DNA from: Candidatus Versatilivorator sp.
GTDB taxonomy: Bacteria > Acidobacteriota > Terriglobia > Versatilivoradales > Versatilivoraceae
DNA length: 64,000 nt
Direction of reading: 5' to 3'
Assembly: GCA_965207735.1 (NCBI GenBank)
Contig: OZ242296.1
Span: 3,776,001 to 3,840,000, forward strand
This document shows, piece after piece, positions 1 through 64,000 of the stretch. The notes below the pieces were generated by a model that ran no database searches, was not told where the DNA came from, and worked only from the letters and a program-made list of their open reading frames with translations. The translations under genes were made by a program, and so were the position numbers. Position 1 is the stretch's first letter. The number at the start of each line of letters is the position of its first letter.

Positions 1-45
1 CGCCTCCTTCGGCCTTGACAAGCTCAAAATCCGAGGCCGACCCGG

Positions 46-230
46 CTTGTCTGAAACAAACGAAAAAAGACAAAAGAAAAAGAGTGATCCACGAAGGGAC
101 ACGAAGGACGACGAAGGGACACTAAGGCGCTGAGGTTAACCGCGACGGGGTACCAAGATCGCGAGAGGACTATCGATTTCCGATTGTTTCACCCTCGTAT
201 GATCTGCCCGGCAGGGAAGGGGCCGGACTT
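46..230 (-). repeat. Type-A ~185-bp dispersed repeat (IS110-end-like non-autonomous element), copy 1
   Basis: CTTGTCTGAAACAAACG...CACGAAGG...GGCGCTGAGGTTAACCGCGACGGGGTACCAAG...TTGTTTCACCCTCGTATGATC; near-identical copies at 19228, 31003, 31187, 39403, 45722. Confidence 0.85.
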
Positions 231-241
231 TTTAGGTATTG

Positions 242-405
242 ATAGTCCCCGGGCGAACGCCCGGGCGACCCATTGAGCCGCGGAGCGGCGCCAGCAGGTA
301 GCCGTGGGCGTCAGCCCATGGGAAACGTCGCCTATGGGTGTCGAGCCGCGTAGGCGGCGGCAGCAAATGCCGGTGAGCCCAAGTGAAGCACAAGCCGACG
401 CAAGG
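242..405. repeat. REP-like palindrome cluster (GCCGCG-x-GCGGC / TAGCCGTGGGCGTCAGCCCATGG family)
   Basis: Short GC-rich hairpins; recurs at 6680-6910, 39240-39375 (reverse), 58660-58752, 59064-59230. Confidence 0.7.
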
Positions 406-409
406 ATGA

Positions 410-692
410 TTTGAAACAACGCCTTGTGCCGGGTGGCGGAACATCCGTTCAAAGTCAAGCATAGTCAGACGGCTAATTTACATGGATGCACAGGATGGAC
501 AGGATTATTCGGCGAGAGTTTCCACCGTCGTGAGTTCAACCGTCGCCTCCGTTCCAACACGGATTTCCCAAAACCCGCTCCCAGGCTCTTGGATTACTTC
601 CAGCACCCACCCGATCATCAAGCGGGTCTGCTTCTGTGGCACAGCCTCCCGTGCTGTTTATCCTGTATATCCTGTGCATCCATGTTCAATCA
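410..692 (-). repeat. Type-B repeat with inverted CATGGATGCACAGGAT cassette
   Basis: TGAAACAAC...GCCGGGTGGC...GTCAAGCAT then CATGGATGCACAGGAT ... ATCCTGTGCATCCATG; copies at 19410-19640 and 45505-45729. Confidence 0.8.
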
Positions 693-797
693 GTAGAAAA
701 CCGGTTTGCCACGACAGGGTCCTTGTTCCCGGCAGGCCATGAAGATGCGTTGTTTCACGCTCGAATGATCCGTCCCGTCGTCGGGGACGGAGCCTCG

Positions 798-1178
798 CTA
801 CCTGGAGCTTCCAGCCGGCGGCGCGGAGGGACGGCTGAGAACGAACAGGGCCACCCCCAGGCTGATCAGTATCAGCACCACCTGAAGGTAGGGCGAGCGC
901 ACCACGAACCACACGCTGTAGCCGACCAGGCCGAACATCAGCACCACCGAGGCGGCCTTGGCCCCCGGGCGGATCACTTGTCCGTTTTCCCAGTCGCGCA
1001 GAATGGGTCCGAAGCGCCGGTGGGCTCGCAGCCATTGGTGAATCCGAGGCGAGCTCCTGGAGAAAAAGTAGGCGGCCAGCAATACCAGCGGGGTGGTGGG
1101 AACCAGGGGAAGGAATATCCCTGCGAATCCAATCGACAGAGACACAAGTCCCAAGGCCAAGTAGAGTTTTCTGATCAT
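798..1178 (-). CDS. ybaN: YbaN/DUF454 family inner membrane protein
   Basis: Family motif GIFLPLVPTTPLVLLAAYFFSRSSPRIHQWL..HRRFGP.LRDW; 126 aa, hydrophobic. Confidence 0.85.
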   Translation of the reverse strand: MIRKLYLALGLVSLSIGFAGIFLPLVPTTPLVLLAAYFFSRSSPRIHQWLRAHRRFGPILRDWENGQVIRPGAKAASVVLMFGLVGYSVWFVVRSPYLQVVLILISLGVALFVLSRPSAPPAGSSR

Positions 1179-1282
1179 GGATCCAAAAGCAAGAACCCGT
1201 CGTCAGTGGGGAGTTGAACGCGAGCCACCGGTGTCCTGCCTTGTTTCATTGGAGACGAGTGGACAGAAATCTGGCTAATATG

Positions 1283-1298
1283 ATACAGATATCTGTAT
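1283..1298. promoter_or_regulatory. Perfect 16-bp palindrome over the antitoxin start codon; probable TA operator
   Basis: ATACAGATATCTGTAT; TATGAT -10-like hexamer at 1279-1284. Confidence 0.55.
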
Positions 1299-1539
1299 GA
1301 AAACGACTCTCAACTTTGATGACCACCTGATCCGCACCGCCAAGATCCGTGCCGCTCAGCAAGGGGAGACCCTGACGCGACTGATCGAACGCGCCCTGCG
1401 AGATTACCTTCAAGCCGGTCCACATGACTCGGCGCGCCAGTTTCGGGCCAAGTTGCTGACCAAGCGAGGCCGTGCGGTCGCCGGGGTCAATCTGGACGAC
1501 CGGGACGCCCTCTACGAGCGGATGGAGGCGCCCGATTGA
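1297..1539 (+). CDS. vapB: VapB-type ribbon-helix-helix antitoxin
   Basis: MKTTLNFDDHLIRTAKIRAAQQGETLTRLIERALR and C-terminal GVNLDDRDALYERME; overlaps the PIN gene by 4 nt. Confidence 0.85.
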   Translation: MKTTLNFDDHLIRTAKIRAAQQGETLTRLIERALRDYLQAGPHDSARQFRAKLLTKRGRAVAGVNLDDRDALYERMEAPD

Positions 1540-1967
1540 TTGCGGTCGACACGAACATTCTTGTTCATGCGCACCGCGAGGAGTCGCCCAAGCATCTCGC
1601 CGCTCACGCACGCGTCGTCGCCCTCGCCGAGTCCCCTGCCCGCTGGGGTATCCCGGTATTTTGCGTCGGCGAATTCGTTCGCGTCATCACCCACCCCAGG
1701 CTGTTCAATCCTCCTTACTCCGCCAACGAAGCGTGCCAGGCACTGACCAGGCTGCTTGCCTCACCGAGTGTGACCGTGGTCCGCCCCGGTTCCGCCTATC
1801 CGGAGCTCCTGTTGGAAGCGCTCCGCGAGGCAAACGCCATTGGGAACGTAGCGTTCGATGCTCAGATTGTGGCACTGTGCCGGGAGAACGGCATTTCCCG
1901 CCTCTTGACAGAGGATCGCGACTTCGACCGCTTCCGGGGCCTCGTCATCGAACGCCTCGAGGTGTGA
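1536..1967 (+). CDS. vapC: VapC PIN-domain ribonuclease toxin
   Basis: PIN acidic motifs VDTNIL, GEF, FDAQIVA, TEDRDF. Confidence 0.9.
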   Translation: MIAVDTNILVHAHREESPKHLAAHARVVALAESPARWGIPVFCVGEFVRVITHPRLFNPPYSANEACQALTRLLASPSVTVVRPGSAYPELLLEALREANAIGNVAFDAQIVALCRENGISRLLTEDRDFDRFRGLVIERLEV

Positions 1968-1998
1968 TCACGGTCAGAAGCCGATTCCCAATATCCGG

Positions 1999-3459
1999 TC
2001 AACCTCCCAGCCTTGCCCGGACGTGGCCCACCCCGACCGTGATCAGACAGCCTATCAAGGTGTGCCAGGTGTAGTCGATTCGGGTCAGTGTCAGGACGAG
2101 GGCCATGGTCAGAATGCCGGCCAGGAATCCGGCGAGGGCGTCGCCGGATCTGGGCCGCTTGGACAGAAGCCCCAGGAAGAAGATTCCCAACAGGCTGCCG
2201 TAGGTCACCGAGGCGATGCGCAGCCCCAACTCCACCACCGGGTTGCGGGTGTCGGTGAAGAGCATGGCGCCCCCGATGAGGGCCAGTCCCCAAAGCAGGG
2301 TGAAGGTTCTGGACCAGAACATCTCCTGCCGGGCATCGAAAGCCCGGGCTCGTTTGGAAATACGGAACAGGTCCAGGTAGGTGGAGGAGGCCAGGGAGCT
2401 GATGGCCGAGGAGAGGGTCCCCATGGCGGAGGCCAGCACGCCGGCGATGACCAGCCCGGCCAGTCCGCTGGGGAGCTGCTCCACGATGAACTTGGGAAAC
2501 ACCTGGTCGGAACTCTTCAGTCCGAGCTGAGTGAGGTCGGCGCCGCCGTAAAAGGCGAACAGGCACAGTCCCAGCATCAGGAAGAACGCGAACTGGAGCA
2601 CGATGACGGCAGCGTCCAGAAGCAGGGCCCGCTGGCTTTCCCGGGCGTTCCGGCAGGCCAGCAGGCGTTGGACCAGGAGTTGGTCGGTGCCGTGAGAGGC
2701 CATGGTCAGAAAGATTCCTCCCAGCAGGCTCCCGGTCAGGGTGTAGGGAGAGGTCAGCCACTCCATCAGGCCCGCTCCTCCGAAGGGGTTCAGCACCGAG
2801 AGCTTGTCTGCGCCGGCCGCGGTGCTGAAGCGGACCACGTCCTCCCACCCCTGGGGCAGGTGGTTCAATATGAGAGCCATGGCTACGGCGGCCCCGGCCA
2901 GGTAGATGAACGTCTGCACCACGTCCATGGCCACCACTGCCTTGAGTCCCCCCATGTAAGTGTAGATAAGGGTAAAGACGCCAATCAGGAGGATGCTTGC
3001 CGGGTAGCTCAGCCCGGTGATGAGGTGGAGGGGAATGGCCGAGGCGAACAGGCGAACCCCCGAGGCCAGCACTCGGGTGACGATGAAGACGGAGGAGGTC
3101 AATCGGCGCAGGGGCAGGCCGAACCGTTTGCCGATGAAGTCGTAGGCGGTCTCCAGTTCCCCACGATAGTAGGCCGGGATGAAGAAGAGAGCCACCAGGC
3201 AGCGTCCGACAAAGTAACCCAGGGCCAGTTGGAGGAAGTGCAGGTTTCCCTGGTAAGCCAGGCCGGGAACGCTGATGAAGGTCAGGGTGCTGGTCTCGCT
3301 GGCCACCACCGAGAGCCCCACCGCCCACCAGGGTAAGGCACGGCCGCCCAGGAAATAGTCTCGGGAAGACTGCTGGCGGCCGCCGATTCGGGTGCCGATC
3401 CAGGCCACGCCCACAAGGTAGACCGCGATGATGGCGTAGTCGAGGGGGTTGAGGCCCAT
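1999..3459 (-). CDS. Sodium:solute symporter (SSS family)
   Basis: DYFLGGRALPWWAVGLSVVASETSTLTFISVPG, GGLKAVVAMDVVQ, GTDQLLVQRLLAC; many TM segments. Confidence 0.9.
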   Translation of the reverse strand: MGLNPLDYAIIAVYLVGVAWIGTRIGGRQQSSRDYFLGGRALPWWAVGLSVVASETSTLTFISVPGLAYQGNLHFLQLALGYFVGRCLVALFFIPAYYRGELETAYDFIGKRFGLPLRRLTSSVFIVTRVLASGVRLFASAIPLHLITGLSYPASILLIGVFTLIYTYMGGLKAVVAMDVVQTFIYLAGAAVAMALILNHLPQGWEDVVRFSTAAGADKLSVLNPFGGAGLMEWLTSPYTLTGSLLGGIFLTMASHGTDQLLVQRLLACRNARESQRALLLDAAVIVLQFAFFLMLGLCLFAFYGGADLTQLGLKSSDQVFPKFIVEQLPSGLAGLVIAGVLASAMGTLSSAISSLASSTYLDLFRISKRARAFDARQEMFWSRTFTLLWGLALIGGAMLFTDTRNPVVELGLRIASVTYGSLLGIFFLGLLSKRPRSGDALAGFLAGILTMALVLTLTRIDYTWHTLIGCLITVGVGHVRARLGG

Positions 3460-3600
3460 AAGCGAACGGTTCTCTAGCTCGCACTATGAATCCGCCGACC
3501 TGGTGAGAAATGCGGGCTCGGGTGCCCGTCCGAAAGGGGCGGGTCGACTCAACCCCCCAACCTCTCTACCACCCTCAAAAACAAGGCAGGCGTGGTCCTT

Positions 3601-4932
3601 TCAGCGGGACCACCCGGCAAAGACCTCGGCGGCCGCGGCCACGGTCTCTTCGATGTCGGCGGGGGTGTGGGCCGTAGAGAGGAAGGCGGCTTCGAACTGG
3701 CTGGGAGGCAGATAGATTCCCCGATGCAGCATGTCCCAGAAGAACCGCGAGAAGCGCTCCGGATCGGAGCGCTTGGCCGAGGGGAAGTCAGTGACGGGAG
3801 CGCCGGCGCCTTGGCCGGATTGGGCCTGTTCAGCGCCCGGATTTCCCGGCGTAAAGAAGAGCGTGAACATGCTGCCGACGTGATTTACGTGGACGGAGAC
3901 ACCGGCCTGGTTGGCCGCACGGGTCAGGCCGTCCTGGAGTTGTTCGGCCAGGCGCTCGAGCCCGTCGTAGGTCCCGGGCCGTTCGAGGATTTTCAGGGTG
4001 GCGATGCCAGCGGTTACCGCCAGAGGGTTTCCCGAGAGGGTGCCGGCCTGATAGACGGGACCGGTCGGAGCCAGCCGGCTCATGATCTCGTCTCGACCGC
4101 CGTAAGCCCCGACAGGGAGGCCACCGCCGATGACTTTGCCCAGGATGGTCAGATCCGGCTGAACTCCAAAGCGTTCCTGGGCTCCTCCGTAGGCGATGCG
4201 GAATCCGGTCATCACTTCGTCGAAAATCAGCAGCGCGCCGTGCTGCCGGGTGATGGCGCGCACCCCTTCCAGGAAGCCCGGCTGCGGGGGGACACAACCC
4301 ATGTTCCCGACCACCGGTTCCAGGATCACTGCTGCAATTTTGTCGTTGTGGCGGGCAAAGGCTTCCTCGACCGCGGGCAGTTGGTTGAAGGAGCAGGTCA
4401 GGGTCAGCCGGGCCAGCTCCGAGGGTACGCCGGGGCTGTCGGGCAGTCCCAGGGTCGCCACCCCGGACCCCGCCTTTACCAGCAGGCTGTCGCCGTGGCC
4501 GTGGTAGCACCCCTCGAACTTCAGGATCATGGGACGACCCGTAAAGGCGCGGGCCAGCCGCAGGGCGGCCATGCTGGCTTCGGTGCCGGAGCTGGTGAGG
4601 CGCACCTTCTCAACCGAAGGAAAGGCCTGGTGGATCTGCTCGGCCAATTCCACTTCCCGTTCGGTGGAAGCGCCGAAGCTGGTGCCGGTTTCCAGGACGC
4701 CTCGCAGGGCCGCCATCACCTCGGGGTGGCAGTGACCCAGAATGAGCGGACCCCAGGAGCCCACGTAGTCGAGGTAGCCGTTGCGGTCCACGTCGTAGAT
4801 GCGGGCCCCCTTGCCGTGATCCATGAACAGGGGGTTGCCTCCCACGGCCTGGAAGGCTCTGGCCGGTGAGTTGACGCCGCCCGGAATGAATTTCCGGGCT
4901 CTCTCGTAAAGTTGTTGGGACTTTCGGTACAA
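3601..4932 (-). CDS. hemL: Glutamate-1-semialdehyde 2,1-aminomutase
   Basis: [57 protein letters not shown]. Confidence 0.97.
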
Positions 4933-4946
4933 GATCCCTCCCTGGG

Positions 4947-5939
4947 CTAGGATCCGGCGGCGGCCTGACCCTGAAGGAGCTTCACCGCCGCCTTGGCGAA
5001 ATAGGTAATGATCCAGTCGGCCCCGGCCCGCCGGATGCAGGTGAGCGATTCCAGGATGGTCTGTGCTTCATCCAGCCAGCCGTTTCTGTGGGCGGCCACG
5101 AGAGCGGAATACTCGCCGCTGACCTGGTAGGCCGCCACCGGCAGATTGAATTCCGTCCTGACCCGGTAGATGACGTCCAGGTAAGGCATGGCCGGTTTGA
5201 CCATCACGATGTCGGTTCCCTCCTCGATGTCCAGAGCGACCTCGCGCAGGGCCTCCCGCTGATTGGCAGGGTCCATCTGATAGGAGCGCCGGTCTCCGAA
5301 TTGAGGGGCCGAGTCGGCCGCCTCCCGGAAGGGTCCATAGAACCCGGAGGCGTATTTGGCAGCGTAGGACAGTATGGGGGTCTTTTCGAATCCGTGATCG
5401 TCCAGCCTGTCCCGAATGGCCTCCACGCGGCCGTCCATCATGTCCGAGGGAGCAATCAGGTCGGCGCCGGCCCGGGCATAGACCAGGGCGGTTCGGGCCA
5501 ATAGTTCGAGGGTGGCGTCGTTGTCGACGTCCCCCTCGTGAACCCGGCCGCAGTGGCCGTGCGAGGTGTACTCGCAGAGACAGACGTCGGTGATGACCAG
5601 CAGATCGGGGACGGCCGCCTTCACGGCTCGCACCGCCGTAGGGATGATGCCCTCCTCGGCGTAGGCGCCGCTGCCCTCGGCATCTTTCGCCGGCGGGATT
5701 CCGAAAAGCAGCACGGCAGGGATTCCCAGCGACTGCACCTGGTGGCACTCCTCCACCAGTCGATCGATGGAAAAGTGGTAGTTCCCGGGCATGGAGGGGA
5801 TCTCCCGCTTCACACCCTCGCCCGGACAGGCGAAGAGGGGATAGATGAAGTCGAGCGGGGAGAGCCGGGTCTCACGCACCATGGCGCGCAGCAGGCGGCT
5901 GCTCCGCAGGCGGCGCGGTCGATAGAATGGCTTGGGCAC
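4947..5939 (-). CDS. hemB: Porphobilinogen synthase (ALA dehydratase), Zn-binding type
   Basis: [43 protein letters not shown]; GTG at 5939 preferred, ORF is open to 5996. Confidence 0.97.
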
Positions 5940-6139
5940 GAATCCCCCCGGGGACCCAGGACGGCCCGATTGTAGCACAGGCGCCCGGCTGTCCATGGGC
6001 GGCGGAGTCGGAGTATGGCAGCCCGGCGTCCACCTCCCGCCGCATCAGCTTTCGTCTATAATTATCTCGCCGCAAGCCCGGCGGCGCTGCCTGGAAGTCA
6101 GGATTTTGGCCACCGCAGCCGCGGCAGGGGGGAAAGCGC

Positions 6140-6570
6140 ATGACCAGCCGTCACAACAAGGTAAGGAGTTGTCCAGAGGCGTCAAGCGGCCTTGTCGAGA
6201 TCAGCCGAAGGGGTTTCCTGCAGGCCGGCGCCCTGGCGAGTTCGGGGCGGCTCCGGCCTACAACTGGATGCTGCCCTACACCGATGTCCATCCTGGGACG
6301 GCTTTCACCGAGGTGCCGGTTGCCGATTGGGACAACCCCAGGATGGAGGCCCGGCTGGAGTGGCTGAAGCGTTGGCGCGCCTTCTATCGCGCCACGGCCT
6401 GGTCGGAGATGGTCTCCCACCGGTTCCTCAACGCCGAAAGATCCCTGCAGCAGGTGGCATACGCCAACGGGGTCAAGGCGGACTTCGACTTGGCGAACGG
6501 GCTGTGCCGGGTTCAAGGGGTGTCCGGGTTCAGCGGGGAATGGGAAAAGCCCCACCGGGGACAGCTCTGA
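6140..6570 (+). pseudogene. Internally deleted Tat-exported glycoside-hydrolase-like gene
   Basis: Frame 1 gives a Tat leader (ISRRGFLQAGALA); another frame from ~6245 gives a protein-like C-terminus (EMVSHRFLNAERSLQQVAYANGVKADFD) ending at 6570. Confidence 0.55.
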
Positions 6571-6679
6571 AGGAGCAAATGGCCTCGGGGGCCGGTGGTT
6601 TCAGTGTAAGATAACCGGGAGCCGGAAGCCGGCGGACGACACTGCCGGGGCAAGGGATTTTCTGATTGACTATACCCGT

Positions 6680-6910
6680 GACGCCAGCCCGGAGAATGGG
6701 GGACATTCCTTAGCCGTGGGGGTCAGCCCATGGGAAACGTCCCGTACGGGAGTTGAGCCGCGAATGCGGCGGCAGCAAATGCCTTAAGCAGATGCCAAGC
6801 GCTGACTAACGAAATGGCGTTTCTCAGCTGCACATAGGCAGCGTGAGCCGGCTTCCTTGAGAGCCGCGAAGCGGCGCCAGCACATAGCCGTGGGCGTCAG
6901 CCCATGGGAA
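6680..6910. repeat. REP-like palindrome cluster
   Basis: Two TAGCCGTGGG-x-GTCAGCCCATGGGAAAC units plus GAGCCGCGAAGCGGC hairpins. Confidence 0.7.
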
Positions 6911-6956
6911 ACCGGAGCGGCGGTCAGCCAACTCGCGTCTACCGTGAAATAGAGTA

Positions 6957-8663
6957 ATGAAACACAAACCGAATCTCACCATCCTGATCCCGTTGCTGCT
7001 GTTTCTGGCGGGGGCGTTTCCGGGACATGGAGCCGGCGGTCCTGCAGTCAATGGGAAGCCGATCGCGATGACCTTCGTCGATGTGGCCGAGCAGGCCGGT
7101 ATCGATTTTCAGCACTACAGCGGCAGCGCCGAGAAGACCTATATGCTGGAATCGATGAGCGGGGGAGTGGCCTGGATCGACTATGACCGGGACGGCTGGC
7201 AGGATCTCTACCTGGTGAACGGCGGCCACTGGGATGAGCTGCTGCAGGGGAAACGGAGCATCTCCAACGCGCTCTACCGCAACAACGGCGACGGCACCTT
7301 CACCGACGTCACCCGGAAGGCGGGTGTCGGGGGCAAGCGGTGGGGCATGGGTGTGGCAGCGGCCGACTACGACAACGACGGCTGGCCGGACCTCTACGTG
7401 TGCAACTTCGGGCCTAACAATCTCTATCGGAACAACGGCGACGGTACCTTCACCGACGTAGCCGATCGAACCGGAGTCGCGGACGGGCGCTGGGGGGTCA
7501 GCGCGGCCTTCGGGGACTATGACGCCGATGGCCACCTGGACCTCTATGTGGCCAACAACGTCACCTTTGACCCTATGAATCCGCCTCCCATGAATTGCAA
7601 GTATCGGGGCATCACCGTCCAGTGCGGTCCCACGGGCCTGCCCTGCGACGGCGACATCCTCTACCGCAACAACGGCGACGGCACCTTCACCGACGTCACT
7701 CGGAAGGCGGGAGTGGCGGGAGTCAAACCCTCCTTCGGACTCGGGGTGGTGTGGACCGACTACGACAACGACAAGGATCTGGACCTCTACGTGGCCAACG
7801 ATCAGATGGCCAACTTCATGTTCGAGAACCAGGGGGACGGGACCTTCAGCGAGATCGCCATGCTTGCCGGGGCCGGTTACTCCGATGACGGCGTCGCCCA
7901 GGGCAGCATGGGGGTCGATTTCGGCGACTACGACCACGACGGGCTGCTGGACATCTTCATCACCCACTTTTCCGACGACTACAACACGCTCTACCGCAAT
8001 CTGGGCGACGGGAACTTTCGGGATGTCAGCCATTTGGCCGAACTGGCCTTCCCCAGTTGGACCTATCTGGCCTGGGGGACCGGCTTCGCGGATTTCGACA
8101 ACGACGGCTGGGAGGATCTGTTCATCGCCAACGGGCACGTGTTTCCCCAAGTGGACCGCTACGAGATGGGCCAGAGCTTCTATCAGCGCAGCCAGCTCTT
8201 TCGCAACCTGGGCAACGGAAGGTTCCACGAGGTCACGGCCGGACTCGACCAGGTCAAGCTCTGGTCCAGCCGGGGAGCGGCCTTTGCCGACTTTGACAAC
8301 GATGGGGATGTCGACGTGGCCGTCAACAACCTGGACGGGAACCCCTGGCTGCTGAGAAACGATGGCGGCAGCCGGCAACGCTGGCTGAGCCTGCGCCTGG
8401 AAGGCACCCGCAGCAATCGCGGCGCCGTAGGGGCCCGGGTGACGGCCCTCACCCGGACGGGGGTCCAGATCCGGGAGGTGCGGGGAGGGTCCAGCTACCA
8501 ATCGACTCATGACCTGAGAGTGCACTTCGGCCTGGGAAAGGCCAACAAGGTCAAGTCGTTGGAGGTGCGCTGGCCGAACGGAACCGCGCAGAGGTTTACC
8601 GACGTCTCCGGCAACCGGAGATACCGGCTCAAGGAAGGAGGCCGTCTTGAGCGGGACAAGTAG
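6957..8663 (+). CDS. CRTAC1-family secreted protein (FG-GAP-like DxDxDG repeats + ASPIC/UnbV), subtype I
   Basis: Signal peptide; repeated DYDNDGxxDLYV...LYRNNGDGTFTDV; C-terminal NRGAVGARV...GGSSYQS...VHFGLG...VRWPNG. Confidence 0.92.
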   Translation: MKHKPNLTILIPLLLFLAGAFPGHGAGGPAVNGKPIAMTFVDVAEQAGIDFQHYSGSAEKTYMLESMSGGVAWIDYDRDGWQDLYLVNGGHWDELLQGKRSISNALYRNNGDGTFTDVTRKAGVGGKRWGMGVAAADYDNDGWPDLYVCNFGPNNLYRNNGDGTFTDVADRTGVADGRWGVSAAFGDYDADGHLDLYVANNVTFDPMNPPPMNCKYRGITVQCGPTGLPCDGDILYRNNGDGTFTDVTRKAGVAGVKPSFGLGVVWTDYDNDKDLDLYVANDQMANFMFENQGDGTFSEIAMLAGAGYSDDGVAQGSMGVDFGDYDHDGLLDIFITHFSDDYNTLYRNLGDGNFRDVSHLAELAFPSWTYLAWGTGFADFDNDGWEDLFIANGHVFPQVDRYEMGQSFYQRSQLFRNLGNGRFHEVTAGLDQVKLWSSRGAAFADFDNDGDVDVAVNNLDGNPWLLRNDGGSRQRWLSLRLEGTRSNRGAVGARVTALTRTGVQIREVRGGSSYQSTHDLRVHFGLGKANKVKSLEVRWPNGTAQRFTDVSGNRRYRLKEGGRLERDK

Positions 8664-8689
8664 CGAGGTTGCGCCTCAGACCGAAAGGC

Positions 8690-8786
8690 TGATGAATTGT
8701 TGATTGATGATTTCTGATCGTCGATTGGGGAGTTATGACGACTGATTTTGCCTCAAATCCACAATCCACAATCTGCAATCTGCAAT
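8690..8786. repeat. Inverted heptamer tandem-repeat cassette
   Basis: Degenerate GATT-rich units upstream; AATCCAC AATCCAC AATCTGC AATCTGC downstream. Confidence 0.55.
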
Positions 8787-8896
8787 ACAAGCGGGGATCC
8801 TCGGGGGCTCTATTTGCGGGTCGCCGGTCGGCAAAGCCGGCTGTTTGGGCACTACCCCGGAATCCGGGAGGCTATTCCCGCAAGCCCCTGGCCCGT

Positions 8897-9841
8897 GTGC
8901 TGGGGTTTTCCGTGGTTCTCTGGGTCGTGTTTTTCAGTCCCTGGCTGCTGGGAGAGTCCCGGCACTACCGAGAGGCTCGGGACTTGCACGAGAAGCAGCA
9001 GACTCTGATGGCCATGCTGGCTGCCCAGAAGGCCGTGGAGGAAGATCCGGAGAACGCCGACCACGTTTTTCTCTACGGATTGATCCTGACCGACCTGAAT
9101 CAGTTCAGCGAAGCCGAGGTTCAGCTTCGCAAGGCCCTGAGCCTCCGGCCGGATGATGCCGAGTTCCACTATCGCCTGGCCGCCCTGCTCCTGCAGCAGA
9201 AAATAGAGTGGAAGGCCACCCTGGGGCTGGACCGGCGCGACACCAGCACCCCGGTCATTCTGGGAACCGAACAGGAAGCCCAGGAATCCCTGGAAAAGAC
9301 CGTCAAGCTCGACCCCAACCACCTCAAGGCCCGACTCCACCTGGGTCGCACCTATTACGACCACAACCACCACCTGAAGGCCCGGCGGCAGTTCGATGCG
9401 GTACTGGAAAGGGATCCCGACTACCCCTGGCTCCACTACCATCTGGCTCTGCTCCATTCCGCCCGGGGAGAGGTGCAAGCGGCTACCCGAGAGCTGGAAA
9501 AGGAAATCGAGCTCCATCCGACCCACTCCCAGGCCCGACTGGAGCTGGGTGAGTGGCTGGTCAAGACCGGCCGGTTCGAAAGAGGTTTGAGCCATCTTTC
9601 CCAGGTGAAGCAGGACGAGGTCCATCCGGTCGACCTGAACTACGCCATCGCCAAGGCCCACCGAGGGTTGGGGAATCCCGCCCAAGCCCTGGCCGCGGCT
9701 CGGAAATGCGTGGAGATGGACCCCGAGTTCTCCGATGCCCACTACCTGCTGGGCCAGCTCTACCGGGAAACCGGGGAACTGGAGCTGGCTCGACAGTCCT
9801 TGGAAACCTTCCAAAAAGTCAAGAAGAGCCCCAGCCGCTGA
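8897..9841 (+). CDS. Secreted TPR protein (LAMLAAQKAV family, insert-bearing)
   Basis: Hydrophobic leader then TPR units (ARLHLGRTY, ARLELGEWL, AHYLLGQLY); ORF is open from 8735 but that 5' part lies in a repeat. Confidence 0.85.
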   Translation: MLGFSVVLWVVFFSPWLLGESRHYREARDLHEKQQTLMAMLAAQKAVEEDPENADHVFLYGLILTDLNQFSEAEVQLRKALSLRPDDAEFHYRLAALLLQQKIEWKATLGLDRRDTSTPVILGTEQEAQESLEKTVKLDPNHLKARLHLGRTYYDHNHHLKARRQFDAVLERDPDYPWLHYHLALLHSARGEVQAATRELEKEIELHPTHSQARLELGEWLVKTGRFERGLSHLSQVKQDEVHPVDLNYAIAKAHRGLGNPAQALAAARKCVEMDPEFSDAHYLLGQLYRETGELELARQSLETFQKVKKSPSR

Positions 9842-9943
9842 GAGTTCCTCCTTATTGACTTTCGGCCGTTCCTTGGCCAACATGGACCAACATGGATTGG
9901 TTATCGAATTCGACCCTTTGAATCGGAATTGGGTGAGTGTCTC

Positions 9944-11548
9944 ATGAAACTGGCGAAATGGACGTGCTGGCTTGTTTGCGGAGTGCTGCTGTCACCGCTG
10001 GCGGTGATGGAGGCTCAGAAGAAGAAGGACAGGCAGCGGGAGCGGTCGCTGCGCCGGGAAACTCAGGACCGGTTCCTCAAGAAATGGCTCAAGCAGGACG
10101 TCTCCTTCATCATCACGCCTGAGGAGAGAGATGCGTTCGACAGTTTGAGCAGCGACGAGGAGCGCTACCAGTTCATCGAGCAGTTTTGGCTGAGACGGGA
10201 TCCCAACCCGGACACCATCGTCAACGAGTTCCGGGACGAGCACTACCGGCGCATCGCCTACGCCAATGAGCGTTTCACTTCAGGCAAGATGGGCTGGAAG
10301 ACCGATCGCGGGCGCATTTACATCATGTACGGCCCCCCGGATCAGATCGAGACCCACCACGGGGGAGGCACCTACTACCGGCCCTACTGGGAAGGGGGAG
10401 GAAAGACCAGCACCCATCCCTTCATCACCTGGCGTTACCGTTACCTGGACGGGATGGACCTGGGATCGGAGGTCATCATCGAGTTCGTGGATCGCACCTT
10501 TACCGGCGAGTACCGCATGGCGCTCGATCCTTTCGAGAAGGACGCCCTCAAGAATACTCCGGTGGCCGACCTGACCGAAAACCAGAGAATGGGGCTGGGC
10601 GACGATTCGAGCCGCCATACCCGTTACCCCTCGGGGTTGTTCTATTCGACCTTTCAGATCAGCCAGATGAACCGGTTGAGACAGGTGGCGGCTCTCAACC
10701 GGGCTCCCAAGATCCGGTTCAAGGACCTGGAAACGGTGGTGGACACCAAGCTCACCTACAACGCCTTTCCCTTCGACTACCGGACCGACTTCATCAAGAT
10801 CACCGAGGACACCATCCTGACCCCCATCACCGTGGTCATGAAGAACAGCGACATGACCTTCAAGGACGCGGAGGGCGTCAAGAAGGCCGAGGTGAACGTC
10901 TTTGGCAGGATCACCACCATCACCGGCCGCTCGGTTCAGGTATTCGAGGAGGTTGTCCGGCAGATAGCGCCCGAGGCCCTCTTCAAGAGCACCCTGGAGA
11001 AGCGTTCCCTCTACCAGACCCGCATTCCCCTGAGATCGGGCCTCTACAAGCTGGAACTGGTGCTCAAGGACCTCAACAGCGGCAACATCGGCACCGTCTA
11101 CCACAGCATCCGGGTGCCGAAGTTTCCCCAGGACCAGTTGGCCACCAGCAGCATCATCCTGGCCGACCAACTGGAGCGGCTGCCCAGAAAGCAGGTGGGT
11201 TCCGGCCAGTTCGTGATCGGAAGCTCCAAGGTGCTTCCCAGCGTCGAAGAATCTTTCGGCAGAGACCGGCCCATGGGGGTCTATTTTCAGGTGTACAACC
11301 TGGCCAGGGACGAGCAGACCCAAAAGCCCTCCGCCACCATCGAATACGTGCTGAAGAAGGGCGGGAGGGAAATCGGCAGAGCCCTCGAGTCCAACGACAA
11401 GCTGGCCGGAGCGGCTCAGCAGATGACCCTGCAGAAGCTGGTGGCCCTGGACGAACTCGACCCCGGTCAATACAGCCTGGTGGTTCAGGTCACCGACAAC
11501 GTGGCTGACCGGTCTATCGCCCCCGAGGCCAAGTTCGTGGTTCGCTAG
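9944..11548 (+). CDS. GWxTD domain-containing protein, paralog 1
   Basis: FIEQFWLRRDP...EHYRRIAYANERF...GWKTDRGRIYIMYGPPD; signal peptide. Confidence 0.92.
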   Translation: MKLAKWTCWLVCGVLLSPLAVMEAQKKKDRQRERSLRRETQDRFLKKWLKQDVSFIITPEERDAFDSLSSDEERYQFIEQFWLRRDPNPDTIVNEFRDEHYRRIAYANERFTSGKMGWKTDRGRIYIMYGPPDQIETHHGGGTYYRPYWEGGGKTSTHPFITWRYRYLDGMDLGSEVIIEFVDRTFTGEYRMALDPFEKDALKNTPVADLTENQRMGLGDDSSRHTRYPSGLFYSTFQISQMNRLRQVAALNRAPKIRFKDLETVVDTKLTYNAFPFDYRTDFIKITEDTILTPITVVMKNSDMTFKDAEGVKKAEVNVFGRITTITGRSVQVFEEVVRQIAPEALFKSTLEKRSLYQTRIPLRSGLYKLELVLKDLNSGNIGTVYHSIRVPKFPQDQLATSSIILADQLERLPRKQVGSGQFVIGSSKVLPSVEESFGRDRPMGVYFQVYNLARDEQTQKPSATIEYVLKKGGREIGRALESNDKLAGAAQQMTLQKLVALDELDPGQYSLVVQVTDNVADRSIAPEAKFVVR

Positions 11549-11874
11549 CCGGCCTGGGGAAATCAGCCCGACTCGGCCCTGCCGGGCGGCTGGACGGTTT
11601 CCGGATTCCTCAATGTCCTACGAGATACCGTATCGGGTATCAAAACTACGGCGCCGGAGGCCAAAAAGCTGACCGTTCATTATAATTTATTCATTCCATT
11701 GAGCTTACTTGGGTTGAGCCCCTTGGAAGCGGCGGACGGGCAGACGGATGCGGAGCCACTGACTTCAATATTTCGTAGAATGGCGGTAGCGAGTTTGGAT
11801 GAGCGCGAGCGGAGTTGGATTCTAAAGAACTGAATAATAAAGGTTTAAGTTTATTTTTTTCATCTTCCGGATTT

Positions 11875-11890
11875 TGGCAAGCTGATTGCT
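11875..11890 (+). promoter_or_regulatory. Sigma-54 -24/-12 promoter
   Basis: TGGCAAGCTGATTGCT (GG-N10-GC) after an AT-rich tract, 94 bp before the receptor ATG. Confidence 0.7.
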
Positions 11891-11983
11891 CCTATAAAGC
11901 TGGTTAGGCATGATTTCTCGAAGTCGCTTCACAGAATCGACTTCATTTAAGTGGCAAACGTTAACTTGAGGAGGTATCCACTG

Positions 11984-14900
11984 ATGCAACGCTTTCTAAC
12001 AGTGGCGGGATTGGCCGTTGTCCTGGCCCTTACACTGTCCTACACGCCCCTGCTGGCCCAGGAGTACACCGGCATGCACGGAAACGTCGAGGACGAGACC
12101 GGCGCCAGGGTGACCCAGGTCGAGGTCACGGCGACCGAAGAAGCCACGGGAATTACCCGGTCCACCGTGAGCAACGAGGTAGGCATCTACGAGCTGCGCG
12201 GCCTGCCGCCCGGGACCTACACCCTGGCGGCCGAGCTGGCCGGCTTCAAGGCCTACACCAACAGCGGCGTGATCATCTTCGCCGGACGTCCCCGGCGCGT
12301 CAACATCGTGCTGCAGGTGGGCGATATCCAGGACACCATCACGGTTTCCGAGGAAGGCGCCGTCATCGAGACGGACAAGTCCAGCATCACCTACACCTTG
12401 CCCTACAAGGAGGTGGAGGCCTTCCGGATTGCCGCCAGCCTGATCTACACGGTGGGGAACAATCCCGGCGCCGAGTCCCGCAGTCAGGTGCACGGGGCCT
12501 TCGCCAACAACACCACCTCGCTGCAGGACGGCGTGGCCACCAATGCCTACGGCACCTTCCGGGCGCCTCAGGAACTGGTGCAGGAGATCAACCAGGTTTC
12601 GCTGAACGCCCCGGCCGAGTACAAGACCGCCACTACCATCAACGGGGTGGGCCGCGGCGGCACCAATCAGTACCACGGCGAGATTTGGATGCAGTTGGAC
12701 CATCCCCGCCTGCGGGCCTTGACCGTCGGCCAGACCCGGCATCCTCCCGCCAAGCCGGGTGTCCGCTGGAACTACACGGCCTCGGGTCCCATTTACATCC
12801 CCAAGATCTACGACGGCCGGGACAGGACCTTCTTCCACTTCTACGTTCAACCCAACAGGAGCGACCAGAAGGCTCCCATCCGGAACTATGTCTACCCCAC
12901 GGCGGCCATTCGCGGCGGGGACCTGACCGAGGTGGTGCAGCAGCAGTTGGGAGGGAATCCCGTCATCAATCCCTTTACGGGCGAGCCTTTCGCCAACAAC
13001 ATCATTCCCGCCGATATGATCAGCCCGGCGGCGATCGGGGCCCTGAGATACGCTCCCATGCCCAATGCTTTCAACCCCTTGGGCACCCTGGTCGACAACA
13101 CCCATGGGTTCCAGTTCGGGAGCAACGTGGAGAAGGACTGGCACGTGCGCTTCGACCACGCCATCACCGACTCCAACACCCTCTCCTTCAACCACTACGG
13201 CTACAACCGGGTCCTGGACGAAGGCAATACCATTTCGCTTTCGACTTGGTACGGCGACAACGCCACCCGCATGTGGAGTGTCCAGGATTCGCACATGTTC
13301 TCCCCCACGGTGATCAACGAGTTCACCTTCGGGACCAACGACCAGGGATACGACCAGCAGGGCGCCACCACCGACGGCAACACCCTGCTCAGGGAGTTCG
13401 GCATCGACCTGGGCGGGCGCACCTCGCCCGAGGGACCCGGATGCCCCCAGATCTACACGGGGCTGTGGGGATTCCAGCCGGGCGCCCTCTCCGGTTCCTT
13501 CTCGGCCACCGAGCTCACCTTCCCCTTCCTGGGACGCTGCGGCGCCGGCGGTGACAGCAGCAATCCCAAGGTCTGGGTGATGAAGGACAGCGTCTCCGTC
13601 AACAAGGGCACCCACCTCATCAAGTTCGGGATCGAGGCCAACTGGGAGCGGCCCTTCGGGTCGGCCAACAGTCCAGACGCCTGGGGTGTGTATCGCTTCA
13701 CCGGCCATTACAGCGGGAGCGACATTGGCGACTTCCTGCTCGGAGTCCCCCGAGAGACGTCAATCGCGACCTCCCGGGCCCCCGTTCACGCCCGCGGGTT
13801 CGACTTCGGGTTCTTCGCCCAGGACGACTGGAAGGTGACCCCGCGTCTGACCATGACCTACGGCGCCCGCATCCAGCACTTCGGGGCTCCTACGGACGCC
13901 AACGGACTCTTCTACAACTTCGACTTCGACAACCTGCGGGTGGTGGTTCCCGACCGGTCCTTCCACCACGTGGTGCCGGTGTGGCCGCAGGGAGCGATTC
14001 CGGTGGTGAAAGCCAGCGACGCCGGCTATCCCCAGAGCCTGGTCAACTTCACCACGGCCCACATCTCTCCGCGCTTCGGCTTGGCCTATCGCATCAACGA
14101 CTTCACCGTGATCCGGGCCGGCTACGGCATCTACCACGTGCCCTTCGCCATCGCCGGGGCAGGAACGAGCGGCCTCGGGCGGGCCGGCTGGCTGGGAGGC
14201 CGCGAGGCCGGACCCTTCGCCGGATCGGAGACGTTCGGGCCCAACGTGATCACCGACGGCGTGCCGCAGTTGACGTTCACGAATCCCTTCCTGCCCGCGG
14301 GCAGCGGCGCCACCTCCAAGCAGGGCGTGCGGGGGATTCCCCTCAACAGCCGCAAGGACGCCTGGGCTTACGACCAGCAGTGGAACCTGACCCTGGAGAA
14401 CGACCTGGGCGACGGTTGGGCCTCCCGGATTTCCTACGTGGCCTCCAAGGGAACCAGTTGGCCCTATCGGAGCAACCTGCAGACTCCCACCCCCAGCACC
14501 ATTCCCTTCGACGAGCGGACGGACAAGTTCCCCTGGGGCGAGAACTTCTCCTTCGTCGACCGGCACGACCTGGGAGGGACCGGAAGCTTCCACAGCATGG
14601 AAGTGGAAGCCACCCGCCAGTTCAGCCGGGGCATCTACCTGCGCGCCTGGTACGAGTGGAAGAAGAACCTGGCCGACGTCATCCCGGGGCTGTTTTCCTC
14701 CACCATCGGCTTCGAGGCCGAAGATCCGCTGGACCGCCAGCGCGACAAGGGCATCCAGAACGGAATCCGCCGGCAGCGCTGGCACGTGGGCGGGGTCTGG
14801 GATCTCCCCGTGGGCCAGGGGAGGCAGTACGCCGCCAACATCGGCGGCATTCTCAACACCCTGATCGGCGATTGGACGGCCGCCTTCAAGTTCACCGGCG

Positions 14901-15325
14901 GCTCCGGAACGGCCTTCACGCCCGGCTACTCCGGTTCGGATCCCTCCAACACCGGACGATCCAGCGGCCGTCCGGACCAGTTGTGCAATCCCAACGGCTT
15001 CGGCGAAACGCCAGGTTTCGGTTGGAACAAGTCCTGCTTTAAGATTCCTGACGCAGGAATCGGCCGCTACGGCAACGCCAGCCGCGGGATGCTGATTGCG
15101 CCTCGGGATTGGGGAACCGATCTCAACGTGTTCAAGCGGTTCAACCTGACCCAGTACGAGAACGGACCCTACTTCAACTTCGAGACCTACATCTCCAACC
15201 TCCTGAACCACCGCAACGCCTCGGGTCCCTCCTCGACCGATATCTCGGCTGCCAACTTCGGACTCTTCCAACCCAGCGGGTGGGAAGCGCGCCGCATCGT
15301 GTTCCGCTTGCGTCTCGGCTTCTAG
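11984..15325 (+). CDS. TonB-dependent receptor-like outer-membrane protein with N-terminal carboxypeptidase-regulatory-like domain, paralog 1
   Basis: RBS GAGGAGG; signal peptide; G.V.D.TGA.V..V.VT...G.Y.L.GLPPGTYTL; FAQDDWKVTPRLTMTYG; ends RLRLGF. Confidence 0.92.
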   Translation: MQRFLTVAGLAVVLALTLSYTPLLAQEYTGMHGNVEDETGARVTQVEVTATEEATGITRSTVSNEVGIYELRGLPPGTYTLAAELAGFKAYTNSGVIIFAGRPRRVNIVLQVGDIQDTITVSEEGAVIETDKSSITYTLPYKEVEAFRIAASLIYTVGNNPGAESRSQVHGAFANNTTSLQDGVATNAYGTFRAPQELVQEINQVSLNAPAEYKTATTINGVGRGGTNQYHGEIWMQLDHPRLRALTVGQTRHPPAKPGVRWNYTASGPIYIPKIYDGRDRTFFHFYVQPNRSDQKAPIRNYVYPTAAIRGGDLTEVVQQQLGGNPVINPFTGEPFANNIIPADMISPAAIGALRYAPMPNAFNPLGTLVDNTHGFQFGSNVEKDWHVRFDHAITDSNTLSFNHYGYNRVLDEGNTISLSTWYGDNATRMWSVQDSHMFSPTVINEFTFGTNDQGYDQQGATTDGNTLLREFGIDLGGRTSPEGPGCPQIYTGLWGFQPGALSGSFSATELTFPFLGRCGAGGDSSNPKVWVMKDSVSVNKGTHLIKFGIEANWERPFGSANSPDAWGVYRFTGHYSGSDIGDFLLGVPRETSIATSRAPVHARGFDFGFFAQDDWKVTPRLTMTYGARIQHFGAPTDANGLFYNFDFDNLRVVVPDRSFHHVVPVWPQGAIPVVKASDAGYPQSLVNFTTAHISPRFGLAYRINDFTVIRAGYGIYHVPFAIAGAGTSGLGRAGWLGGREAGPFAGSETFGPNVITDGVPQLTFTNPFLPAGSGATSKQGVRGIPLNSRKDAWAYDQQWNLTLENDLGDGWASRISYVASKGTSWPYRSNLQTPTPSTIPFDERTDKFPWGENFSFVDRHDLGGTGSFHSMEVEATRQFSRGIYLRAWYEWKKNLADVIPGLFSSTIGFEAEDPLDRQRDKGIQNGIRRQRWHVGGVWDLPVGQGRQYAANIGGILNTLIGDWTAAFKFTGGSGTAFTPGYSGSDPSNTGRSSGRPDQLCNPNGFGETPGFGWNKSCFKIPDAGIGRYGNASRGMLIAPRDWGTDLNVFKRFNLTQYENGPYFNFETYISNLLNHRNASGPSSTDISAANFGLFQPSGWEARRIVFRLRLGF

Positions 15326-15350
15326 CAGGACCGAGCGCCGGATCCTTTAC

Positions 15351-15385
15351 AAAAGCCCCGTGCAACCAGCACGGGGCTTTTTTTT
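15351..15385. terminator. Rho-independent terminator, possibly bidirectional
   Basis: AAAAGCCCCGTGC-AACCA-GCACGGGGCTTTTTTTT just after the receptor stop. Confidence 0.9.
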
Positions 15386-15431
15386 GCCATCGCTCCCCCC
15401 TTGAGAAGAAAGTAAAGGAATGGCCCCCCCC

Positions 15432-15455
15432 GGGAGCGCGGGCGTCCCGCCCGCA
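15432..15455. repeat. REP-like GGGAGCGCGGGCGTCCCGCCCGCA
   Basis: Same 24-mer at 31533 (1 mismatch), 58089, 58424, 61556 and inverted at 61732. Confidence 0.8.
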
Positions 15456-15592
15456 CAAGACTTGGCACGGCTTCGGCCTCTTATCGAAAGGGAATGCACC
15501 ATTGCTTCCATTCCGCTACAGTAACCATTTTTGACCAAGCTTGTTATTCCTGCTAGGATGGATGTCTGTGCTACCGCGTGGAGGTCTGGTCA

Positions 15593-15865
15593 ATGAATGT
15601 GTCTCTTACGTCGGAACTTGAAGCGTTTGTAGCAACCAAGGTGCGGAGTGGGCGCTACCATTCGGCCAGTGAGGTGATTCGTGAGGCATTGAGGCTGCTG
15701 GAGGAGCGTGAACAGTTGAGAGCCCTGAGAATTCGCGCACTACGGAAGAAAATTGGCGAAGGATTGGAGCAACTGGATCGCGGCGAAGGAATTGCCGGGG
15801 AGTTGATATTCTCCGAACTCGAGGCTGAGTTGGGCATCCTGGAACAAACCCGGCACGAAGATTGA
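15593..15865 (+). CDS. parD: ParD-family antitoxin (CC2985-like)
   Basis: MNVSLTSELEAFVATKVRSGRYHSASEVIREALRLL. Confidence 0.92.
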   Translation: MNVSLTSELEAFVATKVRSGRYHSASEVIREALRLLEEREQLRALRIRALRKKIGEGLEQLDRGEGIAGELIFSELEAELGILEQTRHED

Positions 15866-16152
15866 GTCGATACCTTCTTTCCCCAGCCGCGGTTCAAGAC
15901 CTCAGAGAAATTCAAGCCTACATTGCACGGGACAGCACTGACGCAGCCCGGCGGGTGGTCACTCGACTTCGCACGGCTTGCGAGCGACTCGCACGGAATC
16001 CGTTTATGGGACATTGTCGCGAGGATTTGACAGATCAACCGGTATTATTCTGGCCCGTAGGAGTGTATTCAGTCATCTATCGCCGAGAGACCACGCCTCT
16101 GGAAATCGTGCGGGTGTTGCACGGATCTCGGGACATTCAGAATCTGGTGTAA
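15862..16152 (+). CDS. parE: ParE/RelE-family toxin
   Basis: YLLSPAAVQDLREIQAYIA...NPFMGH.REDL...YSVIYR...EIVRVLHGSRD; 4-nt overlap with parD. Confidence 0.92.
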   Translation: MSRYLLSPAAVQDLREIQAYIARDSTDAARRVVTRLRTACERLARNPFMGHCREDLTDQPVLFWPVGVYSVIYRRETTPLEIVRVLHGSRDIQNLV

Positions 16153-16195
16153 CGAAAGCACCGTCCCTGCCAGCTCATCCAAGAACACTCTCGGA

Positions 16196-17350
16196 TTGAC
16201 GCCGCCGACAGCCTTGAACGTCCCGTTCAACACAACTCGAATCCTGCCGTTACTTCTCATTTTGTTATTTGGAGTCCCGCTGTTCTCGCGGGCGGACGCC
16301 TATCGGGAGGCGTTGGCAAGATACCGGGCCGGAAGTTACCTGGAGGCGCTGGTGGCCGTGCAGAATGCCGTGAGCCAGGATGAAGGCAATGCCTCCTACC
16401 ACCTGCTGCATGCCAAGGTCTTGGCAGAGCTACGACAGTACGGCGACGCCGAGATGAGCCTGAAGCGGGCAAGCGAACTGCGTCCCCAGTGGGTAGAGCC
16501 TTTCTACGAGTTGGGAGTGCTCCTGTTCAGGCGCGGGAATATCCAGGAGGCCGTTACGACGCTTGCCAAGGGAGTCGAGCTTGCACCCGATTCGGTCAAG
16601 ACTCGCTTTCTACTGGGCGTCAGCTATATGCAGATCAACCGGGACCATGCGGCCCTGGACCAGTTCAAGGCCGTGGAGGCGGCCGATTCACGCTACCCCG
16701 CGGTTCACCACAGCATCGGACGGGTTTACTTTAGGCAGGGCAGGGACAGCGATGCCATTGAGCACTTCGGAACCGAGTTGGAGCACAACCCCGATCATCA
16801 CGCGGCCAGGTTTCTCTTGGGCAAGGCGCTGGTACGAATGGGAAGGGCGGAAGAGGCGGTGGTGCACTTGCTCGGGCTTCAGGGGAAAGAGGTGGGCCAG
16901 GGGCAACTGCATTACTATCTGGGTGCGGCCTACCGCCGCCAGGGGAAACGGGCAGAGGCTCTGGAAGCGCTTCAGAAGAGCATCGCGCTCAATCCCAACT
17001 CCTATGAATCTCGCTACCTGCTGGCTCGGCTCTACCTGGAAACCGGCCAGTCCGACCTGGCCCGGAAGCATATGGCCATGTTCGAGCAATTGCGCCAGAG
17101 AGAAGGTCGGGGGCGGTCGGTCGATGCTTTGAAGCAGAAGGGGCAGGACCCGGAATTCAGCGAAGCCGACATCGACGGCGATGGCCAGTTGACCCCAGCC
17201 GAATTCGAAGGCTTCGTCAATACGCGGGTGAAGGGATTTACAAGGCACGGCGAGTTCTTCCAGGGTTTGGATGGCAACGGCGACGGCCGCCTGGACCGCC
17301 AGGAGTTCGCCCGGCGATTCGAGCTTCTGCGACAACTTCAGAGTCAATAA
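16196..17350 (+). CDS. Secreted TPR protein with a C-terminal EF-hand pair
   Basis: TPR units; DIDGDGQLTPAEF and DGNGDGRLDRQEF loops. Confidence 0.88.
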   Translation: MTPPTALNVPFNTTRILPLLLILLFGVPLFSRADAYREALARYRAGSYLEALVAVQNAVSQDEGNASYHLLHAKVLAELRQYGDAEMSLKRASELRPQWVEPFYELGVLLFRRGNIQEAVTTLAKGVELAPDSVKTRFLLGVSYMQINRDHAALDQFKAVEAADSRYPAVHHSIGRVYFRQGRDSDAIEHFGTELEHNPDHHAARFLLGKALVRMGRAEEAVVHLLGLQGKEVGQGQLHYYLGAAYRRQGKRAEALEALQKSIALNPNSYESRYLLARLYLETGQSDLARKHMAMFEQLRQREGRGRSVDALKQKGQDPEFSEADIDGDGQLTPAEFEGFVNTRVKGFTRHGEFFQGLDGNGDGRLDRQEFARRFELLRQLQSQ

Positions 17351-17476
17351 GAAGCAGGTTGGCGTTGGTCCGAATAGAGACGGCTTGAGGCTCTTGAGGT
17401 CCCAACAGGGGGGTTGCAAGTGAAGCTTCACCAAGGCCCCGGTCAGTGGTCGGCGGCTGAAAGCCCGGAGCCTGTG

Positions 17477-19315
17477 ATGAAGGACCGGTCGCGAGGGGAG
17501 ACCGGTTCCGGTGTGCCCGCCAAACGTCCGGCTCGTGGCTCATTCGGGTTCGGAATGGCCTGGGCGGTTCTGCTGATGGCGCACCTCCTCCAGGTTTCGG
17601 CCCAACCGCAAGCGATTCCCCAATTCGTCGACATTACCCGCTCCAGCAACATCACCTTCCGGCACATGAACGGTGCCGAGCGGAACAAGCGCTACCTGTT
17701 CGAGCTCAAGGGCGGCGGCGCCGGTTTCTTCGATTTTGATAACGATGGCTGGCTGGACCTCTTCATGGTTCAGGGATCCACCCTGGAGAGATTCCGCAAG
17801 GGAGACAACCCCCACGGCACTCTCTATCGAAACCAGGGAGACGGCACCTTCAGGGACGTGACCCGGAAGTCGGGACTGACCCGCACGGCCTGGGGGATGG
17901 GAGTCAGCTTCGGAGACTACGACAACGACGGCTTGGCCGATATCTACCTCAACAACCTGGGCTCCAACTTCCTTTACAGGAACCTGGGCGACGGGACTTT
18001 CCGGGATGTCACGGCGCAGGCCGGCGTGGGAGGTTCCGGGTGGACCTCGTCCTCGGCCTTCGGCGACTACGACGGGGACGGGGACCTGGACCTGTTCGTC
18101 TGCAACTACATCCACTACGACTTCGAGAACCTGCAGCCACCCGATCCCAAGCTGGTCTGCCACTACCGGGGCATTACCATCCCCTGCGGACCGCTGGGGC
18201 TCCAGGCCGGGTCCAACCGGCTCTACCGCAACAACGGCGACGGCACATTTGCCGACGTCACCAAGCCTTCCGGATTGGACGTGAACAACCGTTTTTATTC
18301 TCTGGGCGTGGTTTGGGCCGATCTGGACGGCGACGGGGACCAGGACCTCTACCTGGCCAACGACAGCACCCCCAATCAGCTCTATGTCAACCAGGGCAAC
18401 GGCACCTTCAAGGAAATGGGACTCTTGAGTGGGCTGGCAACCAGTGCCGCCGGAGACTTCCAGGGCGGTATGGGAGTGGATGCCGCCGACTACGACAACG
18501 ACGGGCGGTTGGACGTCTTCGTGACAAACTTCGCTCACGACTACAGCACGCTCTACCGGAACCGGGGCGGCCTCAACTTCGAGGACGTGACCCAGCAGGC
18601 TGGGTTGATTCAGCCGGAATGGCTGTTGGTCGGTTGGGGTACGGGCTTCTATGACCTCGACCACGACGGCTGGAAGGACATCTTCCATTCCAACGGACAC
18701 GTCTATCCCTTCATCCTGGACGCCGAATGGTCGGAGACCTATTTCCAGCCCTCCTCCATCTATATCAACCAGCGGGACGGGACCTTCAGGGACGTGAGAA
18801 AGATGGCGGGAGGCGATCTCCGGAAGGAGCTCTTGGGACGGGGGATGGCTTTCGCGGACTTCGACAACGACGGCGACATGGACTTCCTCATCGGCAACCT
18901 CAACGGCACCCCTCGCCTCTACCGGCACCAGGGGGCGGCCCCCAACCATTGGGTGATGTTCCGGGCCAAAGGGGTCCGGAGCAATCGCGACGGAATCGGG
19001 GCCCGCATCACCGTGGTTACCGGCCGGCTGCGGCAGGTCTGGGAGATCAAACGAACCGTCGGGATCTACTCGGCCAGCGATCCCCGAGCCCATTTCGGGT
19101 TGGGGAAAGCCGGCCGGATCGATCGGGTGGAGGTGAGATGGCCCAGCGGAGCGGTGCAGGAATTCAAGGGCGTGCCGGTCGACCGGCACTACCGGATCGA
19201 CGAAGATAAGGGGTTGGAGAGAGAGTTCTTGTCTGAAACAAACGAAAAAAGACTAGAGAAAAAGAGGAATCCACGAAGACACACGAAGGACGACGAAGGG
19301 CCACTAAGGCGCTGA
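17477..19315 (+). CDS. CRTAC1-family protein, subtype II; last 28 codons read into a repeat
   Basis: DxDxDG repeats, FELKGGG, EIKRTVGIYSASD, AHFGLG, VRWPSG; start uncertain (17414/17477/17555). Confidence 0.9.
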   Translation: MKDRSRGETGSGVPAKRPARGSFGFGMAWAVLLMAHLLQVSAQPQAIPQFVDITRSSNITFRHMNGAERNKRYLFELKGGGAGFFDFDNDGWLDLFMVQGSTLERFRKGDNPHGTLYRNQGDGTFRDVTRKSGLTRTAWGMGVSFGDYDNDGLADIYLNNLGSNFLYRNLGDGTFRDVTAQAGVGGSGWTSSSAFGDYDGDGDLDLFVCNYIHYDFENLQPPDPKLVCHYRGITIPCGPLGLQAGSNRLYRNNGDGTFADVTKPSGLDVNNRFYSLGVVWADLDGDGDQDLYLANDSTPNQLYVNQGNGTFKEMGLLSGLATSAAGDFQGGMGVDAADYDNDGRLDVFVTNFAHDYSTLYRNRGGLNFEDVTQQAGLIQPEWLLVGWGTGFYDLDHDGWKDIFHSNGHVYPFILDAEWSETYFQPSSIYINQRDGTFRDVRKMAGGDLRKELLGRGMAFADFDNDGDMDFLIGNLNGTPRLYRHQGAAPNHWVMFRAKGVRSNRDGIGARITVVTGRLRQVWEIKRTVGIYSASDPRAHFGLGKAGRIDRVEVRWPSGAVQEFKGVPVDRHYRIDEDKGLEREFLSETNEKRLEKKRNPRRHTKDDEGPLRR

Positions 19316-19417
19316 GGTTAACCGCGACGGGGTACCAAGATCGCGAAGGGATGGTCGATTTCTGATTGTTTCACTCTCGGATGATCCGCCCGGCAGGGCG
19401 GGGTCCTCGCTTGCCTG
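19228..19417 (-). repeat. Type-A repeat, copy 2
   Basis: Near-identical to 46-230; bounded by CTTGTCTGAAACAA and CTTGCCTGAAACAA. Confidence 0.85.
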
Positions 19418-19640
19418 AAACAACCCCTTGCGCCGGGTGGCTGGAGACCGGCTCAAGGTCAAGCATGGGTAGTTGGTTTATTCACATGGATGCACAGGAT
19501 GCACAGGGTTTTTTCTGAAGACGGCTGGCTTGCAGTCCTGGACATCCGCAAATCCGCACCGGATCTTCGCCCGAGTTGGCTTCTGGTGCAGGAAGCTCTC
19601 GTCCTGTAAATCCTGTGTATCCTGTGCATCCATGTTAATT
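19410..19640 (-). repeat. Type-B repeat joined head-to-tail with type A
   Basis: CTGAAACAACCCC...CATGGATGCACAGGAT...ATCCTGTGCATCCATG. Confidence 0.8.
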
Positions 19641-19642
19641 AT

Positions 19643-19872
19643 GAGCCTTTTGCAAATATCGCAATCGGGAATGACGTTGAGGCGGCAAGGATGATGTGCT
19701 GCAGGCTCCAGCATTCACCACGATAAGCACAAGAGACAACAGAAACCACAAAAAGCACAAGAGGCACAAAACGGGTTTCTTGATTTCGAGACTTGCCGAT
19801 CGGATGGTTCTTTTTGTGCCTTTTGTGGCCATTCCCGGCAAAGGTCCCGCTGCCGAATTTTGCAAACGCCTC
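19643..19872. mobile_element. 230-bp MITE with ends matching the IS at 45887
   Basis: GAGCCTTTTGCAAATATCG ... CGAATTTTGCAAACGCCTC; no transposase inside. Confidence 0.75.
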
Positions 19873-19949
19873 GACAAAAGAAAAAGAGTGATCCACGAAG
19901 AACGACGAAGGGCCACCAAGAGAAGACGGTGATCCGTGGGCAAGATCCA

Positions 19950-21446
19950 CTACCGTACCGAATTGGTTACTTTCATGGGCGGTTCGTACTGAGCCTGATC
20001 GGACTTGAGCATGTATGAGTTCGAGCGGCGCCCCGCTATCGTTATTCTGTCGCGCAAGTCCCGGCCGCGAACCCAGCGGATGGTCGAATAGTGGAACCCG
20101 TAAGGAGAGCGAGGTGCGGAATCGAAAGGAACATAGGTGAACCATTGGGACTTGGAGCTGAGAACCCAGCCGCCTCGGTTTTGATAGCCGAAGTCGGGGT
20201 AGGCGGAATTCCGGCTCGCCAAAGAGAGACCGGCGTTCACCTGGACTAGTTGGCGGGCCCGCCGCTTGCTCCACAGGTTGAGGGGGTCCTTTCGGTGGTT
20301 CTTGTCGAGGCCTGCCGATCTCGGCTTGAGCGAGGGAGATGAATTTGCGAGGAGCCAGCGCCTGCCGGATTTCAGTTGGGTTCTCCTTCCCCCCGCTCCT
20401 TTCCACAGAACTCTCCCGTTGTAAATGGAAAGAGCCGATTCCTGCCCGGGCACGACATCGAGCCGGTACAAGCCCCTGGTCTCCATTTGAAGCTCGCCCG
20501 ATGGAGTGGACAGGGTAAGGGAATGGATCTTGGGGTTCAAGCTGGCCGACTCGATGATGACGGTGCCCTGGACCACCCGGAACCGCATGCCCCTGTAGGT
20601 TGTGTCCATCACCTCGATCTCGCTGTCTTCGGTGACTCTCAGGTAGGTCCCCGGGCTCAACAGCAACTCCGCCCGGCTGTTGCCGTTTGTCCGCAAATCG
20701 CTTCCGGCCTTGATCCGATAGCCGGCATTGGCCCGTACCGGTTGGGTCGCCGCTGGAACAGAGACCAGCGGACGCCGTCCCCAGAAGCAGTTCACCAGGA
20801 AAGCGGAGCGTTCCTTTGCCCAGGAATCCAGTGTGGCCCACTCATACTTGTCCATGCGGCTGACGGAGGGAGTCTCCGCCAAGGGGTCCAGTGAATAGTG
20901 TCTGCTCTGGCTCAACTCGGATCGCTGCCCCCTGAGTCCCAGCCAGGACAATCGCCCGGAGAAGACCGTGACCCCGACCGGTCGTTTCCGATGGACCCGG
21001 ATCCGGTAGAAGCCGGGACGAACTACCCGAAGGCCTCCCACCGGGGTGGAAATGGTCGAGACCTGGTGCTTTTCCCTGGTTCTGGCGGAATCGACCACCA
21101 CCTCTCCCTCCACCAACTGGAAATCCATGGCGGGGTAGTCAGCGGTCAAGACTTCCAGTTGAGCCTGTCCGGAGACGCGCAGGTAGCTGTTGGCGGACAG
21201 GACGATCTCGACGCGGTCGCCCGGCCGAGTGTGCACCTGCTCCCCCCTCTTGAGCCGGCGCCCCGCCGGCAAGGGCTCGGGTTGCGGGCGTCCGGCCCCC
21301 AGGACAGTGGGACCTCCGCTGACGTGCCTGACAAACCCAGGCCGGGCGTCGGTCACCGCGGCCGAAGCACTTGGAGTCCTTGGAAATGCCGGGGAAGAGC
21401 CGTGGATCAACAGTCCAAGGACGCCAATCGCAAGGAGCACTCTCAT
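19950..21446 (-). CDS. Secreted protein with two tandem FecR-like domains, paralog 1
   Basis: Internal repeat T...R.E..L....YLR...M.F....G...STP.G...G.YR; C-terminal GGWVL...WFTYVPFDSAPRSPYGF; ORF is open to 21503. Confidence 0.75.
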   Translation of the reverse strand: MRVLLAIGVLGLLIHGSSPAFPRTPSASAAVTDARPGFVRHVSGGPTVLGAGRPQPEPLPAGRRLKRGEQVHTRPGDRVEIVLSANSYLRVSGQAQLEVLTADYPAMDFQLVEGEVVVDSARTREKHQVSTISTPVGGLRVVRPGFYRIRVHRKRPVGVTVFSGRLSWLGLRGQRSELSQSRHYSLDPLAETPSVSRMDKYEWATLDSWAKERSAFLVNCFWGRRPLVSVPAATQPVRANAGYRIKAGSDLRTNGNSRAELLLSPGTYLRVTEDSEIEVMDTTYRGMRFRVVQGTVIIESASLNPKIHSLTLSTPSGELQMETRGLYRLDVVPGQESALSIYNGRVLWKGAGGRRTQLKSGRRWLLANSSPSLKPRSAGLDKNHRKDPLNLWSKRRARQLVQVNAGLSLASRNSAYPDFGYQNRGGWVLSSKSQWFTYVPFDSAPRSPYGFHYSTIRWVRGRDLRDRITIAGRRSNSYMLKSDQAQYEPPMKVTNSVR

Positions 21447-21580
21447 GGGAGGACCTGCCGTCGAGACGAGACTTTTGGGGCGCAATCGATCTCCACAAAG
21501 CATACATTTTTCGTCTGGAGGTTGCGCTCAAAAAATGCTAGCATTCAATCGATATTTTGGCTTTTTCGGCAGGTTTCTTC

Positions 21581-23446
21581 ATGAAGGTTATCCGTTCCAA
21601 TTGGCTGCCTTTTCTGGTTGTCCCCACAACGGCCCTGGTCGTAGCGGGCGCTCTTTGGGCAGAATCAAGGCAACTGGACCGGACCGTCCATTGGGTGATC
21701 AAACCGGTTCCTGCTCTCTCCAACATCGCCCCCAATTCCTCCCCGTCACGCGACTCCACCCTCACTATAACCGTGAGCGGCGACGGGTTCGTGGACGGTG
21801 CCTCGCTGGTGCAGTGGAACGGGGAAGACCTGCCCACCACCTTCGAGAGCACCAGCGAACTCACGGCTCGCATCTCCCCGCAACACCTATCCACCCCGGG
21901 AGACGTCGCCATAACCGTTTTCAATCCCGAGCCGGGTGGCGGGACTTCTACCTCGATGACCTTCACCGTCACCGAAGGGCAACCCTCCCTGGATCTGTTC
22001 GTGCCGGTGGTGGTGTCCGTGTCGGGAGTCAATAATTCCTTCTTTACCTCGGAGTTGACCCTGACCAACAAGACCGAAACTGCGGTCACCCTGAGTCTCC
22101 GATACACCGCCACGCCCAGCAATGTAACCGGGCGGGTATCCGATGTTCAATTGTCCCCGGGCCAGCAAATCGAATCCAACGCTATTGAATACCTGAGAGG
22201 CCTGGGATTGCCCATTGCGTCCTCGGGCAATCGAGTGGGAACGCTGATGGTGCGGGCCGTGGGGACTTCTTCGCCCGCGGATGTCGCCGTGACGGTCAGA
22301 ACCAGTTCGCCCGTGCCCGAGGGACGAGCCGGGCTTTCCTATATGGCTGTGCCGGTGGCCACCGATGCTCTTACCGGGCCGTCCTACCTCTGCGGCCTGC
22401 GGCAGAATGAGACCGATCGGACCAACGTGGCCGTGCAGCACGCGGGGGCTTACGGAAACATCACCTTGCGTGTCAGCCTCTATTCGGGGGATGCCGCGTT
22501 GTCCGATCCCCAACTGGTTTCGGAGGTGGCATTGCCGCCGGGGGGATTCAAGCAGTTCAATGGTATTTTGCATTCGCAAGGTCTGAAGCTCGACCAGGGC
22601 TACGTGAAAATCGAAAGGGTGTCCGGGGAAGCGCCCTACTATGCCTATGCGGTGATCAACGACCAGGCCAATTCCGACGGTTCCTTTGTGGCTCCCGTTC
22701 GGGAAAACTGGATGGCCGGGCGTTCCGGCTTGACGCTTCCGGTTGTGGTGGAGGCCGGCGCCTACCTCAGCGAGGTGATCGTTTCCAATTGGTCCTCCGA
22801 GGACAAGGCGTTGACGTTTGATTTCGTCGATAGTGACATCGCCGGCGGGAAACTCTCCTTTTCGATGGACATCGAGTCGGGCTCGCAGCAGATCCTGGGA
22901 GAATTCATAGAGCAGCTCCGCCAGTCCGGTTTTGAAGCCGATTTGCCGCCGGGGAGGGCCTATGCCGGCCCCTTGATGGTTACGGTCGACGGAGACGGGG
23001 ACGGGATATTTCTGGGAGCCCGAACCATGTCACCGGGAGGAGGGGGCCATTACGGCGTTTTCTACCTGGGGGTTCCCACTGGAGCCGAGTTCAGCACCGG
23101 GGCCTGGTTGTATGGACTGCAGCAGGATAGCGAAGACCGCACCAATTTGGCCCTGCTGACGACTTCGAGCGCGAACGACGAGGCCAATGTCTATGACATC
23201 GATCTCTACGACGGAGCTACAGGCCTCATGGTGAAGACCCTCAGCCGGCAAGTTTCTGCCAATCAATGGGACCAGATCGGAATGATCTTGGCGCAGGCCC
23301 GAATATCCCAAGGCTACGCCCACGTCAAGCGAACGGCTGGAGCCAACGACTTCATTACCTACGCGGTGATCAACGACGGGGGAAAGCCGAATGAACGCAG
23401 TGACGATGGGGCCTTTGTCTTGGGAGTTGCGGACATTGCCCAATAG
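21581..23446 (+). CDS. Secreted IPT/TIG-domain protein with repeated beta-sandwich modules
   Basis: PALSNIAPNS...LTITVSGDGFVDGAS.VQWNG..LPTTFES..ELTA; duplicated RTN.A...YAVIND...DG.FV module. Confidence 0.75.
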   Translation: MKVIRSNWLPFLVVPTTALVVAGALWAESRQLDRTVHWVIKPVPALSNIAPNSSPSRDSTLTITVSGDGFVDGASLVQWNGEDLPTTFESTSELTARISPQHLSTPGDVAITVFNPEPGGGTSTSMTFTVTEGQPSLDLFVPVVVSVSGVNNSFFTSELTLTNKTETAVTLSLRYTATPSNVTGRVSDVQLSPGQQIESNAIEYLRGLGLPIASSGNRVGTLMVRAVGTSSPADVAVTVRTSSPVPEGRAGLSYMAVPVATDALTGPSYLCGLRQNETDRTNVAVQHAGAYGNITLRVSLYSGDAALSDPQLVSEVALPPGGFKQFNGILHSQGLKLDQGYVKIERVSGEAPYYAYAVINDQANSDGSFVAPVRENWMAGRSGLTLPVVVEAGAYLSEVIVSNWSSEDKALTFDFVDSDIAGGKLSFSMDIESGSQQILGEFIEQLRQSGFEADLPPGRAYAGPLMVTVDGDGDGIFLGARTMSPGGGGHYGVFYLGVPTGAEFSTGAWLYGLQQDSEDRTNLALLTTSSANDEANVYDIDLYDGATGLMVKTLSRQVSANQWDQIGMILAQARISQGYAHVKRTAGANDFITYAVINDGGKPNERSDDGAFVLGVADIAQ

Positions 23447-23595
23447 AACCGTTGCTCATTCGTCCCTTGGATTCCCGCCATCTGCCAACCACCCCAACCC
23501 TGTTTTCAAACGCTCCGGTTGCGGAGCATCCCGACGAGGCTGATCGGATAGACCCGGACCGCCTTTCCTATCCCTACTCGTCCCGAAACCGCACG

Positions 23596-25776
23596 GTGAT
23601 TTTCGGCCGAATCGTCCCTCGAGCCCGGCGCCTTCTGCTTCTTTGGTTGCTCTGCGGTCTGCCCATCCAGGCGCAGAGGCCGGTCGGTAATCCTCACCAG
23701 CCCTCGCTACGGCCTCAGCCTTTCCAGCGGGCGGAAGCCTGCCTGCCCTGCCACCGGCGCCAGTACGACGAGCTACGCAGCTCGGTCAAGTCCGGCTACC
23801 GAAGCGTCAGCTCGGTGTTCAACGCCTTGGAGTTGTCCGGAAACTTTCTGAGCGGTGGGCGGCTGCGGCCGGTCTATGGAGACAGCAACAAGGTTACCGC
23901 CATTGACGTCACCGGCGTGGCCGGTCAGGGAAAGCCCCTGAACACCAACATGAACAGCGCCGACACCTTTAGTCACATCAACCAGGTGCAGGCCGCCTTC
24001 TGCATCGGATGCCACAACCCGCATATCGTGTTGATGGGGGAAGATCCCGAGCAAAGGGAAATCCCCGAGTTGGAGGAAGTGGGCGGAAAATTTCGGCCGG
24101 ATCTGATTCGTCCCTTGCGGGACTTCCATTTCGTGGACAACTCCAATCGACAGGTTTTGCCGGAGGAAATCGGTGGACCGGCTCCGCCGGGGGCCAGGCC
24201 TTCGCTGGGAGCCCAGGGAATCAACTGCGATGTCTGTCACGATATCACCGCCCCGGACTTGGATCGCAGCCCCAACCGCGACGGTCTTGCCAATTCCAGC
24301 TTCGAGCTGATCCCTTCCATCAGCAAGATCGGTCCCTTTCTGTTTCCGGCGCCGGTCAAGAACAATTTTCACTTTGCCAGCCGCGACCCCGATCAAATCG
24401 GCTATTTGCGGAGCAGCGACTTCTGTGGCAGTTGTCACGATGTCCGAGTTCCTGGAGACGGATCTGGGTCGTTGACCCACCGCGAGATCAGCCAGAACCC
24501 GGAAAGTCGAAGCGTCAGTCTTTTTCGTCTCGAAAACCTGAACACCGAGTGGATGACGGGCCCCTACAACAGCACCCAAAACCCCTTCGGCCGGGTCGTT
24601 CGTTGTCAGGACTGTCACATGTCCCTGTTCCCCTATGGCCAGGAAAGCACTTACGAGGTAGGGGAACTGGAAGTCACCAGTCCCACCCCGGGCCAATTCC
24701 CCTTGAACTTCGCGGCCGTACCTGGCATTTCGACGGACCTGAACTATCCCCTGCAACAGCGGCCGGTGGTGACGCACTACATGACCGGGGTGGATGTGCC
24801 CATTCTGAGGACGGATGAGTTGCGGGCCCGTCTGGGCCAGGACTACCCGGATGTCAATGAGCCGGGAGTGGATGAATACGGGATTCCGCTGTCTCTGGCC
24901 CAGCGGCGCGAGGATCTCTTGAAGGCTTCGGTTCGAATCAATCTGGACAAGTCCGACCGGACGGCACAACTCGGCCGGCCCCTGATGGTCAAGGTGACGG
25001 CAGTGGCTCTGACCGGCCACCGATTTCCGGCAGGGTTCTCGCAGGAACGAACGGCTTACATCCAGCTCTCCGTCCGGGACAACAAGGGATTTCTCATTTA
25101 CCAGTCCGGGTATGTGGTGGACAAGCCCCACCCGGAGGTGGGCGAGATGGCTCCCGATGGGAACCTGGACGATGAAGATCCCGAGCACCTTCACGCAGTG
25201 GTCGACCCCGGGCATCCCGCGGACGTCTACCGTGTGGGGCAATTCACCAATGGACATCGGAATCAGGTGTTTCAGTCGGGTCCGGACAACGGCCCCGACG
25301 CCCGAATCTTCTTCGGCAGACCCAGCGGCCTGGTGCTGTGGCGCAACGAGTTGACCCGGGTCTTCCTGCCCGGGGAAAGCCTGGGGCGTTTCAACGAGCA
25401 GGGCGATCCTATTCGTTTGACCCGACCTCACATGGAGGAAACCTTCAGTGCGGTTCTGGCGAACTCGGTCGACAACTATCGCTCGCTACCCCCACTGCAG
25501 CCCAGGACCTACGCCTATGAGGTGGTGCTTCCGACCCGGGAGGAACTGCAACTGCTTGGGGTTGGAGAGCTGGAGTCGCCTCTCCACGTCCAGGCCCAGG
25601 TCAACTTCCTTCACTTTCCGCCGTTGTTTCTGCGCTTCATGGCCAGAACCACCAGCACAGAGGGCCCGGGGGGACGGGATTACCACTTGATCGATGAGAA
25701 GCTCATCGACGATCTCCTGGTAAATGTGCGCGGCATCGCATCGGCGGACCGCACCATCGACTTGGTGGAGCCATGA
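23596..25776 (+). CDS. Pentaheme cytochrome c with large C-terminal domain
   Basis: CLPCH, CIGCH, CDVCH, CGSCH, CQDCH; GHRFPAG motif; signal peptide follows GTG 23596 (ORF open from 23452). Confidence 0.85.
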   Translation: MIFGRIVPRARRLLLLWLLCGLPIQAQRPVGNPHQPSLRPQPFQRAEACLPCHRRQYDELRSSVKSGYRSVSSVFNALELSGNFLSGGRLRPVYGDSNKVTAIDVTGVAGQGKPLNTNMNSADTFSHINQVQAAFCIGCHNPHIVLMGEDPEQREIPELEEVGGKFRPDLIRPLRDFHFVDNSNRQVLPEEIGGPAPPGARPSLGAQGINCDVCHDITAPDLDRSPNRDGLANSSFELIPSISKIGPFLFPAPVKNNFHFASRDPDQIGYLRSSDFCGSCHDVRVPGDGSGSLTHREISQNPESRSVSLFRLENLNTEWMTGPYNSTQNPFGRVVRCQDCHMSLFPYGQESTYEVGELEVTSPTPGQFPLNFAAVPGISTDLNYPLQQRPVVTHYMTGVDVPILRTDELRARLGQDYPDVNEPGVDEYGIPLSLAQRREDLLKASVRINLDKSDRTAQLGRPLMVKVTAVALTGHRFPAGFSQERTAYIQLSVRDNKGFLIYQSGYVVDKPHPEVGEMAPDGNLDDEDPEHLHAVVDPGHPADVYRVGQFTNGHRNQVFQSGPDNGPDARIFFGRPSGLVLWRNELTRVFLPGESLGRFNEQGDPIRLTRPHMEETFSAVLANSVDNYRSLPPLQPRTYAYEVVLPTREELQLLGVGELESPLHVQAQVNFLHFPPLFLRFMARTTSTEGPGGRDYHLIDEKLIDDLLVNVRGIASADRTIDLVEP

Positions 25777-26621
25777 TCAGAAGGGAAATACATCTTTTGG
25801 CCACCCTGGGACTCCTGATCGCGGCCCTCTCCCTTTGGATCGGCTACGGGGAAGCCTGGTCGCAGAACGGTCAAGCCGGAGCCCCCAAGCGCAACCCCAA
25901 CTACCTGGATCGAAACCCCTTTTACTTTGAGGGAAAGGTTGACTACGAGCTGTTGGGTATCGATCAGCCGGTGGATGCCTGGGAGTTCATGCAACGAGGG
26001 ATCCACCGCCAGGACGATCTGGAGGATCGAGAAGGAGCCATTCAGGACTACCGCGCCGCCATCGAACGCAACAACCCGGACAACGGCACCTGTCAGATTG
26101 TGAAGGCCTTGCCTTCAACCACCCTCGAGTTCCAGCAGCTCACCCCGCCGCCCTGCCTCTTCACTCCGCGGCTCAGGCTGGGCTATCTCCTGCTCCATGA
26201 GGACCCGGTGCAGGCCATCGAGCTCTTCCGCCAGGTGACCGACATCGATCCCCAGCGGTTGGAGGTCAATGCGCTCATTGGCGAAGCCTACGAACTGCTG
26301 GGAGACCAGACCTCGGATTCCGAGGACAAGAAAGCCCATTACCTGGAAGCGGTCCGTGCGCTCAATGCCGAGATGGTGCTGTCACCGGTCACTGAGCTGA
26401 CCCGGCGTCTTACGGGTGACGAGGCCAACAATGCCCACGCCCACTGGATGTTGGCAAGGATTCAGGAGAAGTTGAACAACCATGGAGAGGCGCTGTTTGA
26501 GCTCGATCAATATCTAAAGGCCACCCGGTGGCACAGCGACGTCTACCCCTGGCGGATTCCCCTGGCCCAACGACGCATGGAGCAATTGAGAGCGCGCCTG
26601 GGGCCATCTTCGGGAAAATGA
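25773..26621 (+). CDS. Secreted TPR-like protein
   Basis: Signal peptide; RLRLGYLLL, VNALIGEAY, AHWMLARIQ helices; ATGA overlap with the cytochrome gene. Confidence 0.7.
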   Translation: MIRREIHLLATLGLLIAALSLWIGYGEAWSQNGQAGAPKRNPNYLDRNPFYFEGKVDYELLGIDQPVDAWEFMQRGIHRQDDLEDREGAIQDYRAAIERNNPDNGTCQIVKALPSTTLEFQQLTPPPCLFTPRLRLGYLLLHEDPVQAIELFRQVTDIDPQRLEVNALIGEAYELLGDQTSDSEDKKAHYLEAVRALNAEMVLSPVTELTRRLTGDEANNAHAHWMLARIQEKLNNHGEALFELDQYLKATRWHSDVYPWRIPLAQRRMEQLRARLGPSSGK

Positions 26622-26827
26622 AGGAGAGTCATCGATGAAAGAATTCTCCTTTAGGGGAACGCAAGGGTTGCCTTTTGAGTAATCTTGGCCGGCTTGAGAT
26701 ACTGCCTTCCGACAGCCGTCCTGTCCCGGTCGGCTGGGCAACCAACGGGTCATCGATCAGGCTGTTGCACCGGATGCATGATTTGCCGCCGGGCGGGGTT
26801 TGGTCCACAAAGGTTTGGTGAGCAAGC

Positions 26828-28408
26828 ATGGCGTCCCGCACTGTCACATTGCCTGCCGCCGTGGTTGGCTTGTGCCTTTTCGCCTACTCCCAATCGTCCC
26901 AGCCTACTATCGAAGAAGCCTGGAATGACCTGTTGGGCAGTCCCGCTCACGGTAGCACCAAGAGCCTTCTGGTCTCCCCGGAACCTTCCGCCCCCAAGAG
27001 TTCCGGGCAGGATCTTTCCGACCATTTTTTCTACAACACCCGTTCCGAGTATGTTCACCAGCACGCCACCTTCAGCGGCCTGCCCACCCTGACCGGCGTC
27101 GTCGACCGCGAGCCGGGACCGGTGGCCGATCCCGAGGCCATTCCTTTTCCGGGTGCTTTTCAGCCTCACTCGGGCCATTTCTACTCGTCAATGAACTGGG
27201 GAACCCGGGGATGGCTTTCGCCGCGAATCAATACCAATTTTTCCCTCCGCTATCGCCAGGACCTGTGGGACCTGGACATCGGCTCTCCCGCCCGGTCGGT
27301 GGCGAATACGTTTTCAGGGAATCGGCTCTTCGAGCTGACCACCGGCGTGGTCGAGTTGAACGGGTTGACCGGGCAGGGGACTCTTGGCGATTCGACCCTG
27401 CGCCTGGGCCGGCAGAACATCTACGGCGCCGAGATGGCGACGGTGGACGGATTTTCGTTCGCCCTGGATCGGCCGAAGTACCGGGTAAATCTTTTCGGAG
27501 GCCGGCGCTTTACCTATTACTCCAACCCACGGCAGCGGGCCATCGGTGGCGGAAGCCTCGGTTTCCGGCTGCCGGGAGGCGGCAGCTTCGAGTACCAGGG
27601 CCTGTTCTATGTCAAAGGGATCCACCGGTTGGTTTTTCGCCAGCCATTGGAGCCCTCCTGGAGGGTGGGGGCTCACTACAAATCGGTCGGTTCCAGGCCC
27701 GTAGACCTTGGCGCCTACCTCGGTTACCTGCCTGAAGACGGGCGTACGGGAGCACGGTTCACCTTTGCCCAGAAGCTGTCCCAACACGACTTCATCTATG
27801 ATTACACCGTTTGGATTAGAGACCGGGATTCCTTCAATCGCCTGAGGCGACTGAACTTCGGCATTATTTCGCCCCACCGTCAGTTTTCCGTCGAGGCCCA
27901 TAGGCAGATTTTCGAGGCGGCCACGGTGGGGGGAGCCGTTTGGGTGCGTCGCTTGAATCGGGATAGCGATGCCGGTCCCTTCGACACCTCGTTTGAGGAC
28001 TATCGAACCCATCTCAAGCTGTTCCCTCTGCGACGAACAACCGTGCTGTTGGAGTTTCACCGCCGGCGCACCGACCGCCCCAGCCCTCTTGGGATCCAGG
28101 GCTTCGACGATGTGCGCAACGCCGGTGAGACCCGCGTGCGGGACGTCGGCCTTGAAGTCAGCCGCTCCTTCGGCGACGACCGACTGGGGCTTACCCTCGG
28201 GGGCTACCACCGAGAGATCGACTTGCAGAATCGATTCTTTTTCATAGACAGAGCCCATGTTTTGGGCGCCACCGGCGGGGCCTGGTTTCGGCTGGATCGC
28301 CGCACCCGCCTCTACTTCCGTTACGGGCTGGATGAGGACTTCAACATCTTCAGACCCAGCCTGCAACGATTTCGAACCTATCGCATGGGATTGGACTGGA
28401 AGCTCTGA
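26828..28408 (+). CDS. Outer-membrane beta-barrel (porin-like) protein
   Basis: Signal peptide; alternating amphipathic strands (LRLGRQ, VNLFGG, LGAYLGY); C-terminal YRMGLDWKL. Confidence 0.7.
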   Translation: MASRTVTLPAAVVGLCLFAYSQSSQPTIEEAWNDLLGSPAHGSTKSLLVSPEPSAPKSSGQDLSDHFFYNTRSEYVHQHATFSGLPTLTGVVDREPGPVADPEAIPFPGAFQPHSGHFYSSMNWGTRGWLSPRINTNFSLRYRQDLWDLDIGSPARSVANTFSGNRLFELTTGVVELNGLTGQGTLGDSTLRLGRQNIYGAEMATVDGFSFALDRPKYRVNLFGGRRFTYYSNPRQRAIGGGSLGFRLPGGGSFEYQGLFYVKGIHRLVFRQPLEPSWRVGAHYKSVGSRPVDLGAYLGYLPEDGRTGARFTFAQKLSQHDFIYDYTVWIRDRDSFNRLRRLNFGIISPHRQFSVEAHRQIFEAATVGGAVWVRRLNRDSDAGPFDTSFEDYRTHLKLFPLRRTTVLLEFHRRRTDRPSPLGIQGFDDVRNAGETRVRDVGLEVSRSFGDDRLGLTLGGYHREIDLQNRFFFIDRAHVLGATGGAWFRLDRRTRLYFRYGLDEDFNIFRPSLQRFRTYRMGLDWKL

Positions 28409-28445
28409 TTCGAACCTGTAGCAAGATTCCACTCTCTGTTGTTTC

Positions 28446-29780
28446 ATGAAGATGCTCGATTCCGGATATTGCAAAAGGCTCATGAGAAAGCGCGTGTCCC
28501 GACTGGTCGGCCTGATGCTGCTAACTGCCTCCGGGGTGGCGTTGACCTTTAACCACGGTGGCGCCGAGGAAACCCGCGCCGGTTCCACCGACTACCACTT
28601 GCATGATCGCCACGTGGGGCAACTTGGCCTGGAATGCAATGACTGCCATGTGCCGAAGCAACCGGAATCGGTGGTCCTGGCCCGGCCGGGCCACGCTCAA
28701 TGCCTCTCCTGTCACCCGGAGGACTTTCAGGGCCTACCGGGTGTTGACCTCTGCCAGGCGTGCCATGCCGCCTTGCAACCCACGGGCTCCGACGACCTGC
28801 GTCCCTATCCCGAATTCAGCAAGCCCCAGGCGCTCCTGTTCCGCTTCTCTCATGCACAGCACCTGGACAAGACGGAGCGCCTGGATCCGGCTACCGGGTT
28901 TCGCGCCGACTGCACCTTTTGCCACAAATTTGAGGGAGAGGGGGATTTCGCAGGATTTCCCGGTCATGCTGAATGCGCCGCTTGTCACTCCAAGCCCAAC
29001 ATCCTTCCCGACCTCACGGCCAAGTCCACCAGCGCCGATTGCAGGCAGTGCCATGGTGCGGTTGAGCGAGAAAACCCGGGCTTCAGCAAGGAGCGGCGCC
29101 TGGCAGGGACTCACCAGGAATCAGGGGCGGCGGTAAACCTGAAATTCGCCCATCTGCCCCATCTCCAATCAGACGGGGCGGAGCGTATCTCGTGCATCAC
29201 CTGCCACTACGAAATCCCACAGAGTGAGCGCCTCGCCGATCTTAGCCATCCGGATGTTCTGGACTGCGTGGCTTGTCACGACGGGCAGCAGGAGTTGGTG
29301 TCCCATTTCAGGATGGAAGACTGCCAGGCCTGCCACCTCGACGCTCGGGAGGGAGTCCTGCCTGCCAGCCACAGCCGCAGCCTGAAGCCCCTGTCCCACA
29401 CCGCAGGTTTCCGAAGGCACCACCAGGAAGAAGCCTCGGCGGGGAATAGCAAGTGCTTCGTTTGCCACACCCATGTGTCGCCTGCTGTTCGCACGGGGGG
29501 AGATTGCGCCGCTTGCCACCAGGTCATGCGACCCCTTTCCCACACGGCGCGCTGGCGCGATGCCATCCATGGGAAGCAGGCGGCCCTGGACCGCCAGGCG
29601 TGCGCCGTTTGCCACACGGCCGACACCTGTTCCCGATGTCACAACCAACTTCCCAGAAGCCACTTTCCGCTTGCCTTGTTCAAGGCCGGAGCTCACGCCG
29701 ATATGGCCACCTTGCAGTTGCGTTCCTGCTTTACCTGCCACACCTTCGAGGACACCTGTGCAGCCTGCCACTTGCCGTAG
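28446..29780 (+). CDS. 15-heme cytochrome c (c3/c7-like repeats)
   Basis: 15 CxxCH motifs counted in 444 aa; HxxH distal-ligand motifs. Confidence 0.92.
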   Translation: MKMLDSGYCKRLMRKRVSRLVGLMLLTASGVALTFNHGGAEETRAGSTDYHLHDRHVGQLGLECNDCHVPKQPESVVLARPGHAQCLSCHPEDFQGLPGVDLCQACHAALQPTGSDDLRPYPEFSKPQALLFRFSHAQHLDKTERLDPATGFRADCTFCHKFEGEGDFAGFPGHAECAACHSKPNILPDLTAKSTSADCRQCHGAVERENPGFSKERRLAGTHQESGAAVNLKFAHLPHLQSDGAERISCITCHYEIPQSERLADLSHPDVLDCVACHDGQQELVSHFRMEDCQACHLDAREGVLPASHSRSLKPLSHTAGFRRHHQEEASAGNSKCFVCHTHVSPAVRTGGDCAACHQVMRPLSHTARWRDAIHGKQAALDRQACAVCHTADTCSRCHNQLPRSHFPLALFKAGAHADMATLQLRSCFTCHTFEDTCAACHLP

Positions 29781-29799
29781 GGACCATCGGAAGGTTCCC

Positions 29800-31011
29800 A
29801 TGAAACGCAGAGAGTTCCTGGCTGCCGCGACCGCCACTCCGGCAATGCTGCTTGCCCGCACCGGGGCCGGTGGAACGCCGACCGAGTCAGGGAAGAATTT
29901 CTTGATGGAGCACGGTTTTTGGGACTATACCACCCCGGGCGCCGGAGGAATGGAGTCTTACGGGCAGGACGACTATCTCTCCCTGCTCGACGACATGGCC
30001 GGGGCGGGCATGAACTCCCTGATGATCTACGTGAAGTGGCTGACTACGGGTTACCGGTCCCGACTCCCGTTCCAGGATCAGTCTCCCGAAAACCCGGTCA
30101 TCGCCTCCGACAATTCCCTGCTGCAGCGGACCATCGAGGAGGCGGGTCAACGGGGGATCAAGGTCTGGCTGGGAGGCGCGGTGACCTATTTCGACACCTC
30201 CAGGTTTCGAGCCGATCCCTACCGAACTTACACTCGGTTGAGCGGATTCGATCTGCCGGTGGAGGTGGGGTTGTTCGATACCGACACCCCAGGGCTCAGC
30301 GAGCGCATCGTTCAGATCTACGAGGAACTGGTGGAGCTGTTTCCGGGCGCCGGGGGCCTGGAGGTGGAGCTTGAAGGGGCCGGAGTCGAGAGCGCCCGCC
30401 GAATCCCGCTCTATGATCGATGGGCCCGGGAAAACGGGCGTCCGCCGTTTGTGGAGCTGGGCCACCCGTTCAACCCCCGATCGTTCGATGTTCCCGACTG
30501 GCGGGACTACACCACCGATTCCCGCCTGAGGGTGCTCCGGGCCGTAGAAGATGCCGTGCGGGCCAAGGGGTTTCGGGGGGACCTGGCGACGATCTGCGAA
30601 ACGGGCTCCAGGCCCTACGCCCTGGGTCAGGCCGTCAACCTGAGGGAATTCCACAGGCGCTTTCCCGATTGGACCGCCACCACCTACGAGTACGACAAGT
30701 GGAACCACCGCTATGGGATGATGGATCTCTGCATCGACCATCCCAAGCGGGAAGGGGTCCAGGTGTTTTATCTCCCCCGAGGAGTCATGACCTGGGGAAG
30801 CCGGTGGCCCCTGCCGATCGCCCTGGAGCAAAGTTGGCGGATGGACCTGGAAGACATTCGAAGATTCAAGCCCCGGGGAGTCTGGTGGTTCGGAAGCGGG
30901 GGACGCAGCGAGGGCGCTCACGTGAGTCTTGCCAGGCTGAAGCAGTCCGGCTTCAGCAGCGGCAAGGAGGCGCGGCGGGCCTTGCTGAGGGCGGCTTCGG
31001 AACTTGTCTGA
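29800..31011 (+). CDS. Tat-exported TIM-barrel glycoside-hydrolase-like protein
   Basis: MKRREFLAAA leader; LLDDMAGAGMNSL, IEEAGQRGIKVWLG; stop codon lies inside a type-A repeat end. Confidence 0.6.
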   Translation: MKRREFLAAATATPAMLLARTGAGGTPTESGKNFLMEHGFWDYTTPGAGGMESYGQDDYLSLLDDMAGAGMNSLMIYVKWLTTGYRSRLPFQDQSPENPVIASDNSLLQRTIEEAGQRGIKVWLGGAVTYFDTSRFRADPYRTYTRLSGFDLPVEVGLFDTDTPGLSERIVQIYEELVELFPGAGGLEVELEGAGVESARRIPLYDRWARENGRPPFVELGHPFNPRSFDVPDWRDYTTDSRLRVLRAVEDAVRAKGFRGDLATICETGSRPYALGQAVNLREFHRRFPDWTATTYEYDKWNHRYGMMDLCIDHPKREGVQVFYLPRGVMTWGSRWPLPIALEQSWRMDLEDIRRFKPRGVWWFGSGGRSEGAHVSLARLKQSGFSSGKEARRALLRAASELV

Positions 31012-31382
31012 AACAAACGACAAACGACAAAAGACAAACGACTTATCCACGAAGGGGCACGAAGGACCACGAAGGGGCACTAAGGCGCTGAGGTTAACCG
31101 CGACGGGGTACCAAGTTCGTGAAGGGTTGATCGATTTCTGATTGTTTCACTCTATGTATGATCCGCACACCAGGGCGGGGGCCCGGCTTGTCTGAAACAA
31201 ACGACAAAAGACAAAAGAAAAAGACATTTTCACGAAGGGGCACGAAGGAACGACAAAGGACCACTAAGGCGTTGGGGTTAACCGTGACGGGATACCAAGG
31301 TTAGGAAGGGATGATCAATTTCTGATTGTTTCATTCTCGTATGATCTGCTTATCCTGTCCATCCTGTGCATCCATGTTGAAT
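31003..31382 (-). repeat. Two tandem type-A repeats (31003-31194, 31187-31349) plus half a type-B cassette
   Basis: CTTGTCTGAAACAAACG at 31003 and 31187; ATCCTGTGCATCCATG near 31361. Confidence 0.85.
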
Positions 31383-31770
31383 GAATGGTCCTTCTCGATG
31401 GATCTACCCCGTCGCGGCGGTGAGGGGGCAGGGTTCGCGAGCAAACCGGGAGTTTCCCAAAGGGCGCAGGCCGGCTTTCAGCGAAGTCACCCTCCGGAAA
31501 CTTTCAACCGTACTATTGGGACGACACCACCCGGGAGCGCGGGCGTTCCGCCCGCATCCTCTCCCATGGGTTGCCGCTCAGTTTCCCAGCGATCTTATCA
31601 AGAGTGCAGCCCTGCTGAGCCACCAAGTCTCCCCACGGCTTCTGTTGGGTCCGGCCGGGACAGTGTGCCATAATCGCCATAGTGGAAGTTCGGCAAATGC
31701 CTGTCGCAGTTCACCTCGGCGGACGACCCCGATGCCGGATTGCGGGAGTCCCCATAAACCTTATCGACCC

Positions 31771-33609
31771 ATGGGAATGATTCTTCCAGTGTTGGTGGTG
31801 ATTTCCCTGCTGTGGCCAGGCACGGCCCTGGGCGGGGAGGAGCCGGCTCAGGAGCAGGGCCGGCCGGTGCAGGTCCTGGACTACGGCTACGTCTCGTCGG
31901 AGGAGTGCCGAAGCTGCCATCCTCAGAACCATGCCAGTTGGCACGCCTCCTACCACAGGACCATGACCCAGGTCGCAACCCCCGAAGCGCTGGCTATTCC
32001 CATCGAGAAGGCGGATCTGAAGCTGGAAGGCCAGACCTACCGGTTGAGGCGTGAAGGGGAATGGCTGTGGGCGGAAATGCCCCATCCCTCCATGGGACGC
32101 ATCAAGAGGCGTATCGTCCTGACCACGGGCTCGCACCATTTCCAGATGTACTGGTATTCCAGCGGCACCACGCGCAAGCTGGAGCTGTTTCCCTTTGTCT
32201 ATGCCATCCAGGAAGGACGCTGGATTCCGGAAAAGTCCACTTTTCTCATGCCGCCTTCACCCCGGATTTCCACTCAACCGGGGCGCTGGAACCAGGCTTG
32301 CCTGCAGTGCCACACGACTCTGGGACGACCCCGGGTAGCGACTCAGAACAACATGGATACGCAGGTGGCGGAGTTCGGCATCGCCTGCGAAGCCTGCCAC
32401 GGTCCGGGGGAGCGGCATGTCCAGGTCATGAACCGGCCGGGCAGCCTGGAAGCCTATCGTAGCGGCAAGCTGAATCCGCATATCGTCAATCCCGCCAAGC
32501 TGCCCCACGACCGTTCCTCCCAGGTCTGCGGACAGTGCCACAGCGTCTTTACCTTTGGTGACCGGCAGGAACTGGTCCAGTGGTTGAACCACGGCTTTTC
32601 CTATAGGCCGGGGCAGGATCTGAACGACAGCCGCTTTCTGATTCGATACGACCAAAACCGGGACGCTCCCCAGATGGAAGCTTTTCTGAAGGCGCAGCCA
32701 CGGTTCCTGGAGTCGGTCTTCTGGTCGGATGGAATGGTTCGGACGGCGGGAAGGGAGTACAGCGGGCTTCTGGAGTCCGGGTGTTACCAGATGGGTCAGA
32801 TGTCCTGCCTGTCCTGCCACCGCCTGCACAAGGCTCCGGAGGATCCCCGCTCCCTGAAGTCCTGGGCCAACGATCAGTTGCAGCCTGGCATGGACACCAA
32901 TCGGGCCTGTCTGCAGTGCCACCCCGCCTTCGAGTCCCGGCTGGAGGAACACACCCATCACCGGCCGGGTTCTCCGGGAAGCCAATGTTACAACTGCCAC
33001 ATGCCTCACACTTCCTACGCCCTGCTGAAGGCTATTCGAAGCCATCAGATCAACAGCCCCACGGTGGCCGCCAGCCTGGAAACGGGCCGGCCCAACGCCT
33101 GCAACCAGTGCCACCTGGACAAGACCCTGAGCTGGGCGGCTGAGAACCTGCAAAAGTGGTATGGAGTGCCCAAGCCCAAGCTGTCCAAGGAAGAAGAGTC
33201 CGTCGCGGCCTCGGTGCTCTGGACCTTGAAGGGGGATGCCGGCCAGCGGGCCCTCATGGCCTGGAGTCTGGGGTGGGAACCCGCCAGGGCCGCCTCCGGT
33301 TCGGGGTGGATGGCGCCCTATCTGGCCCAGTTGCTGGAGGACCCCTACGATGCCGTGAGGTTTATCGCCTACCGCTCGCTACGCCGACTGCCCGGCTTCG
33401 ATGACTTCCAATACGACTACGTGGACTCTCCCCAGCGGCGAGCCGAAGCCCGTCTCAAGGCCCTGGAGATCTGGCGTCGAGCCGGCCGGCAACACCGGCC
33501 CGAAAGCGGGTCCGCTGTCCTGTTCGATGGCCGCGGCAAGCTCCGCCGGAAGGCATTCGATCGCCTGCTGAGCCAACGGAACGACTACCCCTTGGGCCTG
33601 GCCGAGTAA
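31771..33609 (+). CDS. Octaheme cytochrome c with C-terminal HEAT-like helices
   Basis: CRSCH, CLQCH, CEACH, CGQCH, CLSCH, CLQCH, CYNCH, CNQCH; LLEDPYDAVRFIA; signal peptide after ATG 31771. Confidence 0.9.
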   Translation: MGMILPVLVVISLLWPGTALGGEEPAQEQGRPVQVLDYGYVSSEECRSCHPQNHASWHASYHRTMTQVATPEALAIPIEKADLKLEGQTYRLRREGEWLWAEMPHPSMGRIKRRIVLTTGSHHFQMYWYSSGTTRKLELFPFVYAIQEGRWIPEKSTFLMPPSPRISTQPGRWNQACLQCHTTLGRPRVATQNNMDTQVAEFGIACEACHGPGERHVQVMNRPGSLEAYRSGKLNPHIVNPAKLPHDRSSQVCGQCHSVFTFGDRQELVQWLNHGFSYRPGQDLNDSRFLIRYDQNRDAPQMEAFLKAQPRFLESVFWSDGMVRTAGREYSGLLESGCYQMGQMSCLSCHRLHKAPEDPRSLKSWANDQLQPGMDTNRACLQCHPAFESRLEEHTHHRPGSPGSQCYNCHMPHTSYALLKAIRSHQINSPTVAASLETGRPNACNQCHLDKTLSWAAENLQKWYGVPKPKLSKEEESVAASVLWTLKGDAGQRALMAWSLGWEPARAASGSGWMAPYLAQLLEDPYDAVRFIAYRSLRRLPGFDDFQYDYVDSPQRRAEARLKALEIWRRAGRQHRPESGSAVLFDGRGKLRRKAFDRLLSQRNDYPLGLAE

Positions 33610-33682
33610 GAGCGACTGCCCTGCCCCCGAGCCATACAGTCCGCCGCGAGCCCCGGTCGAAGGGCCGGAATTGCGAGGCTTC

Positions 33683-34600
33683 ATGATCAAGCGGGTCCTG
33701 GCTCGATTGCATGTCGTGGCCCTGGTGGTGCTGTGGATCGCCCCCTCGGTCCTCGCCGAGTCGGACGACTATCGCAAGGCCCTGTCAAGCTATCGGGACA
33801 AGCGTTACCTGGAGGCGCTGGTCTGGATTCAGCAGGCAGTGGCCGTGGAGAATGACAAGGCGGCCTACTACCTGCTTCAAGGCGAGGTCTACAGCGCCTT
33901 GCGTCAGTTCAGCGATGCCGAGACCTCGTTGCGCCGAGCGGTTGAATTGCAGCCCGACCTGGCCAGGGCCCATTTCCAACTGGGCGTTCTTTTCCTGCGG
34001 GACGAGCAGCACCGCCAGGCCGCGACGGCACTGGAGCGGGTTGTGGCCGTCGAACCCGGCAATCTGAGAGCCCGTCTCTTGCTGGGCAACGTCTACTGCC
34101 TTCAGCTCAATCTCGACAGCCTGGCCCTGCAGCAATTTACGGCGGTGGCAAAGACCGACCCCCGCTACCCCGCGGTTCAATTCGGCCTGGGGAGACTCCT
34201 TTTCAGGCAGGGCAAGGACCGTGAGGCCGTCGAGCATTTTCGATCGGAGTTGAAGTCTCATCCGGAACATGCGGAGGCGCGTTTTCACTTGGCCAAGGCC
34301 CTGCTGAGAATGGGCCGCACCGAGGAGGTTCTCGGCCATTTGCAGGCGCTGCAGGGCAAAAAGGTGGACCAGGCGGAATTTCACTTCTTCCTGGCCAAGA
34401 CCTACCACCGCTTGAAGCAACCCGCCAAGGCCATTGAAGTGCTTCGGCAAGGGATCGACCTCAAACCCGACTTCCCGGACGCACTCTACCTGCTGGCCCG
34501 ACTCTACCTGGAAACGGGGCGCCCCGAGCAGGCTCGGGATCAGATGGATCGATTCGAGAAGATACGCGACCGGGAGGGACGGGGCCGGCTGAGGCCGTGA
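33683..34600 (+). CDS. Secreted TPR protein, paralog of 16196 without EF-hands
   Basis: YLEALV, DPRYPAVQ, ARFHLAKALLRMGR, YLLARLYLETG, REGRGR shared with 16196. Confidence 0.88.
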   Translation: MIKRVLARLHVVALVVLWIAPSVLAESDDYRKALSSYRDKRYLEALVWIQQAVAVENDKAAYYLLQGEVYSALRQFSDAETSLRRAVELQPDLARAHFQLGVLFLRDEQHRQAATALERVVAVEPGNLRARLLLGNVYCLQLNLDSLALQQFTAVAKTDPRYPAVQFGLGRLLFRQGKDREAVEHFRSELKSHPEHAEARFHLAKALLRMGRTEEVLGHLQALQGKKVDQAEFHFFLAKTYHRLKQPAKAIEVLRQGIDLKPDFPDALYLLARLYLETGRPEQARDQMDRFEKIRDREGRGRLRP

Positions 34601-34673
34601 GGCTGCGGAACGAGTTATCCATAAAGGAGAACGACGAACCACCAATGAACACGAATGAACACCAATAAACGGG

Positions 34674-36512
34674 TTGGTCAGGAGAGGCGTTTACAAAAAG
34701 CTCGGCTATAAGACATTGAAGACAAGATGGATCCCATACTGTGCCTGGCGGACCGGCGAAATTGGCGGGCGGCGATCGGCCGTTTCCACCTACTCAGAGC
34801 CGGCCTTCGTTTTTTTCCTCTCCGGAGACGCCATTTCAATCTGGATTTGTTTGTTCTTGATGCTTGCGGCCGGCGGGTTCCTTCGGGCGGAATCAGTGCC
34901 CCGGTTCACCAATGTCACCGGTTCCAGCGGCATCGATTTTCTCCATATCAACGGCCCCGAGAAGACCAAGCCCTACCTGTTCGAGGCCAAGGGCGGCGGG
35001 GCCGGCTTCCTCGATTATGACAACGATGGCTGGCTGGATCTGATCATGGTTCAAGGGTCCACCCTGGAACGATTGCGCAGGGGCGACAACCCGCACGGCG
35101 CGCTCTATCGGAACCAGGGAGACGGGACCTTCCAGGAGGTGACCCGGAAGGCGGGTCTGACCCGGTCCGCCTGGGGGATGGGAGTCACCCTGGGAGACTA
35201 CGACAACGATGGCTTTGTGGACGTCTATTTGAACAACTTGCAGGCCAACATCCTCTACAGGAACCGGGGAGACGGCACCTTCCAGGACGTCACCGATCGG
35301 GCCGGTGTGGGAGACGCCGGGTTGAGCTCCTCTTCGGCCTTCGGCGACTACGACCTGGACGGGGACCTGGACCTCTACGTCTGCAACTATGTTCGCTACA
35401 ATTTCGACAGTCTGCCCCCACCCGGCTCCAAGCCCATCTGCAGCTACCGGGGAGCGCCGGCCTTTTGCGGCCCTCTGGGACTGGACGGGGCGGCCAATCG
35501 GTTCTACCGCAACAACGGAGACGGGACCTTCTCGGAGGTCACAGAGGCTGCGGGGTTGAACGTGAAAAACCGCTATTACTCCCTGGGAGTGGTTTGGGCC
35601 GATCTGGACAACGACGGGGATCCGGACCTCTACGTGGCCAACGACAGCACACCCAATCAGCTCTTTGTCAACCAGGGGGACGGAACCTTCAAGGAATTGG
35701 GTTTCCTGAGCGGCCTGGCAACCGACGCCGACGGGCGTTTCCAGGCAGGCATGGGAGTGGATGCGGCCGATTATGACAACGACGGGCGTGTGGACCTGTT
35801 CGTGACCAACTTCGCCGACGATTACAGCACGCTCTACCGCAATCGAGGGCAGCTCGTGTTCGAGGACGTGAGCCAGCAGGCCCGGCTGAGCCAGCCGGAA
35901 TGGATGCTGGTCGGCTGGGGGGCCGGATTCTACGATTTGAACCATGACGGCTGGAAGGACATCTTCCACTCCAACGGCCACGTCTATGCGCTGGTGCTGA
36001 CGGCCGGCTGGTCCGACCGCTATCACCAGCCTTCTTCCTTCTACCTGAATCGAAAAGACGGAACCTTCAGGGATGTGAGAAAGTTGGCTGGACCGGATCT
36101 GCAGAAAGAGTTGCTGGGCCGGGGCATGGCCTTCGGAGACCTGGACAACGACGGAGACATCGACTTCGTCATCGGCAATCTCAACGGGACTCCCCAGCTC
36201 TTCAGGCATGAAGGCGCCGGTCCCAACCATTGGGTGATGTTCCGCGCCAGGGGGACGCGGAGCAACCGTGACGGCATCGGCGCCCGCGTCACGGTGGTCG
36301 CCGGCGAGCTCCGCCAGGTCCGGGAGATCAAGCGAACCGTCGGCATCTTCTCGGCCAGCGATCCCAGGGCTCATTTCGGTCTGGGGGGCGCCGAGCGAAT
36401 CGAAAAGGTACAGGTGAAGTGGCCCAGCGGGGTGGTGCAGGAATATCGTGACCTGCCCGCCGACACCCACTACAGGATTGACGAGGAGAGCGGTCTGGAG
36501 AAGGAGTTCTGA
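34674..36512 (+). CDS. CRTAC1-family protein, subtype II (true start probably downstream, up to 34860)
   Basis: FEAKGGG, DxDxDG repeats, EIKRTVGIFSASD; close paralog of 17477. Confidence 0.9.
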   Translation: MVRRGVYKKLGYKTLKTRWIPYCAWRTGEIGGRRSAVSTYSEPAFVFFLSGDAISIWICLFLMLAAGGFLRAESVPRFTNVTGSSGIDFLHINGPEKTKPYLFEAKGGGAGFLDYDNDGWLDLIMVQGSTLERLRRGDNPHGALYRNQGDGTFQEVTRKAGLTRSAWGMGVTLGDYDNDGFVDVYLNNLQANILYRNRGDGTFQDVTDRAGVGDAGLSSSSAFGDYDLDGDLDLYVCNYVRYNFDSLPPPGSKPICSYRGAPAFCGPLGLDGAANRFYRNNGDGTFSEVTEAAGLNVKNRYYSLGVVWADLDNDGDPDLYVANDSTPNQLFVNQGDGTFKELGFLSGLATDADGRFQAGMGVDAADYDNDGRVDLFVTNFADDYSTLYRNRGQLVFEDVSQQARLSQPEWMLVGWGAGFYDLNHDGWKDIFHSNGHVYALVLTAGWSDRYHQPSSFYLNRKDGTFRDVRKLAGPDLQKELLGRGMAFGDLDNDGDIDFVIGNLNGTPQLFRHEGAGPNHWVMFRARGTRSNRDGIGARVTVVAGELRQVREIKRTVGIFSASDPRAHFGLGGAERIEKVQVKWPSGVVQEYRDLPADTHYRIDEESGLEKEF

Positions 36513-36520
36513 AGAACGGG

Positions 36521-37279
36521 CTACAGAGCTCCCGCCTTGCGGTAGATGCTCTTCCGGTAAGTTTCGTGGCGGCGCAGCGCTTCCTGGTTGACCTCGGTGC
36601 TGCGCCCGCGATAGTCGAGGACAAACCCGCGGCGATGGGAGTCGGTGTTGTTGGGGCCGCTGCGGTGGACGGTAAGGAAGTGATGGATGGAGGCGTCTCC
36701 CGGTTGGAGCAGGGCCGGGACTTCCGGGTAGAGCGCGGGGTCTGGAGGTTCGGAGAGGGCCTTGGTGAACAGGGGCAGGCCGGTCTGGACGTGGGGGATG
36801 TGTCCCAGCCGGTGGCTGCCTCGGACGAAATGGACGGCGCCGTTTTCGAGGGTGGTCTCATCCAGGGCGATCCAGATCACCAGGCCGTAGGGGGGGAGGT
36901 AATTGAAGTAGGCGTTTTCCTGGTGGTAGAGGGCCGGCGAGCCGACTCGGGCGGGTTTGTAAAAGACCTCAGTGGTAATGGGTTCGACCGGCTCTCCCAG
37001 GCAGGCGCCGAGCAGATCCAGGGTGGCAGGCCGCTGCAGCGCTTGCCGAAAGTATTCATCGTAGAGTTCCATTCTGGAGAACTGCTTCAGCGGCCCGCTC
37101 CAGCCCGATTCATAGACCACGTGAATCCGGGGGACGGAGGGCAGGACCTCGGCGATGTAGCGGTCGATCTCCTGTTCCGTCCGCTTCAATTCCTTGGCGT
37201 TCAGGAATCCCTTCACCACCACGAACCCGTCTTCCTGAAACCGTGCGGCCAGTTGATTGGTGTTCAGTGTCGCAGGCAT
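36521..37279 (-). CDS. Phytanoyl-CoA dioxygenase (PhyH) family Fe(II)/2OG oxygenase
   Basis: FQEDGFVVV, KPA...HQE, WIALD.TTLENGA.HFV.GSH, H.SGPN.T..RRG; RBS GGAGAG. Confidence 0.9.
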   Translation of the reverse strand: MPATLNTNQLAARFQEDGFVVVKGFLNAKELKRTEQEIDRYIAEVLPSVPRIHVVYESGWSGPLKQFSRMELYDEYFRQALQRPATLDLLGACLGEPVEPITTEVFYKPARVGSPALYHQENAYFNYLPPYGLVIWIALDETTLENGAVHFVRGSHRLGHIPHVQTGLPLFTKALSEPPDPALYPEVPALLQPGDASIHHFLTVHRSGPNNTDSHRRGFVLDYRGRSTEVNQEALRRHETYRKSIYRKAGAL

Positions 37280-37454
37280 TTCGTGCTCTCCGGTTGGAAG
37301 GTCCCAGCCGGTGGGGACCCGGCGCAGCTTGCGCAAGCATCGTCAGCAGATGACTTCGCCCCGGTCATGCTGCTTGTCCATTCGAGTCTGTGCCAGGAAT
37401 TGTCGGAACTGTAGCATCCCAGGGGCGCTTCTGCCTGCCGTTCTTCCCGGCCGT

Positions 37455-39191
37455 TCACTCCGATCGGTAGTTGACCTCCAGCCGCACGCCACGGAACTGC
37501 GCCCGGGCAGCCATCCCGGGCAGCCGCTCCGGCCGAACGGCCCCCGGCCTGGGGCGTGCGCCCTTGAGCGCCAATACCACGGTGTTCATTCCCTGACGCA
37601 GAGGGGGAGCATCCACGGGAAAGCTCATCCGATACTCGCCCTTGCCGGCGTCGATGACCGTGGATTGCCCATTGGCCAGGTCCTTGCCGTTCACCCGGCA
37701 GACCACCGCCTCCGGCCGAGCCGCGCCTCTCACATCCAGCACCAGCCGCATGGTGTCCAGCGTTCCCTTTTCCTTGGCCGACGCCAGGTCGTCCCCGACC
37801 ACCAGCGGAACCCTCCCCACCACTCCATACTTGATGACTCCGTCCCTGCTGACGGGCAGCGGTGGCGGGCTGGAGACATGAGCGTAGTAGTCGAACACTC
37901 CACCGGCATGGTTGTCCACGCAAAACAGCTTGTCCTTGGCTTCCAGAGTGCGGGGCTCGCCGATGTCGCTCAGGCAGGCATAGGACCGACGGCGGGTCTC
38001 GATCAGGTCAGGTCCGGTCTTGTACTCGAAGGGCGTTCCCAGATTCCACAGGTAGATGCCGTCGGCGCCGGTCCGGAACCAGTTGCTGGCCATGCCCCGC
38101 ACCCCCTCCAGAAAACTTCCCCGGGACACGCTGTTTGCGGCGCCCTGGTTGATGCAGGGATAAACCGCTACACCGTGGGGGTGGGCGGCGGTCGTGAACT
38201 CGGCCAAGGGCAGGCTGAAAGGCGCATAGCCGCCTCCGGCAATCAGAATGTCCACCAGGTCCTCTTCCAGCCAACCCTTCAGGTCCAGCCCGATGTTCAG
38301 GGCCCGTTGGAAGCTGTCCGGCACTCGAGCGGCCAGCAGCAGCGGACGTCCCCGCCGCTCGGCCTGGCTGTCGGTGAGCTTGCGGACGCGGCGCATGAAG
38401 GCCGTCATAACCTCGACCTGGTCGCTGCTCACCGGCTTTCCCTGCATGGTCGGGCTGAAAAACACCGGGTGGCGAATGTAGTCCAGCTCGAAGCCGTCAA
38501 CGTCGTAACGGCCGGCGACCTCCTCGATGATCTCGAACTTGCGCTGCCTGACCTCCGGGTGGGAGAAGTCCTGGGAGGTGACATAGAGCTCGAGAGAGTC
38601 AAGCATCCCCGAGGGATTCACCAGAAACTCCGGATGTTCCTTCTTCCAGGTGGTCAGGCCGCCTTCGATGAAGCTGTCGTGAACGTCGTTCATGCGAACC
38701 GATGCCAGGATCTCCATGCCGTGAGCGCGGGCAAAATCGATGACGATCTGCAGCGGGCCGCGGCCTGACTGGATCAACCGCTTCACGTTGGCGGTGACCT
38801 TGGACCAATAGGCGGGCGGACCTCCGTGGGCATCGCCGTAGATGGGCTGGATCTTGCTGTCATACACCGGGGCGTCGGCCCAACCCCCCAGGATGGACCA
38901 GGAAATGGTATCGACCTGGGTTCCGGCCAGGGGTTGCAGCCGGCGCTTCAGGAACCCCTCGGGGGTGCCGGCGTCGTCGCGGGACAGCTCATAGCTGTCG
39001 TCGTTGAAGATGATGCGGCGCTGTCTGGCAGCCGCTTCCACCCGGTCCTTCTTGGCCTCCGACCAGTTTGCCCGTGGGTCCGGAACCGGTCCGGAGCAGG
39101 ACAGGAATCCGATCAGGGCCAGACAAATGCCGGCTCCCAGGCTTAGACTGGTTGTCAGTCTCCGTCTGCCCTTTGGGCTTAGGTCAGTCAT
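37455..39191 (-). CDS. GHL10/DUF187-like glycoside hydrolase, probable lipoprotein
   Basis: FLSC lipobox; RRIIFNDD, SVRMNDVHD, DFSHPEVR, YDVDGFELDYIRH. Confidence 0.7.
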   Translation of the reverse strand: MTDLSPKGRRRLTTSLSLGAGICLALIGFLSCSGPVPDPRANWSEAKKDRVEAAARQRRIIFNDDSYELSRDDAGTPEGFLKRRLQPLAGTQVDTISWSILGGWADAPVYDSKIQPIYGDAHGGPPAYWSKVTANVKRLIQSGRGPLQIVIDFARAHGMEILASVRMNDVHDSFIEGGLTTWKKEHPEFLVNPSGMLDSLELYVTSQDFSHPEVRQRKFEIIEEVAGRYDVDGFELDYIRHPVFFSPTMQGKPVSSDQVEVMTAFMRRVRKLTDSQAERRGRPLLLAARVPDSFQRALNIGLDLKGWLEEDLVDILIAGGGYAPFSLPLAEFTTAAHPHGVAVYPCINQGAANSVSRGSFLEGVRGMASNWFRTGADGIYLWNLGTPFEYKTGPDLIETRRRSYACLSDIGEPRTLEAKDKLFCVDNHAGGVFDYYAHVSSPPPLPVSRDGVIKYGVVGRVPLVVGDDLASAKEKGTLDTMRLVLDVRGAARPEAVVCRVNGKDLANGQSTVIDAGKGEYRMSFPVDAPPLRQGMNTVVLALKGARPRPGAVRPERLPGMAARAQFRGVRLEVNYRSE

Positions 39192-39239
39192 TCTTGAACC
39201 TCCTCCGCCCGATCGATTGGGGCGAAAAGAAACAGAAAC

Positions 39240-39375
39240 GTCATTGCGTCGGCTTGTGCGTCACTTGGGCTCACCGGCATTTGCTGCCGCCGCCTACGCG
39301 GCTCGACACCCATACGCGACGTTTCCCATAAGCTGACGCCCACGGCTAAGTGCTGTCGCGGCTTCGCCGCTCTCA
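39240..39375. repeat. REP-like cluster, reverse copy of ~290-400
   Basis: TGCGTCGGCTTGTGC..CACTTGGGCTCACCGGCATTTGCTGCCGCCGCCTACGCGGCTCGACACCCATA. Confidence 0.8.
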
Positions 39376-39402
39376 AGGAAGCCGGCTAAAGCAGCATATT
39401 CT

Positions 39403-39592
39403 CAGGTAAGTCCCGCCCCTGCCCAGGTGTGCGGATCATACGAGAGTGAAACAATCAGAAATCGACCATCCCGTCGCGACCTTGGTATCCCGTCGCGGTT
39501 AATCTCAATGCCTTAGTGGCCCTTCGTCGTTCTTCGTGTCCCTTCGTGGATTCCTCTTTTTCTTTTGTCTTTTTTCGTTTGTTTCAGACAGG
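39403..39592 (+). repeat. Type-A repeat (orientation opposite to copy 1)
   Basis: CAG|GTAAGTCCCGCCC...GTGAAACAATCAG...TTGTTTCAG|ACAGG. Confidence 0.85.
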
Positions 39593-39594
39593 GA

Positions 39595-40638
39595 TCATCG
39601 AGAAAAGCGCTCGATCCGCTCCTTGAGCTGCCGGTAGCTCTTCAGCGCCTGCCGGGCCTGTTCGGACTCTCCGGCATCCCTGTAGAGTCTGGCCAGAAGG
39701 CGGTGAGCCACCGGGTTGTCGGGCAGAAGCCGGATGGACTGCCGGGCAGCCTCAATAGCCTTGTCCAGTTGTCCGAGTCTCCGATAGACCTTGGCCAGAC
39801 CGAAATGGAGATCGGGGAGCGAGACCGTGCGGCTCTCCTCGGAAACGGCAGTCAACTGGGCCAAAGCCAGCTTGGGCTTTCCGAGCTGAAGCAACAGGTC
39901 TCCCAGTTCCAGGCGGGCCTGGCCGTGGTCCGGGTGGTACTCCACCTCCCGTTGCAGGGCTTGGAGAGCCTCCCGAAACTTCCCGGCGTCCAGGTAAACG
40001 GCGGCCAGGTGGTAGTAAGCCCAGGCGTAGCGGGGCTTCCTGGCGACCACTGCCTCGAACTGCCGGAGAGCCTTGCTCCTCATGTTCTGCTGGTGGTAGG
40101 TCCGCCCCAGGTGCATCCTGGCCTTGAGGTGGCCGGGGTCCAGTTCCAGGGCTTTTTCCAGGAGCCGAATGCCCTCTTCCACCGGCTGGCTGGTGGTGTT
40201 TCTGGCGCCCATCCCCATGGGGTCGGTCGGATCCTCGGTCTCGCTTCGCTGCTGGAGTATGAGAGCCGCCACACCGTAGTGGAAGTCGGCTTTGGCGGGG
40301 TCGAGAGCCAGGGCTTTGCGCAGTTCGGGTTCGGCGTCGCTGTACTGATTGAGCTGCAGAAGCGTCATGCCGTACAGGTGTCGGTATTCGGCGTTCTCAC
40401 CGTCCTGCTGCACGGCTTTCTGAGCCGCCAGCATGGCCAGCAGATACTCCTTCTTCTCATAACGCTCTTTGGCCTCCAGGTATTCGGCCGATTGCGCCCG
40501 GAGCTGGCCCGCCCAAAGGAGGACAACGGCAATCGCCGGGATGGCCAATCGCCGAACCGCCCCAGTGCGAGGCAGACGGCTCGCCCGCACTGCCGGCGGG
40601 GTCCATGCTTTGTTCCTGGCTGTGAGTGGCCTATTCAT
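39595..40638 (-). CDS. Secreted TPR protein (insert-bearing)
   Basis: YLEAKERYEKKEYLLAMLAAQKAV; TPR units. Confidence 0.88.
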   Translation of the reverse strand: MNRPLTARNKAWTPPAVRASRLPRTGAVRRLAIPAIAVVLLWAGQLRAQSAEYLEAKERYEKKEYLLAMLAAQKAVQQDGENAEYRHLYGMTLLQLNQYSDAEPELRKALALDPAKADFHYGVAALILQQRSETEDPTDPMGMGARNTTSQPVEEGIRLLEKALELDPGHLKARMHLGRTYHQQNMRSKALRQFEAVVARKPRYAWAYYHLAAVYLDAGKFREALQALQREVEYHPDHGQARLELGDLLLQLGKPKLALAQLTAVSEESRTVSLPDLHFGLAKVYRRLGQLDKAIEAARQSIRLLPDNPVAHRLLARLYRDAGESEQARQALKSYRQLKERIERFSR

Positions 40639-40676
40639 TTGGCATTAGTGATCCGCAATGCGCGGGCTCCGGACGT

Positions 40677-41834
40677 TCAGGGTTTCTTTTCAGCCACGAT
40701 GCGGATCCAGTGGTCGGCGAACTCGGAGTGGGTCATGAAGCCCCCTTCAAAGGGCATGTGACAGGAGCTGCATTCGCTGGTGGCCACCTTGCATCCGGAG
40801 GCCGTGGCATGGTTGCCCCCATGGCAGGACAGGCATTTGGAATCGTAGGATGCAGCCGTTTGCACCAGGCTCTCGTGCGGGTCGTGGCAAGTCGTGCACT
40901 TCAATTGATCCCGGCTCTCGCTGTAGCACCGGCTCAGCACCAGGCGCTGGGCCGGAAAACGGGACACCTCCTTGTCGACCGTGTACCTGGCAAGCGCCTG
41001 CAGGTCGTTGCCCCCCGGCGGCGCTCCGTGGCAGGCGCCGCAGAAATAAAGCTGCTCGACGGCCGCCATCCTGCCGGGGTTTTGGATTGTTGAGGCGGGA
41101 TCGGTCCCTCCTCGGTTCATCGCCTGGATATGTTCTTGCCCCGGTCCGTGACAGCGTTCGCAGTGGACGCCGGCGGAGCCAGGGTCCATTTTCTCAGGTG
41201 GCAGGTCGGCATGCCGGGTGGTGTGGCAGGCAAAGCAGTGCTCTCGTTGAGGCGGGCTCATCCAGTCCGCCAGAGCGTCATAGGGGTTGTCCACCCGGTC
41301 CTCCAACCCGGTGGTAATGTCCAACCCCCCGGTGGACTGGTACCAGCTCACCCGGCTCTGGCCGTAGGCGCCGGCATCGGTCATCCCGATGAAGGTGATC
41401 CCTTTCCTCCCGGCCCCCATTCCCCACAGCAGATGCATGCGGTCGGCTTCTCCGGCCCTGGCGGCCACCAGGTCGAGGGTGAACTCGGGGTCGGGGGACC
41501 GCTCGATCCGATAGGCCACCTGATTGCGCGGGTCGGAAAACTCCAGGGGCACCGATTCCAGCAACCGGGAAAGGGAGTGCACTCGCCTCAAGGTCAGCGG
41601 ATGGCCGCTCTCCAGCTGGACCTCGACAATCTCCCGGTGGCACTGCACGCATTGGCTGGACCCCACGTAGCCCGATTCGTCGGTGGCTTGTGCGCGGGAG
41701 GGACTCATCCAGAGGCAAGCTGCCAGAGCAACCGTCGCGAAGCACAGGGAGCCCGATTTTCCATTCAGAGCCCTCGCTCCGGGCTGTCTCCCGCGGGTAG
41801 ACTTGCCAATCAACATCCCTATCGAATTTCTCAT
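40677..41834 (-). CDS. Heptaheme cytochrome c, paralog 1
   Basis: CVQCH, CFACH, CERCH, CGACH, CTTCH, CLSCH, CSSCH; ends FADHWIRI. Confidence 0.9.
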   Translation of the reverse strand: MRNSIGMLIGKSTRGRQPGARALNGKSGSLCFATVALAACLWMSPSRAQATDESGYVGSSQCVQCHREIVEVQLESGHPLTLRRVHSLSRLLESVPLEFSDPRNQVAYRIERSPDPEFTLDLVAARAGEADRMHLLWGMGAGRKGITFIGMTDAGAYGQSRVSWYQSTGGLDITTGLEDRVDNPYDALADWMSPPQREHCFACHTTRHADLPPEKMDPGSAGVHCERCHGPGQEHIQAMNRGGTDPASTIQNPGRMAAVEQLYFCGACHGAPPGGNDLQALARYTVDKEVSRFPAQRLVLSRCYSESRDQLKCTTCHDPHESLVQTAASYDSKCLSCHGGNHATASGCKVATSECSSCHMPFEGGFMTHSEFADHWIRIVAEKKP

Positions 41835-42033
41835 GGGATCAAGGTCGATAATCCGACTCTTTTCCTCCCCGCAATCGTCCTTTAAGGTACACTTATTGTT
41901 GATTCACGATGGAGCCTACAACCTTCGCGCTGGCAAATCCGGTTCACTCCCGGCTTCCTCGAGGGGGCGGACTCCCCGCCGTTCCCGCCGGCGCAGCGTA
42001 GGGGAGCCAGCGCGGTAGAGATGGCGACGTACA

Positions 42034-43518
42034 TCAGTTGTTCCACCTCCCTATCCCCATTTGCGCACGATTCGCGGAATTGTTCTGCACCTCGCGATCG
42101 TGTTCTTCTTGTCCCACTGACTGTTGCCTTCGACCGTTGCGTTTTTGCCCGAGGTCCCTGGACTTGATCCACAAGGCGTTCCTGTAGCGAAATCCGTAGG
42201 GGGATTTGGGCTTGGAATCAAACGGTACGAAGGTAAACCATTGGCCCTGGCTGCCGAGCACCCATCCTCCACGGTTCTGGTAGCCGAAGCTGGGGTAGGC
42301 CGACCGGCGCACTCTGGCCGAGAGGAGTGAATTGGACTTGGCCAACTGTTGGGCCCGTTCTTTGCTCCATTGGTTGAGGTCGTCCTTCTTCCTAAGCTTT
42401 CCCGAGTGAAGCTTGGAGGTTGCCGCTTCGACCTGGTAGCTTCTGCCGGATTCAAGCCGTCGCCTCTTCCGGTGATTCCCCATCCATTCCAAAGCCCCCT
42501 TGTAGACCGAGACGCGCAACCTGGACTCGAGGCTGAGGCGATACAGCCCTCTGGCGGCCACTTGAAAATCGCCTGCTGGAGTCGATATGGACAAAGAGTG
42601 GATGGCGGGATTGAAGGCGGCGGATTCCAGGATGATTTCACCCTTTAGAATCTCGAACTTCATCTTCCGATAGCCGGTCCTGATGAATCGGACCAGGCTG
42701 CTCTCGGCGAGCCGCAAGTAGCTGCCTGGATTCAAGAGCAGTTCCGCGCGACCATTCTCCAGGGTTCTTAGCCGCCCTCCGGCGTTCAACTTGTGACCGG
42801 CCGTCAACAGCCAGCGGTTGCTGCCCGCGAACCGATATTGAGGCGGTCTTCCCCAGAAGCTGTTCAACAAGAAAGCCGAACGCACCTGGCCCCAGGGGTC
42901 CAAGTGATCCCGACTGTGCTTGCCCAGCTCGGCCACCGCCGGAGGGTTTTCTGCAGCACTACTGAGAACGTACCGCTTGCCAGGGGTCAGGTTCAACGAT
43001 CGACCGTCTCGCTTCAGCCAGTTCAACTTGCCGGAGTGAACGGCAACCTCCAATGAAGAGGGTTCCTTGACTTGAATTCGATAAAATCCGTCTTTGAGAA
43101 ATTCCAGATCTCCGGCCGGTGTCGATAGCTTCAAGGCGTGACGCCGGCTCTTGAAGCGTCTGGAATCGACGACGAAGGTTCCTTCCGAAACGCGGAAGTG
43201 CATTTTTCGGTATGCCGTGTCGAGGACTTCCAGTCGGGCCTGGTCAGCCAGTCGAAGGTAACCGCCGGGATGCAACATGATTTCGAGACGGTCCCCGCGG
43301 CCTGTCCGGACAATGTCCCCGGGCTCCAATCGGTGGCCGATTGCGATTTCAGCCGGCACCCCTTGCCCGCCGGCAAGCAGAAGCTGTTTTCCCTTGACGT
43401 ACCGGACGGTGCCGGCTTGAAGGTGAGAGACGTGAGCCGCGGGATCCTTCGCCAGAGCCCGGGCGGCTCCAGCCAGAAGCAGGACCCCGGCCGCCGAAGT
43501 CAGGATGATTCCTTTCAT
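42034..43518 (-). CDS. Secreted tandem FecR-like protein, paralog 2
   Basis: Same duplicated module and GGWVL...WFTFVPFDSKPKSPYGF tail as 19950; signal peptide from ATG 43518. Confidence 0.75.
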   Translation of the reverse strand: MKGIILTSAAGVLLLAGAARALAKDPAAHVSHLQAGTVRYVKGKQLLLAGGQGVPAEIAIGHRLEPGDIVRTGRGDRLEIMLHPGGYLRLADQARLEVLDTAYRKMHFRVSEGTFVVDSRRFKSRRHALKLSTPAGDLEFLKDGFYRIQVKEPSSLEVAVHSGKLNWLKRDGRSLNLTPGKRYVLSSAAENPPAVAELGKHSRDHLDPWGQVRSAFLLNSFWGRPPQYRFAGSNRWLLTAGHKLNAGGRLRTLENGRAELLLNPGSYLRLAESSLVRFIRTGYRKMKFEILKGEIILESAAFNPAIHSLSISTPAGDFQVAARGLYRLSLESRLRVSVYKGALEWMGNHRKRRRLESGRSYQVEAATSKLHSGKLRKKDDLNQWSKERAQQLAKSNSLLSARVRRSAYPSFGYQNRGGWVLGSQGQWFTFVPFDSKPKSPYGFRYRNALWIKSRDLGQKRNGRRQQSVGQEEHDREVQNNSANRAQMGIGRWNN

Positions 43519-43777
43519 GGCTTTGCCTCTCCGCCGGCGGAAAAATGAGCCCAACATCGGAAATGCAACGGGAGGACGGCACGACCCATCGATCACTGGC
43601 CCTATCTTAGTGATCCTGATTCTTCAATTCCAGTCTCATCTACGAACAAGAGTCTGTCGCCCCGGGATCAGTCGCGATCCGTGCTAAAATCAACGCAGAG
43701 TAGGCGATGATGCAGTCGCTTTCCGCGTAGTGACCTCTTCCGGAGCCTTCTTCAGGCAGTTTGCTGCAATCCAAGTG

Positions 43778-45475
43778 ATGAACAAGCCGACAGCACTGAG
43801 TCTGATTGCTTGCCTGGCCGCTTTGTCGGGGATATCCGCCAATGATTTGTCCCGCTCGGACAAGTCATTGCCTGCCTCGCCCTCGCTGGTCTTCGAGGAT
43901 GTGGCCGCCGAAGCGGGACTGGATTTTCAGCATTTCAGCGGCAGCCCCGAGAAGCAGTACATTCTGGAGAGCATGAGCGGGGGCGTGGCCTGGATCGACT
44001 TCGACCGGGACGGCTGGATGGACCTCTACCTGGTCAACGGGGGCCGCTGGGAGGATCTGGTTCAAGGCAAGCGCACGGTTTCCAATGCGCTCTATCGCAA
44101 CGACGGCGACGGCACCTTTACCAACGTGACCGAAAAGGCCGGAGTGGGAAATCGGCACTGGGGAATGGGAGTGGCCGCCGGCGACTACGACAATGACGGC
44201 TGGGTGGACCTGTTCGTCTGCAACTACGGTCCCAACACCCTCTACCGGAACAATGGGGACGGCACCTTCAAGGACATGACCGGCACGGCCGGAGTGGGAG
44301 ACGGTCGTTGGGGGGTCAGCGCATCCTGGGGTGACTACGACGCCGACGGCTGGCTGGATCTCTACGTCACCAACACGGTCCAGTTCGACTACAAGAACCC
44401 CGATCCCATGGAGTGCCACTACCGGGGGATAACGGTGCAGTGCGGTCCCCTGGGAATGGTCGGCGATTCCGATATCCTCTACCGCAACAACCGGGACGGG
44501 ACCTTTAGCGACCTGAGCGAGAAGGCCGGCGTCTCGGACGTGCCCCCCTCCTACGGCCTGGGCGCCATCTGGACCGACTACGACAACGACGGAGACCTGG
44601 ACCTCTATGTGGCCAACGACCAAATGGCCAATTTTCTCTTTCGCAACCTGGGAGACGGCACCTTTGAGGAAACCGGGCTCATTGCGGGCGCTGCATTCAG
44701 CGATGACGGGACGGCTCAGGGCAGCATGGGAGTGGATTTCGGCGACTATGACCGCGACGGCCTGCTGGATATCTACATCACCCATTTTTCAGACGACTAC
44801 AATACGCTTTTCCGCAATCTGGGCCAGGGCAGGTTTCGCGACATGACCCGGGGAGCCGGCTTGACCTTCAGCAGTTGGCCCATGGTGGGTTGGGGCACGG
44901 GGTTCGCGGACCTGGACCATGACGGTTGGGAGGACATCTTTGCCGCCAACGGCCACGTGTTTCCCCAGGTGGACGGATACAAGATCGGCACCAGCTTCCA
45001 TCAACGCAGCCAAGTCTTCCGCAACCTGGGCGACGGCAAGTTCCAGGAGGTGTCGGCCGGACTCGACAAGCTCAAGTCCTGGTCCAGCCGGGGGGTGGCC
45101 TTTGCCGACTTCGACAACGACGGCGATATCGACGTCGCCGTCAACAACCTGGACGGAGTCCCCTGGCTCTTGAGGAATCGAAAGGGGAGTCAGGCCGGCA
45201 ATTGGCTCCTGCTTTCTCTGGAGGGGACCCGAACCAATCGCAGCGCCATCGGGACCAGGATTACCCTCGAGACCGGAGAGGGGAAGCAGATCCGGGAGGT
45301 GCGGGGTGGGTCCAGCTACGAATCCACCCACGACTTCCGGGTCCACTTCGGCCTGGGCGGGCTCGAGACCGTCAAGAAATTGATCGTCCGCTGGACCGAT
45401 GGAACTACCCAGGACTTCGAGAACCTGTCGGTCAACCGCGTCTACCGGCTCAAGGAGGGGGGCGAGCTCGAGTAG
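43778..45475 (+). CDS. CRTAC1-family protein, subtype I
   Basis: ESMSGGVAWID, IREVRGGSSY; close paralog of 6957. Confidence 0.92.
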   Translation: MNKPTALSLIACLAALSGISANDLSRSDKSLPASPSLVFEDVAAEAGLDFQHFSGSPEKQYILESMSGGVAWIDFDRDGWMDLYLVNGGRWEDLVQGKRTVSNALYRNDGDGTFTNVTEKAGVGNRHWGMGVAAGDYDNDGWVDLFVCNYGPNTLYRNNGDGTFKDMTGTAGVGDGRWGVSASWGDYDADGWLDLYVTNTVQFDYKNPDPMECHYRGITVQCGPLGMVGDSDILYRNNRDGTFSDLSEKAGVSDVPPSYGLGAIWTDYDNDGDLDLYVANDQMANFLFRNLGDGTFEETGLIAGAAFSDDGTAQGSMGVDFGDYDRDGLLDIYITHFSDDYNTLFRNLGQGRFRDMTRGAGLTFSSWPMVGWGTGFADLDHDGWEDIFAANGHVFPQVDGYKIGTSFHQRSQVFRNLGDGKFQEVSAGLDKLKSWSSRGVAFADFDNDGDIDVAVNNLDGVPWLLRNRKGSQAGNWLLLSLEGTRTNRSAIGTRITLETGEGKQIREVRGGSSYESTHDFRVHFGLGGLETVKKLIVRWTDGTTQDFENLSVNRVYRLKEGGELE

Positions 45476-45504
45476 CCCCGGGGAAGATCAATCGAGAAGG
45501 ACTA

Positions 45505-45886
45505 TAAATTGAACATGGATGCACAGGATGCACAGGATAATCAGGACCAGAGGCTGCTGCACGAAACGCAGACTCCGGCGATGATCGGGTGCGGATTTGA
45601 GGATGTCCAGGATTGCAAGCCAGCCGTCTCCGGAAAAAATCCTGTGCATCCATGTGAATCAAGAATCTACCCGTGCTTGACGTTGAACCGGTTTCCAGCC
45701 ACCCGGCGCAGGGGGTTGTTTCAGGCAAGCCGGGCCCCCGCCCTGGTGTGCGGATCATACATAGAGTGAAACAATCAGAAATCGATCAACCCTTCGCGAA
45801 CGTGGTACCCCGTCGCGGCCAACCTCAGCGCCTTAGTGGCCCTTCGTGGTCCTTCGTGCCCCTTCGTGGAAATGTCTTTTTCTTTT
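45505..45886 (+). repeat. Type-B plus type-A repeat array; type A is split by an IS and resumes at 47374-47402
   Basis: GGGGGTTGTTTCAG|GCAAG junction at 45711-45729; GTCTTTTTCTTTT[IS]TTTTGTCTTTTT. Confidence 0.85.
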
Positions 45887-47373
45887 GAGCCTTTTGCAAA
45901 ATTCGCAGATAGCGGGAATTTTCACGTGGGGAAAGATCAAGGAGGGCAGGTGGAAGGAGGGGCAAGACCACTGTCTGTTGTATCATGAAGGTGTCTGAAC
46001 CACATGATGAACGGAGGTGGAACTTGCCCCTTAGGGAAACCCTATCACGACACTGGTTCCGGTTTCAACGAGAGCTGTTTCCCCTGCTGGAGGAAGTTTT
46101 GGGGCCTCTGGGAGAGCGTTACCAGCGGCTGGTGCAGGTATTGGAGTTGGTGCGGGTGGAGGAGTTGCTGCCTTACAGTCGGGGCTGGCGTGGCCGGCCG
46201 CTGGAGGATCGGGCAGTGCTGGCGCGAGCCTATCTGGCGAAGTCGATGCTGGAGGTGGCGACCACGCGGGGATTGGTGGAGCGGCTGAGGAGTGAGGGGA
46301 GGCTGCGGCGGCTGTGCGGCTGGGAGAGGGCGTGGGAGGTACCGAGCGAGTCGACCTTCTCGCGGGCCTTTGCGGAATTCGCTGAGAGCGACCTGCCGGG
46401 GCGTTTGCACGAGGCATTGCTGGAGGAGACGCTGAAGGGCCACTTGGCGGGGCATGTGTCGAGGGACTCGACGGCGATTGCGGGACGGGAAAAGCCAGCG
46501 GCCAAGGCTGCGCCGGAGGCCAAGCGGAAACGCCGGCGGGGCCGGCCGCCGAAGGGCGAGCGACGGCCCAAGCGGTTGAGCCGGCTGGAGCGGCAGGGGT
46601 CGATGACGCTGGAGGAAATGTTGAAGGAGTTGCCCAAGGCCTGCGACATCGGCGTCAAGCGCAACGCCAAGGGGCATCAGGAGAGCTGGACCGGCTACAA
46701 GCTACACCTCGACGCCATTGACGGCGGGATTCCGGTCAGTTGTCTGCTGACCTCGGCCTCGGTGCATGACTCTCAGGCAGCCATTCCGCTGGCGACGCTG
46801 ACGGCAAGGCGGGTCGAGAGTCTCTACGACTTGATGGACAGCGCCTACGATGCGCCGGAGATCCGGGCCTTCAGTGAGAAGCTGGGGCATGTGCCGATTA
46901 TTGACGTCAACCCCCGCCGAAGAGCTACCTTGAAAGCCGAGCGGAAGCGGGAGGCACTGGCCCGGCGCTGTATCGGCCAAGTGACTCCCGAGGCGCGGCG
47001 CTACCGGGAACGCTCGACGGTGGAGCGGGTCAACGGACGGCTCAAGGAGGAGTTTGGCGGGAGGCAGGTGAGGGTTCGCGGCCCCGACAAGGTGAGGTGC
47101 CACCTGATGTTCGGCATTCTGGCCCTGACGGTGGATCAGTTGATGCGCCTGACGCTCTGAAGACCGGGTTGCCACCCCCAACCGCACAGCAGGTTCGCCC
47201 GCCTCAAGGCCGGGAGAGGGTAAGCTGTGCCTGCGTCCGGCGACCGCTGGCCATCCGGCCATCAGATTCGGGCTTTTTCCTTCAAAAGGGTCTTTGCAGC
47301 TGGGTAGTCACCGCCGGAACATCACTGTTGCCAGCCCAATGTCATGCCCGATTCCGAATTTTGCAAAAGGCTC
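45887..47373 (+). mobile_element. 1487-bp insertion sequence (IS4/IS5-superfamily DDE, IS1182-like)
   Basis: Perfect 19-bp terminal IR GAGCCTTTTGCAAAATTCG; TTTT target duplication. Confidence 0.9.
45985..47160 (+). CDS. DDE transposase
   Basis: PSESTFSRAF, RDSTAI, GYKLHL, HDSQ, MDSAYD, YRERSTVERVNGRLK. Confidence 0.92.
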   Translation: MKVSEPHDERRWNLPLRETLSRHWFRFQRELFPLLEEVLGPLGERYQRLVQVLELVRVEELLPYSRGWRGRPLEDRAVLARAYLAKSMLEVATTRGLVERLRSEGRLRRLCGWERAWEVPSESTFSRAFAEFAESDLPGRLHEALLEETLKGHLAGHVSRDSTAIAGREKPAAKAAPEAKRKRRRGRPPKGERRPKRLSRLERQGSMTLEEMLKELPKACDIGVKRNAKGHQESWTGYKLHLDAIDGGIPVSCLLTSASVHDSQAAIPLATLTARRVESLYDLMDSAYDAPEIRAFSEKLGHVPIIDVNPRRRATLKAERKREALARRCIGQVTPEARRYRERSTVERVNGRLKEEFGGRQVRVRGPDKVRCHLMFGILALTVDQLMRLTL

Positions 47374-47459
47374 TTTTGTCTTTTTAGGTTGTTTCAGACA
47401 AGTCCCGCCCCCGCCCCCCACGACGGGGCGGATCATTCGAGGGTGAAACAACGGATCAT

Positions 47460-47640
47460 TGTGAAAGAATAAGCACCTGGCGAGACTCCGGCAGCTACGC
47501 CCCGTTTCAGCATTGGTGCCCCGTGCCCCAAGGCAAGTCTGGGTCCGAGCAGGTCATCATTCATTAGTGAGGCTTCCCGGGAAGTTCTCCTCAAGGCAAG
47601 AATCCGAACGACCACGCCAACTCGGGCCGGAGCCCTCGCT
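47460..47640 (+). ncRNA. Candidate IS110 bridge RNA
   Basis: Structured non-coding end upstream of the recombinase; one loop carries GTTTCAG (47504) and GTCTG (47537), which match the element's junction. Confidence 0.55.
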
Positions 47641-47658
47641 CTCGAGGAGGCCAATCTC

Positions 47659-49053
47659 ATGCAAAAGAGCAGGAAAGTCAACACGAAGGCGAAGAAGAAG
47701 CGCAGCCGTTCGACGGCCTTGTCGCGGATCCACCCCGAGGTGGCAGGGATCGACCTGGGGAGTCGGGAGCACTGGGTGTGCGCTCCGGAGGTAACCCCAG
47801 GGAAGCCGAACGTGCGCACCTTCGGCACCACCATGCCGCAGTTGCAGCATCTGGCCGACTGGTTGCTGGAACAAGGGGTGGAGTCGGTGGCGATGGAGAG
47901 CACCAACGTGTATTGGATTCCCCTCTACGAACTGCTGGAGTCCTGCGGCATCGAGGTGCTGCTGGTCAACGCCCGGCAGTTGCGCTACGTTCCGGGCCGC
48001 AAGACCGACATGCGGGACTGCCAGTGGATCCAGTTGCTGCACAGCTGCGGCTTGCTGCGGGGATCCTTCCGTCCGCACGAGGCGATCGTCCGGGTTCGGA
48101 CCCTGCACCGGCAACTGAGCACTCTGGGGGCCGAGAGTACCCGCTTTGTGCAGTGGATGCAGAAGGCGCTGGATCAGATGAACGTCCAGATCCATCGTGC
48201 GGTCACCGATCTGACCGGTCAGACGGGGATGGCGATCGTGCGGGCGATTGTCGACGGCGAACGGGACCCGGTCCGTCTGGCGGGTCTGCGGGACCGACGG
48301 TGCAAGAAGTCCAGCCGGGAGTTTGCCGAGCACCTCACGGGCAACTGGCGCGACGAGCATCTGTTCAACCTCAAGTCGGCGCTGAAGCTCTACGACATGA
48401 CTCAACGCGAGATTGCGGCCTATGAGGCCCGCATTCTGGAGGAAATCCAAGCGCTGCAACCGGTGGAGCGCCGCGACCAGCCCGTGCCGAAGCATCCCAA
48501 TGCGATCAAGGAAAAGGCGATTAGCCGCCGAGGCGGGCACCACCTGCGCACCGAACTGTGGCGCTTTGCCGGGGTCGATCTGACGCGCATCGACGGCATC
48601 GGCACCGAAGCGGCCCTGACCCTGCTGACTGAGGCCGGCCTCGACCTGACGGCCTTCCCCTCGGAGAAGCACTTTGTATCCTGGCTGCGCCTGGCTCCAA
48701 AAACGGCCGTCTCCGCAGGCAAGCCGCTCCACTACAAGAAGGCCAACAGCACCGGGTCTACTCGCGCCGCCGCCGTCCTGCGCATGGCAGCCGTCTCTCT
48801 GAAGCACTCCAAGACCGCTCTGGGGGCCGCCTTCCGTCGCAAGGCCCGCCACAAGGGATGGACCGTCGCCGTCTTCTCCATGGCCCGCCGGCTGGCCGTT
48901 CTCGTCTACCGCATGCTGCGCTACGGCCAGGACTACATCGACATCGGGGAAGCGTGCTACGAAGACCGGTTCCGGAGACGCCGCCTCGCGGGCCTCAAAG
49001 ATGCTGCTAAGTCTCTTGGTTTCAACCTAGTTCCACAAATCGCAGCCGCTTGA
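47659..49053 (+). CDS. IS110-family DEDD recombinase/transposase
   Basis: GIDLG, MESTNVYW, KTDMRD, RIDGIG, FPSEKHFVSWLRLAP...SAGK; RBS GAGGAGG. Confidence 0.95.
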   Translation: MQKSRKVNTKAKKKRSRSTALSRIHPEVAGIDLGSREHWVCAPEVTPGKPNVRTFGTTMPQLQHLADWLLEQGVESVAMESTNVYWIPLYELLESCGIEVLLVNARQLRYVPGRKTDMRDCQWIQLLHSCGLLRGSFRPHEAIVRVRTLHRQLSTLGAESTRFVQWMQKALDQMNVQIHRAVTDLTGQTGMAIVRAIVDGERDPVRLAGLRDRRCKKSSREFAEHLTGNWRDEHLFNLKSALKLYDMTQREIAAYEARILEEIQALQPVERRDQPVPKHPNAIKEKAISRRGGHHLRTELWRFAGVDLTRIDGIGTEAALTLLTEAGLDLTAFPSEKHFVSWLRLAPKTAVSAGKPLHYKKANSTGSTRAAAVLRMAAVSLKHSKTALGAAFRRKARHKGWTVAVFSMARRLAVLVYRMLRYGQDYIDIGEACYEDRFRRRRLAGLKDAAKSLGFNLVPQIAAA

Positions 49054-49086
49054 ACTGCGGGGTTGTTTCAGGCAAGGCAAGCGCGC

Positions 49087-50061
49087 ATGCACCGGATTTC
49101 TTTCCTCCTCTTGACAGCCTGCCTCTTCGTTTCCGGCGCTGCCGGCGCTGCCGAATCACCCCATTACCTGGAGGCCAGGCAGAGGTACGAAAACAAGGAG
49201 TACCTTTTGGCCATGCTGGCCGCGGAAAGGGCCGTGCAGGAGGACGGAGAGAACGCAGCACACCGTTACCTCTACGGCGCCGTCCTGGCTGAGCTGAAGC
49301 AGTTTTCGGATGCGGAATCCCACTTGCGAAAGGCCGTAACCCTGGACGGTCAAAACGCGGAGACCCTCTACCAGTTGGGGCGGGTCCTGCTGGAACAGTC
49401 GCGGCAAGCCGTCATCCGGCGAGGCATGAGCGCCGGGGTCAGGATGTCGCGTAGCGACACCGTGGACGCGGAGGGCTTGGCGCTGCTGGAGCGCGCCGTC
49501 AAGCTGGACGGCGGCCACCTGGCGGCTCGGGTCCGCCTGGGGCGCGCCTACACCGACCAGAATCGACACCTCGAGACGCTGGAGCAATTCCAGGCGGTGG
49601 CCGACGCCGATCCCCGCTATCCCGAGATCCACTCCTATCTGGCGGTGCTCTACCTGAAAATGGGACGGGTGATCCAGGCGATCCGGGCACTGCAGACGGA
49701 AGTCGAGTTCTACCCCGACAACGCCATGGCCCGCCTGGACCTGGGCGACCTTCTGTTGCAGTTGGCTCAGCCCAGGGTGGCTCTCCGGCACCTGCTTGCG
49801 GCCGAGCAGGAGAGCCCGGAAACCGCCGACCTTCACTACTCCCTGGCCAAAGCCTACCGAGCCCTGGACCAGCCCGGGAAAGCCCTGGCCTCGGCCCGCA
49901 AGTGCGTCGACCTGGCGCCCGAGGCGGCCGCTCCTCGCTACCTGTTGGCCCAGCTCCATCGCCGCAACGGCCAGCCCGATCTGGCTCGGCGGGAGCTGGC
50001 GACCGCGGAACGGTTGAGAAGCCGGCAGGCTGCCACCTATCGTCCTCCCAAAGCTGATTGA
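49087..50061 (+). CDS. Secreted TPR protein (insert-bearing)
   Basis: Signal peptide; YLEARQRYENKEYLLAMLAAERAV. Confidence 0.88.
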   Translation: MHRISFLLLTACLFVSGAAGAAESPHYLEARQRYENKEYLLAMLAAERAVQEDGENAAHRYLYGAVLAELKQFSDAESHLRKAVTLDGQNAETLYQLGRVLLEQSRQAVIRRGMSAGVRMSRSDTVDAEGLALLERAVKLDGGHLAARVRLGRAYTDQNRHLETLEQFQAVADADPRYPEIHSYLAVLYLKMGRVIQAIRALQTEVEFYPDNAMARLDLGDLLLQLAQPRVALRHLLAAEQESPETADLHYSLAKAYRALDQPGKALASARKCVDLAPEAAAPRYLLAQLHRRNGQPDLARRELATAERLRSRQAATYRPPKAD

Positions 50062-50082
50062 TCCGCCTCAATGGGTCTTTGA

Positions 50083-51264
50083 TCAGTCGGAGGGCGGCAC
50101 GACCCGAATCCAGTGATCCGCAAAGGCCGAATGGGTCATGAAACCGGTCTCTTGGGGCATGTGACAGCTCACGCAGTCGTTGTTCGATTGGGGGCAGGGG
50201 ACGGCGAATCCGACCTGGCTGCCGTGGCAGCTCAGGCAGTTGCGATCGAAGGAGCCGGCCAGATTCTCGTGGGGGTCGTGGCAGGTGGTGCACTTGAGGC
50301 GGCCGCCGCTCTCGTTGTAGCAGCGACTGAGCACCAGCCGCTCGGCCGGGAAGCGGACGCTGTGATCCATGGCCATGGCATGGCCCAGAGCTCTCAGGTC
50401 GGCTCCTCCCGGGGGGATCCCGTGGCAGGCGCCGCAGAAGTAGACTTGCTCCAGGGCGCCCAGGCGGCCTGGATTGCCGATGCCGCGGGAGGGGTTGCCG
50501 CTGTCCTCGGCCATGGCCCGGATATGTTGCTCACCCGAGCCGTGGCAGCGCTCGCAGTGAACACCGGCATCCGCCGCCGGGATCGAGTCGGGAGGAGTGT
50601 TCTGGTTGCGGGTCATGTGGCAGCTCAGGCAATGGGCGCTCTCGTGCGGGTTCAACCAGCCCGCCAGGGCGTCGTAGGCATCGGCGGGGCGCTTTTCCAG
50701 CCCGGTGGTGACATCCAACTTCCCGATCTTCTGGTACCAGCTCACCCGGCTCTGCCCGAATGCACCCTGGTCGCTCCGGCCGATAAAGGTAATTCCCTTT
50801 CTGCCGGCTCCCACCCCCCAGAGCAGGCGCAGTCTCTCCTCCCGCGTTCCCATCCGGGCCACCAGGTCCACCCCCGTCCGTTGTGCCGAGGAGCGTTCGA
50901 TCCGATATCTGACCCCGCTGGCCCGGTCCAGGTGCTCGACGGGCAGCGCCTGCATCAGTTCCGGGAAGTCTTCCACTTTCATCATGGTATGGGCGTGATC
51001 GCTGGCCAGTTGCCTGGAGGCGATCTCGAGGTGACAGGCGGCGCATTGCCCGGCGCCGTTTTCGGCTGCATCGGAATCGGACGGGGAGGAGGTCGACAGC
51101 AGCGCGGCCGAAAGCGTCCCTGCCACCACCAGGACAGACAGCAGCAACGCCAGTGGTTTCCCGGACAGAGTCAATCGTTGCGGTCCAGTATGCGTTTCCC
51201 TGATAGGGTTGATTTTAAAAGGGTTGTCGAACATTTCCATTGCGTTTCGGCCAGACGCCGGCAT
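50083..51264 (-). CDS. Heptaheme cytochrome c, paralog 2
   Basis: CAACH, CLSCH, CERCH, CGACH, CTTCH, CLSCH, CVSCH; GAGRKGITFIG and FADHWIR shared with 40677. Confidence 0.9.
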   Translation of the reverse strand: MPASGRNAMEMFDNPFKINPIRETHTGPQRLTLSGKPLALLLSVLVVAGTLSAALLSTSSPSDSDAAENGAGQCAACHLEIASRQLASDHAHTMMKVEDFPELMQALPVEHLDRASGVRYRIERSSAQRTGVDLVARMGTREERLRLLWGVGAGRKGITFIGRSDQGAFGQSRVSWYQKIGKLDVTTGLEKRPADAYDALAGWLNPHESAHCLSCHMTRNQNTPPDSIPAADAGVHCERCHGSGEQHIRAMAEDSGNPSRGIGNPGRLGALEQVYFCGACHGIPPGGADLRALGHAMAMDHSVRFPAERLVLSRCYNESGGRLKCTTCHDPHENLAGSFDRNCLSCHGSQVGFAVPCPQSNNDCVSCHMPQETGFMTHSAFADHWIRVVPPSD

Positions 51265-51420
51265 CTTTCCGACCAGTCGCCATCATGGACAGGGGCGGAC
51301 CTTTTGTCAACCAAATCCAGGTTGCGCCGGACTAGCTCACCCGCTAAAGTAACCTGAGTGGAAACCGGCTCGGGCAGGGTCGTTCCAAGGGGGCCGCCCA
51401 TCGAAACGGAATCGAGGACG

Positions 51421-52473
51421 ATGATCGAGGACCGGAATCCTGCAGGCAATCCGACCGCCAATCGGCGTTGGGCGAATCCGCGGCGGGCGGGTGCTTTTCT
51501 TTGGGCTTTTGCCGGGCTCTTGGGCTTGGTGACGGTGGGCTGGACCCAGTCGGCCCACTACCGGGAAGCCCGGGAGCGGTTCGACAAGGGAGAGTTCCTG
51601 TTGGCCATGTTGGCGGCTCAGAAGGCCGTGGAAGAGGACGGCGACAAAGCGGAGCATCTCCACCTGTACGGCGCCGTCCTGCTGGAACTGAAGCAATACT
51701 CGGAAGCTGAACAGTATTTGCGGCAAGCCGTGGCTTCCGAGCCCGATCGGGCCGAGTTTCAATTTTCCCTGGGCGAACTCCTGCTGGCCCGGACCATGGA
51801 GGCGGCCATATTCAAGGAGACCCGCTCCGGCGTGGGCCAGCCCAGGATGCGGAACGTGGATCCCGAGGGGCTCAAGGCCCTGGAGCGCGCGGTTGCACTG
51901 GATCGCGGCCTGCTGAAAGCCCGCCTGCGGCTGGGCCGGGCCTACTATGACCTCAACCGGCACGACCTGGCCCTGGAGCAATTCGAGGCTATCGCTCGCA
52001 AGAATCCCCGCTATCCCTGGATCCATTCCTCCCGGGCGGTGGTGTACATGAACGCCGGCGCCATCGACTCGGCCGTGCAGGCGCTGCAAACGGAACTGCG
52101 GAATTATCCCGATCACCATTCCGCAAGGCTGGAGCTGGGAGAGGCACTGCTCAAGTCCGGCGACACGGCCCAGGCGGTCGAGCATCTGCTCCAACTCGAG
52201 GAGCAAGATATATCCCCGGCCGACCGCGTGTCCCTGAATCATTCACTCTCCAAGGCTTACCGGGATCTGGGCCAACTGGAGAAAGCCCTGGCTGCCTCCC
52301 GCCGGGCCTTGGAGTTGGATCCCGACTTTCCCGACGGTCACTACCTGCTGGCTCAGATTTACGAGCAAACGGGGCAAGCGGAGCTGGCCCGCCGGCAGAT
52401 GGATACCTTTCGCAGGGTCCAACGGGAAAAGCGACAGAGAACGCTGGGGCCCCTGCAAAGGGGAGGCCGCTGA
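51421..52473 (+). CDS. Secreted TPR protein (insert-bearing)
   Basis: YREARERFDKGEFLLAMLAAQKAV; TPR units. Confidence 0.88.
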   Translation: MIEDRNPAGNPTANRRWANPRRAGAFLWAFAGLLGLVTVGWTQSAHYREARERFDKGEFLLAMLAAQKAVEEDGDKAEHLHLYGAVLLELKQYSEAEQYLRQAVASEPDRAEFQFSLGELLLARTMEAAIFKETRSGVGQPRMRNVDPEGLKALERAVALDRGLLKARLRLGRAYYDLNRHDLALEQFEAIARKNPRYPWIHSSRAVVYMNAGAIDSAVQALQTELRNYPDHHSARLELGEALLKSGDTAQAVEHLLQLEEQDISPADRVSLNHSLSKAYRDLGQLEKALAASRRALELDPDFPDGHYLLAQIYEQTGQAELARRQMDTFRRVQREKRQRTLGPLQRGGR

Positions 52474-52480
52474 AATTCAT

Positions 52481-52508
52481 TTCACAAACGACGATTCGGG
52501 ACTATAAT
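52481..52508 (+). promoter_or_regulatory. Sigma-70-like promoter for the GWxTD-VWA genes
   Basis: TTCACA-N16-TATAAT. Confidence 0.5.
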
Positions 52509-52572
52509 TCTGAAGATCAATCAAACGTCAAGTTGGTAGTCTTGTCCCGAATGCCGTCCTGGCAGGTGCCTT

Positions 52573-54186
52573 ATGCAAAACAGATTTCTCGATCGCATCC
52601 CCACTCTTCTCCTTGTTTCGGTTTTGATCCTTGGCTGCTCCCTGACATTGCTGGCCAGGAAGAAGGGGGACAAACGGCGCGAAAAGTCTCTTCGAACCGA
52701 GACCTCCGACCGATACCTCAAGAAGTGGCTGGAGCAGGATGTCTTGTACATCATCACTCCCCAGGAGAAGACCGCCTTCGACCGGTTGCAAACGGACGAT
52801 GAGCGCTACCAGTTTGTGGAGCAGTTCTGGCTGCGAAGGGATCCCACTCCCGACACCATGGTCAACGAGACCCGCGATGAGCACTACCGGCGCATCGCCT
52901 ACGCCAACGAGCGGTTTCCCTCGGGCAAGCCCGGATGGAAGACCGATCGCGGCCGGATCTATATCACCTGGGGGCCTCCCGATTCCATCGAGACCTTTCA
53001 CGGTGGCGACATGACCCTTCGGGATTTCAATGAAGGGGGCGGGTGGTCGGTCAAATACCCACACATCAAGTGGCGCTACCGCCACATTCAAGGTCCCAGC
53101 CTCGGCGCCGAGGTCATCATCGAGTTTGTGGACCGTGGCTTGAGCGGGGAATACCGCATCGCCAGAGATCCTTTCGAAAAGGACGCCCTGGCCAATGCGC
53201 CCGGCTACGACATCGACCAGAAGCTGATCCTGGGCGGGGTGGAGCCGATCAGCCGCAACCGTTTGCCTGGAGGGCTGGATGTCAATCAATTCCACGCGCT
53301 CCAGAGCGAGAAGTTGATGGAGACGGTCGCCCTGGGGCAGGCTCCCAAGATCCGGTTCAAGGATCTGGAGACGGTGGTGGACACCAAGCTGTCCTACAAT
53401 CTCTTTCCCTTCGAGTTCAAGACGGACTACCTCAAGATCACCGACGATACCGTGCTGACGGCCATCACCGTGGCCATGAAGAACAGCGACATGACCTTCA
53501 AGCAGCAGGCGGGGGTCCACCAGGCCTCGGTCAACGTCTTCGGGCGCATCACCACCATCACTGGGCGCAGGGTGCACCTTTTCGAGGAACCCATCCGTCA
53601 GATGACCCCGGATTCCACCTACAAGGAAGCCCTGGAACGGACGTCTCTCTATCAGACCACCGTACCCCTGACCTCCGGCGTCTACAAGGTCGAATTGGTA
53701 TTGAAGGACATCAACAGCGGCGACGTCGGAACCGTCTACCGCAGCATTCGGGTTCCCAAGTTTCCCGAAGACCAGTTGGCCACCAGCAGCATCATCCTGG
53801 CGGACAGAATCGAGCCCCTGCCGGCTTATCAGGCCGCCGCCGGGCCCTTTGTACTGGGAGGCTCCAAGGTCTTCCCCAACGTGGCCGAGACCTTTCATCG
53901 AGCCGTGCCCATGCGCATTTACTTCCAGGTGTACAACCTGTCCGTGGACGAAGAGACTCAGAAGCCCTCGGCAACCATTGAATACATCCTGAAAAAGGGC
54001 GACCGGGAAATCCGCCGCTTCCGGGAGGGCAAGAGCGCAACGGAAGGCGCCCTGCGGCAGGTGACCCTGGCCAAGCTGTTTCCTCTGAACAACCTTCAAC
54101 CCGGCGACTACAGCCTGGTTCTGAACATCACCGATAACCTCGCCAACCGAACCGTATCGCCGGTGGCCAAGTTCAAGGTTCAGTAG
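52573..54186 (+). CDS. GWxTD domain-containing protein, paralog 2
   Basis: GWKTDRGRIYITWGPPD; KIRFKDLETVVDTKL identical to paralog 1. Confidence 0.92.
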   Translation: MQNRFLDRIPTLLLVSVLILGCSLTLLARKKGDKRREKSLRTETSDRYLKKWLEQDVLYIITPQEKTAFDRLQTDDERYQFVEQFWLRRDPTPDTMVNETRDEHYRRIAYANERFPSGKPGWKTDRGRIYITWGPPDSIETFHGGDMTLRDFNEGGGWSVKYPHIKWRYRHIQGPSLGAEVIIEFVDRGLSGEYRIARDPFEKDALANAPGYDIDQKLILGGVEPISRNRLPGGLDVNQFHALQSEKLMETVALGQAPKIRFKDLETVVDTKLSYNLFPFEFKTDYLKITDDTVLTAITVAMKNSDMTFKQQAGVHQASVNVFGRITTITGRRVHLFEEPIRQMTPDSTYKEALERTSLYQTTVPLTSGVYKVELVLKDINSGDVGTVYRSIRVPKFPEDQLATSSIILADRIEPLPAYQAAAGPFVLGGSKVFPNVAETFHRAVPMRIYFQVYNLSVDEETQKPSATIEYILKKGDREIRRFREGKSATEGALRQVTLAKLFPLNNLQPGDYSLVLNITDNLANRTVSPVAKFKVQ

Positions 54187-54335
54187 CTGTCCGAGCTTTG
54201 CCGCCAAGCTGCTGGAGAGTTCTTGTATCGGATGCGAGGTCGTGGCCGAATTTGGCCGCCCCACCTGCGCTTTGTCGGGGGTTTTCGGGTTCGGAATCGA
54301 AGCGCCGGACCTGATTTCGACTTGTGGGTGCTGAC

Positions 54336-57300
54336 ATGATCGCTACCGCCCATTCCCATTCATTAAGACAGAGCCTGAGTCTGGCAGGCCTGATCCTGCT
54401 GGCCTTGAGCCTGGGAGGTCCGGCCCGGTCCCAGCAAGCGGAGCCGGCTCAGGCCGATCCGGAAGGGGAATTCACCTTTCGCGTGCCGGTGGACGTGGTG
54501 GTGGTCAGGGCCATAGTCACCGATCGCGGCAAGCCGGTCACCGACCTCACCGCAGACGACTTTTCCGTCTTCGAGGACGGAAAGCCTCTTCCCATTCAAA
54601 GTTTCACCCGGGAGTCCTACGAGATTGTCCGATCGCATGAGCCTGAGAACGGCCGGCGGGAAGCGCTGGCCGCTGGAGCCGGTGCGGAGGCAACGCCGGC
54701 TCCGTCTGCCGGTCCCGCCTCGAGTCGGCCTCACTTCATCAGCCTGATGATCGACGACGTCACCTCGCCCTCCCACGGGGCCTTGAAGCGCACCGTGGAC
54801 GCCATCGAGAAGTTTGTGGAAGAACGCCTGCAGCCCGGCGACAGGGTGGCCCTGGTTACGGCCTCCGGCAAGTTTCATCAGCCCTTCACCGCCGACCGCG
54901 AGAGACTTCTCCAGGCGGTACGGCTCTTGCCCGGGAAGCTGAACCGCAGGCAACTGGTGAGATCCGACTGTCCGGCCATCAGCGATCTGCAGGCCCAGAG
55001 GATCTACAACGAAACCGATCCCCTGGCGCTGGAGACGGCCATTTCGGAGAAACTCTACTGCAATCAAATGGCTGCAGGGGGAGTCTTTGGCTCCAGCCAG
55101 GGGGGCGCCGACCAGAATCCCCGGGCATTCAGAGACACCAACCTGCTGAACTTCAACCTGACCCAGGGCAACTCGGAACAGCGGCAGCACGCCGAGGTGA
55201 TGGTCCGCGCCCAAGCCTCCCGCATCCACCGGGAGAACGACTACTGGAGCCGCAGCCTGCTGCACACGCTTCAACAGCATCTTGGCGCGCTCCAGCACTT
55301 CGAGGGCAGAAAGAGCCTGGTGCTGGTCTCCGACGGTTTTCTTGCCCAGCAACTCCGTTACGAAATGCAGGGCGTGGTTCATTCCGCGCTTCGCTCGGGG
55401 ACCATCTTGAGCACGGTCGACATGCGGGGGCTCTATACCACTTCCTACCGCGCTTCGGAAGTGGCTGCCCTGGCTACCGAGGCCACCCTGTCCCAGATGT
55501 CCATGCGGGTGGAGAATATGCGTGTGCAGTCCCAGCCCCTGGCCCAATTGGCCCTGGAAACGGGCGGGGTCCATTTCCGCAACAACAACGATCTCTTCGG
55601 CGGGCTGAAGCAGATTGCCGACAGCCAGTCCTTCTATTACGTGCTGACCTATGCCTCTCCGGCCACCGAATCGGACGGACGCTACCACCGGATCGAGGTC
55701 AAGGTCTCGCGTCCCGGTCTCAAGGTGACCCACCGCAAGGGCTACTATGCGCCCAGAGAGGACCCGACCTATATCGCACTCAAGAAAAGGGAAATTCTGG
55801 ATGCCATGCGGGCTCCCGGAAATCTGAACGAGGTTCCCATCCGCCTCTCCTACAACGCCTTCCCCGTCGGCGAGGACCGCTACCGGGTCGACGTCCTTAC
55901 CCGCATCGACTTCGGCCGGCTGCCCTTCCTGGAAGAGAAGGACCGCCAGACCAACCTGCTCCATCTGGTCACGGCGGCCTACGGGGAGAAGGGCGGTTAC
56001 CTTGGGGGGCAGGAGAAGCAGTTGGACTTGAGATTGACCCGGTCGGGCCGGCAGGAACTGGCGTCCCTGGGGGCGACTTCCAAATTCACCCTGGAAGCGC
56101 CGCCCGGGGAGCATGAGCTCAAGGCGGTGGTGCGCGAGAGTGTGGAGGCCATCATCGGCTCCGTCCAGGAAAGGATCGTACTGGCGAAACGCCTCCCTGC
56201 CGGGAAGCCCTCCGGCCCCAAGTACCGCCTGCTGGCTGCGCTGGCGGCTCCGCCTACTTCCTCCGCAATCCCGCTGAGCTTCACCACCTACACCTTCTAC
56301 CCGGAGCCCGACCAGGCTCTGGTTCGCTTTTCGGCCGAGGCGCGGCTGCCCGAGAACGGGGCCCCCGGCGCTTCGATGACGGAGCCGCTGCAAATTCTGG
56401 GAATGGCCCTGAGGGAGGATGGAGAAATCGCTTCCCTGTTTGGCAGCTCGGCCGGGGCTGACGATTCAGGCGGGAAAGTGAGGTTCGGCGGCCGGATGAA
56501 ATTGCCCCCGGGGCGTTACCGCATGAAGCTGGCCGTGGCCGATATTAGCGGAAGAGTGGGCGCCGCCGAGGACGAGCTGATCATACCGGCGCTGCCGGAG
56601 GATCGGCTGGCCACCAGCAGCCTGGTCACTACCCTGGAAATGCAGCCCTTTCCGCCCTCCGTGTTTGCGGTGCAGGCCAAGTTGAGCGACGAATTGGACC
56701 CTTTCATCCACCAGGGCCTCCAAATCCGGGCCCCGGCCTTGCGCCGTTTCAACCGTGGCCAACCGCTGATTGTCTTCTACAGGATTTACAACCTTGCGGC
56801 GGAAGACGGTCAAAGCCCCTTGATGGCCAGGGTCTCCCTGGATGGGGCAAGCGGAGGCTCCAAGGAGTTTCCACCGGTCCTGCTCAACAAGGGAGTGGAA
56901 GCCGCTACCCGGGGAGAAGCCGGTGTGGCTTTCCAACTTCCCACCGGAGACCTGGAGCCGGGCAAGTATTCTCTCGCGGTGGAAACGCGGAACGCTTCGG
57001 GCTCCCGAAGCGTCCTGACCCGTTTGGAGACTATCGAGGTTCTGCCGGGGAGAGTCGAGGCGGTTGCTTCCGTCCCGGAAGGGAACGGATCGACGGCTGG
57101 GAGCGCCGGCCTGAATCTGCCCAAACCGGGTGACAAGGACACACAGGAGGAGGTCGATTTGATGGCCATCGCCGGCGCCGAGGACCCGGCCCGGCAGGTG
57201 GGCTTGATCGAAGCCTTCCTGGCGCGGCATCGCGAGTCCGAACGGGGTCGAGAGCTGCGCCGCCAGGCCACTTGGCTCTACTGGCAGCTCAACCATTTTC

Positions 57301-57884
57301 AAAAGGCCATTGAGCATGGTGAGACCAGCTTGTCGGAATCTCCCTCCGATCCCCAGATCCTGACCATCCTGGCAACCGCCTATCACGCGCTGGATGAGCC
57401 TGCCAAGGCCATCCGCCGGGCCTCCAGGGCCGTTCGAAACCTGCGAGGCCTGGAACGCCCCGGCCATATGGACCAGGAGCGCTGGCAGTCCCGGATCGAC
57501 GGTCTCATGTCCCAGAACTACGCCTACATGGGGAGCTCCTACCTGTCGCAGTACGAGGCGGACCGGCGCGACGCCTCCAACCGGAATGCCGGGCTCAACC
57601 TTCAAAAAGCCCACCTCTACTCCTCCCGGGCGGTCGAGTTGGCTCCCCGCTCCGACTTCGCCCAGTTCCAGCTTGGCATCGTCTTCTGCGCCAGAAATCA
57701 GGTCGTGGAGGCCGTCGAGCCCCTGGCCAAGGCCGTGGTTCTCAACGGCCGCTTCGGCGAGATCGCTCGCGAGAACCTGGAATTGGTTTACCGGGCGATT
57801 CACCAAGGGTCTCTGGATGGCTTGGAGGATCTGCTGGCCCAGGCCAGGCTCGATCTGGCCAACGGCAAGCCCTCCTCCCTCTGA
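54336..57884 (+). CDS. VWA (VWFA-related acidobacterial) domain protein with beta-sandwich modules and C-terminal TPRs
   Basis: FRVPVDVVVV..VTD.GKPVTDLT.DDF.VFEDG, GRKSLVLVSDGF, LALETGG, YYVLTY...DGRYHRIEVKV...RKGYYAP. Confidence 0.9.
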   Translation: MIATAHSHSLRQSLSLAGLILLALSLGGPARSQQAEPAQADPEGEFTFRVPVDVVVVRAIVTDRGKPVTDLTADDFSVFEDGKPLPIQSFTRESYEIVRSHEPENGRREALAAGAGAEATPAPSAGPASSRPHFISLMIDDVTSPSHGALKRTVDAIEKFVEERLQPGDRVALVTASGKFHQPFTADRERLLQAVRLLPGKLNRRQLVRSDCPAISDLQAQRIYNETDPLALETAISEKLYCNQMAAGGVFGSSQGGADQNPRAFRDTNLLNFNLTQGNSEQRQHAEVMVRAQASRIHRENDYWSRSLLHTLQQHLGALQHFEGRKSLVLVSDGFLAQQLRYEMQGVVHSALRSGTILSTVDMRGLYTTSYRASEVAALATEATLSQMSMRVENMRVQSQPLAQLALETGGVHFRNNNDLFGGLKQIADSQSFYYVLTYASPATESDGRYHRIEVKVSRPGLKVTHRKGYYAPREDPTYIALKKREILDAMRAPGNLNEVPIRLSYNAFPVGEDRYRVDVLTRIDFGRLPFLEEKDRQTNLLHLVTAAYGEKGGYLGGQEKQLDLRLTRSGRQELASLGATSKFTLEAPPGEHELKAVVRESVEAIIGSVQERIVLAKRLPAGKPSGPKYRLLAALAAPPTSSAIPLSFTTYTFYPEPDQALVRFSAEARLPENGAPGASMTEPLQILGMALREDGEIASLFGSSAGADDSGGKVRFGGRMKLPPGRYRMKLAVADISGRVGAAEDELIIPALPEDRLATSSLVTTLEMQPFPPSVFAVQAKLSDELDPFIHQGLQIRAPALRRFNRGQPLIVFYRIYNLAAEDGQSPLMARVSLDGASGGSKEFPPVLLNKGVEAATRGEAGVAFQLPTGDLEPGKYSLAVETRNASGSRSVLTRLETIEVLPGRVEAVASVPEGNGSTAGSAGLNLPKPGDKDTQEEVDLMAIAGAEDPARQVGLIEAFLARHRESERGRELRRQATWLYWQLNHFQKAIEHGETSLSESPSDPQILTILATAYHALDEPAKAIRRASRAVRNLRGLERPGHMDQERWQSRIDGLMSQNYAYMGSSYLSQYEADRRDASNRNAGLNLQKAHLYSSRAVELAPRSDFAQFQLGIVFCARNQVVEAVEPLAKAVVLNGRFGEIARENLELVYRAIHQGSLDGLEDLLAQARLDLANGKPSSL

Positions 57885-57919
57885 CGGAATCTGCACCTGG
57901 CTGGCCAAGGATTTCCTCC

Positions 57920-58587
57920 CGCGACGCCGCGTTTGCCCCCCTCCGGATCGACTGCGGGCTGCGCCCTTGTCTCTCCGACTCCCCCTCAAGGGGGGAGTGA
58001 TACTTGAGGCCTGCACGGGGCTTCTTGCCCAATTCCGGGGCAGGATGTAAACCATGATTGCGGTTTAATGTGTGGACGATGCCCCCCCGGGAGCGCGGGC
58101 GTCCCGCCCGCATCCTTATTCCTGCAATCAGCCCGCGGTCCATGGCACTTCCCTACAGGGAGAGCACCACCGGGGACGCTGTTGAACACAAGCAATTCGG
58201 GAGCGCCCGATCAAAGTTATTCCAGTAATTCAACAACGTCCCCTACTCTCACCCTCGCGACGCCGCGTTTGCCCCCCTCCGGATCGACTGCGGGCTTCGC
58301 CCTTGTCTCTCCGACTTCCCCTCAAGGGGGGAGTGATACTTGAGCGCTGAACCAGGCTCATTGCCCGATTCCCGGGCAGGATGTAAACCATGTTTGCGGT
58401 TTAATGTGTGGACGATGCCCCCCGGGAGCGCGGGCGTCCCGCCCGCATCCTTATTCCTGCAATCAGCCCGCGGTCCATGGCACTTCCCTACAGGGAGAGC
58501 ACCACCGGGGACGCTGTTGAACACAAGCAATTCGGGAGCGCCCGATCAAAGTTATTCCAGTAATTCAACAACGTCCCCTACTCTCAC
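57920..58587. repeat. ~335-bp tandem duplication (57920-58252, 58256-58587)
   Basis: Two near-identical units, each with CCCCTCAAGGGGGGAG and the GGGAGCGCGGGCGTCCCGCCCGCA REP. Confidence 0.9.
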
Positions 58588-58659
58588 TCCGACACTGCCG
58601 GGAGAGAGGTGCTTTTTTGTATTGAGATAGTGCCCCGGGTGGCAGTCCGGGATTTCCAG

Positions 58660-59230
58660 TCGAGCCGCGAAGCGGCGGCAGCAGGTAGCCGTGGGCGTAA
58701 GCCCATGGGAAAGATGGGCATAGTTGTCGAGCCGCGAAGGCGGCGGCAGCAATCCTCCGTGACATTCGATCCATAGCACGCCCGGGCACGCCATCGCCGC
58801 CTGAACGCTGAAGGCTCCCCCAATGAGCGCTGAAATGTTTCCTCCTCGGCGACCGCTTTAATCCTTCTGGGAACACGTCGAAACCGGACATTCGTGATCG
58901 TCTCACTATATTGACGTACAGTCGGCGGGTCCACCGGTCTTGATTTTGAGACAGATAGGGCTCCATAATCGAGACAGTTGGGGAACTGCTGCCGGTTCAC
59001 ACCGACGGAGCATCTATTCGAGAAAGGCCCTTCCCAGCCGCAGTGTCGTGGTTTAGGGAAGAGCGGCGTAGCCGCGGTTTAGGGGCGTCAATTGAGGGCG
59101 CGTCTCCTTCAGGCCTTCCTTATAGAGCAGCGTAGCTGCGGCTCAGGGTAGACCCGGGCGCCAGCCCGGGGTCGTGTGACCCGGCGCTACCGCAGCCGCG
59201 AAGGCGGCGGATTAGTGGCGCCGTCCCGGA
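58660..59230. repeat. REP-like clusters (58660-58752, 59064-59230) flanking a degenerate insert
   Basis: GAGCCGCGAAGCGGCGGCAGCAGGTAGCCGTGGGCGTAAGCCCATGG; GCGTAGCCGCGG; CCCGGGCGCCAGCCCGGG. Confidence 0.65.
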
Positions 59231-59326
59231 ATGCGCTCCCCTTTCCGACTAATGGCCATGAAACCTCAGAAGGACAAATTGATGCCCGGCACTTCCCACG
59301 CTCGTTCCCGTGCGGCAGGTTTCGTC

Positions 59327-61459
59327 ATGAGGTCTCCAATTCCGGCCGCGATACTTCTCGGACTTGTGTGCCTACTCTTTTCCGGCGGCCCACTGCAAGC
59401 CCAATCCCCCGACTACCTGGAAGCCCGACAGAAGTACGAGAGGAAGGAATATCTGGCTGCCATGCTGCCGGCCCAGAAGGCGGTTGAAGAGAATGGGGGC
59501 AATGCCGCGTACCGGCATCTGTACGGAGCCATCCTGCTGAAGCTCAAACAGTATTCCGAGGCTGAAGAGCACCTTCGCCAAGCAGTGGCGCTGGACCCTC
59601 AAAACGGCCTATACCGGTCCACCCTGGAGGAACTGCTGGGCAAGCGAAAGGCTGCGGCGAGACCCATCCGTTCCCTGGTCGGCGACACGGACGAACGGGA
59701 GCAGGTCACCCTGTGGTGGGAAGACCTGCCGGAGAACGTTCGCACCGATTTCCGGGCCACCGGCAGCCGGAGCAACATCCATCCGGAGGACTATGTCGGG
59801 CCGGATGCCTGCAAGAGCTGTCACCAGGAGCAGTACCAGTCCTGGTCCCGGCACGCCCATCGCTGGATGAACGCGCTGGCCGACGATTCCACCGTCAAAG
59901 GAGATTTCTCCGGCCAGGCCGAGATTTCCTATCTCGGTGGGAATGCAGTCTTTTATAAGGAAGGCGGCCACTACAAGATGCGGCTGCAGCGGGGCGAAGT
60001 CCGCCGCGTCTACCAGGTGAATCAGACCATCGGGTCGCGCTTCTTCCAGTATTACATCGGCAAGCAGACCGAGGGCCCCGAGCCGCGCGACCATCTCTTC
60101 TATCGTCAGGATCACGTGCTGTTCTTCGGCTACTGGCTGGAGCAGCGGCAGTGGGTGCCCATTGTCCACGTGGGTCCCGAGGTGCCCGACGGGGAAAGAC
60201 CCGACCCCTTCGATCCGCCCACCTCCCAGCCCTTTCTGGCCCGCTACTCCAGCCGCTGCAACTTTTGTCACACCACTTTCCCGCTGGGAGACATGCTGGC
60301 CCGCAATCCCTCCCGCATGGCACGCCACGTTCCGGTTCCTCTGCACTTCGCCCTGGGCCACTATCTGGATCAGAACCAGTCGGGCATCGTGGAATTCCTC
60401 CAAAGTCCCGCCGAAGCCAGCGACGAAGACATTCTGCATATTCGGCAGGAGCTGGTTAAGCTGGAGGCGCCGCTGCATGCGGCCACCTTGGGGGTAAGTT
60501 GTGAAGCCTGCCATCTGGGTGGCAGGGAACACGTGGCCTCCGGGGGCAAGGAACCTCCCGGTTTTTTCCCTTCCAGCCCCTACCTGTTCGTGGATACTCG
60601 CGAGAGGGACATCTCCTTCGATCGGACCCACGACAACCTCAACTGGGCCTGCGGCCGCTGCCACGTGGGGACCAGGCCAACCTACGCCAACGGGGTCTCC
60701 ACCTGGAATTCAACCGAGTACAGCGACGCTGTTCAAGGCGGCTGCTTCTCTCAGCTTCGCTGCATCGATTGCCACAATCCCCACGAAACCATTGGTCCTC
60801 GCTGGTCCAGGCCGCCCGACGAGGATGACCGGCTGTGTCTCAGGTGTCACCAGCAATTCGAGCCGGCGCAGGCCAGGCGGAACCATACCCACCATCCTGC
60901 CGGCAGCAGCGGAGCCCGCTGCATGAACTGCCACCGACCCCGAATCAACGAAGGCATCCAGGACCTGGTGCGGACCCACACCATCTTCTCTCCCACCGAC
61001 AAGGCCATGATTGAAGCCAACCACCCCAACGCCTGCAACATGTGCCACACCGACCGGGCCATCGACTGGACGGTGGGCTATCTGAAGGAATGGTACGGCG
61101 CCGAGTACTCCGAAGAGAAGCTGGCGGAGTATTACCCCGACCGGGTGCGGCCGGCGGCGCTGGGCTGGCTGCAGAGCCAGTCGCCGGCAGTCCGCCTGGT
61201 GGGGGCCGACGTCCTTAGCCGCACCGGCGCCGGGTGGGCGCTGCCGGAATTGATCGGAGTGCTGGATGATCCTTATCTGATCAACCGCCAGTTTACCCGG
61301 AGGTGGCTCGACAAGATGCTGGAAGTGCGCCTGAAGGATTTCGGATACCGGTTCTACATGACCCCGGAGGAGCGCCGGGGACCCATAGCCAAGATTCGGG
61401 CCGAACTGTGGCATCGAAAGCGGGCCCTGGCCCAGGGCGGCTCCAGCCCCACGCCCTGA
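59327..61459 (+). CDS. TPR-fused octaheme cytochrome c
   Basis: N-terminal YLEARQKYERKEYLAAMLPAQKAV module, then CKSCH, CNFCH, CEACH, CGRCH, CIDCH, CLRCH, CMNCH, CNMCH and LDDPYLINR; ORF open from 59231. Confidence 0.9.
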   Translation: MRSPIPAAILLGLVCLLFSGGPLQAQSPDYLEARQKYERKEYLAAMLPAQKAVEENGGNAAYRHLYGAILLKLKQYSEAEEHLRQAVALDPQNGLYRSTLEELLGKRKAAARPIRSLVGDTDEREQVTLWWEDLPENVRTDFRATGSRSNIHPEDYVGPDACKSCHQEQYQSWSRHAHRWMNALADDSTVKGDFSGQAEISYLGGNAVFYKEGGHYKMRLQRGEVRRVYQVNQTIGSRFFQYYIGKQTEGPEPRDHLFYRQDHVLFFGYWLEQRQWVPIVHVGPEVPDGERPDPFDPPTSQPFLARYSSRCNFCHTTFPLGDMLARNPSRMARHVPVPLHFALGHYLDQNQSGIVEFLQSPAEASDEDILHIRQELVKLEAPLHAATLGVSCEACHLGGREHVASGGKEPPGFFPSSPYLFVDTRERDISFDRTHDNLNWACGRCHVGTRPTYANGVSTWNSTEYSDAVQGGCFSQLRCIDCHNPHETIGPRWSRPPDEDDRLCLRCHQQFEPAQARRNHTHHPAGSSGARCMNCHRPRINEGIQDLVRTHTIFSPTDKAMIEANHPNACNMCHTDRAIDWTVGYLKEWYGAEYSEEKLAEYYPDRVRPAALGWLQSQSPAVRLVGADVLSRTGAGWALPELIGVLDDPYLINRQFTRRWLDKMLEVRLKDFGYRFYMTPEERRGPIAKIRAELWHRKRALAQGGSSPTP

Positions 61460-61555
61460 ACACTCGACGGACTTTCCACGACCAGCCAAAAGAGTAATCC
61501 ACCAAGGGTACGAAGGACCACCAAGTGCCACCAAGCGGGACGGCTTCGCCCACCC

Positions 61556-61755
61556 GGGAGCGCGGGCGTCCCGCCCGCATCCTCTTCCTTTGCCTGCCGC
61601 TCGGTTTCCCTGCCATGCGGCAGCCGTCCTTCCTGCCAGCCTGAACCGCATGGGCCAGGCCGAAGCAGAGTCCTGTCGCCGCTGCCGGTCGAGCCGGGTG
61701 GAGGAGATGGGCGAAGCTGTGCCGGGATTTGTGCGGGCGGGACGCCCGCGCTCCC
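61556..61755. repeat. Inverted REP pair (REPIN-like)
   Basis: GGGAGCGCGGGCGTCCCGCCCGCA at 61556 and its exact reverse complement at 61732. Confidence 0.8.
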
Positions 61756-62192
61756 GGGTGGGCTTCATCCCATGATGCCGTTGCACCGAGGGAACGACAT
61801 TCTCGAAGCATTGGGGCGCCACTCGCCATTGAAGGAATTCCATCGGTCTTCGAGGGACGGTCCCTACCCGCTCAGATTGCGGAGAATGGGTTTGAAGATG
61901 CGGGGAAAACAGGCGTAATCTACGCATGAAGTGCGTAGAATGGCTCGGTATCTCTACCAACTCACAGAATGGCCCAAATTTACATGGGACTAATGATACC
62001 TTGGCTGTCCCTTTGGCGGACCCGGGCATTCCTGTCTCGACATCTGAAGGCTTCCGATATTTCGTATCACAATCCGAAATATCAATCGGGGGAGCCTTTC
62101 GGCGAGCATTTCAGGAATCCGAAGCCCCTGGGATGCTTCTGCAACTTACTTACAATAAATGCCTTAAAAAATATTGCCAAGGACGGGAAGTT

Positions 62193-62208
62193 TGGCAGCC
62201 TAGTTGCA
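62193..62208 (+). promoter_or_regulatory. Sigma-54 -24/-12 promoter
   Basis: TGGCAGCCTAGTTGCA (GG-N10-GC) after an AT-rich tract with IHF-like AATAAATGCCTTA. Confidence 0.7.
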
Positions 62209-62326
62209 ACTTACGCGCACGTGAAGTTAATTTGTCTGGTCGGCTTCCAGGTTTGATTCGCAACCGGTTCTTGCAAGTCGGTTGGTTTTCAACTTGGAGC
62301 CTCATTAAAACAAGGAGATTTCGCTA

Positions 62327-64000
62327 ATGACGAAACAAGCACTAAGAAAATCGGTCTGGAGTTTCGGGCTGATTGCGCTCTTGGGCCTGTTGGTCATTCC
62401 CACCTTGACGGTAGCGCAGGACGTCACCGGTTTTCGCGGCAGGGTCGTTGACACGACCGGGGCCGTGATGGTCGGCGTCAGCATTACGGCTATCAACGAG
62501 TCCAAGGGTCTGACCTACACTACGGTGACCAACGAGGTTGGGGAGTACGAGCTGCGCGGCATTCTGCCCGACACCTACACCCTGACCGCCGAGGCCACCG
62601 GGTTCAAGCGCTATGAGAACACGGGCGTGATCGTTTACTCGCAGTCACCGCGGCGGGTGGACATCTCCATGGAGATCGGCGAGTTGGCCGATGCCATCAC
62701 CGTGACCGAGGAAGGGGCTCGCATCGAGACCGATACGCCCTCGGTGACCTACAAGACTCCCAACAAGGAAGTCTACTATACCAACGTGGCGGCCAGCCTG
62801 ATCTACACGGTGGGGGCGGCCCCCGGAGTTCAGAACCGGAACGAGATTCACGGAGCCTACGCCAACAACGTCTCGGCTTCCCAGGACGGGATTCTGACTC
62901 TCGCCTACGGCACCTTCCGTTTTCCGCAGGAAGTGCTGCAGGAAGTTCATTTGAAAACGCTGAACGCGCCGGCCGAGTTCCAGCACGCCAACAACATCAT
63001 CGGCGTGGGGCGCAGCGGAACCAATCAGTTCCACGGCGAGATCTGGAATGATTTCAGGCATGCTCGTCTGGCGGCCAAGAACCGTTCTCTGGCAAGCAGG
63101 CCCAAACCGGAGACGCCCTCCTTGAAGTGGTCCTACGAAGCCGCCGGACCCATCTGGATTCCCAAGATCTATGACGGCCGCAACAAGAGCTTCTTCCACT
63201 TCCTGTATCAGCCGAACAGCAACTTCACCCTGGAGATCAACCCCAACCTCACTTATCCCACTCCTCTGATGAGGTCGGGGAATTTGAGCGAAGTCGCGGA
63301 ATTCTCCGGGATCAGGGATGCCAATGGCAAGGGTGTGATCATGAATCCCTACACCATGACGCCCTTCCCCAACAACACCATTCCCAGCGACATGTTCCAT
63401 CCCCTGGGGGTTCGCTTCACCGAGTTGCTTCCCCTGCCGGAACGACCCGGTCTGGCGACCAACCGAACCGGGATCAACGAGAACAGTGGCAGCGAGGAGT
63501 ACTGGCACTTCCGCTTCGACCACCAGATCTACGAAGCCAACACCATTTCGTTCAACCACTTCCGCTACACCCGCGACAGCAACGAGACGAAGTGGGACCA
63601 CGGGCCGCTGGATTGCGGGCGTACCGGTCACGACCCCACCCGGGCCTGGAGCATTCTGGACAGCCACGTCTTCTCGCCTTCGGTGATCAACGAATTCTCG
63701 GTCGGCTACAACGAGCAGCTCTACCTGATCGAGAGTGGTTGCGCCGGAAGCGATCTGCTGAGGCTGATCGACCCCCAGGGGCTCATCGACTTCGGCGGAC
63801 GTGAAGGCAAGATTCCGCAGGGCTTCGCGGGAGCGCCTCAGATCACGGCTCGTTCGATCGGCAACCTCTCCAACATCAGCGGGGCTTTCGACGCCCGTCT
63901 GACCAATGCGCTGGGTGGCGGCGCCGCCGGATACGGCAGCCGGACCGACGCCAATGCCGTTCACCTGAAGAACAACATCTCCATCACCAAGGGCACCCAC
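62327..64000 (+). CDS. TonB-dependent receptor-like protein, paralog 2 (runs off the window end; absent from the ORF track)
   Basis: RBS AAGGAG; MTKQALRK...AQDVTGFRGRVVDTTGA...NEVGEYELRG; GPIWIPKIYDGRNKSFFHF; ends in frame at NNISITKGTH, colinear with 11984. Confidence 0.92.
   Translation, partial: MTKQALRKSVWSFGLIALLGLLVIPTLTVAQDVTGFRGRVVDTTGAVMVGVSITAINESKGLTYTTVTNEVGEYELRGILPDTYTLTAEATGFKRYENTGVIVYSQSPRRVDISMEIGELADAITVTEEGARIETDTPSVTYKTPNKEVYYTNVAASLIYTVGAAPGVQNRNEIHGAYANNVSASQDGILTLAYGTFRFPQEVLQEVHLKTLNAPAEFQHANNIIGVGRSGTNQFHGEIWNDFRHARLAAKNRSLASRPKPETPSLKWSYEAAGPIWIPKIYDGRNKSFFHFLYQPNSNFTLEINPNLTYPTPLMRSGNLSEVAEFSGIRDANGKGVIMNPYTMTPFPNNTIPSDMFHPLGVRFTELLPLPERPGLATNRTGINENSGSEEYWHFRFDHQIYEANTISFNHFRYTRDSNETKWDHGPLDCGRTGHDPTRAWSILDSHVFSPSVINEFSVGYNEQLYLIESGCAGSDLLRLIDPQGLIDFGGREGKIPQGFAGAPQITARSIGNLSNISGAFDARLTNALGGGAAGYGSRTDANAVHLKNNISITKGTH

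Follow-up and report, generated by a model that had tools for sequence, protein, structure and literature searches.

Gene-less repeats in an acidobacterial genome share both ends with a resident IS110 element whose two predicted left guides match its own right end

Gene-less passengers of IS110-family elements have been described before. The closest case is MITEPpu9 (the ssr9 module) of Pseudomonas putida KT2440, which the available part of PMC12288879 presents as a passenger of ISPpu9 that forms its own circles. The system analysed here resembles that pair in its AG core, in a gene-less module that carries near-copies of both ends of the element and stands in tandem with it, and in the layout of the ends, which in ISPpu9 comprise a B box of GTTTG plus 7 nt ending in AG and an A box of 43 bp, with a palindrome inside it, ending in CAAACA. 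It differs in scale, with more than 150 units as opposed to eight copies of MITEPpu9, and the same portion of that account describes neither mapped guides nor a 60-bp minimal family in P. putida; also, ISPpu9 targets REP sequences, and the right-end 7-mer of MITEPpu9 is not that of its IS.

Bridge recombinases are under development as genome editors on the assumption that four guides flank the core. As far as the available text of PMC11208160 and PMC13626964 goes, the element described here shares with IS621 and ISCro4/IS622 the DEDD and serine domains, the absence of target duplication, a two-loop RNA in the left end with the target loop first, left guides that pair with the bottom strand, and a dinucleotide core. 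Unlike those elements as described there, it has an AG rather than a CT core, carries the left guide on the 3' strand of each loop, shows a third, displaced match instead of a covarying right guide beside the core, and has equal target and donor guides. The IS1111 seekRNAs of ISEc11, ISPa11 and ISKpn4, in the part of PMC11187229 available, are alike in their subterminal inverted repeats and in a bottom-strand match on the 3' side of the loop, in the IS1111 rather than the IS110 order; here, however, the RNA lies upstream of the gene, the left repeat is 32-51 nt inside and the protein has 464 aa. In the window the 7-bp repeats are present but the left one is 42 nt inside, and the upstream RNA likewise departs from the IS1111 layout.

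Two further reports, each available in part, bear on the arrangement. Tandem non-coding units beside IS110, with boundaries that match the left donor only, were explained as half-match duplication of units at least 95% identical (10.64898/2026.08.14.744561); the neighbours in our data are about 87% identical, of mixed type and scattered across the genome, and their element's target guide is itself identical to the donor arm. For ISPpu10, a stem-loop in the DNA close to the core confers specificity on top of RNA-DNA pairing, as it would in our model, but that stem-loop is in the target, whereas here it belongs to the left end of the element itself, ahead of an RNA-matching motif (10.64898/2026.03.19.712850). 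Passengers of the MITEPpu9 type and tandem units beside IS110 are thus already published. A literature search, with subscription journals, figures and bioRxiv supplements outside its scope, returned no paper describing a displaced guide or naturally equal guides; both appear to be undescribed.

The window, meaning the whole 64,000-nt stretch analysed, covers positions 3,776,001-3,840,000 of contig OZ242296.1 in a genome of 5.26 Mb. The preliminary description had counted six type-A and three type-B units in it, joined head-to-tail in places; all nine were recovered, and the joints were borne out at 19410, 31187, 45729 and 47402. The units and the IS110 element are as follows.

46-227, minus strand: type-A candidate passenger
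412-792, minus strand: type-B unit, left-end cassette at 792, right end decayed near 412
19228-19409, minus strand: type-A candidate passenger; a copy some 1 Mb away, behind an IS110, is 99% identical
19410-~19640, minus strand: type-B unit abutting the type-A unit 19228-19409, no left end within 1.5 kb
31003-31186, minus strand: type-A candidate passenger
31187-~31350, minus strand: type-A unit, 5'-truncated, head-to-tail with the 31003-31186 unit
39411-39592, plus strand: type-A candidate passenger behind a target-like AGGTAAG, variant right end AGACAGG
~45505-45729, plus strand: type-B unit, right end intact, no left end within 1.5 kb
45730-47402, plus strand: type-A candidate passenger split by a DDE element, with the IS110 element behind its right end
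45887-47373, plus strand: DDE (IS5/IS1182-like) insertion sequence, 1,487 bp, TTTT duplication, unrelated
47403-49076, plus strand: autonomous IS110-family element, 1,674 bp including the right AG core; left AG core at 47401-47402
47659-49053, plus strand: bridge recombinase ORF, 464 aa, with D32, E80, D117, D120 and S352 conserved
49063-49076, plus strand: right end, subterminal repeat TTGTTTC plus the donor 7-mer ending in the AG core
49077-49081, plus strand: extra GCAAG directly after the IS110 right end

The DDE element, of which 43 copies have both ends, is a later intruder in the type-A unit at 45730-47402. Because it splits that unit, the sequence to the left of the IS110 element is the unit's right end; the joint at 47402 is real, and the flank belongs to the divided unit that starts at 45730. 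The IS110 protein contains both a DEDD RuvC-like domain and a Tnp domain with the catalytic serine (PF01548 and PF02371; NF033542 above cut-off). A sequence search of the PDB with the recombinase gave no match, and the best match in a fold search was IS621 (8wt9); identity to the IS621/IS622 structures (8wt9, 9t56) is 17-19% in the fold alignment. The ORF has 256 nt of non-coding sequence upstream and 23 nt downstream, and the long non-coding end upstream of the gene is a trait of the IS110 group. No sigma-70 promoter match was found across the right-end/left-end junction (the natural junction, 47330-47700); ISPpu9 has no junction promoter.

The sharing of ends between the repeats and IS110, first seen in the window, holds genome-wide and is far above chance. 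The right end TGTTTCAG-RYAAG occurs 218 times in the 5.26-Mb genome, compared with none in two shuffled genomes and none in the genome read backwards. Ten full IS110 copies (97-100% identity) have the same ends, and 176 units carry both a left and a right end, 113 of them about 185 bp long and 15 just 60-65 bp. These counts are based on complete units because the fuzzy left-end pattern is noisy, with 376 matches in the genome and 54 in a shuffled genome. Chains of two to seven units are found at 40 of 103 loci, and 108 left ends are placed straight after a right-end core; 42 of the 218 right ends have no matched left end, and RCAAG follows a free right end in 14 of 110 cases.

Each unit extends from just past an AG core to TTGTTTCAGRCAAG. 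The shared ends and the joints agree with the boundaries first proposed, except that the crossover lies not at CAG|RCAAG but 5 bp rightward, after RCAAG. When near-identical copies from separate loci are compared, their right-hand identity includes RCAAG and then ends, while on the left they share only CAAG, the R being variable. Among six such pairs, identity ends 0-1 nt past RCAAG in five and on the left reaches 4 nt in five; in one it continues into the next unit. An AG core is present at both boundaries, with no target-site duplication, in the 10 IS110 copies and in homologues. An empty-site search in nine congeners did not fix the boundaries, the orthologous intergenic gaps being too diverged for base-level alignment, and joining flanks within the genome gave 35 of 103 that matched their own right junction or other family junctions, and no clean empty paralogue. 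In contigs of three other runs, a unit is present at a site without it in this genome, with a left junction of AG then N4-GCCCC; this is not a clean empty/filled pair, because RCAAG is missing at the right junction and this genome's allele has an extra GCAAG. The runs were compared as contigs, in which a circle junction is identical in sequence to a tandem junction. The extra GCAAG at 49077-49081 is a possible footprint of imprecise excision.

The gene-less units carry both ends of the resident IS110 without its recombinase gene, and multiple copies bounded by the IS core stand in unrelated places, as two pairs of 100% identity and two of 99% show by their differing flanks. Hallmarks of classical MITEs moved by DDE transposases are absent: the repeats are subterminal and asymmetric, and there is no duplication beyond the shared core. 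The earlier proposal that they are non-autonomous IS110 passengers is supported, and movement in trans is probable.

To relate the element's non-coding end to its ends and targets, we used an alignment of 51 sequences and a covariation set of 64 homologues, in which one RNA 7-mer tracks the target and another tracks the right end. The features of the left end and the RNA are as follows.

47403-47451, plus strand: left-end cassette, common to all passengers, beginning with an 8-nt spacer
47411-47431, plus strand: DNA hairpin of the cassette
47432-47438, plus strand: motif M, directly behind the hairpin
47445-47451, plus strand: subterminal repeat GAAACAA of the left end
47484-47635, plus strand: predicted bridge RNA with two internal loops, from the 51-sequence alignment
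47531-47537, plus strand: predicted left target guide AGGCAAG, covarying among homologues with the 7 nt to the left of the insertion
47556-47562, plus strand: third RNA segment, G3 (ATCATTC), in the donor loop (5' strand), with a same-sense match to M
47594-47600, plus strand: predicted left donor guide AGGCAAG, equal to the right-end 7-mer in 10 of 10 copies

In the RNA model 97% of cells are paired and 18 of 35 pairs show compensatory change; an Rfam search gave no match. The donor guide equals the right-end 5-mer in 58 of 61 homologues, and agreement between target guide and left flank is exact in 35 of 48 (44 with at most one mismatch); for both left guides, 0 of 20,000 permutations reached the observed value. 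An unbiased scan of RNA columns against DNA positions returned, as its top 15, exactly the left-guide positions and M1-5. Right guides placed according to the IS621 model gave no signal above background for RD+1..12 or RT+1..49, no guide covaried with bases right of the core, and the 5' strand of the target loop had no match to nearby sequence. In RNA run X15 the contig depth of the left end exceeds that of the ORF, though contig depth cannot rank parts of a gene and most pieces are 90-95% alike, so that we make no claim on expression or habitat.

The target guide and the donor guide of the resident element both read AGRCAAG (AGACAAG in 4 and 2 of the 10 copies, respectively), which would make every right end a target. 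All 10 IS110 copies sit behind a right end. Among homologues, a left junction like the element's own right end is seen in 8 of 9 with matching guides and in just 1 of 41 others; six of these eight self-targeting cases belong to one clade, with lineages counted on a quick tree. Self-targeting also occurs at 43-56% protein identity (L126, L132/L148, L141/L152), and two genomes with distant self-targeting elements have 28 and 119 right-end sites. Away from right ends, 17 of 50 type-A units match the target guide at 6 or more of 7 positions, compared with 54 of 20,000 random sites.

From these comparisons we consider it likely that the units are copied in trans by the IS110 recombinase and its RNA into the AG core of existing right ends, building chains, with equal guides (AGRCAAG). 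The predicted RNA would be made and bound by the recombinase, and, as in other IS110s, units would exit in circular form or through top-strand copy-out. Targeting would need only the 7 nt left of the crossover; if these suffice, the right end, comprising donor arm and core, is a complete target, and each insertion would supply a new right end and with it a new target, giving head-to-tail chains. The 60-bp units would represent the minimal cis element. The view that arrays grow through a usable site recreated at each junction is supported, and the equality of the two guides supplies the cause that the preliminary description had missed.

Chains could also arise if the passengers are real but were joined through donor-loop/donor-loop (half-match) recombination or duplicated in place, the equality of the guides being incidental or a later adaptation. 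Donor-donor and half-match recombination has been shown for IS621/IS622 (10.64898/2026.08.31.748434; 10.1101/2025.05.14.653916), the tandem units with left-donor-only matches introduced above are a natural parallel as far as that report is available (10.64898/2026.08.14.744561), and of 19 elements whose two guides are one base apart, 5 have a left junction that agrees with the donor guide. In 13 it agrees with the target guide, however, and the rarity of homologues with unequal guides behind their own right end (the 1 of 41 above) also counts against this account. Chain neighbours are of mixed type and not duplicates. Adjacent type-A units have the same median identity as random pairs, 87%, and none of 19 adjacent pairs reaches 97%; the chains are therefore not local duplications. 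We regard this origin as improbable, and trans copying into right ends would offer a direct cause for the unexplained left-donor-only tandem units in the available part of 10.64898/2026.08.14.744561.

The third RNA segment, G3, occupies the loop strand on which one would expect a right donor guide. In homologues it covaries, in the same sense, with the motif behind the DNA hairpin, 20-38 nt inside the left end, and it is predicted to read M about 30 bases inside the element. In a test on 38 distant elements, of which 12 had no guide call and 2 more no left repeat, there were 13 perfect G3-M matches, two of them (L136, L141) misplaced when judged by eye. The commonest M in the genome's left-end cassettes, ATCATAC, has one mismatch to the resident G3. 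The match might instead serve regulation, by antisense RNA pairing or promoter blocking, with the left end recognised by protein alone. Both guides would read the same (bottom) strand, unlike any bridge RNA described in the available part of PMC11208160; ISPpu9, with the same end layout, makes an antisense RNA, and mutation of its left-end palindrome left circle formation intact (PMC12288879, in the portion available); and conservation of the match fails at position 8 (A:G in 24 of 56). The strand on which G3 lies argues the other way, as do the mismatches, which favour wobble G.T/U.G with the bottom strand by 15 to 5, and the lack of a covarying complement in the sense RNA or the left end. 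Passengers as short as 60 bp, which have no RNA, keep the hairpin and M, with compensatory changes in the stem. A regulatory role is thus a minority possibility, and a guiding role for G3 is preferred.

Taken jointly, these patterns lead us to lean, with moderate confidence, towards a wide AG-core IS110 clade with a three-guide logic: one 7-nt left guide for the target, another for the right end of the donor, and a right donor guide that no longer adjoins the core but reads, past the left-end hairpin, an inverted half-site on its bottom strand. Because the target would be read on one side only, a few base changes would suffice for self-targeting. This would have happened in at least six lineages, turning the element into an array builder that propagates itself and has a minimal cargo cassette of 60 bp. 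If true, one-sided 7-nt targeting and a displaced donor guide in such a clade would widen the known mechanism. Guide-calling with 25-nt donor windows, as given in the available part of 10.64898/2026.10.21.760802, would cover the displaced site partly or not at all. One large intergenic repeat family in these Acidobacteria would also be explained, and the natural 60-bp minimal substrate would allow cheap testing of the model.

The repeats could, finally, be an older REP/MITE-like family moved by another enzyme, which IS110 targets and whose sequence it acquired. IS110 elements often target REPs and MITE ends (PMC12288879, in the part available). The interiors of type-A and type-B units do contain modules from other repeat families, with composites of 300-900 bp; a candidate origin of type-B interiors as GxxExxY (PF13366) relics was rejected, the matches being weak (E 0.44 pairwise, E 3-8 by tblastn). 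Two genomes are rich in units although no complete helper was found in them: G409, with 290 right-end sites, has a single RNA-like locus, with a different ORF after it, and G411, with 57, has a partial RNA match only, so that the helper may have been lost or another may act. Against such an origin, homologues from other phyla, at 55-70% protein identity, have the cassette (hairpin, motif, GAAAC), which, like the GTTTC-N5-AG right end, belongs natively to the IS110 clade across unrelated phyla; the ends conserved in distant homologues already contradict this reading. The units end at the IS110 core without target duplication, and in other genomes their right-end 7-mer equals the donor guide of the local element. 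A simpler version, in which IS110 inserted inside a pre-existing repeat and has different ends elsewhere, fails because all 10 copies share both ends and the cassette is native to the clade. We consider an older family highly improbable, and retain movement in trans by IS110 as the likely explanation.

In one congener both the bridge RNA and right-end sites are absent. In G408 the two guides of the element are unequal, yet there are 33 right-end sites for six RNA loci, suggesting that passengers need no self-targeting and that only abutting chains do.

The element at 47403-49076 (+) is a member of the IS110 family, and its recombinase gene was recognized by a profile match:

47659-49053, + strand: IS110 recombinase ORF

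Residues D32, E80, D117, D120 and S352 are conserved in an alignment, and a fold search with a predicted model of the protein returned IS621 as the best match. Neither the IS110-group nor the IS1111-group layout is fully fitted by the element, which does not show the IS621 pattern of right guides. The complete 5.26 Mb host genome carries ten full copies that are 97-100% identical. The copy in the window lies directly behind a type-A right end, because the type-A unit at 45730 was split by an unrelated DDE element.

There are 218 occurrences of the right-end motif, TGTTTCAG-RYAAG, in the genome and none in shuffled genomes. We define a "unit" as a left-end cassette paired with the right end that follows it. 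The 176 units obtained comprise 113 type-A units (140-199 nt), 15 units of 60-65 nt, the 10 IS110 copies, and composites of at least 300 nt that contain other repeats or the DDE element. They occupy 103 loci, 40 of which are chains of 2-7 units. All units have a common frame: the AG core is followed by an 8-nt spacer, a hairpin, a motif of 7 nt (M), some 5 nt and GAAACAA, and a variable interior then leads to TTGTTTC and AGRCAAG. The 60-bp units carry almost nothing else. The six type-A and three type-B units counted in the window by the preliminary description were all recovered, but its boundary, CAG|RCAAG, lies 5 bp too far left. This follows from six near-identical pairs at different loci: in five, identity stops 0-1 nt past RCAAG on the right, and in five it is limited to CAAG on the left, where R often differs. 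Adjacent type-A units are as dissimilar as random type-A pairs, which argues that chains are built by separate arrivals and not by local duplication.

Homologous loci from genomes and metagenomes provided 64 non-redundant RNAs with parsable guides. An alignment of 51 RNAs yielded a closed predicted structure that contains two internal loops and for which compensatory changes give good support. In 58 of 61 cases (43 have one common sequence) a 7-mer on the 3' strand of loop 2 is identical to the 7-mer at the right end of the element. Its loop 1 counterpart is identical to the left flank in 35 of 48 elements whose core was assigned independently of the guide; 8 further elements were excluded for want of such a core call and 8 for want of a left repeat. 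By these sequence matches the two 7-mers, both ending in AG, are the left donor guide (loop 2) and the left target guide (loop 1). The donor-guide purine agrees with the right-end purine in all ten IS110 copies of the window's genome. A scan of RNA columns against DNA positions found no RNA position covarying with bases right of the core, and the target loop 5' strand had no match to nearby DNA; from this, reading of the target seems to be limited to one side.

A third RNA segment, G3, which lies on the donor loop's 5' strand, matches motif M in the same sense. Over five positions the match is exact in 38 of 56 cases and holds in 47 when wobble is allowed, a level reached in 0 of 20,000 permutations, and M1-M5 rank in the top 15 of an unbiased covariation scan alongside both guides. 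Among 26 disjoint pairs picked for differing G3, which may share branches, the identical DNA change was found at 28 of 46 differing G3 positions, versus 6 changes at 110 unchanged positions. In a separate set of homologues (33-56% protein identity), 13 of 24 matched at seven of seven positions, versus 6 expected (0 of 300 permutations). Mismatches prefer bottom-strand wobble, 15 to 5, and no covarying complementary partner was found in the sense RNA. The left-end stem begins exactly 9 nt past the core and ends immediately before M in 40 of 48 homologues, and its compensatory changes are seen among homologues as well as among the passengers of the window's genome. G3 would then be the right donor guide, displaced to an inverted half-site in the left end; on the bottom strand this half-site would read GTTTC, 5 nt and the complement of M, mirroring the right end, and the hairpin would turn the DNA back. 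Against this mechanism, the bridge RNAs described so far do not pair both guides with a single strand (PMC11208160), and the left-end palindrome of ISPpu9 was reported to be dispensable for circles (PMC12288879). On balance we consider a displaced guide somewhat more likely than not.

In the window's lineage AGRCAAG is both target guide and donor guide. A family right end precedes all ten IS110 copies and 63 of the 113 type-A units; guide-like 7-mers precede many of the other type-A units. Of 9 homologues with matching guides, 8 have a left junction resembling their own right end, versus 1 of 41 homologues that lack matching guides. One clade accounts for six of these eight, and two (L031, L075) were placed elsewhere on a quick tree. 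Distant homologues include three further self-targeting lineages (L126, L132/L148 and L141/L152). Right-end sites number 28 in one such genome, G236, many of them at intervals of 59, 97 or 144 nt, and 119 in another, G015; two unequal-guide genomes have 2-3. The informative exception is G408, with unequal guides yet 33 right-end sites, where passengers do not abut and a TGGTCAG target repeat lies between them. Passengers therefore arise without self-targeting, while abutting chains accompany it.

In a sister lineage (L017-L025) targeting has shifted to a short tandem repeat, TGGTCAG/TGATCAG. The left-end motif of this lineage, ATCATAC, and its right-end 7-mer, AGACAAG, are also the most frequent ones among the type-A units of the window's genome, and these units may thus descend from an L017-L025-like element. 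In four other loci (L053, L070, L081, L122) the flank matched by the target guide, CGGTTAG, resembles by eye a tRNA 3' end, GTTCGATCCCGGTTAG then CTCCAC.

The idea that passengers are moved by IS110, with arrays growing from usable junctions, very probably stands. Gene-less IS110 passengers are already known as MITEPpu9, and MITEPpu9/ISPpu9 have the same end layout as the window's units (PMC12288879). Tandem units with left-donor-only boundaries appear in a 2026 preprint (10.64898/2026.08.14.744561), and half-match reactions in another (10.64898/2026.08.31.748434). Searches of an open-access library turned up neither naturally equal guides nor a displaced guide. The left end of L141 and L152, whose protein is 43% identical to the window's, has a 17-nt run in common with the published ISPpu9 A box.

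Evidence of mobility includes identical unit copies. At one locus (L192:14313-14319) a unit is present in contigs of three sequencing runs, each belonging to a different study, and absent from the window's genome; its left junction is consistent with the AG core, the right junction lacks RCAAG, and the window's genome has an extra GCAAG. Together with the RCAAG found after 14 of 110 free right ends, this one site suggests that the upstream AG in TTTCAG is occasionally used, leaving 5-bp footprints. Right-end sites occur in 12 of 13 other genomes of the genus, and the sole genome without them also lacks the RNA. No RNA match was found in five fragmented assemblies of the genus, and no complete helper in G409 or G411, two genomes with many right-end sites. 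A locus of the former (L201, G409:C1:3636670-3636826, minus) joins a left-end cassette to a homologue of the bridge RNA; an unrelated ORF comes next in place of a recombinase gene, and the locus is possibly a guide-carrying passenger with cargo.

Other repeats and genes of the window are:

275-411, 6687-6912, 39236-39372, 58662-58752: separate palindromic REP-like repeat family
412-690, 19497-19636, 45512-45651: type-B interiors, bounded by inverted ATGCACAGG repeats
19643-19697 and 19850-19870: miniature element whose ends resemble the GAGCCTTTTGCAAA inverted repeat of the DDE element
58083-58587: exact 170-bp direct repeat, copies 335 bp apart, in a repeat-rich gap
6957-8663, 17414-19315, 34674-36512, 43730-45475: four paralogous FG-GAP repeat genes

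Type-A units often stand directly behind one end (TTCTCAGGTAAG) of the REP-like family. The type-B interiors may hold a decayed GxxExxY-like frame, at a similarity that is not significant. The DDE element (IS5/IS1182-like, 45887-47373) is present in the genome as 43 complete copies, almost all of them identical; at least eight lie within or next to the T-rich tail of a type-A unit, with TTTT-like 4-bp duplications. ASPIC/UnbV domains were found in all three of the four FG-GAP repeat genes scanned, and TPR and multihaem cytochrome genes are interspersed among the four.
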